Below are positions 1-64,000 of a DNA stretch of 64,000 nt, one piece after another (position 1 is the first letter of the stretch; the number at the start of each line of letters is the position of its first letter). Under the pieces are notes generated by a model. It saw only the letters and a list, made by a program, of their open reading frames with translations, did no database searches and was not told the DNA's origin. Source of the stretch: Thalia democratica (lineage: Eukaryota). Position numbers and translations under genes: made by a program. The DNA lies in the NCBI GenBank assembly GCA_965202585.1, contig CBDBBG010000042.1, positions 1 to 64,000 of the forward strand, read 5' to 3'.

Positions 1-125
1 AATCAAGTGGTTGGGTTTATAATTTGAAATAGTCTTATAATATAATATAACACTGTAATATATGTTTAGCTTACGTTATTGAATAAAGTTTATAATTTAT
101 TTTAGTATCAAATGTTTTTTTTTAG

Positions 126-183
126 GGAAAACCCCATCACGTGCTGACTGACATCGAAGAAAACTCAGTGGCTGATAAATCAG
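126..183 (+). CDS. PDZ gene exon (first PDZ seen, partial): GKPHHVLTDIEENSVADKSG
   Basis: tttag acceptor 124-125, donor gtatta, open frame joins next exon. Confidence 0.85.
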
Positions 184-3100
184 GTATTAAAGTTTAAATA
201 AAAGATTAACCTTTGATCAAATATATAAACTTCTGTATTAAATTACAGAAAATATTTTTTATTACAAACAAATTACAAAATGTTAAACATTACAATAGTT
301 TATTAAGCTGATAAATCAGGTAAGTAATCAAATAAAAATTAAAGCTTTTTGTTAAGAAATAAAATAAGAAATTATAAAATTACAGTTTTGGCCAAGAAAT
401 AAATTATGATATAAGTCAAATATTTAGAATAAACGAATAACAGTTGATTAAACTATATTAAAATTAATAAAGAGTCAGGTATAAATAATGAACATATTTT
501 CAAATAAATGCGTTAAATCTAAAAAATTACCAAAATACAGGAATCAAGAATAACGAGGTACTGGCTTCTGTCAATGGACACAGTGTTACGAAAGCTACGC
601 ATAAAGAATGTGTTGATAAAATTAAGTTGGTTTTGATATGGTATTATGTTTGGATGTAAAGTTTTAACGAAATATTATTTTTGAGAAAAAAAAATTATAA
701 GATAGTACGAACTTCTAATTCAACTTATAAAACAAAAAGCATGCATATACTGGTTTATTAATTACTTTAATAAAATATTTTGGTGTAACTTTTAAACTTA
801 AGGCTTTAATAAAAAAAACAAATTATACTTACATCCAAGTCTTGTCTTATAAAACAATTAAAAGGTTTAAAAATAACAAAACAAAAACTTTTTAACAAAA
901 CCGATGAAAAATAACGAAAATTAATAGTAAAAGTATTTTAAGAAAAACATTAAATATTAATCAAAAAAAAAAAAATTGCTACAAACAAGAGTTACAAATA
1001 AAACTTATATAGTTTAAAATAGATTTTGATACAAATAAAAAAACTATTTTACTTAAACTTCAACTTTTTCAGGGAATCAGGAAACTCGGTATCCCTGACA
1101 GTAGGATCCATGTCTACAATGGACACCTTCTACAAACTCAACATCGAAGTAAACGACGAGTTTATTGACAGCTGGCCGGAAGAAACATGTTTCAGCAAAA
1201 TTGACATCGGAGATTTTGTTTCCGCTAGAAGCGCTGCTAGCAACGATGACAAAGAGGTTCGAGTGTTGTTACTAAAAATACCCATGAGTTTTTTTTTTTC
1301 TTTAAATATCAGTAATGCTATATTAATTTTAAGTATTACTAAAAAACATATACATTTAAACAATTACTTAAGTAGAAAGTTTTACTAAATAGAAAATTGT
1401 AAGTTTTTGCTTAAATTCGTCAAAGCTTCATTAACTTTAGTAATTACAGATGTAATGAATTCCTTAGTGGTTAAATATTTTTATTTAGTATTTTGGCATA
1501 GCCACTACAGCAAAACACTACTTTTATAAAATACATCTTTTTGATGTTACGAATTGTATCAAACAGCTAATATGCTTATTTCTACTATAAATTATTCACC
1601 CAGTACATCAAAAATTTTTAATATGTTAATTTATGCATTTCTGTTTAAGGAACACCTACCCCGTTTGTGCCACCTGGTGAAGGACCAACACTCCTACTCC
1701 TTCTACCTGAGAGACGAGGAAGGTGTGCACGTATTAGAGCAAGTTGAGGAGGAGGGATCCGCTTACAAGGCCGGAGTGAGGGAGGGTGACGTCATAATCG
1801 AAGTTAACGGGGTGAACGTTCTGGAGGAGAGCCACGACGAGGTTTGTGTGACGTCATATTTTTTGTGCCATGCTGGTTATTAAAGATAATTATCTAAGTA
1901 AAAGTACATTTAGATTTTCACTATATTGTATATTGGGGTTTGTAAGATATATAAAAAAATATACAGTTATAGTGATATTCTAATTTATAGAGAAGTATAC
2001 TGTATACCATAATAAAAATTAACAAGACTAAGTATTAAGTTATAAGTTAGTTTTCATTGTTATATTAAGTTGATAATAAAGTTTTATATATATCTTTTAT
2101 CTTTTTTGTAAGTAATTAATACAAACAGTCTTAACTAGCTTTTTATCTTTTAGTACATTCTAACAGTTTTCGAGAAAAAATGTAAAACTTTACATAATAG
2201 ATTTTGTAAAAGTTAAAAGCTACTGATTTTTAAGTTTTTCTTTAAGATATTAGTATGAAATAAATGTGTAAGTCTTTGAACTACTTAAAGCTATGGCATT
2301 TACAAAACATTATTCTGGTAAATATGAAAAAGCTAAAATCATTTGAAATGTTGAAAAGTATTTGATTTTTAAAACAATTGCATTTCATTAGTTGAAAGAA
2401 AATATTTAAAGTCACAAAGTTCAACATTATAAATCAAATGCAAACAACAAATTTACTGTAATTTATTATGAAAGGTATTATTGCAAAAACACACCTTAAA
2501 TCAATTAATTATTGTTTGTAATGTAAACAATAGTTTTTGTTATTTTTGTTATAAATATGAAATAATTTTAGTTTAGTCTTAGTTGTTTTCTTTACTTTTG
2601 CATTAAATTCTTATAAAATGCTTTTTTTTTTAAACACATTCTTGTGAAGTTTGTTTTTAATTTTTAATTTTAATTTTTAGCTCATTAAATACTAAGTTGT
2701 GCTAAGTCAAGAATAATAGCTTTATAATTTTGAACTAGTGAACTATTTGAATCCTAACAACAAAAACAGCTATTAAAATATAGGTATATAAATATAACAG
2801 CTATATATACTATCAAAATTTTTTACTTTGTAACATAAATAATGACTTTTCAACTAAGTCGTTTAAATTAAAGTTTTATTTTTATAACATTACCTTTATA
2901 TTGATTAAAGCCCGATCAATTTGTAATTAAGATACCATGTTTATCTTGAAAATGTTAAACTTTAGTTGTTTTTTATTTTGCAATGAAAAATATGAACACA
3001 ACATATAATTTTAAAATAAACACAAAAAGAATATTATGTTGTAGGTAGTAACAAGAATACGCGAAAAGAAGGACAATGTAACATTCTTAGTAGCAGATGA

Positions 3101-6100
3101 AAAAACAAGAAATCACTTTAAAGCTAAAGGAATTGTTATCACTGCTGCATTGTTGAAACATAAAGTTGAAGGTAAATACTAATGCGAATAATTTTTTTAT
3201 GTTTAAATGTAAATTAATGTAATAAATGACTGTTAAAATCTAAATTATAGAAAAATTTAAAAGTTGGCACAAAAGTTTGGCTTATTTTTAATAAGTGCTT
3301 TACCAGACTAAAAAACGTTTAATTATCGATCATTAGTACAACACGTCCTAATTTCCAAAAAAAAAAAGATTTTTTAATAAAGTTGAAGTAAAACCGTGTA
3401 AATGTAGTAAAAAGTACATCAAAAACTTTTAAAGACATTTTATAAATTGCACGGTAGTTGTGATGTACTGTATAAGTAAAAAATTTATTTATAAAAAACA
3501 TAAGACATCAGTAAACAAAGCTTGAAAATGTAAAGTACATGAAAATTCCAAGGACGTACAAACTTTTACTAGATTTTATGAAAAATTAATACAAATAATT
3601 AGTGATCGTAAAAACTATAAAGCATGCAGCAAAGCCGCATAAATTGTTTTTTTACGATAGTATAAAGTAGTAATGTTCTCACGTAATTTTCATTGAAATA
3701 TGTTTCAAAAAATTTAAAATTTAGTCGTGTTACTTTCTTTAAACAGAACTCATGAGATAATAACAAAGAAGTCTGTACTACACAACTATACAATGTTTTC
3801 AAAATGTTGATGGTTAAAAAACAACATCAAAATAGGCAACAAAAAATAATTATCTAAAAACTGCTTTATTTGCTTGTTACAAGCTAATTAATGTTTTTCC
3901 TATCGAGCTAGTTTTAAAACAGTTTTAAATAAGTGTTTTTTCGCATTACAATCCAAACAATCTTTGTTATGACGTCACAGAAGCTTTACAAGCACCATCA
4001 TCAGACGATCAACCGAAGCCTCGCTACTGCCACCTGGTGAAGGACAGGACTTTCGGTTTCCACCTGACAAATGACCAGAACTGCGACAGACCCGGGCAGT
4101 ACGTCAGACAGGTGGCCGAAGGGGGCGTGGCTGAAGTTGCCGGTATCAAGGAAGGTTGGTATTATGACGTAATAATAAGAATAAGGATATTGTAGTTTTA
4201 AGTATTTGTAGTAGCGTGGGTAAAGGAAGTTTAGTATATTATTACGTAGTGGTTTTTAGTGAGATAGGAAGGTTGCAGAAGGTAGTGTAGCTGATATTGC
4301 TGGTGTTGAAAAAGGTAGGTATTATGACTTCAAAGTATAGCTGTTAGTGATATGATTAGAACTGAATGCTAGGTAGAGCTGGTATAACTTGGATTTACGA
4401 AATTAGTAGTTACTAAGACGTATCAATAGTTAGTTTGTCTTAGTTACTCAAGCAGGAGAGAGGCGCTGCTGACATGGCTAGGGTAAAGGAAGGTGATTGT
4501 ACTGATAATTAATAAAAATAAGTGCATAAGTTAAATGACTAAAGTTAGTTTGCTTGTTTTGCTGAAGTTAAGGAAGGTAAGTAGTAATGAGCTGTTAGTT
4601 TCGGTTGCTATAATACCTCTTATTTTTCTTGATTTAAGTTTTTGTTATTATTATTAAATAATAAGGTATAAAATTTTGTTTCAATAATTTTTGTACCGTT
4701 AAAAGTTATCTTAGTATAATTAGTCGCAAAGGGCAGTAGCAGATATGATCAAAGGATCAAAGAAGGTTAATGTTTGTGACTTAGTATCTAAAATATTTTT
4801 CGGACTAAAAAGTAAACAAATCTAGTAAGTACACCAGACTTGAAAAAACCTCTGAGCAAATTAATCTAATTTATAATTGTAGTTAAAAATAGTTGCAAGG
4901 CTAGTTTGATAATAAAAGTAATTATAGGGTCGTTGCTTAGATTTAGGAAGCTTAGTTGACAATAACAGGTGAGTTTTTAGTTAAGGTTAGATAAAAGTAT
5001 GACAGTTTTTTTTTGTGATCCTTTTGTTAAACTTTAAGGTAATAACTTTAATATTGTTTCAGTTTAAATTTAGAAGTAGTTTTGACGCAACAAAACAAAA
5101 ACTCAAACATTTTTAAAACTAACAGGTGACCGTATAATTGAGATAAACTCAACTAACATTGAAGAGAAGAATCATCAAGAAGTAGTTGCAATGATTGTTG
5201 CCAGCGGTAAGGAGGTAAGTGTGTTTTAGCTTAATATTTTTTTATGATCAAAGTTTTCAACTTTTTGTGCAAAGATAATCGACTTAAACAGCTTTTACCA
5301 TAATATATATACTAATCTGCTTAAAAAGTGTTTAAGGTCTTATAAAGTAGTCAACATTAACTTGTTTTTTATATTAATGATAGACTTTGTAACATTGTTG
5401 ATAAATATTCAGTTTATTTTAGTGTCGTTACAACTCTGATTGAAGTACCTCTTTTCACAGGTGAACTTCCTAGTAGTTGATGAAGAAACTGATCTTCATT
5501 ACAAGAACCTGAAAGTTCCAATCACAATGAGTTTTGCTGACCGCAGTCGCTATGACCCCTGCTGAAGGTTTGACACTCAAGTTAAAGTTAATGTACTAAA
5601 TACTATAAAAAAAAGTTTTCAAGATTTAACAAAAAAAACATTTTTTTTGTTGTTTCCATAATATTGGAGAGTGTGTAAATAAATGTTTATTATAAGTATT
5701 TGATTCTTTATTGAGATACAAAAATGGTTCAAGTATTGTACCGCTTGATAGCATCACTTGATCAGCTATTTTTTTATAATCAAACAATTACAAAACAGAC
5801 GACAAGCAATCAGTGGCATCAGAGAAAGCCTCAGTAACTGAATCAGTACACTCAGTAGAAGTACACGCAGAGCCTGAAAAAGTTTGTTAAAAATTTTTCA
5901 ATTTTTTGAAGCAAGTTAAAACGTAAAACTTTTAATATCTTAATAACTTTGCCTAAAATTCAAAGCATCCTTGTGATCTATTTTGTTCAGTTTGTATTTT
6001 TTTAAAGCTTTATCAAAGACTAGATTTGTTTAAAACACATTAGGTTGTAATGTAGCTCTACACTGAGATTTTGTTTGTTGAAACTAAAACGAGCTACACA

Positions 6101-9100
6101 GCTCATTATTCAACTTTGAATACTCATTATAAGCTGCTAGTTACCGCGTGTCTTGTGTGAAGTTTGCTTTTTAACTTCACAGCCGGAGATAGTAGTCGAC
6201 GAACCGGCGGAAGACAAGGAAGACTCTGACAAGGAGGAAGACTCACCGCTCAGGGAGGCAGCTGAAGATCTGGCGGCGGTGGCAGTGTTGAAGGAGGTGA
6301 TCGATCAGGAAGAAGAGGAAGAGGTTGTAGAAGAAGCCGTTGAGGAGCTGAAAGAGGAAATACAGGAGAGGATCGAAGAAGAGTTGGAAGACAAGGTGAG
6401 AGTTTTTTCGGCAAAAGTAGCAACCGTGATTGTGTATAATCTATATAGTGTATAGCAGTAAAATAAAGTTTTTTGATATAAAACAGTGTTGCTCTTACAA
6501 GCTCACAACTGTGCGTGATTTTTGAAAAGCTTTAGAATCACCGAAAACTAAAAACAACAAAAAATTACGCAGGTTGGTGAAGAGGCCGCTGAAGAGATCG
6601 CGGAAAAAGCAGCTGAGGAAATCGTTGAAGAAATGGTCGAGGAAGCTAAGGAAGAGGCCAAAGAAGAGGCAGTCGAAGAAGTCCTCGAAGAGATGAGGGA
6701 AGAGGCGAGAGAAGAAATTGCTGAGGAAATTAGAGAGGAAATCAAAGAGGAGATTAAAGATGAGATCCGTGAAGAAATTCGTGAGGAGGTTAGTTGTTAT
6801 TTGTTTTTTTTTGTATGTCTTAAATAACTTTGTAAACTTCTGATGCTTTAACACAAAAATACTTTATGCTGTAAACAAATTAGCAAGTTTAGTTTTCAGT
6901 TTGCATTCAGAAGTAAAATTAAATCTACTTTTAAATATTTTAGAGTCCTTAGAGAACTCTTCTTAGACGATCTTTATCAAATAAAAATCCCATTTTACCA
7001 AAACATGAACACAACTTCCAGATCATTGAAGACGTCGTGGAGAATGCTTACGAGGACGCCATCGAAGAAAAACGAGAGAGTGAGGAGGAAATGCGAGAGA
7101 GGCTGAAGGAAGAGCTGAAAGAGCAAATGAGAGAGGAAGAAGAACAGCGATTGAGAGAGGAAGAAGAGACGAAAGCGAGAGAGGAGGAAGAGAGGAAAGC
7201 GAGAGAAGAGGAAGAGAGGAAAGCGAGAGAGGAGAAAGAATCCCAGGAAGAGATGATGGCGAGGATCAGGGAAGAAGTCAGGAAGGAAATGGAAGGTTGG
7301 TTGTGAAAAAAAAAAGGTTTTTAAATCAAATTTGCAGTGATTTTGTTTAAAAGCAGGGCTGTTGTATGGCTTTCTTAGATGTAGCGGTTCTAAAATTTTA
7401 ATATTTTGTACTTAATTTGTTACGACTAAATGCATGACATTCTTAGTGTGAGAAACCGTAGAAATCACAAACGCTATTGTACATAGTTGCAAGGTCTACT
7501 GAACAAAAAAAAAACATCTTTAAAAGTTTTTATTTTTGTGTTCATTAGGGCGTGTATTTTTTATGCTCAGTAAAACGAAAGATTGTGTGGAGATTACAAT
7601 AAGTTTTTCTTGCATGTTTCATGTTGTGTTGAGAATTTTTAAACATAAAGTTTGAAATGTCTTAAGTAAATTTGCAAAATCTTAAAGATAAAATTTAATT
7701 TGAAAGTTTTAGAAGTTAGATTTGTGCACTTGTTTTAAAACTTTTTGAATAAATCTTGAATACAACTTTAGTTCAAACTAGCTGCATGAAAATACGTCTT
7801 TATTTAATCTTGTTTCAATTCAATTACTTAATACAGTGATGTATATCTCTTATTTAGAATGAACAGCATGTTTTATAAATGCGAGCTGTTCATTTGTGAC
7901 TTATGTTGATTTCAAACTCAATTATTTTAAAATTGATCGTATTGTTACCACACTTTTCAAAAAAAAACTTTAATTAATTTGATTAATTCTTTACAATAAT
8001 CAACTTCAAGTTTACTGTAAATATTTTAATTTAAATAAAAAAGATTAGTCTAATCAAGAATATTAAGTGAAAATAATCGATAAGCAATTAGTTTTGCCAA
8101 TTATCAGAAAGTAATTATAGCATGTATGATTCAAACATCTACTACTCCATAAGATCTAAAACATAAAAACTTAAGCTATTTAAAAATACTTTTGTATTAA
8201 AGTCTTTTTTACTTAACAACTGATTTTTTCATAGCTATAAACGCTTAATAATGCCTCAATTAAATACAAATTTTTGAAAATACATTCTAGTTTAGATATA
8301 CATTAGTTTAATTTTTAAATAGTGCAAAGTTGTTCAGTAAACTTTTTTGACTTTTTGTTTAGCGACTTTTATTCGTCATTACAACACATTAAGGTTGGTG
8401 TGAAAATTATTTGAAATTAATTTATAGATTTGGCAGTTAGAATTAAGAAAGAAATTTCCGAGTTACAGAATAATTCGTCATATCCTTCACATTTACTCAT
8501 TAAAATGAATATAGCCGGTTTGTAATTTTATCTTGAAAATATTAAACGTAATCTAACAAATCAATTAAATTACTTAAATTCAGAAAAAATAACATAAAAG
8601 CATCCATATTGAAAGTGGTTTGAACTTTTTCTTACCCTTAGCATAGTTAAAAAAATATTTTAAAAAGAATTTAAAAACTCGTTATAACGTAACTACAGAA
8701 AGTTGACACTTTAACACTATTGGATTTTTAGTTGTTTTAAAGGCTTGTAAAATTTATTTCTAGTTTTCTACTAAACTGAAAAATGTCCCCTAAATGCAAA
8801 CTATTTCTCCTAACAGCTGAAAAAGCAGCAGCAGCGATCGCAGCCATCCCAGTGCCCCCATCGCCCACATTGAGCTCAAAATCAACCAACCGTGAAGCTG
8901 CCCCCAGCAACGCAACCAGCAACGCCCCTAGCAACGTGACCACTCCCAGAAAGGAGGAACCCAAGGTGATCCAACCCCAGGTTTCCATCAACGAGGTGAA
9001 ACAGGTGCAGCTGAAACCAGTGAACCGTGTCCAGGAGACCCCGGATCGTCATGACGACCAAGCTGAGGAGGAGAACCCGAGACCCGTGAGGATGTCGGTC

Positions 9101-9672
9101 AGGGACAGGATGGCCATGTTTAACGGAGGCGGAAAACCGAGGTAATTGTAAAAAAGTGATTAATTTTTACACACGAGCTAATCTAAATATTCATTTATAA
9201 ATAAACCAAATTATTGTCACATAAGTATATAATCAGTTTAAAATTTGTACAGCCAAAAATAAAATAAATGAATTGTAATAAAACTATTTCATCGACAATA
9301 ACTCATAACTTATAAAAAGAATAAAACTGAAAAAAAATATCTTGAATTCGGCAAAAACTGTAATTAACTTCTTTTAAAACGCTTATAAGTATAAATTGAA
9401 TATTTAAAAATTAAAACATAATACGTTGTTAAAAGTTTTTGGAAAATTCTTCGAACAAAAAAAAATAATTTTAAATAATCAGGTACACCCCACCAAAAGT
9501 CGATTCCCCCGTGGTCGTCAACGGCAACGTCAACACATTGGAGAAAGTGACGGAGGCTGTCGTCAAGTCGCCTACTGTGACGTCATCAACTAAGAAGAAG
9601 AGACCCTTTACGTTCGCCTCAGCCAATCAGATGAGCTTCAAGATCGTCGAGTCGACGCCCACGATCAATTAA
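126..9672 (+). CDS. Multi-PDZ scaffold, NHERF/PDZK1 family (5' end outside window), spliced gene of 14-15 exons
   Basis: Phase-compatible GT-AG exons translate to PDZ motifs: PRLCHLVKDQHSYSFYL..AGVREGDVIIEVNGVNVLEESHDEVV, PRYCHLVKDRTFGFHL..AGIKEGDRIIEIN, and NHERF-type post-PDZ segments FLVADEKTRNHFK and FLVVDEETDLHYK. One frame break near 5541. Confidence 0.9.
541..625 (+). CDS. PDZ gene exon: GIKNNEVLASVNGHSVTKATHKECVDKIK
   Basis: cag acceptor, donor gttggt, PDZ VNG motif, phases 1 to 2 match neighbours. Confidence 0.85.
1073..1256 (+). CDS. PDZ gene exon: ESGNSVSLTV...DDKE
   Basis: tttttcag acceptor, donor gttcga, inside ORF 1026..1388. Confidence 0.85.
1650..1841 (+). CDS. PDZ gene exon, second PDZ: EHLPRLCHLVKD...EESHDE
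   Basis: Clear PDZ translation inside ORF 1554..1883, donor gtttgt. Confidence 0.92.
3045..3171 (+). CDS. PDZ gene exon: VVTRIREKKDNVTFLVADEKTRNHFKAKGIVITAALLKHKVE
   Basis: tgtag acceptor, donor gtaaat, NHERF-like PDZ C-terminal extension. Confidence 0.9.
3981..4154 (+). CDS. PDZ gene exon, third PDZ: PKPRYCHLVKDRTFGFHL...AGIKEG
   Basis: cacag acceptor, donor gttggt, PDZ motif. Confidence 0.92.
5126..5214 (+). CDS. PDZ gene exon: GDRIIEINSTNIEEKNHQEVVAMIVASGKE
   Basis: ctaacag acceptor, donor gtaagt, PDZ motif. Confidence 0.92.
5461..5567 (+). CDS. PDZ gene exon VNFLVVDEETDLHYKNLKVPITMSFAD..., with apparent +1 frame break near 5541
   Basis: ttttcacag acceptor; as written the frame hits TGA 5563-5565; removing one C gives AVAMTPAE and the phase-1 end needed by the next exon. 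Confidence 0.75.
5799..5881 (+). CDS. PDZ gene exon: DDKQSVASEKASVTESVHSVEVHAEPEK
   Basis: acag acceptor, donor gtttgt, open in phase 1 to 0. Confidence 0.75.
6183..6395 (+). CDS. PDZ gene exon, acidic region
   Basis: cacag acceptor, donor gtgaga, 71 codons, inside ORF 6153..6455. Confidence 0.85.
6573..6788 (+). CDS. PDZ gene exon, Glu-rich helical region
   Basis: cgcag acceptor, donor gttagt, 72 codons. Confidence 0.85.
7022..7295 (+). CDS. PDZ gene exon, ER/K helical region
   Basis: ttccag acceptor, donor gttggt, phase 0 to 1. Confidence 0.85.
7157..7228 (+). repeat. Coding tandem repeat, 3 x 24 bp, EEEE(T/R)KAR
   Basis: gaggaagaagagacgaaagcgaga-like unit three times in frame. Confidence 0.85.
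8428..8517 (+). CDS. Candidate symmetric (phase 1-1) exon DLAVRIKKEISELQNNSSYPSHLLIKMNIA
   Basis: tttatag acceptor, donor gtttgt, 90 bp open frame that continues the preceding helix. Confidence 0.5.
8817..9141 (+). CDS. PDZ gene exon, Ala/Pro/Ser-rich tail ending MSVRDRMAMFNGGGKPR
   Basis: ctaacag acceptor, donor gtaatt, inside ORF 8783..9145. Confidence 0.85.
9483..9672 (+). CDS. PDZ gene last coding exon, ends ...KIVESTPTIN-stop
   Basis: atcag acceptor, phase 2 matches, GC-rich open frame, TAA 9670-9672. Confidence 0.85.
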
Positions 9673-12464
9673 AACATCCGCTCTATGGCAGTATAAAAAG
9701 GTATTTTTTTAAACTAATTTTTATACCTACTGATAATTTTTCTAGATGTTGTACAAATTGTGAATATAAGTTACTAAAGAGATATTAATTAAGCTGGTAA
9801 CTGATATTTAAGCTTTACAAATATACCAACAGTTATAAAACATTTAAAGAAAAATTGTTATTGCTAATTTGATAAGCACTATTATATAAATGTATAATTA
9901 GTCGATAAGCTTACAGTTTGATTGATTGAAATTGTTTTTTTACAAAAACTTCTACAACATCTGTTTTTTTTTTTCAGGTAAACATACTCTAAGACTTTCT
10001 GCTTCCAAATTTAGTTACCAAGTACTTCTCAAAAAAAAAATTGATACCGGAATATTACAAGTACTCGTTGTTGTTAAAAGAAAATAATAGCTTCTTTTTT
10101 TATAGTACAATATTTTGTTTTGGTTAATACGTACTAAATAATCATGGTAATAATTAAGCAAAGTTTTCAACAGTTATATTTCATAAAGTTTTAAGTTTTA
10201 ATATCTCATTTGTCTATATTTTACTGTTTTTATTGTTTATAGTTGTTTTATACGATAAGAAGGTTTGAGATAAGAGTTTTCTTTAATTACAAAACTTGTT
10301 TTAGTTTATTAGTGAAGGCGTTTGAGTTTGCAAGTATTTATAAGTTAAGAAAAGTTATTTTAACATGTTTCTAAAGTTAAAAGTTTAAAAATATCACTAT
10401 TGTCTTGAATTATTCAAGTTTTCCATTAAGTATTTGTTATAGTTACAATAAAGTTAAAATCAAGTTTTTACTTTTCGAACTATTTCAACATTTTTATATG
10501 CGTTTTATTTGTAAATATGTTTTTCTTAAAGCTATTTATTTTTCTATGACAGCTTTTGTTTTCTTACATAATTATTATTCGGATGCAAAATATTTTGTTG
10601 TCAATTTTATTATTTTTAAAAGTTTTGAGCTCATGTCGATGCAAAAAAAGTCATTATAGTATTATAAATGACTATTTAAAATGTATATAATTTTTTTAGT
10701 TAATCTGTACAAAGTTAATTATTTTTTTATGAAAAGACAATTGTATAATTTAATTCGAAGCCTTATAGTTTACTAATTTTACTCGTTTTTCGAATGTAAA
10801 TATTATTTTGATTGTGGAAGCTTTGTGGCAATGATTTTAAAAACTTGGTTTCATATTTTGTAAATAAAACGAACTTTCTATAAAAATGTTAGTTTTGTAA
10901 TTGAGTTTTAACTTTATTTAAGCTTTACCTTATTAAAAAACTTACTAAAATGTGATAATATATTTTTTAAATTAATTTGTATGTTTATGTTTATTAAGAA
11001 AAATTTCAACCATTATTAAAAAAAAATTTTGCTATTATACACAAACCGCTATACCTAAAGTAAAAAATATTTTGTTATACCCTTGACTTCAAATAACAAA
11101 AGTCATTTTGGTCATAATATACAGTTTATATATTGATAAATTACCACTTTAACAATAAAGACTTTAAAAAAAATAGCAACAGCTATGTAATAATTTCTAG
11201 TTATTAATTTTTAGTAAACTCATACTTAGTTCTATTTGTATACAAAGCTAAAAAGTAAAGTATTAAACTAGTAACAAACTTTGTTTAAAAAATTGTTTTG
11301 TAGTTTCAGTCATATCTAATTCTACAAAACTATTTAAAAAATAAAATCAAACATAAATTATAAATCACTACAAACTTTTTTTACATAACATTATACGCAT
11401 TATGTACAATTGTTTGTACTCAATTAGCAAGTAAATTGCGTTGTAATAGCTAAACAAACAAAACGAACGTGAAAATCCAAGGTCATTAAACTAAATATGA
11501 CAATACGTAATTTTATTTTTTGATTACTATTAATAGAATAAGGTGCAAATGAACAAAAAAAAAGCTGCCAATATACGTTTTTCTAAAAATATAAACTTGA
11601 TCCGATAGTGGAAACTGAAAATTTGAGATCGGTCAAACTTAAGTTACAAACATTTGTTGCTTAAAGTTTAAAACTATTTAACTTTTTAGAATCTTGTTCA
11701 AAGTAAAAAAAATTAAATTATTTAAATGAAGTTATGTTAACAAGATACCATTCTTTTTACTATTTAAAAGTCTTTAATGTGAGCGAAATTGCAAACCCAA
11801 GTTGCAAAATTGCAAACCTTAAATAAATGGTTTTCCAAAGCGGGTAATACTATAACGTAAATTTATAGCTTGTTTTTAGAACTAAAGGTTTATTTACCTA
11901 CCATTGATACAAAAGCTATTTGATTAGACATACATAGCACATAAAAAATTCAGCGAAATTAACTAACATCGCAAATCGATGTCTTTTATTCAACTTCTTC
12001 TTGAACTGTTGTAGTTATAGAGTAAAATTAATCAAAAATTACTAAATGTATGTTTCTAGTTTTACAGTTTTTAAGGCAAGTACGTTTGTGTTTAAATATA
12101 GAAAAATTAATACAATTTTTTACTATAAGAATGCACAAAAAAAAGATTATTATTTTGCAAATGACAATTCTTATAGAAACTAACTAAAAACTCTTGTTGT
12201 AAATAGCAAGAGACGATATGCATCTTAATTTTAGTTTCTAAATTCCCATGACTGCACAATTTTTGTTTAAACGAGTAATTTAGTAAAATAAAACGTTTGC
12301 CTTAAAAATTGGTATGTGGCGAGTTTGTTCTGTATAATCAATAACTTTGGTCTCGAAATCTATCTTAAGTGTTTTTAAAACTCGTCAAAAACATTCATGC
12401 GACTCTGATGCCTTGGCAGTAATATTTTTTATCTTTTGTTTGACATTGATAACAGTGCAAAGTA

Positions 12465-13236
12465 CAGTAACCTCTCGGATCTTTACGCACTCGGACGTTA
12501 CGCACTCTCGTTTAGTTACGCATTTTAGAATTCTATAAAATTCAGAAAATAAAAATTTTAATTTTTTTTAATATTGCACAAACTAGGTTTAATGTATATT
12601 TTTAAATTAAAATATGTTTTTGAATGTTAACACACCTCTCTATATCTTTAGACTTTGTAAATTAATGTTCCTTGACTAATTGATAAACATTTAGTTCTAC
12701 CTCAGTATATCAGAAATTTTGTTAACAATAAAGATTAAATCAAAATTCTGAAATAAACATGACTGTGTTTAATAATGAAAGTATTATGAAATAATGAGAG
12801 TTTAAAACACAAAGAAATAATACAGCAGTCTTGCCCTATATATTAATAAACACCATTTTATAATTGTAAAGAAATGCTTAATTATAAATTGAATTTGCTA
12901 AGTAGAATAGAATATAAATGTCACATATAAATAAAGATAATTTCTGCTTATTATTAAAATAGTAAAATTGTTTCTACTCGTATTATTATTTTATACAAAT
13001 TCAAATCATTTTTTTTTATTATATGTATAGTTTTATCTGCTGTTTTCATATTTATAAATAAAGTAAACAAATAGTTAAAAGTGGGAAAGTGCCCAGTCTG
13101 CTTTCAGCTAGCAGCAATATTAAAAAACAGCCATTATAGTGAGTATATTTGGTACCTCTCGTTTCTTTACGATCTTTCATATCTTTACGCACTTTTTCTG
13201 TAGACACAATGTGCGTAAATAAGCGAGAGGTTACTG
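12465..13236. mobile_element. Non-autonomous Tc1/mariner (pogo/Tigger-like) element
   Basis: TA|CAGTAACCTCTCG...CGAGAGGTTACTG|TA, about 26-bp imperfect TIRs, TA on both sides, no transposase ORF. Confidence 0.8.
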
Positions 13237-15305
13237 TAGTTAAAAAATAAACTTATTAAAGCTCAGCTTTAGTTGCGAAAATAAAAGCGGTATTCGAATA
13301 ATGGACCAAAAATTTAAAATATGTACTGTAAAAGACAAAATTCTACAAAAAAAAACGAGTTAATCTACGTCATTTTAGCCAATAATTTACTTTGAAAATC
13401 TTTAATTTTACTAGCTAAATTTTGCCAAAAAAAGGCAATAGTTATTTAAACTTTAATTTAATTATTTATTTAGTTTTTGATTTAAAAGTTTCCCAAAAAT
13501 ATTTCCATAATCGCCCACTTGACATTATTTAAAACGATGTTCGCTCTATTTATTAGATATCGCTCCTTTAATTTTTGCACTGTATGGGAAACCTTGATTA
13601 ATGTTAATAGAACTGTAGTAGGACCCTTCTGTACTATGTTTTTTTTTTTGTCTTTGTAAACTTTAATTTTTTAATTAAAAAAATAAAGCATCTTAGTGAC
13701 TTGAAGCTGTTTGAATGAGTTGTAAGATTTTGTATAATTTCTACTAGTGTAGCTTTAATTTAAAAAAAAAGTTAAATATCCAATTTATTTTTTCGTTATA
13801 GCCAATAAGTTAACTGATTTAAAAGATCAACAACATACTTAATGAAAAGAGACTTAAACTAATTCATCAATAAAAAGTATCAATATTTCTAGATCAATCA
13901 ACTTATTAACATGTTTAAATAGTTTAGAATGTTTTAAATAGTCCGTTAATTTGAAACAAAAAAGTTTTTTTCAAACTATTACTCTACTATGTACTAAATT
14001 GTTTTTTTTCATATATAAACCATTGATATGTTAAGCTAATAAGCTTATGAAGTTTTGTAGTGTTTCAACTTTTAAATCACTTTTATACGAAAAATTATCC
14101 TTATTTAAAGTGTAACGTTCTAATCTACTTCAAGAAAACAAAGTTTAAGTATTGATAGTCAAACAGTTTTTACTACACAATAAAACTATTAATATGTATT
14201 AAAAATTTCTTAGACTATCAATATTTAAATTATATATTTTTAAAGTAAGTTATACGTTGTATACGTTGGAACAACCTAAAGTTTTGATTTTTGATAATTT
14301 TTTTTGAATAAAACTTTGTAAAATGTGTTTTTTCTCATTTTAAGTGTATAATAAAATTTGTTAAAACTAACTAATTGCTTATTAAAATTTAGATATACGT
14401 TATTTAGTACAACTCAAAATTATTGACAATCTTTTCAATTATAAAATTGCACAAAAATACATAAGAATAATTTATACCTTATAAAAGTTACACTGAATTT
14501 ATTCAATCAAACAATTTACTAGACAAACTAATTTGTATAAAGTAACAGACTATAAATGTTTCTAGAAACTTAAAAAAAAAGTTTCAAACATTTACAGAAT
14601 AAAGCTATTAACAGAAAAGGTTTTTGAGATTTATTGAAGTCAAATGTTTTCTTTTTAGCATAAAATAAATTTAAAAATAAAATGATAAAAGTAAAAAGAA
14701 AAACGACACTTGATAAACGTAATATAGAACTTTGAAAAATGTTTTCTATTGAATTTAATGTAACTAGACATATTTTAACGTAAAAATGGCAAGAACTAAA
14801 TAAAAAAGTATTAAGGCTTTATCAAGCAGCTTGAAAAATGTTTTTAATTTAAAGTATTTAAGTGCAACATTGTATTATACTTTACGTGCAAAAAAAAAAT
14901 ATTTAGTCTTAAAAATTTTTTCTTATTTTTGTTTTTCAAAAATATTTAGTAGTCATATTGCGAAAACATTTTACAGAACATTAGAAACTATATACAGTAA
15001 TGTTGACAAGTAAAAAGTTACATAGAAAGTAAAGTTAATTGCACTAGTCAGCCTAAAACTTCGAAACTTTAAACTGCTGATTATAAAATGAAATAAAAAA
15101 ACAACATATATATTTTCAAATCCTATTTATGAAAAGCTTCAGTAACAAATCCTAAGTTTCAATTTAATGATAAAAATATTTAAATCCATTGAAAAATAAA
15201 CGACTTTTAACAGCTTTTTCAGACACTTAATGCTTTTTACATGATTGCAATAGTCACATTTATTTGGACGAATAATTTTATTACAAAAAGAACTTATACT
15301 TTTCT

Positions 15306-15380
15306 CTAGTTTTCTTTTTTCAGATTTAAAATTGCTGCCTGTAGTCTCTTTACGTGGCCGATTCGATAAACTCCAATATC
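15306..15380 (-). CDS. DGKH: DGK last exon, SAM C-terminus [24 protein letters not shown]-stop
   Basis: tag acceptor, TAG stop 15306-15308, SAM motif. Confidence 0.9.
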   Translation of the reverse strand, partial: DIGVYRIGHVKRLQAAILNLKKEN

Positions 15381-18300
15381 CTATAATATCATTAAACAGT
15401 TTTAAATATAATACAATTGAATTTTATTTTGTATCATGAAATATTACAAACTTCCTAAATTAATATTTTCATTAACAATATATATCAACCTACTTAATAT
15501 TGGAATTTTTAGTTTCTCATAGATTATGAAAATAAAACAAACAAATAGAATTTTGCAGCATGAAATACTATAAACTTTTTAAATTAATATATATTAAACT
15601 TGAGATATTATTTTTTCAATGAATCTTTGGTTTCTTCTAGATTTTCTATTGTAAAAAAGTTAGCGACATATAACATATGGATACTTAATATTCCATACAT
15701 GCTTTATTTAGAAACACAAACAGTTTTATAAACAAACAAACTTTTACATCTTTTTCTTGAAATTTAATTAATTTTTAACACAAAAAAATAAGTAGACAAA
15801 CAAACTTTTATATCTTCTTCTTGCAATTTGAGTAATTCTTCACCCCTTATATCGTTCCGCATGAACGGTTCCTTGTACATTTGAAGTTGAACTTTTTCAA
15901 GCCAATCACAAACCTCTCTTGTTCCCCATTGTGCCACTGAACAAAGTAATAATTAAAAAATATTTAGTATTTGTTTTTTTTTTATATTTACAATTAATAC
16001 TTATCGAACAATTCAAGTTGAATTTTTTCAAGCTAGTCAAATAATAAGCGTGCCCCGTTGAGCGACTGTAAAGTTAAAACAAAAAAATGTAAATTGAAAA
16101 TCTAACACAATACGATTCTTATTTTTTATATTTATTCTAATGATACATTATTATAATGGTACAATTAGTGTTGTTTTAAGTATTCTAAGAAAGAAACGAT
16201 ACTTTATATTAAATTTTGCAACCAAATGTAAATTTGCTCTCGGAACAATTTTTATTTGTAGTTTTTACTGAACGTATTTATTACATTTTTACAAATAAAC
16301 CGCCTCAGTAACTTTAAATTACAATGAGATATAAAGTAATGGGATAAATTGTTGATATAATCAGTGTTATTTCATTTATTTGTTCTCAAAATAAAACAGC
16401 GCTTAAACTGCAATTTTGTTTATAACAATCTTTACGAACTCTCCGATATATTTTTATTCATAGTTTCACTTAGCTTAACTACTGCATGCTTATAGTTAAA
16501 CTGTCTCAGTAATTTTACGTTAAACTGAGAGAGAGATTAATACAATGAGTACACAATACTTCTACTTGTGGTATGATATCTTTACTTGAGATATCTATTG
16601 CACGTCTATAGTTAGACTGCCTGAGTAAATTAATATTTACGACAAGAAAACTGTTGCAACCAGATACCATGCTCATGTTTGATATTTATGATTTTATTTA
16701 ACTAATGTTTATTGCAATTTTTTTTTTGTGCAAACTTCCCAATACTTCAAGAAAACCCTATTTAGTTTTTTTTAAATACATTCTTCTACTATTTTTTAGT
16801 AGAAGAATGTATCAAAAATATGAGTTTGATTGATGAGTTTAATTTTTTTTAATATATTCTTCTACTATTTTTTACATATTTTTAATGTTTACATATTATC
16901 ATCATTATTTACTAGGCTTGAAAGCTAAAACTTAATGAGGTCACTTGAAGTTGTTTTCAGTTTTTATTTAATATATTCAAATTTTTATATTTTCAGTATT
17001 TTATATAATTTACTTTGGTTTTTCATAAGTCACTTGTAAACTAGAAGAAATTTTAGAGATTATCTGTTAAAATATTAGAATTTACTGAAAAAATAGTTAT
17101 CTTCTAACTTCCAATAAAAGGAATAAAGGAAAATGTTTATTTAAAAAGTAATTTTCAACTGATAACTAAATAATTAGTTAAACAAAAAATAAATAACTCA
17201 ACCCGTGTTGAAGGAATAAATTAAATTTCTTTTTTCTTAAAGTTTAGTCGATATTTTAATAGTTATAGTTTTAGTGTGGATAAAGACAGCTACTTTAAAA
17301 AGTGAACTTAATCTAATGACAATAATTTTAATTGTATACAACTTACCATTTGTGAACTCAATGTGTTGATTATTTTTCTTTTTTCTGCCGAGCAATTGTG
17401 ACGGCATTTTGAATAAGGTCGAGAAAAACCCACTTGATTTGCTACTGCTAGATTGGACCATTGTGCTTGATTTATCATTCTGTCGAAATAAGTTTTATGT
17501 AGTAAGTTCAAATTTTCTTTTAAGAACTCATTCTTCATATTGAGCAGATGTTTTAAAAAATAGTTTGATATGAAAGTAAAACTAAAAGCAAAAAAAAACT
17601 GCTTTATTTTTAGTTTAAATATTTATTATAAGCACAATATCATTTGTAATTGAGTTTCTTATTACTTAAAAGTGTCTTACATAAAACAATACATCAATAA
17701 ATTTAGAATAAACATTTTATCAAGTAGGAAAAATCTTATAAATATTTATTACTTAATTTTACGTCAAACCAACTTTATTTTGAGTTGCTTGCGAGAGACA
17801 CCTGACGTTTGAAATTTTTTCAATTTCCAGCTTCAGCCAAGTTGATATCTTGCTCGCTATTTGGTCGTCTATTGGCTGAAATGAAAAAATCGTGAAAATA
17901 AGCTTGTGGAAACCAAAACAGTTACAAAAAGTTTTATAAACACTGAAAACAGTTGATTTAACTACCTTTTGTGAATTATACTTTATGCTCCTGAAAATAC
18001 AGAGTTTAACAGCAGAAGTTTTTAAGCACTACAAGACATAAACATCAAAATAAATAAAAACAGCTATCAACTCATCAATTAGAGTTGGATTTCTAACTTC
18101 CACCCAACTTTATTTAAAACACTTTAATACTTTCTACTGGCAATAAAAACAATTTTAACTTTTTTTATAATCTTTTAAGAATTGTGTAAAAAACCGTTTT
18201 TAAATATTCACAAGAAAAACAAATCATAAGTTATGTCAAGTAGAATACAAAATCAGATATCAGATAACAAAACTGTTTCAAACCTGGTCGTCGTCGTGCA

Positions 18301-21300
18301 GCAACCCGCCCAGCTTTGCAATCAAACTGGTAACCATGGCAACCAGCTCGACCAGTGGGTGGCAGTCGGTGTTGTGGGGGACTATTTTGTGCACGTTCGT
18401 CACAATCTCGTTTGTGACGTCACCGACGTGATGACGTAACTCCTCGTTACGCTCCATCGCTTCGTGGATGCTAGAGGAAAAAAAAAAACATTCATTTTAA
18501 CTTTTTAACACAAAAAATAATGTTAAAACTTACAATGAAGTGTATAAAGGTTTAAAGGAGTTGATGCCGCCCCCTTACTTTGGGAACTTTTAGGTTAAAA
18601 ACCGTCAACGACATATAATAATTTTCAATCAACAATAAAATAATATAAGTCATTGAGCTGATACTAATTGTTTATTAAACTTCAACAAATAACTATCTAC
18701 TTCGTTATAACATCAATAACATTTCAACTCATAAAACAGAATTTTTCAAAGGAGTTGATGCCGCCCCTTACTTTGGCAACTTTTGGGAACTCAAAATTTT
18801 ACGTAAATAAAACTAATACGAACCCGGTAGCAACCACAGACACGGTTTCAACAAATTCTCCAACCACGACAGTTTCAGCATCGGTAATTCCCCTACTAGC
18901 CGAGGATTGCCCGGCAGCTTGCGATTGGTTGCCTAGCAACAGGTGTCGGTTGTCAAGCTGGTTGCTGGGTCGGTTCTCCATCCACGACTTGAACACGTAG
19001 ACTCACCTCTGAAAAAACTTTTTGTGAGTTTTGTGAAAAAACTTTTTGTGAAAAAAAATTTTTGTGAGTTTTGTTAAAAAATTTTTTTGTGAGTAAAACT
19101 AAAAGACAAATAGTAACTTTGTTAGCCTTTATTAAAATAAAGTTAAGTTCAAAGCATTTAATTTTTTGTTTCAATAAGTTAAAGCATAATTGCAATTTTC
19201 AAACCTAAATCGGATTTTCAGTAAATCTATAGGGTTTTTTTTACAAAAATTAGCTAAAATCAAACTGATATTAAACTGACCCTATCTCTAGCGAGCATCT
19301 TAACAGTATTCTTGTGCTGTATGGTAATTGTACCAGGGGGTTGAAGCCAGGCTTCTCCGTCGACTTGAACCGGAATCGCTTCCTTGCCTGTTGTTACGTC
19401 ATAATATGTTTACAAATTAAAGCTAGAACATACATGACTATTTACTTTTTGTTTGAGCTTTTAAGATAGAAGTTATCAGCTTTGTTTTAGGATTTCAAGT
19501 AAGTTGAACAACTTAATTGCTATATTATACGTAACAATGCTTTTATAAACACAGAAGTATATTTTATAAATTAAAACTAGAACATACGTATTTTTTTAAA
19601 TAATTAGAACTGATTATCGTTGTTTTAAGATTTTGATCTTTTAACGACTTTTTTGCTAACTTTGTATTTATAAATACTGTATACTAATTGAATGACATTA
19701 AAGATAACGTTTTAAAACATGTCAAAAATTTGCATAATTTCATTTTAAAATCAATAGTTATATCACCTTTTTGAGTCACAACAAAATGCAATGGGCAAGC
19801 ATTAGTTTATTTAAACTTTGAAATCTAATTACCTTAAAACAAAAAAAAAAAAAACTTTTTCTTAACTAATTATGTACTTCGAAAAAAATGTGAATAAGCA
19901 ACTTAAAAAAAATATATATTTTGTAAACATTCAGTATTTTTATTACTTTAGAAGTTACATAACAATATTTGGTCTAAAAGCCAAAATAAATGAGCTTTCT
20001 AATAGCTGTTAAACGTCAGATTATTTGTTTTAATTCACCAACTTTATTTTTTGAAAACAAAACTCTTGGTTAAAATGATTCATTTCGTAAGAACTACGTC
20101 AGAAAATTCTATTTTGTTCTGTTTGTAAATAAATACCAATATACAAACAAATTCATTGAGTTTTAAACTATTTATTACGCAACAGTAACGTCACAATACT
20201 CTTTTTTTACGTTTTTGGAAAACACCAGGAAAAACGCAATTTATAATTCAAACTAACAGGCTGACAATACCACTTTTAACAAGCAATAAAAATTCATTGC
20301 TTTAATTTGAAATTTTTTTATTAGTGTTGCTTAACATTTGCGTCAAAGCTAAATTATGACATGCTATAAAAAAGCACGAGTTTATTTGATAGTGAAACTG
20401 AAATATAAACGAGCTGGAATTATAAGTGATTTTAATTAAAAATCAATGAAAATTCACAGCATATTACTTAACTTTAATGATCAAACATATTTGAGTATAA
20501 AATGTCGTATTTAAGAACTTTTTACTACAAAAATAAAAATATTAATAAATTAACTGAATACACACACGTTCTAATATTTAATAAAACTCAATTTTAAAAA
20601 CAATAAAAGCTCATATTTATTAAAATTTAAAATAGGAAATTATAAAACACGTAACAGTTTATATTAACCTTATAAATATTGTTTAAAGTTTTTATTGTAA
20701 AATATGTTTTTCTGATCTTTAGAATTTAATTTTTTATAAAGTTTATCACGTAAGTCATATCACGTGTTTTCAAAATTATTTAAAAAACGTAGACTACTTT
20801 AGTATTTATATGTTGTATACTTTACTTTGGAAACGAGTTTATTAGTATAAACATTTATTGTTTGATAGTTTCCAACGTTTAAACGTAATAAGTAATTCAT
20901 AAAACTTAATAATATTTAAGTTCCCTCATTAAATAAACCTTTAGTTTTTCTCAAAGTTAGTTAATTTAACCTTATTTTTACTATATTTATTAATAATGTA
21001 AGTTAGTAAATTTGTAAAACAACGTTAATAAAGATACATATTACTTTCTTGAAAATTAAGTACTCACTTTACTGAAAAAAATGAATTTTCATCATAATTA
21101 ACAATTAACAATATATAGGATACCATTTTTAACCTTAATTTTTTCAGTCTAAACTTTAACAGTTAGTATTTACTTAAAAATATAAAATATTTCTACAAAC
21201 TAAACTAAAATTTAGCTAAACAAGTTCAAATAAAAGATAACAAAACTTTAGTTTTTTGCATCAGTTAAATAGATGAAATCTTAATCTGAATAACACAAAC

Positions 21301-24300
21301 TGATTTATATACTTAAATTTTATGTATTTTATTATATTTAACATATAATTACAGCATAATTTATAAAATCCATTTAAATTATTAAACAGACATTTCAACT
21401 GCTAATTTATCAAAATAATTCAAAACTTTTAAGTCAAACAAAAACAATTTAAAGATTAAATTTATATGTTAATATATTGGCTTAATTCAAATTTTATACT
21501 TCCACAGATGTGGTGTAACATATTTTTTAAATGTTAATATTTTGCATAACTAAATGTTATAACAAAAACACGTGACAACCCATGTATTAACCTTATTATT
21601 ATTTCTTTGAAGTTTTTATTGCATATGTCAAGCATCAAAACAAGTTTGTTCAAACTTTAAAATTTATTTTTATAAAGTTCACAACAAAGGTGGCATTTAA
21701 AAAAAAATTACACCGCATGATGAAAACTGTAAAATTTTTTTTTTTTTTTTATTTGAATTTTCTTGTTGCATGACATTATAAAATAAAATTGCAGTATCCA
21801 TTTTATTAAAATAAACGTTTAAGTTTTTTACACGATCATCGTAAATACTTTTACACGTTGAAACGTAATTCGACAGCTATTAATAGACGAATTGTGACTA
21901 AACAATAAACTCAAGTGTGAATACGACAACATAAAAACTATATAAAAAATTAAATGAAAAACGCGCCATGGCAATATTTTCTTTGTTTGTTTTTTTATCT
22001 TGAGCGCAAACGTGTCTATATAAAAATCAAAGCATGCAAGTAGTTGTGAGTTTCTTATTTAAACATTTTAACTAATTAAACATATTCTTTTAATTAGTAA
22101 ACTTCAACTGACCCAGCAAAGTACTTCTGAGAGTTGAGCACTTTGAATTTCTTATTTAAATAATTTAGTTTAAAACACTTGTCAAACTTCAAATACAACA
22201 ATTAACCCAACAAAGTAACTCTGATAGAGTAGTTCTTGTTTATATTTTTTATATAAACTATATCCAAAAAAGTAACTCTGACAGTTGAGAACAGAGTAAT
22301 TCCTGTTTATACTTTTTATTTAAACCATTATTTTTTAATTAGCATATTTCGACTGACCCAGCAAAGTAATTCTGAGTGTGTAGCACTGAGCAGTTTTTTG
22401 TATATAAATATTATTGAAAAATATTTATTATACTTAATATATACTATACTAACCCAACAATGTGATTCTGAGCAATGAGCACTGAGCAACTTTTCGTATA
22501 TTTTTAATTTAATTATTATTTTCTTTAATAATATACAACTACTGACCCAACAATGTGACTCTGAGTGTGGAGCACTGCGCGATTTTTCGTATATATTTAA
22601 TTTAATTATTATATTTTTTAATAATATACAACTACTGACCCAGCAATGTGATTCTGAGTGTGGAGCACTGCGCGATTTTTCGTATATATTTAATTTAATT
22701 ATTATATTTTTTTAATAATATACAACTACTGACCCAGCAATGTGATTCTGAGTGTGGAGCACTGCGCGATTCTGTGGTGGGTCTGCAGCATTCCGTCGGG
22801 AACCTCGATGTACCGAATACCGATGTGCCGGATGCTGAACACTGCCACCACTTCCAACAACTTGTCGTTGTAAGACGGTGCTACGAACGTCTGTGAATTA
22901 TAACAGTTCTATTAGATGTAAGTATGTATGTATATATATATGTATATATATATATATCAAAGGTTTATTTCAAGATGTATAACTCAAAGAACTCGAGTTT
23001 CGTGCCTATGCACCCATCAGCTTCAAAACAAGTTTAAACTCAAACCTCGGAAGCTTGCTTGGTGCCCCAGAAGTTCAAGCCGCCGCAGTAGCTGGGTATG
23101 TTCAGCACCACTATGCCCTGAAGTGGGGGCAGCGATATCACCTTGCCGTCGCACTCCAGCGACACCCGGTGGTGGAGGTTCTTGAATGAGGGGAGCGCGA
23201 ACTCCACGTGATCCCAGCAGCCCGTACCACATGCGGTTCTTCAGTCGGCTGGAATATAGTTTTTGTTGTTTTATAAACAAAAACTTAAATATAAACATAT
23301 ATATTTGTATTTTTTTTTACAAGAAATTTTACAATTTAGTACATATTAGAAATTTACTACATGCGGTTCTTCAGTCGGCTGGAAAAGTGTTTTGCAAACT
23401 TATATTCTTTTCACAGCACCGGGGTGCGATATATATCGGTACACTATCAAAATCCACCCGCGTTCAAAATCCACCCATTTTTTTCTTTAATTATTATTTA
23501 GCTTTATACTTTTTTGCATTTAATTTTTTTTTCACTCTCACTGTTTCCCCTAAACCTTTACCTTCGATCGGTAAGCGGTTCTCAAATTTTTCTGGGTTGA
23601 TTTTGAACGCGGGTAGATTTGAACGTGTCCCCAAATGAACAAACATAAAAGCATAAAAAACTTCGCAACACCATAAGTTTTGATCCAGTGTTGAGACTAA
23701 TTTTTGTGTGAAGCTGTTCTTGTTCAAACTCATTATTAGTCAGTATTATTCATAACTTATAAAAAAAAGATTCTATTGTATATCACGCAGTATTTGTTTT
23801 AACAATGTCAACAAACTTACCCGAACTTCTTCGGTTGCAGTTCCCTCTTTTTGTGGAACTCCAAGCTCACTTTGGCGTCCAAGCCGATTCCGAAATAATT
23901 GTTCATCACGCATTTCTCAGACGTCTGTAACCTGTCAAATTATTACGAGTAAATAAAATTATAATTGTATCTAATAAGAACTTGTGAACACTGTTTAAAT
24001 ATTACTTGTTAGGAAAATATTGATTACGAATCAGGCAGATGGTATAATTAAGTGAATAAAATGATTTAATTTTAAAAATTAAAATGTAAATAAATGATCA
24101 TAAAACTATTGCTTATTTGAATAAACTATGCAGATTAACAAATAACAAACCAAATATATACACGAAAACATATTCAAGTATCAAACTAACAATTGTGTAA
24201 AACTTATAATACAAATAATATATATATATATATATTTAAATATCAAACTTACAATTGTGTAGGGCAATGGTGACACATCGGGGTCGCAGGGGCGCATACT

Positions 24301-27300
24301 GTCTGCGCGTTGCTTATCAGCGCCCTCTCGAGGAACGACGCCCGCAAGTTGTGAGAGTACTTCGGATTTATTACTGTAAGAATATAAAATAATGAAAATA
24401 ATTAAATTCGAATTGAATAGCAAGAATTAGCAATGTTTTGAGCACTTTGAGTTTGTTACGCTTTGAAATAGTGAAAGTGTAAAGTAAATAATAAAACAGT
24501 TAAAAAACTGTCATTCAAGTTTGGAAAAAAAATGTATTATAGTTAAATAAATTGTGGCTTTTTTTAAATTAAACAAATCTAATTCCAGACATGTTATCGA
24601 AAAAAAAAAACTTAATTGATATGTATATTACGCATTACCAGTTTAAAATTTCGTGAAAACAAACTTTAGTCTAATATAAAAGGTATATTCTTGTTTACTT
24701 TCCTCATAGTAATGAAAATAAATACTTCACTTTTGACTTAAAAACTTTATGGAAGTATCAAGTTATTTAAATATAAAAATTAAATCATTTTTCTATCTCA
24801 TGATATTTAAATGAAAGTATACTTTTACTTCTTAGTAAGATAAAGTTTCTGTTTATTTAGTAAGTTAGTTAAGTTATTTGATTAAAAACACAAACTTTGT
24901 TTAAAAAGATTTGAAATAGAAGCATTTATTTAGATCTTATTTAAAAAACGTTTTTTATAAAATATAAAAAAAATAAGCTTTACTTAAACATTGTTAACCA
25001 TTTAAATGTACAAAACAAACAAACTAACGCAAAGGTTTTTTATTTTTGTTGTTTGTGTTGAGGAAGTTGTGAAACAGCGGATGACAAGGTAAATGTGACG
25101 TCATAGTACCCATGTTTTTAGGGAATTCCCCGAACATTGCGTCATCTTTTAGTATGGATGAATATGATTTATATTTTAGAAAGTACATAAGTTTTTTTGT
25201 TAATTTTATACAACTAAAGATGCATCTAGGTTTTTAAAAGGTGTAAGTTTTTCAAAGCCAGTTTTAAAAATATGGTTAAAGCAAATAAAACTTTAAATAG
25301 AACTACTGAGTACAATAATCAGCACACTTAAACTATATCTAACTTTATATAAAATACCTTAATTATTTACTTATTTTTATATTTTATTAATTGTAACAGA
25401 GCTAACCATTTTCGCTTGATTTCGATTCCTTCTTTCTGATTACACTGCAAAAAATATTTAGTTGTTTTTTTTTACACTAGTATTTTTTACAAGATCGTGG
25501 CACATATAACTATCCTTAATGACATTTTAGATATTTAACTATTTATTACTACTTTAACAGTTAAATCTAGAAATATTTTCAATAAAAACTAGTTTATAAC
25601 ATTTATATAATCCAAGTTGTAGTAAAACTATAAATAAAAGCAGAACAAGCTATTAAAGCGTTACTGCGAGATTTATATATATATATATATAGAAATAACA
25701 TATATATATAATATATATATATAACTTGGCAGCTTTACAGAGTAATTGAACCTGTAAGAAAAATTTACATATCTTTATATAAAGATTAATGCACCTAAAA
25801 GTATAAATAAACTTAAAAATAACAACTTGAGTACTTTTGTGTAACATTTTATTTTGAATGCTATATCAAAGATAAGTGCAAATATCAAGCGCAAAAGTTT
25901 AATCTTTTAATTCCTTTCAAATTTATACATGTTTATTGAGGCAAAAAGTTCAAAATAACTTAATGCTTGAAAGGCTGAAACGATAAATTTACAACAGTTG
26001 AGGGTAATTTGCAACAAATGGGAACAAATTGAACAGTAATTATACCCAAATTTAAAAAGACGAAATTTGAAAATGTCTGTGCGCAGGTAAGACGGGGTTT
26101 TATAACATTCAATAATTTAGCTCATAATCTTTATTAGAATTTAATACAAATTTGCAAACAACTTAATACTCAGTGAGGTTTAACCACTTGAAATTGTAAC
26201 AAATACCGTTTTTAAAGCAAATTAAGATATTTTGTTGCGCAAATTTTTAGTGCAAAATATTTTATGAAATTTGTAACAAATTACAACGCTTAAGTGGGAA
26301 TTATCTCTACAAGTCGTGCGTAAATTTCTGAACACGTTTACACAAATTTTAAAACTTTAAATTGGTGTTTAATATTGTTTTTGAAATTCAAAATATAAAT
26401 ATATGTTCTATAAAAAAATTTGAAACAAATTATTAAGTCTATGAAAATTAATTTCTTAAAGTTTACAAAGTTAACAGTTATGATTAAAAGTTTGAATTTT
26501 ATGCTCTCAACTAAGTATAAAAACAATATCATAACACACTATAAAAAAAACATATTTAAAATTTCTAAATAGTGTTTTCACTTAAAGCTAAAGAACTTCC
26601 ATAAAAAGAAAAACAAAAATAATACAAAATTTTGATCAAAAGAATCAGTTACTAATTTTACAACCAAAGTTTTTCTTTTTATTTTATAATAATTTAAATA
26701 AAATAACATCAAGTATTTTTTTCTAATCTAACATATTCCTACTCCCACCACTAACATCGGTAAAACTATCCAGTGCATTGTCAATTTTATACAAATATTA
26801 TTTTTTTTTTTTCACTTACCTAGTACTTACATCTCCCCCACTCCTCAGATTATCGAGCGTCTCGTCGATCTTGTAAAGATTTCCTCCGCTAGGTGACGAC
26901 GTCGCGTCGCTCGATGACGTCATCATGTTTTGCTCGTCAAAACTGTTGGGAGAAAATGAGAATCAAGTGGTTCTGATAGTTATAATAATCAAATGTAGCT
27001 ACAGTACAGGGCAAAAATAATTATAGAAAGTCATGTGGAAGTAATTGACAGTCTTTTTGTTTGACCTGTTGTTTGTTTATGACTTTGTAACGTTTATTTG
27101 TTTTGTTAGCATGGCTAAAAAAGCTAGCTAACATATCACCGCATGTGAATCTTCAAAATTAATTTATCATTTTGCTTAATTCAAATACAAAACTAATAAT
27201 AGCATGATTAAGGATAATAAACGTGAACAGAAGTTCATTCTTCGCTTTAAATCACAAATGATAAAAATTAGAAGAGCTCGAATCTAAGCCATTTTTTAGG

Positions 27301-30300
27301 CTAAATTAATGAATAAACAAACTAGATTCGGTGTGTTCCATTATTTTCTGCACGGCTTTCCGGATGCTGTTGGCCCTCAGCATCACTTGAGAACTTATCT
27401 TGAATCTTGGCGATTTCTGCGAAAAATATTGCACAATAGTTTGATATAAATATTGTATTTAAACTAAAAGTTAGAGCAAAAACTGTCGGTGCGTTATTTT
27501 TAGCATATAGTTGACGCCACTTGCTCTCAGCACTACTTAAGAATTTATGTTGAGCCTCGGTGATTTCTATTAAATTCAGTGTAAAACATTTCGTAAATGG
27601 GCAGAGTAGTCGGTAAATAAGAAAACAATTTCTATCTTCTATAAGATTACTATGCAAGTCAACAAAAACGTTTTAACATTTTGCAGCTGAATCATGTATT
27701 TAGGAATTAAACAACTTATTAAGCAATTAAGTAAACTTTATCTTGTAAAGCTTGTATAATTTAAATTTAAAGCACAGCATTTAAAATTAAATTAACAACA
27801 ATATGGTGTCCCACTGACCTTGCTAGCTAGTTTTGAAGGAGACCTGGTAGGAGATTTATTGAGTTTTTCTTCAGGGTTTTCCCCACTGTTTGACGGCTTG
27901 TCGCCAAGAAAATGGGACGCGGGTCGGAACTGGAAATAATAAAAACATTTTTATTACACTGTGATCTTTCATAAACTTCTGTATACATAAATACGTACAG
28001 ACTTATTTAAAATTTATACATTGGTGAAGATTCTAAATTAATAAGAGAAATCTTAATCAGTTGTTTTAAAATTGGTTTTCAACCTATGCTTAATTTTGAA
28101 ATAAACTATATATACCTTAAAAATAAATTTTCCACTAAAATAATAAAAAACTTAAATTATTAATAAATATTTGTAGCTTAGTTTTTACAATCAAGGTTCA
28201 ATTATTTTAAATTCATCATAAAAAACCTCATTGTTATTATTGTGTCCCAACTTAAAGATTTTGTATTTATCCTTATATGTTTACTCGTATTTTGACTGTT
28301 ACAAAAACTTTTTATATAATTAAAAAGCATTTTCATTGCGAAATCAAAATAAAAACCTCATTGTTGTTTTTGCTTCCCTGTTCGATCTCCTTGTTCAGGG
28401 TGTCCATGAGTGACGTCACCTTCTGGTCGAGCACCCTGCACATCTGGTTGTCATGGCAACCGTTTTCATGGCCCCTCCTCTCCACCGTCGCCACCAAGTT
28501 CTTCATTGTTCGGCATAGCTCGCTGTATAACGAAAACATAAAACAAATTTAAATTTTATTTTTAAATAAAAATTATTTTTAGTGTAAAATCACATTTGAT
28601 GTTGTGAATTAAGAAATAAATATAATTTTATTATATTTAAAAGAGTAAACAATTTAAAGCTGCACAATTAGTTTAAAATAAAACAAAAGTTATTTTTTAT
28701 ATTTTACAAAAAAGCTATAAAATTGCAATTAGTGCGTTTTGGTTATTGTTTCATTAGACAACTATTTGAAAATTTTAGTATAGCTTTGTCTGAAACAGTA
28801 GTTAATTGGATTTGTTTTGGACCTCGGAGTACGGCTTAACTGTTTTCTTTTTTTTATTTCTTACTTATTGCAAAAATGGTTTCCACCCAAATTTTTTCTG
28901 ACTTACATGAGTAACATATTGTGTTTAAATTTTAATTTTCAAAGCAAAAGTATGAAGAAAAACCAACGAAAAGTCCAAACTGAAAACTTTTATATAAACA
29001 TTTTCGTTACACGGTGTAAAACTTAATCAGTTATTTTAAGTGTTGAAATAGTTTAAAAGTTTCAATCTATACGTTTTAATTTTGAGCAAAAAAACACTAG
29101 TGTTCACTTAGTTTTTTTCAAATGCAGTAAACAAAACAAGGTTAATTTAAAGTTAACTATGAACTAATTTAAAACTTTATTATTAATGGGTATACTACGC
29201 ACTTCCAATTAAAATTTCAGCAAAAAAAATATTTATCTAATATAAAAGGCGTCTCTTTGTCTTGTTTCTTAATTTTAATAAGATTCAATGTACACATTTA
29301 TATTCAAGCAAACAACTTAATTAGTGAAAAGACTAGCAACTACTTTGTTTTTCAAAACCTTTCCTGTACTGCATTGACGTATTAAAACTAAATCTGCACA
29401 AATTGAGTTAACTCTTTATTGAAAAGGTTACAACGCGTTTCCTGTACATAATTTCATCAAAACAAATTTTAATCCAATTTAAAGGCTTCCTGTTTGTCTA
29501 GTTCCTCAATATCGACAAAATGAACACCAGACCTTTTACTTTTGAGCGTCACGAAAGTAATAAGTTAAACAAATGAATCAAATTAGTTTTCTCAAGAGAT
29601 GTCGTATGAAAGCTCACTTTTACTTTTAGTCTTGAAGTCATAGCAGTGTTTGTTTAGTACTTTTTATTGTCATGTTTATTTGAAAATAGATAGTCTACTC
29701 TCTATTTCATAAAGAAAATTATTGATCTCAAACTTCTAACCTTAACAAAAAACACATTTATCTTATTCACTTATTATGGGTATAAAAATACATTCACTTA
29801 TTCAGGGTTGCCACAGGTTGAGCTGAAAAAAAAATCCTGACTTTTCCAGACTTTTCTAAACATTCTAAAGAAAACAACATTAGCAAAATGCATTTGTTAG
29901 TGATGATAAACTTTCTTATTAAGAGCATGTTTGTATCAAATTTCCTGACTTTGCTGACTTTTTTCAAAAGATTCCATTTTTTTCCGACTTTTATAATTTA
30001 CTTTTATTTTTCCTGACTTTGTGGCAACCCTGTTTATTCCATAGCTAGGCTTCCAAAACACAGTTATTTGAAGTTTGAAACTGTAAACTTAAAGAAGTTT
30101 ATCAAATATTTCATAAACAATGCTTCGCCTAATGCGCTCATCGGTATGATGTATAAGAAAGCTGCAAGTTTGAATGCACATGCAAGTTTAGATTTAAACT
30201 AGATTGATATACAATATATCATGTTTATCTATTGTAACTGTATTGTTTAAAACGTGGTAGATTGAAGAACTTGCTGAAATTACTTATAAACTTGTCTTAG

Positions 30301-33300
30301 TAGTAATAAAAATAATATAGCAAGTAAAAGATAAAATGATAGGAACGTTTTAAGCAAATGTTTTAATTTTTCACTTGCTTACAAAAGGAGATATAATAAA
30401 TAATTGCAGATTGAACAAAAACTAATTTAATTTTTTATTTTGTATGAGTACAATGAACTAACGTTGCAGATTGGAGGACTTGTTGGGGCTGATTTGAATG
30501 CAGCATGTTGGATATTTGATCGGATACCGTCGATTCACATATTTGTAGTTCCTCATTCATCTAAATTAAATAAATATACAATAAGTATTATTTACAATAT
30601 AAAAAAACAACTTATTTTTGAATCGTTTACTAAGTTACAATGTTTAGTACATATCTTCAGAACGAAATAAAGAACAAAGCAAAAATTTAGAGAATCACAC
30701 AAAAAAAAACACATAGTGACGTTTCAAATAAAAATGAATAATTTTAGTTAGCCCATTCTAAAAACAACTTATGTACAAGTCAACTTATTTTTGCTTTGTT
30801 TGTTCTTATATTTGGTTTTATTTTGTTGTTATTTTTTGTTATTAATTAGCGGTTTTGTATAATAAGTATTAAATATAATAACTAGCATGTTCGTTGTTTG
30901 ATTACAAACTGTTGACTTACATATTTGTAATTCCTCATTCATCTAAACTAATTAAAAACAAAATAATGTTTGATATCTTATCAAAAACTAATGATCACAT
31001 GTTTGTAATTCATCTGACATACAAAAGCAAGTAACACTTTGAAAACATATATACTTTTTTTAGTATGAAATTTATTATTGATCTTCATACGCTGTTATTA
31101 TTATTTCATAAAAAAGGCATCATCAGAGAATATTTAATTACAAAACGTTTACACTTTCACAAATTTAAAAACAAAAAAACATACGTCCTGCTTGCTTGCT
31201 ATTTGGTTAGTTTTCTTCTCTTCAGCGCCCTTTGGTGGCTCGTAATTCACATCCCTCTCATAAGTCAGTACGCTCCATCTGTGTAAAAATTTTGTAAGTA
31301 GTATTTATAAGCAAACGTGTCCAATAAAAATTGTTAGTAAAACTTGAAACTGCCGGACCAGTCTGTTTGGCAAACGCTATCTTTTATTTCTGCTTAAAAT
31401 TACTATCGATAATTAAAATATGGTAAAACTTATCTAAACTATTTGTCGCAACACTAAAAAAACAGTGTCAGGTTTTAAAACTTTCTGATTTTGCCAAACT
31501 AGTGCCTTTCAACAACTATTCATGCTACCCACACAAAACACATCAACAAAAACAAACAAAACAACCAACCTGTCCAGCATCTTAACACTCGCCCTCTCGC
31601 ACCTCTGCACTATGACGTGAGCGGTGACGTCATCGTCGCACGTGTTTCCCCACCCCATCACCTGAGCGAGGTCGTTGCCTGTTCCGAGTGGAAGGACGCA
31701 GACTCTCATCTGGAAAGAATAAAGTTTGATAATGTAGTATATTTATTACTATTTATATAAAAAGTTGCTCCAACAAAAATGAGGTAATATTTAATAACTT
31801 TTTTATTACGAAAACTCTCATCTGGAAAGAAAACATAATGAAGTTTTAAAAACATTAATTTTTTTTTCAAATTTTACGTGCGTTCTCAATAGGGGGGACC
31901 GATAAAATAACCAAAGAAATTATTAAATGGTTGTCCAGTATTTTTGATAGTATTTTAACTACAATTTTAATTACAATTTGAGTAATAAGTTGCTCTAACA
32001 AACAGGTGGGAGTATTCAAGGATTTTTTTATTACTAGTTTATTTTATCATATAACTTAGTTGTGTTTCCATCCCTGTTACTATAGGGAGTATGCGTACTC
32101 TTATCTAAAAGGCAAATAGGTATTTAACTCACACTACTGAAATGCAAGTTTTACAGTTATTGCACGTGTACAAAAGAGTTGTATTAATTGTTTTCTAGAC
32201 TAATTAGTTTTTATTGTTTTCCAGCCCCGTCATCAGGGCTAAACCTTCGCCTGTACCCAATGGTGTAATGTATAAAGTGAAAGCTTTTTTGAGGTTTTTA
32301 ATGATTTTTGTTCAAAACTCAAGGTTTTTTAGTCTAAATTGTCAAGTTCCAGGTTTTTCCAAGACTCCAGGTTTTATGCAACCCTGACATACATGTAACC
32401 ACTGGACAACCGTTTAATAATTTATTTAGTTATTTTATCGGTCCCCTCCCCATTGAGAACGCACGTAAAATTAAAAAAAAAAAAGTTAAATTTTTCAATG
32501 TTTTTAATTAGAAAGTCAACGCAACAAACTTTTAGAATATTTTTCGTGTCACTAAAAATACTTTTACAAAACTGTATTAGATTTATTTTTAATTACAAAA
32601 AAAATCATAATGTGCTAACGTTAAGCAGTATAACTTAGTAACTTATAAGAATTTCATATAACTTCTATTTTTGTAAAACAGTACTTTATACTAAAATTAC
32701 GATCACTGTGTATATACTTTACCTAAAACTGGGTTTAAAATACTTCTACACTATACCTACTTAAGTTGTACTTTTTTTGTTATATAAGTTTAGAGACCTT
32801 TACGAATTTATTACATAATCCAACTTAAATTGAACTTATTAAATTGAGGATTTTTTAAATGCATAACAGCGAATAAAATTTCATATTCCATTATATAATA
32901 ATAACAAAAAATGAGTTTTGAGATCTAAAAAGTAGTTTGATATCAAATGATTTTATCAAATTAATCATTTTGACAGCATACAACAACAAATAAAATTAAT
33001 AATCAGTTATTAGATTACAATGAACTATTTTTTCTCACTTCCTGTTATAAAGTACAACTTAAAGTAAATAATAAAATCCAATTACAATTTGATAATAAAT
33101 GCAACAGAATATGATAAACTTCCTGTGAGACATTTTTTATTTTATTTTAAAGCTGACTTGTTTGGAAATTTAATAACTTAAAGACAACCGATCGTTAAAT
33201 TAGGGCTGAATAAAAATTGTAAAGAAGTAATTACTTCCAGAGAATTACATTTGAATTAATCATATGACTTTAAGTAGGCGTTTACTTTAAAACTAAATAA

Positions 33301-36300
33301 TAATGTTAAAGCATCTATCCGAATATAATTTATCAGTTTTATTCAAAAGACTAAAGACCATACAAATAAGGTATACTAACCAAATACAAAAAATATATGC
33401 TAATTTAAATACTTTATTATAAATGTTAGTTATTCAAACCAGACTTATGAGACCGCAACTATCAATTTCATTCAAAAAATTACTTTTGTTAATTTTTTTC
33501 TAATTTACTAAAAAACATTTTTATTAATTAAAATACAATACAACCAGAAAGTATTTTAAGTTTTTTAATTATATAAATACAGTTATTTGTCTTAACTAAA
33601 AAATATTACTCAATTTGCTGGAATGTAAAGCTTATTAAAAAAACAATACAGCTTAAATTTAAGTATTTTATTCACTACCAGGTTTTAGTGGCAAAAATAA
33701 ATTACGAATATGTAAAATATAATAAAATAGTAAAATAGTAACTTTATTATACTTGATAAGGTCGCAAAAATTTTTTTGCCACTGAAACCTGTTAGTGAAT
33801 GAAACACTTAATTTGAACTTGTACTATCATTTTATTAAACATATACAAAACTTTCAAAAAACTATTTGAAAGTACAATAAAACAATAAACTAATTACATA
33901 CAGTTAGTTATCATTATATATATTTTTTTAATTATGTAGACACAAAACTTTCAAACCCGACTGCTGAGCCCGCATTTATCGACTTCGTTCAAAACCCAGC
34001 CTACAGAACCGTCTCCTGAACAGATTAGTACACGGATTGTTTCGAACTTTTGAAACATCTTCAACCTGTGAATAAATATTAACTTAATAAATATAAATTA
34101 ACTACTACAAACTAGTATTAGTATTGTTTCAAATTTTTTGAAGATTTTCAGTATGTAAAAAATAGAATTAAATAATGTAATTTGTACTGTATATAAGCAC
34201 ACAAAATAATTTGTTAAAAAGTTAACATTAGATGTTATGTTCACTTTTAGTTTTGTTTGTTGTAGCTTGTTAGAAGAAAAATATATACTTCGTTTTTAGT
34301 GGACAGTTTCAAATTTAAAAACAACTTAAATTGGTTGCTTTATAAGTTTTTCTTATTTTTATTGTTTAAACACACCAAATAAATCATTATAAATGGTCAC
34401 TATAAGTGTTTTTTACTAAAAAACTCACGTTTTATATAACAACAGCCGTTTAAACTTTAATAGAAATTATGTACAGCAAATGAATAAACTTGTAACTTTA
34501 TACATAAAATAAAATATCGTAAAACCAATACTTTGCAACATTTAGGAAACAATTGGCTATATATAGTGGCAATAAAAAGTTTTACGTCATACTTTGTCAA
34601 CTATTTGCTTTTTAATTCGCTAAGCTTTTAAAAAAAAATAATTTAGCTTATATTATGTTTTTTTTTTGTAAAAGATTGAAAAAAGTTATTTAAAAAAGTA
34701 AGGAATCATTCAAAGGTTACTAGGTTAATTTTCATAATTCTATGAATTACTTAATCAAATAAAGGTGATATGTAAAATAAAACAACAAATAAAACTAAAG
34801 TTGTTTTTTCAAATAGCTATGATGCTTAAAAAAGAATTAATCTAAATTATCTTTTTGTGATTAATCAGAAAATTACTCCTTCTTTAAATAGTTTTTTAAT
34901 TATAAATTTTTCATTACTCATAAAGTACAATTTTAAATCTAAAGCTGGAACCTTTTTTTTTTATTTTTCAAGCTTAACAAAGCAAAAACGTAGTTAATTT
35001 AAACTAAAACTGTTTAAAACAAAGTTGAAGTTCAACGCTGCAAATATTTAATTGCAGCAAAACCTTTACAAAGTTGATTTAATTGATCTTAATTAAGTTG
35101 AGCTCCAAGTTAAACTGATGATTCATCAAGACAATTAGAAGATTTTTTTTGTGAGTTTGCATAAATTAATTTAATCGAGCTTAATATATTTAAGGCGTAA
35201 GAAATATAGAGGAACAGTTTTTTAAGTTGCTATAAACTTGTCTTTAAAAAAAATTAACGAACTGAATATTTGTTAACTCGTATGAAAACAGTCAATATCT
35301 CAGCTATGATTTTTAGTTATTTTCTTAGTTAGCCAAAAACTGTAATTAGTGTTAGCAACATAAATAGTATAGAATATTTTGTATAAACAATGTAAAAAAA
35401 GTGACTTTAATAAAACGGTTAGCACTGAGTACTTAATCAGTTTATTAAAATGCTTAAACTGTGAAAAACATTTATAAATAAATAAAAAAACCTGAGCAAG
35501 GCATGTTTTTAAAATTAGTTGAACCGTACTGAAAATTTTTTAATATTTTTGCGTTATTTTTTGTTAAAATATTTATTTTCCGCACACAAAAAATCTAACA
35601 AATTATGATTAGCTTAAAATTTCAAAAAATCAAATTACCCAGATTTGTAGGTCTATGGCAAGCAAATTGAAAACTTAAGCAATACTCAAAAAAATTATTT
35701 AATCAAAATTTTGTTTATCTAAAAATGAAACTCTTAATTGATATTTTTAAATGTAAATTTAAACTTTTAGTAATTGTTAGAAACCGGAGATTTAATAAAA
35801 TGGGTTTATATATTCGGTAAATTGTTATATATTATATATATATATATATATAATTTATATGTCTAAAAGTCAAACTTTTAATTAATAATTTTTTATGTAA
35901 AGTTCATAATAGCCCAGACTTAGCATGCGAGGTCGAACACTTGAGCCGGGTTCATACTTCATGTACATTAACAACTTTATAAAAAATTACATACCAAATA
36001 ATCAAGCTCTTAGTAACTAATATTAATCGTTGTTATAAATTCAAATTAAAAAATTCAAACCGACCCAGACTTGGGTCCGTAGCATGCTAGGTCGAACACT
36101 TGCGCGGGGTTCATGTACTGCCGGAACCTCCTCAGAAACTTCACGCCCTGGTTGTCTCCGCTTCTGCTGTTCACGAACACCAGCAGTGGCGAAGTGCAGT
36201 TTGATGAGGGGGAAGCGACCCAGAATCCTGTGAGAAATAAGTTTATTTATTTACTATTGTTTAAAAAAAAGCTAGTAAGGGCGAAGTACAGTTAGAAGAC

Positions 36301-39300
36301 GGTGATGCGACTGTGAGAAATGATATAATATTATTTTTTTTAACATTTTTTTGTTTAGAAACACTAGTAATAAGAATATGCAGTTTTAATCATGGTGAAG
36401 CTAGCCGAAAACCTGTAAAAATCATGCAAGTTTAAAGTGATAACCGAAATACTGTTAGCCCAGATTTCTGTTATAAAAATGAATTATTTCTTATTATCAA
36501 ACTATTTATATGTTTTACAAAAACTAATAGGTTAAGTACAGTTTGATGAGGGAGAAGCAACCCGAATCGTGTGAGAAATATGAAATAAATTAATATCAAG
36601 AGTTTATAAAAAAAAATTGAAATATAAATTATTTTTGAAATGAAGAAAATTAAAATATATTTCAGTTGTCCTTATCGCTCAAACTGTCATTTTAATAAAA
36701 AAACATGATTTTAAAGACTCTTAACTACAAATTGTACTTGTGTATAATTATAAACATTGTCTAATGAAAATATAACAAAAAAGTTTACGCAAAAAAACTT
36801 GAAGAAAATGAGTAGAAATAAAATATTATTTTTATGAATTTAAGTCTTTTTCACATGACACAAATACTATTTATTTAATGTTTGTTTCCTAGAAGTCATA
36901 TTTTACAGCTTTTTCATTATGCGCTAAAAATACTAATTTGCAAGCCACATCATAAGACAAAAATAAACTGACCATATGGTTCCGCTTAAACGTTTTATTT
37001 GAAGTGTTCACTTTGATATTTTATTTTTAGAACCTACAATAGATATTTAAATGGAGAGAAAGTTTTTACACACAAAGTTATCTTTAAACAAATTTTAAAT
37101 TTAAAGTTTTATGAAAAGGAAAAAATACAATAAGAGTTTAGAAAATGCGTTTGGAATAAATGAATTTAAATCTCCATTGAATTTGACTTGTAACGAAGTA
37201 GGAAAGCGACAATGAAATTTTTTTGTAAATTTATTTTTGGTACCGCTCGTGAAAATTAAATATATATTTAGCATAAATTCCGTATACATAAAAGAAAAGA
37301 ACCTTTTCAAAAACTTCACTGTTGCACTAAAACTTTTAAAGTAAACTTTTACGAAAACAAGAGTTTTCAAAAATAAACTGGAAGAAAATTACAAGTGTAT
37401 TTGAACGAGAAGATTATCTTTTTACAAAAACTCTACACTAATCCTGTAGTATACTTGAACTTGGAGCACTTACAAAGTGTGAAAACAACATACTTAGTAA
37501 TTTGTGGTTTGGATTGTAATGAAAGTTAAGATGCTTGATGTTCAGTACTTAAGTTGTAATGTGTTTAAGTTTGGATTTGTCAAAAGCTTCTTTTCAAAAG
37601 TTTATTTTTGGCCCGAGATAGGCTGTATTAAATAAACTTTACACTAAATACAATGATAACAGCTTTTGTAAGTTTATAATTTATTAGCTGAAAACACTTT
37701 CGATAAGTTGTTTTGCGTTTAACACAATTTATTTATTTTTTTCACAAAGTAAGACTAGTTGACAACAACAATAGAACTTTACAAAAACCACAATAAACTC
37801 GTTTGTGGGCCAACTGACAATTTTTAAAAACTTTGGGATATTTTTTATTTTCAGCATTATTTATTTTCATTTTATCATAACTTTAAGCTAAACTGACTCT
37901 GTTAAATAAACTTTACACGAATTACAATAACAACAGGTTTTGTAAGTTATTAACTCATAAACTTAAAAACACTTTGTGCTTAGCAGAATTTTTTTAAATT
38001 TTATCATAACTACAGACTAACTTGGCAATATTAAGAACAACTTAAAAATACTATAACAGTATATGCAAGTTATGGTAAACACATTTTTGATATTACATTG
38101 TGTTCGGCATAATCTTTTTAATTTGTAATAAGTATATGCTAGGTTGACTACAATAAATAAAACTCTACAAGTTCTAACTACTACAACATACTTAAGTTTT
38201 TTTTTTAAGTGGCAAAAGTTTTTTGAAAAATTTTGTGTTTAGCACAAGTTTTTCAAACCTTATCACTACCATAAATCTTTACAACAGTGTAAGTTAAACA
38301 TATATAAAGTTTAAATCCGCATTGTGAAGCTTAACAAATTGACCATTACAAACTTTATGCCTTAAAGTAAAGTTAACGACAAGACACAACTTAAAAACAA
38401 TATATACACATTTAGTTTAAGCCCTCAACTTTATTTTAATTTATTTTAGCTGATTCACCTTAAGATTAAACTGATTTTAAACATGATGAAAAAAACAATA
38501 AAACATTTGCATTGTGAAAATGTAAAGCACAAATTAAAAGAAAACCAAAACTGCATACAACTCATAAAAAAATGTGCAATACAATTGTAAAAAAAAGCCA
38601 TTACTTCCTACATATTAATAATTAAAACGGTATATTATGAAGAAGGCTTTACTTTCGCGTAATTTTCTTCATTTTACGTTAAAACAACGTCGCGAAACAT
38701 AGTTTTGAATTTAATTCCATAATGGACAAAAGTAATGTGCTATGACGCGCTTACTCAGTTTTTTCGATGTACATTATTCACCGAATTCAATTAAATAAAA
38801 GTATAAAACTATTGAAACATATTTGAAATAAATTAAATTAAAGTAAAAAAAGTATCAATAGCATAAAATTAGACATTATTCACCGAATTCAATTAAATAA
38901 ATGTCTTTTACAAATAAAATATATTTAAAATAAACTGAATTAATATAAAAAAGTATCAATAATACTAATATATTGAAACTGTTTTGAAAATTTTTAAATT
39001 CACATAAATTTTATATTAGTTGTCATTTTTACTTTTAATGATTTATTACAGATTTACAGTTTGAAAATCCGCTTTTTGTTGTAATTTTGTTTTTGAAAAT
39101 AATAAAATTTTAATTTTAAATAATGTCTTTTCAACGGAACTACTTGTAAATGTAAACTACGTTGGTAATATAATCGTTAATTTTTTTTAACTCTAAGATA
39201 ACGAAAAAGTTATGCTATTTGTACTATAATTGACTAAATAAAAGTGATATGACACAATTTTAAAATGGTTTAACTTCATAAGTTTTCACAGCGATTTGTT

Positions 39301-42300
39301 ATAATTTCATAAGTTTTTTTTCCTTAGATTGCTAGTGATGAAGTCTATATCATAAATTTTATAAAATTCCAAGTAAAAAGTTAAACTATATAATAGGTTA
39401 GAATAAATTCGGTTAAATAAAGTTACTTACACTTATTTATTGTTTAATATTTATTTTAATACTAGTTTTTTGAGTAAACAACCTTTTAAAGTAAATTTTG
39501 TATAAATTGTCAAGTATATTTAATTAAGATAATATCAAATACTTTAAATAGCACTATTCTTTGAATCAATAAAGCTTTTTATGCAAAAACAAATAAAAAA
39601 CTTAATAATAACACGCAACGAAGTTAATTTTTTATAGTAAACATTGAAAAATATATAGAACTTAAAGTTCATCAGTGTACATCAGATTTTAAAATTGTTC
39701 AAAATAAAACCCAGTTGATTAGTAGATTAAAATAAAGAAAATCACGCTAATACAAAGATAAAAACTTATAATAAACTTTTTAGTTTAGGCAGTTTTAACT
39801 TTAATCGACAAAATAAAACAACTTTTCTGTGAAACTTAATTTCAATCCAATCAGTTTGTTTCAGAGTTTAAAATTGTATAACAAACAAATCTAATTGATT
39901 ACTAAAAAATAAAATAGCCCGGCTTGCAAACGAAACCAAAATTCTAAAATCAATTTTTCGGTTCGGACTTTAATAAAGATCTAGTTTAAAGTTCGAATAA
40001 ATTAAAACAACCGTAAGATTACCGCTCGAGAAAGACAACTTTTTATCATTTGTTTTTGAGCTCAAAACTTTAAAAGAACCTAATTAGGAAAAAATATATA
40101 TATTACAAAAAAACGTTTAAAAAATTCAAATCAATTTAGTAAGTCTTTATTTCGAAATCTCACAAAAGCTCTTAATAAAGAAAACACAAAGCATATTACC
40201 GATAATCAAAAATCTAATTAATTCTAACCGCAGACCGTTGACATTTAAACCAAATATTAAAGAAAACGAAATATAACACGCACACCAAACAAAAACATCC
40301 TGCTACGGTATTAGATTTATTTCCAATTCATCACTTTGGGAAGCTTCGAGATAAAAAGTATGAATTTCAATCATTATTCTTGGAAGCGATTTTATAGGTT
40401 GAAAAGTTTTCGATCAAATTTACAAAGTATCGTTCACCAAATTTGCGAAGAAACTAAGTTTAGTTTTTTAGAATTAGAAAAGGTTTCACGTAACTTTCAC
40501 GTTTTTATGCTTTACTCAAGCATTTGGTAAAACGATTTAATTCACTTTTGTGTTCGAAAACAAAAATTCCAACTTTAAATACATTTTGTACAACTATTTT
40601 AGATCTTTTAAAGCAACTTACTGGAAAAACTGGACTTTTACTGTTACGTTACATAAAAATACTCTTATCTCGTTTTCAGGTTAAAAAAAATAAAGTAAAA
40701 ATAAACATCGTTCTTTTTAAGTTTTTAATTTAAAACACTTTACATAAGTCATTGTATAAGTTTTTAAATTTTAAACTAGAGCTTTACACACTTAAATAAA
40801 ACACCGGAAACCGTTTTATAAGCTCTATACTCTTTTGACTTATGTATATTTAAAAAATTGTTTTTCGTTTTATGGGTACGAAAAAGTAAATGGTGATACA
40901 ATTTTCAAAGCCTTTACTTTGTTTTACTTTTACATTTACAATTATCAATAACTTTTTTAATACGTTGTATTTTTTAAATTAGTAAAACAAAAAATTGTAG
41001 AGTCTATTAACAATTATTTATAATTACTATTAAATTAGTCTTTCTTTAAAATATTTAACTATAAATTAAAAAATATATGTGTAATTAATAAAAAACACTA
41101 TATGCTTTTTAATGTATGTTCTTTTAAAAATATCAAAAACAAGTAACAATGTTATCTTAAATAAAAAAAAAAAGAAAAATTAAGTTGTTGTAAAGACTTG
41201 AATCACAGTGTACTAAAAGATAAATTTAATTAAATAAACAGCTCAGTTTCAGTCAAGTTGCAAAGAATCAATTGTTGTTGAGAACACTTGTAATAAATAC
41301 GATTAAAAATACTCGTGGGAAAGTTTTTGTTTCGAACAGGAGTGCATTAAGTTTCGGTGAAAATTGTGCGAATACTTGGTAAATTATATTTTTCCACACG
41401 TATCTTAGTCTTTTTGTGTAATTTAAAAAGCTATTTCAATGTGAAATCAAACTAAGTAATATATAGTATCCTTTAAGTAAGCTGTTTAGTGTGATATCGC
41501 ATGTGTGAATAAACACAACTCTTTCCTGCGAGTTTTAATGATTTTTTTTTGTTTGAAAGACATTATAATAAATTTAAACAAAAGTTTGATGTTTAAATTA
41601 CCGTTTAATTTATATAAATGTATAAGTGAAAGTGATAAAAGTAAATTAAAAAAACTAAAATGTTGCTACAAACATTGTGGAGACTATTATAATTAAACAC
41701 ATAAATATACCAGTCATGCCACCACCATTACCACTAGAATGGGAATGATTATAAGTAGAAGGTGTCTTTAACCACCCATTTTTCTATGAGATATTTATAG
41801 TTAAACATAAAAAAATTGTTATTACAAGTAACCATTTGAATCATAGACAAATATGACAATAATTGCATTAAAGTCGGAAGCAACACTGAATGTCTACAAC
41901 TATCCATAGTATTATGAGGTAATTACAGTTAGACACATATACTGTATAACTATTATCTTTAAAACACCATACAGCTACCCGTTTTACTACTAAATAAGAT
42001 AGTAAGATAATATATTAAAACTGAATGTCTAAAACTTCTAATAGTTTTACGATAAGTATATAAAAATGTTATCAATCTGTTATTACGTCATACTGACCGT
42101 TCGAATCGTAGGAATGTATCGAAGTTGGCGGTAGAACTGAATGTCTGCAACTGCCGAGTGTGCACCTCTGAGGCATGTGCTGTTTGCATTTGTCGTGTAC
42201 CTGAGTGAAAATGTAATAATAAAATTGAATAACTAAAAAATACTGAAACATGAATAGGCATCATAATTGAATCATATACTGTTATTTAGACTCTAAATAT

Positions 42301-45300
42301 ATTAACGGTGCTGTTTGCATTTGTCGTGTACCTACATTGAAAAAACATAATAAAATAAAAACTGTCCTTTTAGGATAAACAGTGTCAGCTAAAGTAACAA
42401 TCGTTGAAGAAATTTATGATAAATTAATAGAAAAACAACTAAAAATACTTCGAAACATGAATACACCGGATGATTAAACTGTAAATGCGTACAAATGTTA
42501 TTTAATTGTAGTTTATTTTCTTAAATATGAGATGATAACTGTAGTTTAAATTTCTTGGTTGGCAAACAAAATCGTCAAGCTTGTAATTCTATGTGATTAA
42601 TTTAATTAATTTGGTATAAGTGACAGTTTTAAACAAATGGTAATAATCCTGGAAAAATTGTACTTTAAACTTTTAAAGTTGACAATTTTGTTGAAGTTTT
42701 AGTGTAGTTAGACATGACCATTAGTTTATTTGTATTAATTTGTAAACGACATTTTTTGCATATGATTAATTAAACCCCCTATAATTTTGTAATTGTTCTT
42801 AGAAAATAAGTTTTTTTTTAATTAAGTTAATCTTTTGATCTATTAGAAAAGCACGATTTTCGACTAAAATAGTTACTTTACCTTTTAATGACGATCTTGT
42901 TTAAATATAACTCAATTCAAAACGACATGAGAAATTATACTGGTCATAACGATTAATTGTCGAATTGCAATAAAATTTGTCAATTAAGCATTAATTGGCT
43001 GGAGGTCAGTAGGCATTAACACACTTTGTATTTTTTATTTTTCTTTATAAGTTTGTACAAACAGTTATTTGTATAATTTTAGTAAACACTTACAACCTTT
43101 GCTTAAAACTGAATATTTTGAACAAAATTATAAAGTTTTACGCACAAAAACACGTTATATAAATATGCAACAAAGTGTTTTTATTGTTTTTTGTTAATTT
43201 ATCGTTAATTGAATATTAATTTGCAAAGATTATTAGGATTTTGTGTATAAAAAACACTATCTCAAAGTATTCAGCGTCTTTAAGCTGTTGTTATTTATAA
43301 AAATAAAACACTTTTTTTTAGAACTTTTTTGTAAGCATTTTTCTTTTTTACTCAAAGTTATGTTTTTTTGAATCATGTTAAATTTTTTTACGCATAACAA
43401 AGCTAAATAACTAAAACAAGTTTGTTGATTTTTTTACATTTAAATGCATGCGTTTTTAAGTTTTGAACTAAAATAAAAGTTTTTTAAACAGTTTTTGCCT
43501 ACTTGTAATTCTTTTTGAATATATATCAAAAAAAAAACGTATCTTCAAGCGTTTAAAATGTAAAAAGCTTTTACTATCTTTAAAATGCGTCAAACATTAC
43601 TCCCAGTATTTTTTAGAACTTGTATGGCTAAACTAAAATTGATTTCATCAAAAAAAAAAAGTTTTCGATAAACAACACCATATTTAAACAATTTATCTCA
43701 ATTGCAATGACAAATGAAAATCAATTGGCTTGCGTCAGTAAAATTCTAAAATTAACAAGATTCGAAATATTTATCAAACTTTAAAAAAAATTCTCCAAGT
43801 TAGCAGTTTTTGTTTTAACTGAAGAGTAAAACTGTAACCAAGATGATTTATTTGATTTTTTACTTAAATACTAAATATACTAACTTTTCTTTTTTTTTTT
43901 GTTACGAGTCAATTAGTGGTTTTTTTTTATTATCTGACTTATTATTGTTCTTCTTTTTAACTTTTTTTAATATTTATAACTTAAATTCTAATTGATTAAT
44001 TGGATTGTTTTTGGAACAACTGTTATTGAACATTTGATCATAAAAACCTTCTTATATATAAACATAAGTCTTTTAAGCATACTATCACTTTATAGCTTAC
44101 TTTAAAAGTATTGACACAAGTTGATTTAGTAATATTTTCAAATCCAAATAAAAGCATTTTTTGACCAAAGGTGCAAAAAATTTATTTTATTGCTTTTTAT
44201 AAGTAAACGTTTCTTTTGGGCAATACTTTAAGTATATAACATCTTTACTTTAAAACTGATAAATAGCTAAAGAATGTGAAATTTTTGGTGTTTAAAATGT
44301 GTTCTTGATAACTGGTTGGAAATAAAAACAGAACGATTTTACTTCCAAAATTTAGTTGCTTATTTGTCAAACCAACAACTGCTCTACACCAAAAACATTT
44401 CTTACATTGTAACTTTTACCCATTCCACAACTATTACTTTAATAATTTACTAATTATTTGATATGTAAAATTCAAACTAACTTTACACAATAAACATTTC
44501 CACATTTCTTATTTTAATTGAAATGTTTATTTTATATATAATTTTAAACCAACTACGGCTTCAAGTCAAAGACATTTCCAGTCTTGTAGCTTTAGTTCCA
44601 AATTTTTATTTTTATTAAACTAATTTATACATAATTTCAAACTAACAACAGCTCTACACTAAAGACATTTCTGATCTTGTAACTTTAACACATTTCTACG
44701 TTTCTTATTTTAATTTAATTATTTTTTTATATATAATTTCAAACCGACCACCGCTTTGCACCACAGCACTTCCAATCTTGCAGTCTCAGCACACTGCCAC
44801 AGTTCTTGTCGCAAACGCAACATTTCGCGTTAACCGGCAAGTTGCCTTCCAACCACTGGTGCACTATGTATATCTGTGAGTAAATTTTTTTTAATTAGTT
44901 TGCTATTTAGACCTGTTTGTAAATTAAATTTCAAAAAAATACAAAAAAATATTATTTTTTATCGAGTCTACATCACAAATATTTTTATTTTAATTAGTTT
45001 GCTATTTAGAATACTACGTATATTTGTTTGTAAAATTACTAATTTTTTTAATTCAGTTTACTATTTAGGAAACTATGAAAGCCTGTGAGTAAAATGGTGA
45101 TTTTTTTTTAATCTTTAGAGTGCTATGCAGATCTGTTTGTAAAATCATTTTGTAAAAAAGTACAAAAAAAATATTTTCGTTTATCGAGTCTTCTTCACAA
45201 AAAACATTTTTTTTTAATTAGTTTACTTTTTATAAAACTAGGTAGATCTGCTTGTAAAGTTATCTAATGTAAAAAATTGCCTAAAACAATTATCAAGTCT

Positions 45301-48300
45301 GCTTCACATTATGTTGTGTTTGTGACGTAATAAGGGCGCGGAGCAACATACACTAATTTACGAGTTTAATTATTTAATGAGAACTAACAGTGAGTCTATA
45401 TTGTATTTTACTTTGCATTTTGTGATTAACTATCCCTGATTGAGTATAAAAGATAATTTGGTTTTAAATGTTATATAAATCGCATCCTCAAGTTATTTTA
45501 TAAATAAGCAAATCTAGTAGGCATAGTTTATAATAAATATTTATTTGATTAAAATAAAAACACATTTACACAAAAAGGTTTACAAAAGTACTTTCTTTCT
45601 AAGTGCTGATGGACTGTGTACGTGTTTTTTGGAATATAAAATAAAAATAATTGTGTTAAAGTTCTAAAATAATGTTTTTAGTAATTATTAACGCACGCTG
45701 GTGTGATATAATAATTTTTTTCCAAGATCTATTTACATCACTGGTTCATATTTCTGACCTGTATGCTAAAAAAAATCAATAGTGTTTTGGCGAGTTTTAT
45801 AAAATTCAGATTTAATCACCTTGGCGTGATGCCCCATGTGTATTAAGCAGGAAATGGGAAAATCGATGAAAATATTTACAAGTTTTTTTTTCATACTTAT
45901 ATAACAATGTCAACATTTTCAACTGTAATTACGATAAAATTTCAATTTGAAAAATTTGACAAATGTTCATACTGATTGTCAAAAACTTATTTTTTTACCA
46001 TTGATTTGTAAAACCTTGTAAACAAATCGATGGTTTTATTCACACGTACACATTTACATTAAATTATTCACAAAAGACTACAGTTAATCAATGGTAAACT
46101 ATTTAAAGTTTTATAGATTTTTCTTGAAAATAAAATTTTGCCCTTTAACAAAATCACATGTTTTTGTGCTTCGCATTCTGTGAACAGAAAGTTTACTGAT
46201 TTTAATCCATTTTAATTCAATTAGCCAAAAGCCAACAGAGTTTGTCAATGGGATTTCCTAGGGCTTAATCCGAAGTGGAAAAGGAAATGTAAAGTTAAAG
46301 ATTTGAAACTTATTTTGAAGAAATATAGAGAAAATAAATTCTAGCTGAAGTTATTTTAAGCTTAATCTATGGACCACAGATTTTATACTAATAGTTTTAA
46401 AAGTACGTAAACATCCTAACTAAAACTAATTTAAAAAATATTTTCTAATTAATTAAAAGAGAATTAAAACTATGTACACGCTATATATATTCAGATTGAA
46501 TCTTATTCTTAACCTAGCTTTGAATAATTTGCCTAAATTGAAACAATTTTTACTTCTTTGTTTCATTGTTGCACAATGCTTTTACAATCTTTATTGATAA
46601 TAAATTGAATCGTGAATTTAAAACTGGTATAGGTTTTTTTTCAACCTATTATCAAATGTTATGCAACTGCAAAAACATGTGAAATACTGTTGTTATGTAA
46701 AATAACAAAATAAATAAACAAACTGACAAATGAATATGATTTAAATAATAAATATACACATATGGGAAAGCGTTTTAAAGACGATAAATTAGATTTATTA
46801 GGGTTAAAACACGCTATTATCGTCGAAAATATATGAATTTTAAATATGATTTTTTTATTAAATTGTTATAAAATGTTGCATAAGAAAAAAATATGTTGTC
46901 ACTAATAACAGCTTGGTAATGAGCAGTAAAATTGATTTAAATTTTATTGCGTATTTTGTTTAGGGTGGTTTATTTTTTTATACATTCAGATATATACAAA
47001 AAAAAATCATGTATATAAAAAATATATTTACAGATATATCAAAAAATATGTTTTTTTTTCATGTAACATATAGTTTTCTCAACATATAACTTAATTCACA
47101 TGTATTTATGTTATTTTTCATTTTTTCCTTTATCATTTTATAACAGACTTGCAATTTAAAAAACTGCTTTGCGATGAAACAGTGTAATTTTGTTTCTTGA
47201 AATAATAAAACTAAAAAAATTAAAAATTAATTTAACATCATATCATGTTTTAGCACTAAAATTCAACAACTCATTATGCTAACAACTAAAAGTTTTACAA
47301 TTTTTTTATTTTTTAAATTTTTTTTTGAGTTTAGTTATATAAGATTTTTTATAAGTATATTTGATTAAATTAATTTTCGTAGAAAAAATGACAAAACATT
47401 TATTACTTTACAGTTGAAAAATGTATTTTTACATTAACTTATAAAAACAACTCAGTATTATAATAAGTTATAAGCAATAAAATTCAAGAAATTTTATTTA
47501 CCAATATCTTAAGGGAACTTTTATTACATTACTTATACAGACTAGAACATTTCTATGGTAAACTTAATTATGTAAGGGCTTTTGTTTATAAAATAATGTT
47601 ATAAAAATTATTTTCACATAAACATTAGACTGCATGTCAATTTAAAATTAAAGGCATAAGTTGTTTTGCAATTTAAACAGCGCAGTAATGTATTAAGTTG
47701 TGAGCACTAAAGTTTCACAACTCGTTTTCGCTAATGGATTAAAAGCGTTTATTATGAAATTATTTTTACATGCTAGACCTCACGATGAACTCTGTTTTGT
47801 GGGATTTTTTAATACAAAGTGGTTTTTCAGGGTTGCCAATTATTTTGATAAAACTACTTTAAATGTGCTTTTTAGTTTAAATTTTTTTTTTTGATAGCAA
47901 CAAAAATTTAATTTATATGGTAGGTTTTTGTTTCTGATTAAAATATTACTACTTAACGCGTAAAATTGTTTAAAACTCCGCATTTTCTTAATTCCCAAAT
48001 TACAGATTTTTCCAGGTTTGATTTAGCCTAAACTGTCAAAATCCAGGTTTTTCCAGGATTTCAGGTTTTTTAGCAACCCTGCTTTATATTAATGAATAAT
48101 ACCTTAACAAACATTTTGTTAATAGAACGTTTTTAAGGTAACAGTTATTAAATTATTTATATTTTACAGAACAGGCTATACAAAAAATAACTTGATTACT
48201 TAAAGATCACTTGTACACAGAAGTAAAATTTAAAAATTACTACTGGTTTGAAGTATAATTCAGGTGTTTATTTGCTTTAATAGCGTTATTTAAAATTAGT

Positions 48301-51300
48301 GTACTGTTTTTTCTACTTTTCATTACGTATTTTATTTTGAGTAAATTCTAAAAAAACACTTTATTTTACATCTATGGAAGATATAGAAAATTAATACTTT
48401 AAAGTGGTTATACCAGATGACTTAATAAATCAAAGTGTTCTAAACTAAATAAGTGTAATTTAAAAAAAATAAAGTAATACAGGGTTGCCACTTGTTTTTC
48501 AAAAATTTTTCAAAGTTTTCCAAATTTCTTCCAGGTTTTTAAAAGTTCACATTTTTTGGTCTATTTTTAGATTAAAGTTAAGTTTAAGGTAAGATACTGT
48601 GTTAAATAGTATAAAAACATTGAAAAGATACTGTAAAGCTACTTTAAATATGTTAAAAAAAACATTTGATGATGACAAAAGTTTTTTATTTATATGATAG
48701 ATTTTTTGAGTCAAATCGAAATTTTACTACTAAGCATGTGAAAATTGTAAAAATTCCAAGTTTTTTCAAAACTTCCCAAATTCCAGGTTTTTCCAGGTTT
48801 TTTTTTTGCCTAAATTGTCAAATTCCAGGTTTTTCTAGGTTTTTCCAGGATTTTAGGTAAAGTGGCAACCTTGGTAATAACAAACACTTGTAATCACCTA
48901 TTACTTTTTAAAGACTTAATTGTAAAAGTTGACCTAATTAAAAAAAAAAATTATGTTTATAGAAATTATAGAAGTCTTTAAAGTTATTACGTCATATTTA
49001 CTAAAAATAAAAATCTTGCATCAAAAACAAACTTCCTTAACAGATTTGTTTTGAGTTTTTCTCAAAATAACAGGGCTCAAAACACAAAACTACGTTAAAG
49101 TATTCATAAAACACGCAATTTACAAAAAAAAATACCAATTTTTTATTTCCAATACAACTTTGTTACCACTTTGTAATATTTTTAATAAAAACAAAAAATG
49201 CTGGAAAAAAAAGCAAAAAAATACAAACAACACCGATGTTTTAAGAAAAATTTTAAATCGAGTTTATTTAAACTTATTTTAGAGTTACGCAACAAACTTA
49301 AATTTTATTTGTTTGAATAATCAATTTCATAATTGACACTGATTTAAAGCCAGTTAAATATATTTCAATTTTCTGAGTTGTCAGACAATTGTTTATATTT
49401 TAAATACAGAAAATAATTTATCACGAATTAATGCAAGCATTTATTCTTGGAGTTGAACTCGTGGCCGTCACTATGAATATTTTTCAAACGAAAAATTTGA
49501 TTTAATTTACTGCATGTGTTTTTTTTACAACTTACTAAGGCTGATTGTCGACATTAATTTTGTGGAAATAAATTTGAAATAATTTTTTGTGACAATTTTT
49601 TTTCCATCAAATAAATGTTATTTTATATTTAGTTACTTGTTTTATTTTAATAAACATAGGGAATGAGTATATTTTTAAATTAAATTCTAATAAGCGTTTA
49701 TGTAACGTAAATATTATTACTTATAAGAAAATGTATTTTTGAATTAAATTATAATAATCTTTAAGAAATCTTCATCAATCATTAATAACTTATTTGTCAA
49801 AAACGAAGTAACAAAACCAAAATAACTAAATTAAGGTCATTATTTATAATTTGAAATTTCTACAGTATATCGAATTCCAATTATTTTCATATCAATCTTT
49901 TCTCTTAATTTTCAATATAAAAGCATATGTTTCCTAATTTAGGTACGGACAATTTAATGTTTTTTAAACTGTATAACATTTTTTTATTTGATTTATGTTG
50001 CTTCTGAAAAGGCTTGATGTAAATAATTTTTGTTTTTTGTTATTGTCTTTTAAACGGTTTTAACTATTATGAATTGGAAAAAAAAAATAACAAAACCAAA
50101 GATAAGGCACAAAAATTGGCCAAATAGCTTTTTAATTAAAACCTGGGAGAGTTATTACTTTATCAAAAATTCTAAACTAGTTTAGTACTCTTTCTCTTAT
50201 TTAGTAACAAAGCCGCTCGGCAAAATTAAAACTCATTTAAATAAAAGGCAATTTAAGGGTAACACTGGTTTGAAGTAAAAAATATTTATCTTACAGAAAA
50301 AAAACACGACTAAAATAGTTTAAGTAAAATCTAACAATTAAACTAAATTATAACAAAATAAAAAACGCTTTGGTTTTATTAAACATGGAGACTTAGTTAT
50401 AGGGGTGTGATTGATTTATAAATCATATCTAAGTGTTCATTTCAATCACTAGTAAAAAAAGTTAACTGTTTTTCATATTAAAATGGATGAAGGTAGTCTT
50501 CCTCTTTTGATTTTAAAGACCGGACAGGATTGAATTTTAGATAAACAAAATAAAAATGGTAGAAAACCATTAAAATATCATCAGATTCTATTTGAATAAG
50601 GAATTGAAAATGTTTGTTTTTTAATAAACGAAAGATCTCTTTAAAGTGCTTGTATAAGACTGTGACTGATTTTTTTTTAATGGTTCTACCATTTTTATTT
50701 TGTTTTTCATATTGAAACTTAATTTTTTTGAAAAGAAAAGCATTGTATCTTGGTACAAATGAACACTAGACTGCACCACACGACCGCCAACAACAGTGGG
50801 ACCTTGTTTCTTCCCAGTTATAATCATAATTTAATTTAACTATTTAATTAATTTCGTCCAAATTAGGGCTCATCGGGCATTCATAATCACGATGAACCAA
50901 AAATTTCAGTCAAATGACTTTCTTAATTTGAAACTGATAACAGGTAATTATGAAATCATTAACATGGTTCATTTCTATTGAATGAATATAACATTATACT
51001 AAATATTATACATTCAGTTATGAGATCAGAATAAAATTATGACGTCACTAACCCCGTCCTCCCTCTCGACGACGTTCTTGCCGACGCTGGAAAGATTGGA
51101 CCACTTGCAGGGAGAAACTGCCTTGCTAGCACACCTCTTGTGGGCTTTGAACGCGCAAACTGTTAGAAACAAATTAAAACTGACAAAAAAATTTAAAAAT
51201 GTAAATTAGTTAGTTAAAACTATTAGCTAAACAGTGTTTATTTTTAAATATTAGTAAAAACAAGTTAAAGAAATGATTAAAACTATCAACTGGTTAGTTG

Positions 51301-54300
51301 CAAGTAAAAACTACTTAATATTTTATGGGCTACGAATGCACAAACTAAAAAATATGACGTTCTTATTGTTGTGAGCAAATTTTGTTATTTAAAACTGTCG
51401 CTAAAATATTTTTGTAAGGAGATGTTTAAAACTCAAACATTTTGCGCGTAAACTTTCTAAAGGGCTCTTCTTGTTCAAATCTCTACGATTTAACGCATGT
51501 TACAGTTATTGTAAAGACTATTTATTCTCTAGCTATTAAACTTTTCTAGACAACAATAAAAATTGGATGATAAGTTTCAATTTACATCATTGTATAAATT
51601 TAAATTCAAAACTCACAGGTTTGAACTTGCAAAAAACTTTTTCGTTTAACGAGATCAAAACTAAACTTTTACGTGTGAATTCACAGAACCAAAATTTATT
51701 AGAAAATGATGACTCACTTAATTTGCATTTTAAAATTGAAATAACTATCATGAAGCAACAATGTTAGGAATTTTAATTATTTCAGTGATTCACTAAAACT
51801 TAAACTAGTTTAAAAATAAAGTCTAATTCAAAAATAATTTTCTCCTATTTGAAAAGAAAAGATCAAATAACTGTTCAAATATTTAATCTTGTTTAAATCT
51901 TGTTCAGGATTTAATACGCTTAAAACGTTATGACTTTAGTAAAAATATTTATTTAGTTTTCTTATAAAAACTGTTTTTTCAAAACATTTTAGGAATATTT
52001 TCTCTCGTTTATTGTCAAAAAGAAAACAACCAGACTTAAACCCATTCGAAATAAAAGGCGCTTTAAAATGCTAAATATAAAAGTTTAAGAAGGGACACTT
52101 TAAGAAGTAACAATGCGAAATTCAGTTGTTGAGAAACACCTTGTGAAGTGACTTATATCTTCAAGTGAGTTTTGAGAAAATAAACGAAATACTTGTATCT
52201 ACAATGTGAAGCCATTAAAATTGTTCAGCAGTTCTTTTAATATAATAGACCATTTTTATTGGTTGGGTGTAAAACTTTAATCGGTACATGGAGCTTTTTA
52301 GTTAAACTAACAGAATATAAACCACAATTAAGAACAAAATTCATTGAAAATTCACTATTTTTGGTATTTTTGTTCTCCACACAGTTAATTTTACAAATGA
52401 TTGCTGTAGATTTTCAAAAGCAGGACCTACTTGTGAAAAATATAACAAATGCACGTATACATAACAGCTCAAGAAAGTTTTACAAAATGTAAAAGCTAAT
52501 ATCCATTTAAACAAGTGGTTGGAAAATAGCTTGACTGTTAGAAACTGATTTGAACTAAATTATTTAAACTCTAGGTCAGTGTTTAATAAGAAGTCAGATT
52601 TGAAAAAGTCAAAACTAAAACATGTTAAGAGGTTACCAATTTTTTATTTCTCAAAAGCTGAAGTATACATTTCTTTTTCTTTTACTGTTCGCTTATTGCA
52701 TTTTATAATAATAGTTAAAATTTCATTCTAAATTAATTAAATTGATTTGTGAAGTTATCATCAACAGTAAAAGTTTTAAATACAAAAACTTTTCAAACTG
52801 TGCAGTAGTTAAGGCAACTTACTTTTGTTGACCACCTAATTACTATTAGGTGTGTGGCTTTAACTAATATTAAAATAATTAAGGTACTTGTTTTATAATT
52901 CTATATTTAAAATTTTAATACTGTAGTCATTTATCAAATTTTTCTTTAAAAACGTTTACTTTTAAATACAACTATTTAAAACATTTTTTTATAACTTTAA
53001 TTAATTGTTTTTACTTCTTAAATAAGAATATAGGTTTCCCACATTTTATGCATACATATATAAATGCAAATGAAATATTTTACATTTAATTTACTAGAAT
53101 GATAGTATATTATTTTTAAAACAGATTTACTAAATATAGTTTGAACTTAGTCAGAGCACTTTTCAATAACCGCTACGTTATAATTATTCACAGTTTAAAA
53201 GCTTTTGCACATAACGGCTTTCTCAAAGCAAGTATCATTTGAAAAAAAAAGTATTTTATGTACAGAAAGACAGCTATAAACTTTAAAACACTTTTCAATA
53301 GCTTTTAGGATGCACTTTATTCACAAATGCATTTTACATACAACTACTTTCTCAAAGCATGTACTTTTACTACTATTGTTCTGCAACGTGTCAATTCTTT
53401 TACATTGAAGTTTAAATCGAGTGTAAACTTTATACAGTAAACTTTACTGAACTGTTTTAGTTTACAAATTTAAGTTTTCTTCTCAAAACATTCAGTTGTA
53501 AAGTGCATGCTTTAAATATTGGCTGATCTAAATTACATTCAAATTGTTCAAAAAAACTGTTCATGCTTTTTATAGTTTAAAAAATGTTTCAAAGAAAAAT
53601 TGATGACTTTGTAATTTTTTCTACTAAACTACTTATTATAAAAATCCATGCAACACTTTTTCTCAAACATCTTATTTTGTGAATGCATTTTTCAAACATT
53701 AATTGCATAAATTGAATAAAATTTTTTTAAAATATTTTTAATGTTTTAAATCATTCAAAATATGTTTCTCAGAAAAAATGCCAAGTTGACATTTTCTTTC
53801 TGCTTTTAGACAAACTCGATGTTTTCTTAAAACAGCTGACTTTACATATTAATGTACATGTTTTGTAATTAATTGTTTGAAAATATGTAAAATTAAATAC
53901 ATGTAAAACTAACTGCACGTTTAAAATATTTTTAAAAGCTATTTGTATTTATAAAAAAAGTTTAGCAGAGTACACATAAAAATAAAAATTCAGTAAAGTG
54001 TATATCGAAATAAAAATTATTAAAACTATGTATTATTAAAAACCAATAAACAAAAGTAGCTTAAACTTTTATCTCATCTAATATGCACTTTCACTACAAA
54101 GAGCAAAGTCCAAATTGTTTTATCATTAACATATTATCTATATTTTTGTGGTTTTAATTTCTTTATAAAGATTTATCAAAACTTCAAAATAAAACGCGTT
54201 TGTCTTAATGTGATCAAACATATTCAGGTCTTAAATTTAGTGTTCAAAATTTACAGTGGTTTTTTATATAACTACACATAACTTAAAGTAAACTTTGATT

Positions 54301-57300
54301 CTACATAAACATCAAGTTTAATGCACTTTGACTATGAATATTTTTTTAATTTAAAAAGCTTTTTGTTTTAATTCCAAATGCTTTCTTAATATTTTCTCAA
54401 ACAAAACAAACTTAGGCTTTAAAGTTAATTTTCTAAAAAACCATTTATATAAATTTGTTGATCTACCTAAACAAAAGTGTTTATCGTATAAAAACAATGT
54501 CGATTTAATAACAAATACTTTACAATAATTTTCCTAACTTTTTAATGAGTGCGAAATACTTTTATTAAAATTTTTTTTATTTTATATTATATTTTTATTA
54601 ATAAAACCTACATTACAAACCAGGAAAACTAAGAAAATTTAAACTGTACAGAAATGTATTAAAAGGGTTAAATGATTTAGAAAACATGTTTTTTTTTTTA
54701 ACTAATCACTAACTACGTGAACTTAATTCTATATTTTCTACGTAATTTATTTTAACGAGTTTTGAACTATTTCTCTTTAAACATCTATTAGTCCTAATTA
54801 AACACATGGCTATAATTTTGAATAATAAGAAATGTATGTCAATGGCTCATGCTATTCTATAAAAGTGTTACATTAATATTAATCACTAAAAACATGTTAT
54901 AATTTCACCGCATGTTTCACTTTGAAAACCTTTTTATCTCAATTAAGGATATTTTAGTAATAAATTAGTTTTAATTTATGTCAGAGCTTAGAAAGTTCTC
55001 TATACAATTTAACCCTTTTTTTATAAATTTGGTATACGCTTGATTTCTTTATTAAACTATCTAACAAAACTTCTAATTCATATGTGTTTAGAGTTTACAA
55101 ATATTTTTTTTAATTTTGAAGAGTTCGACAGAAAATAGGTTTACATTTGCAAACAAATAAACAAAATTGCTTTCTCATTTTATATTATTCACCACAAAGC
55201 AAAGTTTCAACAAATTTTATCAATATGCGGTTTTCGTTTATATATAAAATTAGCTGGCAATCCTTCAAAGCAAGATAAATCAATTTAAATGCCAAAATAA
55301 ACAATATTTTGATATATAAATAGTTTCGCGGTATACTTTATCGTTTTACTCAAAGGCATAAGAAGTAAAAACTCTTACAAAATTACAAAATATTTTGCAT
55401 AAATTCCGTCAATAAAACAACAAAAAAAATCAATAAAATAGAAACAATATTAACATAAACTTTTCAAGAAACAATGCATATAATATACTACTGTCCACAC
55501 TAAATATTTCAAAATTCATCCAATTAGATCAATAAAAACAAGAACTGAATTTTAAAAAGTCAATATAAGTAGCATAAAAACAGAGTTTATTTCAAAAATA
55601 TACATACCAAACATAAATGTCCATAAAGTATTTTATGTAAATGCTTGCAACAACATATTAATAAAACAAGAATTAAGTTTTTAAAATCAATTACAATTTA
55701 TAGAATATGAAGTTTATTTCCAATATATATATATATATACCAAACATCAATGTCCACAAAATATATTTTATAAAGTAACATATTAATAAAACAAGCGTGC
55801 AAGGATGAACTTTGTAAAATCAATATTTCTTTCTGAATATTAAATTAGGCCTGTTCGGAAACGAAAATCCATAAAAAGTGACCTTACGAAATGAACTTGC
55901 CAAAATGATTTAATTTATTTTTAATTCGAAGCACACTGATCAATACAATTTAATTTCCATGCATAAAACAAAATGGCCATATATTACATCGTAAAATTTT
56001 ATTAACTTTGTCAAATAAACTTACTGAGTCAGAATGATTTAACTTTTATATTTTTAGATAAACTTGGCAAAAATTTTATTTACTGCACACAAGATTTAAT
56101 ACAACTAAATTTTCCAGGCGTTAAGTAAAAATGGTCATAAATTACATAGTAAAATTTTATAAACCTTATAAAACAAACTTAATAATTCGAATGGTTTTAC
56201 TTATTTTATTGAAATCACTGAGCAATATAACACACTTTATAAGTTTATTAAAATTTTATCTTTATTAAAAAATTTCTAAGTTGTAAATAAAATAGTAAAA
56301 TTCTGGTAAAATTTATTGAAATACAAATATAGTATACTTAAGCTTTTATTTGCATAAAACTTATTGTCATATAGAGCATGTATAAGTTTGTTATCCTTAT
56401 TAAATTGAACTTCTGTACATTTTGAACAATTTAACTTGATTTATTTCTAAAAACGTTATAAATATAAGCAATGATTATATTATAGATTACAGCATGGGTA
56501 AAAACAAACTGTCTAAAACTCGAGTAATTAATTCATTGTGCAAAGTAGAACTAATTTAACTTTTACTTAAATTAATCACTTGGTCGTATAGTGCTGGTAA
56601 CTTTATAGATTAATTTAGTTTAAATTTATCATGCTTTTTCAGTATCAAAATATGTTGCCTGTACTATAAGATGATTAATTTAATTTACAACTTGTTAAAT
56701 GAACAGATGTGGCGACAAAACTTTGTAGCAAATATGTTTTTAAATTAAACTCGTTGGTTTAAATTACTTTGTCGATAAATTTAATCAATAGTGTAATTTA
56801 TACAAAAGTAAAGTATTTATCTAATATTAGACATAGATTAATTTACTTCATCTTCATCTATTTAGATTAACTTAACCATATGGTCTTGTGTTAGTAAACT
56901 TTATTCAAACTAGAAAAATATGTTTTTATTGTACTATATTAAATAAAGAAGAAATTGTTTGAAATGATGAAACAATAACTTAGCAAATACATGTACTACC
57001 TTATTATAGCTACGATTTTGTAGAAAAAATTCTTTAGAAAAATTCTTAAACATAAATTTATTAAAAGCTTATTATGTTAAATAAAATTTGTAAATGTAAA
57101 CTCGTTACAACCATGATTTTACTTAAAATTAATCATATAATGTATATTAAAAATATTTAGATAAAAAATAAAATATATTCTAAGTTAGTTACATGTTTTA
57201 AAAGATTTAAAGAAAAAAAAAGCAATACAACAAGTTTAGTCCTAATCATTTTGAGTATGAAAAGAATTAGTTGACTTTAAATTTAATATTTCAAAAATCT

Positions 57301-60300
57301 TATATGTTCATTGTTATTATTAGTCAAACTACAATTGTGGGAAACAATATAAAAAGTGTTCTCGGTAAAACAATGGCAAATTAAAAATATACTTTGTATT
57401 ATAATAAGAAGTGTTATTGATCATTAAAAGTTCACAAGTAATTACTGGTTAAACACGAATGTCTGAGTTGAAATCATTTGGCGCGTTTGACAAGCTTTTT
57501 TGTGAATGTAAAATTCTAATTTTTTTAAATCTAAAAGCTACAAGACACTTTTTAATATACAATTTTTTTTATAATCGATACTAATTTAATTTGCTGTTTA
57601 AATAAAATAAATATCAAAAGAATTGTTTCCAAAGTCAAGATGATGCAACTAAAACGTTTTACTAAATCCAAATAAAGTTATTTGAATTTTTTTCATGAAA
57701 TTAAATTTTGTGCAAAATCTTATGTACAAGTATACCTAAGTTAGCAAGCTTTTCAACGAACAAATAGGCTTAAATTATCAAAGCATTTCGAAAGGAACAA
57801 TAAGATAAAATACTTTTAACGAACAAAAAACAACAACTAATTATCATTAAACCAAAATGCTTGAACCTTATCCAAGCTTGAAAAGTTTAAGGGTTGACTT
57901 GTTCAAAAAGGAACTAACAGTCAATAAGAAAAAAACTTTTAGGAAGTTTTTTCAGTTATTATTTATAGTTCTTAAAAGTGTTTTTTAAGTTTGTTAAAAG
58001 TTTAAAATACGTTAAAACCAATAGAAACAGCTATAATATTTATAGCTTGTAAAAGTCTAGAATTTCGTTTTCGGGATCAAACTTGTTTGAATGAGCTTAA
58101 ATTACTTGAGTTATATGCAATTTGTTATAAATATAAGTCATGTTAAAAGGAAGATCAAGGTTGAACTCAAAAACAAAAAAAGACCTATTAATAAACCAAT
58201 TTTTTAGCTTAAACAAGTTTGTTTAAGGTGAGAAAATTGTTTAAATAAAAACTAATTTGTTTATAATTTAGATTAGTATCTAATTTTACAGAACAAACTC
58301 GTTTAATAAAGTTTCAAGGGCATTTTTAAACTGCACTTTATTCAAATGACTATCAAAATTAAATTCTCGACAAAAAAAACATTTAGCTATTTTTATTTGT
58401 AAGTTGAATTTACGTCTTTTCCGAGGTAACATTTTGCGCTTGAAATGAAACTCAACTGAACTTGCTTGATTTAAATTTGTGCAAGCTTATTTATAACCTG
58501 CTGTCAGACTTCAGAAACAAACGAGTAGTTTATATCTTGTTTCAACAACTGACGCGGTGTTTAGAATATTTTTGAATTTAAGCACAGAGAGAAAACAACG
58601 CAACGTCAACTTTACTTATTGTTCAGTGGGAAAAAATAAAAAGAGTTTATATTTGCAGTTTTACAGAATACGTTCAAGGTAGTTTTTCCAGCTAGCTTGG
58701 CTAATCGTGTGCAGGTTATTGCTTTCTCGTTTACAATTATCGTTCGTAATATATTAATTCATGGAGAGTGGAAAAAAAACTACATACAATTATATGTTAA
58801 GCTCATAGTGTAGTGACAAATTATATATACATGCTAGTACATTACAATGCACACAAAATTTGTTTAAATTATTTAAATATATTAAAATTATATATATATA
58901 TTAAAATTATAAATATATATTAAATATTAAATATACATTAAAATGATGTTAAAATAAATAAAACTAGTTCGAGTATAACTGGGTTTTTCTACGACAAAAA
59001 AGACTTCAAACTAACTTGTTTATATAGAAACAATGTAATGTGAATACACAAGTAATTTTACATCATGTATGCAGAAACATAAACATATTTGCCCGGAAGC
59101 TACTCACCGAAATAGCAATCAAGAGCATGGTAAACTTGTTTTCAAGTTCACTTTTTTTTCATGTTTAAACTAGTATAAAATTAAAATGTTATTAAACCAG
59201 CTAGATAAAAATGTTATTTGTTCACGCTAGAAATCATTCACAATGCTATGCATATTCTTTTAACTTCATTTTTATAATACTTCATACATACAAAATACAT
59301 ATAAAAACAAACCAACACACTGAAATCTACAGTTGGTAACCTTGTCTAATAGATGTGTCAATTTTTTTAATATTCAATATTATCATTTAAATATCTGTTC
59401 TGGGTTGCCACAACGAGCCGAAAATAAATTCCTAACTTTTCCTGTCTTTTCTAAATTAAATTCCTATTATATACCAATTCAAAAATACATAACAAAAGAC
59501 TGAAATTATGTAAAATTTTGAACTTTATTATTATACAGTACAAAACAACTTATCTTTAGCATATGGAAAATTTTTAAAAAATGACATTAGCAAAATGCAG
59601 TTTTTAGTAATGATAAACTTTCTTAATAACAGCATGTTTATAGCAAACTTCCCTACTTTTCCTGATTTTTTTTTCTAACTTTTCTGTTTGTTTTTCATTT
59701 TACCTAAATTTTCTAACTTTGTTGCAACCCTGTCTTTTTTTTTATTATACTTGTCTTGTATTAACATTTAAACAAACCATTACAGAAAAGTACATGATAA
59801 CCTACACCAATCAAAACTTCTCTACAACATAGGTCACTACGGGCACAATCTCACTAATTTTGATGTAATACTATTTAATTATAAAAAAAACAAACCATCA
59901 CGAGACAGTTCATAATTAGTCAAACCACTGATAACTTCTCTACATATATTAAAACTTTCCTATTTTTATATCATAATATAAATAAATTATACATCTTAAA
60001 ATGATTACTATGGGCGCCAACGCACTGATTGTGACTTCATAATATTAAGTTTGTTAACAACTGTATAAAGACAAACAATCAAGTTTACAGGTCTACTATG
60101 GGTACAGACGCAGTAATTGTGATATCATAAAATTGCTTATTAACAATTATACTAATACAAACCATCGCAAGACAGTCCGTGATTGGTCACCCCCGACAGC
60201 ACTTCCCTGCAAACGTTGCAGTATGTGGGCCTCGAGTGAGCGCAAGCGTACCAGTTGTGGCAATCGTCCATGACCATGTCCAGTGCTGATTGGTCCCTCT

Positions 60301-63300
60301 GTATCATAATTAATTTAATACCTAGTCTTGAATAAACTTTCTGTTTGGTAATGATCATGTTTAATATAAGAAATTTATTGTAAAATTTTTTATTTTTTAA
60401 ATTTGTTTAATTTAATATCATTTTTAGTGTTGAAAAAACTTTCTGTATGGTAATGACTATATTTAGTATAAAAATTTATAGAAAAAATGTTTATGTTTTA
60501 AATTTGTTTTTTTATTACTCTATCTCTAGTGTTGACTGATTTCTTTATTTGAAATGTAAGTTAAATACAAATATAAATACTTTAGAGAAACGTAAAAACT
60601 ACAAATAAAGAAAAAAAATTACAACTGAAATTGGACACCTTAAGTATAAAAACATTTTTAAAAAATTTATTAATAATAGTTTCAACTCAAACTTTAAAAC
60701 TGTTGGTGTTTCTGAGCTCTTATGGCAGTTATCAAGCAAATAAACAATAACAAAAAAAATATTTTCAACTCACATTATAAAACTGTTGGTGTTTTTGGGC
60801 TCTTATGGCAGTTATCCAACTATCCATGTTTCTTCTTGTGTCTGTGCACAACATCAGTTTGTAGTTGGAACCAATTACCTGCAGTCGTATTAAAAATACT
60901 AGTCACAAATACATACTGTACCAGTATGTATTATATGTCAATATTTCATCTTGTGTTTGTGCATAATATTAATGTGTTTTTTAAAACCGATTACATAAAA
61001 TAAATAGTAAAATTTATTACCTATGAAGATAATAAAGCTGTATATACATGTACAAAATAAAAGTTATCAAAACTATGCCAGTGTGTGACACCAGCTTGTA
61101 ACTTGTTCCTTATACTTGTAGTAAAATAATAATGAAATACAAGTAAATACAACAAAAATTTAATTTGTCTTTGAAATGTGTCTCTAATTTGATTGTCATG
61201 AATATTTATTAAATTACCAGTCTACTATTATTTTTATATTTTAAATTTTTTATACTTTCATACAATAAGTTTTAAAACTGATTTCAGAACAGTTAATTTT
61301 TTTCTAAAAGTTTTTAAACTATTACAAAAATAATAATTTATTACTTTTGAGAAAAACAATTACTAAATTTCACTGCGAATCAGATTTTCAAATTGTCAAT
61401 CTGTAGTAAAATAATAATAGTAAAAATGACAAATAATTAAAAATGGGTTTGAATTAAGTTTTTTGTTTACAAAATTAAAACTAAAAAAATTAATGATAAA
61501 CCATTCCTTGTGGATATATTAATATGTCTTATTTATTTGTATTGAACTCAAAAGTTATTACAAAATTAAACATAATTACATTAAATAATAAAACTAACAG
61601 AAAAGCTGCAGTTGATATTTTTGTGACTGTTTTCAGCAACACTACACCCATTCAAGTCAAATTCATTGAATATTTCAGCCTGAAAATAGTTAATCAAATT
61701 ATCTAATAAAATTTACAAAACTTACATAATTTTAATTTATATAACTAATAATTCTAGTTTTTATTTGCAAAACTAAGTTTCATCCTTTTAAGGGATCTTC
61801 AGTTACAAATTCTATTGAATGAGATTTAAATTGTAACTGGAGATCCCTTAAAGGGTGAAACTTAATTTAGTAAATAAAAATGTTGAATAATTAATCTTTC
61901 ATATTTGTCTTCTTATTTTTAAATAAGTTGAAAACTATTTTCTACAATTAAGAACCTCAAATAACATTCTATAGTTTTAATTTGTTTTATAGTGTCACGT
62001 GTGAATTTATTCAATTCATATATTCAAAGCCTGCCCACACTAATAACATTTTCAACAAATTAGTAACAATAGCATTTATTGGTTGAAAATATTTTTTTAA
62101 ACTAAACTAACATCTTCAGATTTGGCATAATACAACTTTCCACCTCTCAACTTGAAATATCTTGATTTCCATCTCTACAAATTAAACTTATTGTTTTTTT
62201 ATATAAAAGTAAAATATAGTTTTTATTTTATTACAATATTTCTAAAAAAAAAATCAGTAAATTGATCAAGTATAATACTTTATGATATTCTAAAACTAAG
62301 TTTTTTGTAGAGTAATAATATATAATAACTTACATAGGTCAACTATATCTTTAAAATAAATAATTTATTAATCTTTACATCTTCAATATTTATCTTATGA
62401 CTTTTATAAAATAAATATTTTTAGGATTTTTTACAAAAACGGTTTTTCAAATAATGAAATAAAGCTTAAAATTGAGACTTTGTAAATTAATTATTTTCCA
62501 TGGATACATTTTATTTTTGATCAAAAAAATAACTTGAAATGTAAAATCCATACATACTTTTAGCAAAATATGTTGAAAATAGTCAACTTAAAAATTAATT
62601 TTTTATCAAGTGTTTAAGTTTTCTAAACAATTAACTTGTAAACTTAAATATTATTATTTTTATATTTAATCAAAAACCAACTTGAAACGAGCCAGGTGAC
62701 TGTTTGAAAAGTAATCCTTCTTTGATGGACTTCTGCAAAATTTAATCATTTAAACCTAATTTACTTTCAACTGGCACTAATACAATTTCTTTGTTGATCA
62801 CTTAAAAACTCAAATGCATATTATAGTAGTTTTAAAATGATGATTACTTGAAGAATTAGTTTCAAATAAAATTGCAACAATTACAAAAATTAAACTTATA
62901 ATAATGGGAGGCCTAAAGTTTACTAGCTTTAAAGTACAACAAAGATGTGTATGAAGCGTTAGAAAATACAGAAAAAACTTTTTTTAAACTAGTTGCAATA
63001 AACTGTAATAAACTTTTTACTACTTTTATCATGTAATATACAAAAACTAAGGGTAACATAATAAATGTCCTAGACAAGACGTTAAAAGGTGTCCAAAGGT
63101 TCTTCCAAAGACCAAATATTTCCAGTGTTTTTTTTTTTTTTGTTGCTCAATAAACTATGATAAAACTGATTTTAAAGCCATCAACTCAACTCACCTTCTT
63201 CCTGATTTGTTTCCTGGTTGAGACCTTCCTGATACTTTTCAGCTGATCATTACCTTCTGTTTCACTGTCCGATGAGCAAACTGATTCAGTGCTCCTGTCC

Positions 63301-63324
63301 TTCAACCTCAAAACTGTTTCCTCA
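15306..63324 (-). CDS. DGKH: Type II diacylglycerol kinase (eta/delta family): PH, C1, C1, catalytic, accessory, SAM; 31 exons, 5' end outside window
   Basis: Recognisable family motifs in order: [133 protein letters not shown]. The symbol denotes the DGKH/DGKD orthogroup. Two frameshifts and one in-frame stop as written. Confidence 0.93.
15806..15936 (-). CDS. DGKH: DGK exon, SAM: [36 protein letters not shown]
   Basis: ttcag acceptor, donor gtttgt, SAM motif. Confidence 0.92.
16001..16065 (-). pseudogene. Decayed copy of the start of the SAM exon
   Basis: tttacag|tcgctcaacggggcacg...cttgaaaaaattcaacttg aligns to tggcacaatggggaaca...cttgaaaaagttcaacttc, with a frameshift and stops. Confidence 0.7.
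16776..16812. repeat. Perfect 16-bp hairpin with 5-nt loop
   Basis: atacattcttctacta-ttttt-tagtagaagaatgtat. Confidence 0.85.
17347..17479 (-). CDS. DGKH: DGK exon [24 protein letters not shown]...EFTN
   Basis: acag acceptor, donor gtaagt, phase 0 to 1 fits. Confidence 0.8.
17774..17875 (-). CDS. DGKH: DGK exon [34 protein letters not shown]
   Basis: tttcag acceptor, donor gttggt, 34 codons. Confidence 0.8.
18284..18470 (-). CDS. DGKH: DGK exon [15 protein letters not shown]...LLHDDDQ
   Basis: cctctag acceptor, donor gtttga, GC-rich open frame. Confidence 0.85.
18824..19008 (-). CDS. DGKH: DGK exon ..[12 protein letters not shown]...VVATG, in-frame TGA at codon 2 as written
   Basis: ttttttcag acceptor, donor gttcgt, phases fit both neighbours; 5' edge uncertain. 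Confidence 0.7.
19281..19387 (-). CDS. DGKH: DGK exon [36 protein letters not shown]
   Basis: Accessory-domain signature, donor gtcagt. Confidence 0.95.
22090..22770. repeat. Tandem array of about 8 copies (about 93-96 bp for the proximal units) of exon 3' end plus donor plus intron start
   Basis: actgacccagcaatgtgattctgagtgtggagcactgcgcgatt at 22731, 22637, 22544, 22451, 22355 and more degenerate copies near 22262, 22204, 22110. Confidence 0.9.
22734..22890 (-). CDS. DGKH: DGK exon [18 protein letters not shown]...[16 protein letters not shown]
   Basis: Accessory-domain motifs, donor gtcagt. Confidence 0.95.
23046..23248 (-). CDS. DGKH: DGK exon [24 protein letters not shown]...[19 protein letters not shown], +1 frame break at 23204-23205
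   Basis: Both halves match the accessory domain but in frames offset by one base. Confidence 0.9.
23438..23631. mobile_element. MITE-like element with about 38-bp imperfect TIRs
   Basis: atccacccgcgttcaaaatccaccca versus reverse complement of tgggttgattttgaacgcgggtagat. Confidence 0.7.
23821..23931 (-). CDS. DGKH: DGK exon [37 protein letters not shown]
   Basis: Start of accessory domain, donor gtaagt. Confidence 0.95.
24253..24373 (-). CDS. DGKH: DGK linker exon [40 protein letters not shown]
   Basis: cttacag acceptor, donor gtaagt, phase 1 to 2 fits. Confidence 0.8.
25029..25145 (-). CDS. DGKH: Probable DGK linker exon [39 protein letters not shown]
   Basis: Symmetric phase 1-1 open frame, donor gttagt, weak AAG acceptor. 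Confidence 0.55.
25407..25444 (-). CDS. DGKH: DGK small linker exon [12 protein letters not shown]
   Basis: ttttgcag acceptor, donor gttagc, bridges phase 2 to 1. Confidence 0.65.
26820..26942 (-). CDS. DGKH: DGK linker exon [16 protein letters not shown]...GGDVSTS
   Basis: DEQN motif as recalled for type II DGKs, donor gtaagt. Confidence 0.85.
27319..27416 (-). CDS. DGKH: DGK exon [31 protein letters not shown] (3' edge uncertain)
   Basis: MLRANS motif of type II DGKs; this is not the frame given by ORF 27322..27657. Confidence 0.85.
27819..27929 (-). CDS. DGKH: DGK linker exon [16 protein letters not shown]...KLASK
   Basis: tttccag acceptor, donor gtcagt, 37 codons. Confidence 0.8.
28357..28522 (-). 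CDS. DGKH: DGK exon [14 protein letters not shown]...KNNNE
   Basis: Inside ORF 28333..28539, phase 2 to 0 fits. Confidence 0.85.
29803..30032. mobile_element. MITE, CAGGGTTGCCA family (subfamily A)
   Basis: TIRs cagggttgccaca / tgtggcaaccctg; interior similar to 59400..59732. Confidence 0.8.
30463..30560 (-). CDS. DGKH: DGK exon [33 protein letters not shown]
   Basis: tttag acceptor, donor gttagt, phases fit. Confidence 0.85.
31185..31278 (-). CDS. DGKH: DGK exon [17 protein letters not shown]...SKQD
   Basis: Completes the MLDRWS motif, donor gtatgt. Confidence 0.9.
31570..31709 (-). CDS. DGKH: DGK catalytic exon [21 protein letters not shown]...VKMLDR
   Basis: Catalytic signature. Confidence 0.96.
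31846..32506. mobile_element. Foldback/MITE with about 70-95 bp TIRs
   Basis: aattttacgtgcgttctcaat..accgataaaataa..ggttgtccagt (31870-31939) is the inverse of 32401-32472. Confidence 0.8.
32234..32386. mobile_element. Degenerate CAGGGTTGCCA-family copy nested in the foldback element
   Basis: Right end gcaaccctg and internal ttgtcaagttccaggtttttcc shared with the 47828 and 48480 copies. Confidence 0.55.
33655..33814. mobile_element. Small inverted-repeat element, about 43-bp arms
   Basis: attcactaccaggttttagtggcaaaaa versus reverse complement of tttttgccactgaaacctgttagtgaat. Confidence 0.7.
33957..34065 (-). CDS. DGKH: DGK catalytic exon [36 protein letters not shown]
   Basis: ATP-binding motif region, donor gtttga. 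Confidence 0.95.
36065..36227 (-). CDS. DGKH: DGK catalytic exon [28 protein letters not shown]...[11 protein letters not shown]
   Basis: Start of catalytic domain, donor gtcggt. Confidence 0.96.
37600..38280. repeat. Degenerate intronic tandem duplications not linked to an exon
   Basis: ttaaataaactttacac..caat..acag.ttttgtaagtt at about 37628 and 37903, with further weaker units. Confidence 0.55.
42098..42200 (-). CDS. DGKH: DGK exon [35 protein letters not shown] (end of second C1)
   Basis: C1 Cys/His pattern, donor gtcagt. Confidence 0.93.
44749..44873 (-). CDS. DGKH: DGK exon [42 protein letters not shown], -1 frame break near 44766
   Basis: Second C1 signature; exon is 125 bp where 126 is needed. 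Confidence 0.92.
47828..48081. mobile_element. MITE, CAGGGTTGCCA family (subfamily B)
   Basis: cagggttgccaa ... tagcaaccctg, internal ttttccaggtttt repeats. Confidence 0.75.
48480..48873. mobile_element. MITE, CAGGGTTGCCA family (subfamily B) with gtaata on both flanks
   Basis: gtaata|cagggttgccactt ... aagtggcaaccttg|gtaata. Confidence 0.8.
51053..51159 (-). CDS. DGKH: DGK exon [36 protein letters not shown]
   Basis: End of first C1, donor gttagt. Confidence 0.95.
59400..59732. mobile_element. MITE, CAGGGTTGCCA family (subfamily A)
   Basis: ctgggttgccaca ... gttgcaaccctg; shares cattagcaaaatgca..atgataaactttctta with 29803..30032. Confidence 0.75.
60163..60298 (-). CDS. DGKH: DGK exon [45 protein letters not shown]
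   Basis: First C1 signature, inside ORF 60152..60358. Confidence 0.96.
60774..60878 (-). CDS. DGKH: DGK PH exon [35 protein letters not shown]
   Basis: PH terminal helix with W, donor gtgagt. Confidence 0.92.
61599..61679 (-). CDS. DGKH: DGK PH exon [27 protein letters not shown]
   Basis: ttttcag acceptor, donor gttagt, SVAE motif. Confidence 0.92.
61758..61880. repeat. Hairpin/MITE with about 50-bp arms
   Basis: aagtttcatcctttt aagggatcttcagttacaa versus ttgtaactggagatcccttaaagggtgaaactt. Confidence 0.75.
62112..62174 (-). CDS. DGKH: DGK PH exon [21 protein letters not shown]
   Basis: PH signature, donor gttagt. Confidence 0.93.
62682..62732 (-). CDS. DGKH: DGK PH exon [17 protein letters not shown]
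   Basis: PH first strand IKEG motif, donor gttggt. Confidence 0.92.
63195..63324 (-). CDS. DGKH: DGK N-terminal exon [43 protein letters not shown]
   Basis: SSDSE..IRKVST motif of type II DGKs, donor gtgagt. Confidence 0.9.
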
Positions 63325-64000
63325 CTGTGAAAATAATTAATTGTTATTGTGAATGTTACAAATTGTATGAATGGGAATTTTTCTATGTTAGTTTACAAAC
63401 TATTAAAAAAACTTAATATGTACTTGATTATGAAAAATACAAAATTAGTAGTTATATTAAGGATATTACAATATATACGTGAACATTATATATATGACTT
63501 CACTGTGAAAACAATATACGAAAAACACTAGTATTTAATTACTATTATGAATACTACAAATTGTAAAAATGAGTCTTTTTCTTATATCTAACAATGATGC
63601 AAAGACCACAGTTAGTGTGTTAGAATACAATAGTCTCATTAAAATATAATGTTATGGTAAGTAATGGAGTTATAAACTCCATTAAAAAGTTATAAACTTT
63701 TTTTTTTAATTACAGAACTAGGTGCTCAATCACTGTGAAGTATGCAATATTATGTATAAAAATGTAATTTATTATCAACAAAAATTCATTAGTTGCATTT
63801 ACATTATAACTTGTTGAAAAATGGAATACAAAGTAATTTTTCAATGAAAAAGAACCCTTGTAAGCTAGTTGTAACTAAATTAAAATTTGAGCTAAAGCTT
63901 AATATGAAAAAAAGTCATAGACAGGTGATAAAAAAAATACAAAATTATAAAAACTACTTATATATAGTTCCCCAGATGACATAGAATTTTAGTTTGCACA

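Follow-up and report, generated by a model that had tools for sequence, protein, structure and literature searches.

An exact CREB/ATF-type palindrome forms a second signal over exons and intron edges in a window of salp DNA

We conclude that the octamer TGACGTCA is a real second signal overlaid on the genes of this salp DNA, in exons and in the adjoining intron letters, beyond anything that codon habits or protein needs account for. The window, that is, the whole stretch of 64,000 nt that was analyzed, contains ten exact copies, starting at 1787, 1849, 3970, 9578, 18415, 25096, 26915, 28411, 31625 and 51040. The original prediction had named ten exact copies, and all were found, although the first starts at 1787 and not at 1786. 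Its rough expectation of fewer than one copy per 64 kb agrees with dinucleotide shuffles of the window, which give 0.31 copies (maximum of two in 100 shuffles). GACGTC cores number 13 in the window, and ten of them are part of the full octamer. A literature search found no publication describing an exonic or exon-border TGACGTCA signal.

Four copies fall in a PDZK1/NHERF-like gene and six in a gene for a type II diacylglycerol kinase; the 5' end of neither gene was found within the window. Exon borders were set by homology, reading phase, splice consensus and conservation. The octamer copies are listed without strand, and a slash marks a splice junction.

1073 to 9669, plus strand: PDZK1/NHERF-like gene, with two PDZ domains and a Glu-rich tail
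1787 to 1794: TGACGTCA in PDZ1 exon 1650-1841 (plus-strand gene), codons GGT GAC GTC ATA (G D V I)
1849 to 1856: TGACGTCA in an intron, +8 to +15 past donor GAG/GTTTGTG
3970 to 3977: TGACGTCA in an intron, -11 to -4 of the PDZ2 exon acceptor TTATGACGTCACAG/AAG (CAG/ at 3980/3981)
9578 to 9585: TGACGTCA in the last coding exon of the PDZ gene, codons GTG ACG TCA TCA (V T S S)
15845 to 60298, minus strand: type II diacylglycerol kinase gene, with two C1 domains, a split catalytic domain, an accessory domain and a SAM domain
18415 to 18422: TGACGTCA in kinase exon 18284-18470 (minus-strand gene), codons GGT GAC GTC ACA (G D V T)
25096 to 25103: TGACGTCA in a 97-bp GC-rich island within a kinase intron, a candidate exon only
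26915 to 26922: TGACGTCA in kinase linker exon 26831-26942, codons ATG ACG TCA TCG (M T S S)
28411 to 28418: TGACGTCA in kinase exon 28357-28522, codons GTG ACG TCA CTC (V T S L)
31625 to 31632: TGACGTCA in kinase catalytic exon 31570-31709, codons GAT GAC GTC ACC (D D V T)
51040 to 51047: TGACGTCA in an intron, +6 to +13 past donor GGG/GTTAG of C1-region exon 51053-51159 (minus-strand gene)

By this gene model, six copies lie in coding exons, three lie in introns at splice sites (4-8 nt in), and one, at 25096, lies in an uncertain island. The predicted split of seven exonic and three intronic copies thus holds for the three at exon borders, whereas only six of the seven are firmly coding. The island around 25096 has exon-like splice signals on both strands. 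On the minus strand the copy starts 7 nt past a GT, next to a candidate 36-nt, frame-preserving cassette exon (25104-25139); on the plus strand it starts 8 nt past AAG/GTAAATG. For the copy at 3970, an alternative in-frame acceptor 12 nt downstream is equally possible and would place the motif at -23 to -16. The PDZ2 exon has a weak PDZ Pfam match (E=0.021, below threshold), and word-index protein searches with exons 3995-4153 and 18284-18469 gave no matches. P0006 is a full-length homologue of the kinase. The PDZ gene mixes GC-rich exons with AT-rich ones (3045-3155, 5128-5220 and 5470-5547). The first of these lies between the copies at 1849 and 3970 and is required by the phases of the flanking exons, which rules out this pair both as an intron bridge and as a transposon target-site duplication.

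The excess of TGACGTCA in and beside exons is independent of protein sequence and codon usage. Coding sequence holds six copies against an expectation of 0.12-0.23. Shuffling of synonymous codons, the check that had been suggested and that we ran on the window, gives 0.23 exonic copies; within-exon shuffles give 0.93 and codon-order shuffles 0.10, and in each case none of 2000 shuffles reached six. In unbiased scans of coding sequence, TGACGTCA ranks top among 8-mers (z=12.8) and GACGTC ranks top among 6-mers. The 22-nt intron edges contain three copies where 0.011 are expected, a 270-fold excess (P=2e-7). The claim that the octamer marks exons and their borders beyond composition is therefore borne out. 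No copy was seen in deep intron and intergenic DNA (57.8 kb, 24% GC), as had also been pointed out, but this is uninformative, because composition alone gives an expectation of only 0.21 there.

The signal is all-or-none at the level of the octamer and fills nearly every position that the protein permits. Among eight peptide positions able to carry TGACGTCA, six do (P~2e-8); of the two unused ones, one would violate the flank rule described below and the other shares letters with a different palindrome. One-mismatch variants, of which there are 24, show no enrichment (3 copies, 2.97 expected). A TTACGTCA variant lies 10 nt from the site at 18415. Each half site is flanked by a purine on its own strand in 20 of 20 cases (left purine in 10/10, right pyrimidine in 10/10; 0.53^20 = 3e-6), which gives the extended consensus RTGACGTCAY. 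Palindromes of this type are classic sites for bZIP dimers, and the proposed identity of the octamer as a CREB/ATF-type site is upheld by the extended form. ACGT cores within 35 nt of exon ends occur in T[GT]ACGT[CA]A octamers, which are the CRE, PAR and hybrid bZIP sites, in 8 of 10 cases, compared to 4 of 119 in deep intron (Fisher 1e-8). Four of the intron-edge octamers are hybrids:

4165 to 4172, plus strand: hybrid octamer TGACGTAA, donor +11 of the PDZ2 exon
17759 to 17766, minus strand: hybrid octamer (sense TGACGTAA), donor +8 of exon 17774-17875
19394 to 19401, minus strand: hybrid octamer (sense TGACGTAA), -14 to -7 of the acceptor of exon 19277-19387
42083 to 42090, minus strand: hybrid octamer (sense TGACGTAA), spanning the donor of exon 42087-42200 (GAC/GTAA)

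All four hybrids are in the sense orientation (4:0), which, with n=4 only, hints at strand polarity. Extra exonic half sites are also all sense ACGTCA (5:0), a count confounded by avoidance of TGA stop codons. Of the motif and hybrid copies at splice sites, seven lie near donors and two near acceptors. A fixed spacing to the X-box-like palindromes of the same exons is ruled out (82 and 39 nt, in opposite order).

The signal is kept in relatives, and it coincides with amino-acid changes at two kinase sites. In marine-metagenome contigs of two relatives, all three covered sites are retained, one of them at an intron edge. The related-salp contigs L001 and L002 retain the sites at 1787 and 1849 at 33% third-position divergence; the block GTTTGTGTGACGTCATA at 1849 is identical in both, and the intron alignment collapses 2 nt past this motif, which in L001 is followed by a stop codon. 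Contig L018 retains the site at 31625. In contigs of two organisms compared with positions 1-6000, none of the differences listed falls inside the three motifs, with flanking ones at 1709-1758 and 1865; a further 463 differences lie outside the listing, and the comparison is one of low divergence and weak power. In this window alone, conservation offers modest support: it covers three sites, for which the joint chance is about 0.03. A scan of JGI metagenomes with the PDZ1 exon returned only distant PDZ proteins (at most 43% identity) and no salp. The peptide DVIIEVNG at 1787 is ancestral, matching a PDZ domain of human NHERF3. At the kinase site 31625, the salp has DDDVT, whereas 13 of 13 aligned homologues from other species have DDD[T/A]x, with T or A for the salp V; at 28411 the salp KVTSL corresponds to KLASL in the L019 orthologue (codons CTG GCC TCA for L A S). 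At both sites, the differences between the salp protein and its homologues are exactly those that create TGACGTCA.

Our preferred reading, which we infer and give a probability of about 0.45, is that selection maintains TGACGTCA as a binding site on double-stranded DNA for a bZIP dimer of the CREB/ATF type and that it marks GC-rich exons. The exact palindrome RTGACGTCAY would be selectively maintained in GC-rich coding exons and in the ~5-15 intron letters next to them, and its most likely reader would be a dimeric bZIP protein of the CREB/ATF class; no bZIP gene was found within the window. Only 256 of 65,536 octamers are palindromes. A palindrome with a textbook bZIP identity is what a dimer reading duplex DNA should show; for a reader of single-stranded RNA it would be coincidental. 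The palindrome may act as a mark of exon islands amid very AT-rich introns, plausibly through exon-centered chromatin states or polymerase pausing that aids exon recognition, and would be neither a promoter element nor a recombination hotspot. Only about one in four exons carry TGACGTCA, and therefore exon recognition cannot in general depend on it. A fuller version, which we consider possible but doubtful, is a DNA-level exon code in this lineage: binding of the dimer in or beside GC-rich exons would define them, through chromatin state or polymerase pausing, among long, AT-rich, repeat-filled introns, and selection for the exact word would fix synonymous codons and even change amino acids. 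Some features count against a bZIP reader. Placement in exons and close to splice sites is that of an RNA-read splicing enhancer, the intron-edge hybrids all have one orientation, and transcription-factor sites usually tolerate variants, whereas the exonic enrichment here is confined to the exact word.

The placement and the single orientation are what an RNA-level reading would explain. UGACGUCA on the pre-mRNA could be an exonic or intronic splicing enhancer, bound by a protein that helps in recognizing GC-rich exons whose GTTnGT donors are weak and whose neighboring introns are long and AT-rich. Most donors in the window read GTT(T/G/A)GT, not GTAAGT, and the sites are confined to exons or to 4-15 nt from splice sites. 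Factors bound downstream of a donor recruit U1, and the donor-side copies, like the sense TGACGTAA hybrids, suit such a reader. We nevertheless find a splicing enhancer unlikely: the exact palindrome, symmetric R..Y flanks and canonical bZIP identity would all be coincidental, a splicing enhancer is usually a short, degenerate sequence, while the one-mismatch variants in this window are at background, and the variants at intron edges form a bZIP family. Self-pairing of the RNA, in which any two copies in one pre-mRNA would pair, loop out long introns and bring marked exons together, requires self-complementarity and would account for the exactness of the word through base pairing; there are several copies per gene (four and six), some at intron ends. 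However, the pair at 1849 and 3970 would promote skipping of the coding exon that it brackets, most introns are without a copy on at least one side, the two R..Y flanks are often non-pairing (G..T, A..C), and use of one single word suggests a common protein reader. We regard self-pairing as very improbable. It is barely credible that the octamer arises as a side effect of composition, CpG content, codon usage or selection for the DV, VTS and MTS peptides. The sites do lie in GC-rich, high-GC3 exons, but every protein- and codon-usage-keeping shuffle fails to reproduce them, CpG observed/expected differs little between exons, edges and introns (0.83-0.90), three or four of the sites are outside coding sequence, and the non-salp contig L003 encodes a GDVII peptide without using TGACGTCA. 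Codon usage, CpG and composition are refuted as the cause for this window by the shuffles and CpG ratios.

The original prediction saw open-chromatin or recombination sites, with M26 as a precedent, that could unify the GC3 mosaic and the duplications ("echoes") at exon edges. On this reading, GC-biased gene conversion and break repair around CREB/ATF-bound hotspots would produce both the high-GC3 exons and the echoes. Part of its evidence stands. A recombination hotspot fits poorly, because gene conversion tends to erode the motifs of active hotspots, and the motif here is conserved and nearly saturates its usable positions. The M26 heptamer ATGACGT is present on at least one strand at eight of the ten sites (A in the left or T in the right flank), and palindromic ATGACGTCAT, the Atf1 homodimer site, is the hotter hotspot class in fission yeast (PMC2396409). 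The predicted association with GC3 was also seen, with a median of 0.73 in motif-bearing or motif-adjacent exons versus 0.54 in others (Mann-Whitney p=0.003), and the echoes are real (eight exons, none in controls). The supposed link to the echoes fails, however, as they are equally common beside motif exons (2/8) and at other exons (6/26). Several of the highest-GC3 exons carry no TGACGTCA, and GC falls sharply at splice sites, with no decay over conversion-tract lengths. Nor are the sites promoter-type by position, lying in internal exons and borders up to tens of kb into genes. Overall, hotspots have little likelihood as the explanation. A non-adaptive drive, in which sequence-biased repair or gene conversion favors the exact word over near-matches in GC-rich DNA and lets it accumulate without function, would fit an all-or-none pattern with saturated positions and tolerated amino-acid changes. 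Local purifying selection is instead suggested by the 270-fold excess at the AT-rich edges of introns and by the abrupt end of similarity just past the intronic motif in a relative, and we know of no octamer-specific repair system of this kind in animals; we judge such a drive improbable.

If a bZIP dimer does read TGACGTCA as proposed, this would be among the clearest cases of a sequence-exact second code written over the genetic code, in which one word of 8-10 letters fixes the choice of synonymous codons, goes along with amino-acid changes and stays close to splice sites. A classical site for transcription factors, or else an RNA reader, would thereby be linked to how exons are recognized in an animal genome rich in AT and in repeats. 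Because synonymous mutation is enough to destroy the sites, the proposal is directly testable. For annotation, TGACGTCA is a strong exon indicator in the salp genome, and it biases measures of codon usage and dN/dS.

Among the closest known systems is the cAMP response element (CRE), the site of CREB/ATF bZIP dimers. Its octamer is identical, the salp R/Y flanks fit the two half sites RTGAC/GTCAY, and the companion variants, TGACGTAA and TTACGTAA, are further members of this family of bZIP sites. Classical CREs, however, are promoter elements near transcription starts, often half sites and few per gene, whereas the salp sites occur tens of kb into genes, within internal coding exons and at the edges of splice sites, take up almost every codon-compatible position and go together with changes of amino acid. 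Complementary sequences at intron ends bridge splice sites in yeast introns and, as GT/AC repeats, in teleosts. These resemble the salp sites in placing self-complementary sequence near both kinds of splice site, but the salp uses one fixed octamer, mostly exonic and, in the window, unpaired across single introns. The M26/CRE hotspots of fission yeast, bound by Atf1-Pcr1, share the core ATGACGT and include the palindromic class (PMC2396409), and M26 itself is inside a coding region (ade6), as are the salp exonic sites. In contrast, the salp sites are conserved, saturating and unassociated with local duplications. Exonic and intronic splicing enhancers have the same location (exons, or within ~15 nt of splice sites), are overlaid on codons and constrain synonymous sites, but those known are short, degenerate and strand-specific, whereas the salp word is one exact palindrome of 8-10 nt without enrichment of its one-mismatch variants. 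Transcription-factor sites within coding exons were reportedly described as "duons" by Stergachis and colleagues in 2013. As with the salp word, a DNA-binding motif overlaps codons and biases the choice of codon and amino acid. Duons are diffuse, with many factors and small effects, whereas in the salp a single word is enriched 25-270-fold and reaches the intron edges.

A pattern search of the window (26% G+C) found ten exact copies of the CRE palindrome TGACGTCA. Dinucleotide-preserving shuffles of the window give an expectation of 0.31 copies and a maximum of 2 in 100 shuffles. G+C-rich islands make up 13% of the window and contain all ten copies, and the full palindrome is reached by 10 of the 13 GACGTC cores and by every TGACGTC heptamer.

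Two genes provide the frame for placing these sites. A PDZK1/NHERF-like gene (hereafter the PDZ gene) lies on the + strand at 1073-9669 and encodes two PDZ domains and a Glu-rich tail, as judged by Pfam and the solved NHERF3, NHERF1 and PDZK1 domains. A type II diacylglycerol kinase gene lies on the - strand, from at least 60298 to about 15845, with two C1 domains, a split catalytic domain, an accessory domain and a SAM domain. Exon borders were inferred from homology (searched one exon at a time, with no joined spliced model), open frames, AG/GT borders and reading-phase continuity, and the coding set consists of 34 in-frame segments. The kinase accessory-domain exon (23046-23248, - strand) has a one-base frame change at base 23211: conserved kinase sequence occurs in both 23212-23247 and 23046-23210, which are out of register with each other, reflecting either an assembly indel or a genuine frameshift. 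The sites are as follows (slash, splice junction).

Exact copies of TGACGTCA, by start position
1787, coding, PDZ gene: GGT GAC GTC ATA
1849, just inside intron (inferred border 1841/1842): GAG/GTTTGTG-TGACGTCA
3970, just inside intron (inferred border 3980/3981): TGACGTCA-CAG/AAG
9578, coding, PDZ gene: GTG ACG TCA
18415, coding, kinase gene: GGT GAC GTC ACA
25096, 97-bp G+C-rich island in a kinase intron, candidate exon
26915, coding, kinase gene: ATG ACG TCA
28411, coding, kinase gene: GTG ACG TCA
31625, coding, kinase gene: GAT GAC GTC ACC
51040, - strand, just inside intron (inferred border 51052/51053): GGG/GTTAG-TGACGTCA

The original prediction had divided the sites into seven exonic and three intronic; the three intronic sites stand, but the gene model gives six coding sites, with 25096 as a candidate. 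The six coding sites use each of the two stop-free reading frames three times. On its - strand, the island at 25096 contains a candidate exon of 36 nt (25104-25139) that would preserve the frame; on its + strand it has AAG/GTAAATG, which resembles a 5' splice site. Two facing 5' splice-site-like arms (AAGGTAAATG ... TAGTACCCAT) flank this site at 25085-25115, so that the octamer sits inside a larger imperfect palindrome. The candidate cassette exon starts with ATGACGCAAT (25104-25113), a C/EBP-ATF composite-like sequence adjoining the full CRE.

The excess is found in coding sequence and at intron edges.

Copies of TGACGTCA expected under a dinucleotide model, and seen
Coding sequence, 4,770 nt: 0.12 expected, 6 seen
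22-nt intron edges, 1,453 nt: 0.011 expected, 3 seen (P=2e-7)
Deep intron and intergenic, 57.8 kb: 0.21 expected, 1 seen

The earlier remark that no copy lies deep in introns is true, yet the last row indicates that composition alone predicts as much. The protein sequence does not account for the exonic copies: synonymous-codon shuffles that keep protein and codon usage predict 0.23, and shuffles pooled by GC3 class, within exons or by codon order predict 0.22, 0.93 and 0.10, respectively. Six copies were reached in 0 of 2000 shuffles in each coding test, so the count in the window departs from codon-shuffled expectation. In an unbiased comparison of all coding-sequence k-mers with synonymous shuffles, TGACGTCA was the top 8-mer (z=12.8), TGACGTC the top 7-mer and GACGTC the top 6-mer. 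The word is present at six of the eight peptide positions able to encode it (P~2e-8); at one of the unused positions, RDVN, it would have a purine as its 3' flank, and the other is overlapped by an X-box-like palindrome. All 24 variants with one mismatch add up to 3 copies against 2.97 expected, which limits the exonic enrichment to the exact word, and the CpG-decay forms TGATGTCA and TGACATCA do not occur in the window. CpG observed/expected is 0.83-0.90 across all compartments, and thus CpG behaviour does not explain the excess. Among other words, CCAGGTTT has 10 copies in the whole window (0.5 expected), with enrichment also of related TTCCAGGT words; these probably belong to duplicated splice-site arrays.

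A purine precedes and a pyrimidine follows each of the ten sites (0.53^20 = 3e-6), so that all 20 half sites read R-TGAC and the extended form is RTGACGTCAY. Among ACGT cores no more than 35 nt from exon ends, 8 of 10 fall within T[GT]ACGT[CA]A octamers, which are known as palindromic bZIP-dimer sites, compared to 4 of 119 cores in deep intron (Fisher 1e-8). The eight comprise three CREs, four TGACGTAA hybrids and one TTACGTAA. Intron-edge copies of the motif or its hybrids number seven on the donor side and two on the acceptor side. Of the hybrid octamers TGACGTAA and TTACGTCA, it is TGACGTAA that is read on the sense strand at all four intron-edge hybrids, a small-sample hint of polarity (n=4). 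X-box-like palindromes (GTAACCATGGCAAC, GTTGTCATGGCAAC) lie at 18330-18343 and 28447-28460, in two kinase exons that also bear a CRE, at spacings of 82 and 39 nt and in reversed order. With up to 3 mismatches allowed, 0.95 matches are expected in the window as against the two seen, which is within chance.

Marine plankton metagenomes contain sequences near-identical and related to the window. Two metagenome contigs, L001 from TARA Oceans and L002, carry the PDZ1 exon of a relative. This exon differs from the window at 24 of 192 nt and in three amino acids; third codon positions account for 21 of the 24 differences and are 33% diverged. Both contigs keep the exonic and the intron-edge PDZ1 sites intact; the block GTTTGTGTGACGTCATA is identical, similarity stops 2 nt past the intron-edge motif, which is followed by a stop codon in L001. 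L018, at about 95% identity, comes from a closer relative and keeps site 31625. Retention of all three covered sites, with a joint chance of roughly 0.03, is supportive but not strong alone. For DNA contigs of two organisms compared over 1-6000, differences are listed around three motifs, and none of those listed is inside one. A kinase orthologue on a JGI metagenome contig of 45% G+C (L019) shares with the salp 64% identity in the catalytic exon and 45% in the linker exon. TGACGTCA occurs on it at 1527-1534, which is 32-39 nt before the acceptor of the catalytic exon, and half sites reading TGACGT lie at 1719-1724 and 1739-1744, both within 40 nt past its donor; the signal may therefore extend beyond AT-rich salps.

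The proposal that the word shapes peptides holds at two of three testable sites. In the kinase catalytic exon the salp has CDDDVT, whereas 13 of 13 aligned homologues from other species have CDD[D/E], then T/A, then Q/H/N; in the linker exon it has DQKVTSL (GTG ACG TCA), compared to DQKLASL (CTG GCC TCA) in the L019/L020 orthologue. The proposal fails at PDZ1, where GDVIIEVNG is ancestral, being matched in human NHERF3. A non-salp contig encodes GDVII without the word.

The GC3 mosaic is real. In the PDZ gene, exons at GC3 0.24-0.35 adjoin exons at 0.66-0.73 (for example, 3045-3155, 5128-5220 and 5470-5547 at 0.24-0.35 versus 1650-1841 and 3995-4153 at 0.66-0.70); the AT-rich PDZ exons have no motif and are missed by a G+C island scan. 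The predicted association of motif and GC3 is also found, with a median of 0.73 in eight motif-bearing or motif-adjacent exons versus 0.54 in the other 26 (p=0.003); several top-GC3 exons lack the word. Exon-edge echoes, diverged copies of a splice site and about 20 exon letters in the adjacent intron, occur at 8 exons versus 0 opposite-side controls (34 exons). Examples on the - strand lie downstream of exon 22732-22890 and about 110 nt upstream of exon 31570-31709, and one acceptor echo of the window is shared by L018. Echoes are not associated with the motif (2 of 8 motif exons, 6 of 26 others), and the suggestion that the motif unifies the mosaic and the edge duplications is unsupported in the window.

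The analysis shows an exact, two-fold symmetric and conserved word that overlies exons and exon borders and does not depend on coding. We infer that a bZIP dimer on duplex DNA could read it and mark exon islands, a tentative reading to which we give a probability of about 0.45. Reading of the word on the transcript (UGACGUCA) as a splicing enhancer would match its placement in exons and at splice-site edges; we nevertheless consider it improbable and favour the DNA-level reader. Palindromes are 256 of 65,536 octamers, and the word with its flanks and variants is the canonical bZIP-dimer site; a dimer reading duplex DNA would be expected to have such a site, and a protein binding single-stranded RNA would have it by coincidence.

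RNA self-pairing, a recombination hotspot and drive rank after these, each a slim prospect. Self-pairing loses its best local example because 1849 and 3970 flank an AT-rich coding exon, rather than marking two ends of one intron. A hotspot is at odds with the conservation of sites and the saturation of usable positions.

Full-text literature searches turned up no description of TGACGTCA in exons of salps or of a splicing-enhancer role for it, and the Salpa genome paper covers G-quadruplexes and repeats and does not discuss the word. The window adds the R..Y flank rule, the lack of one-mismatch enrichment, the intron-edge bZIP-family statistic and the negative echo result. Among known systems, ATGACGTCAT has been described as a site of the Atf1 homodimer (PMC2396409).
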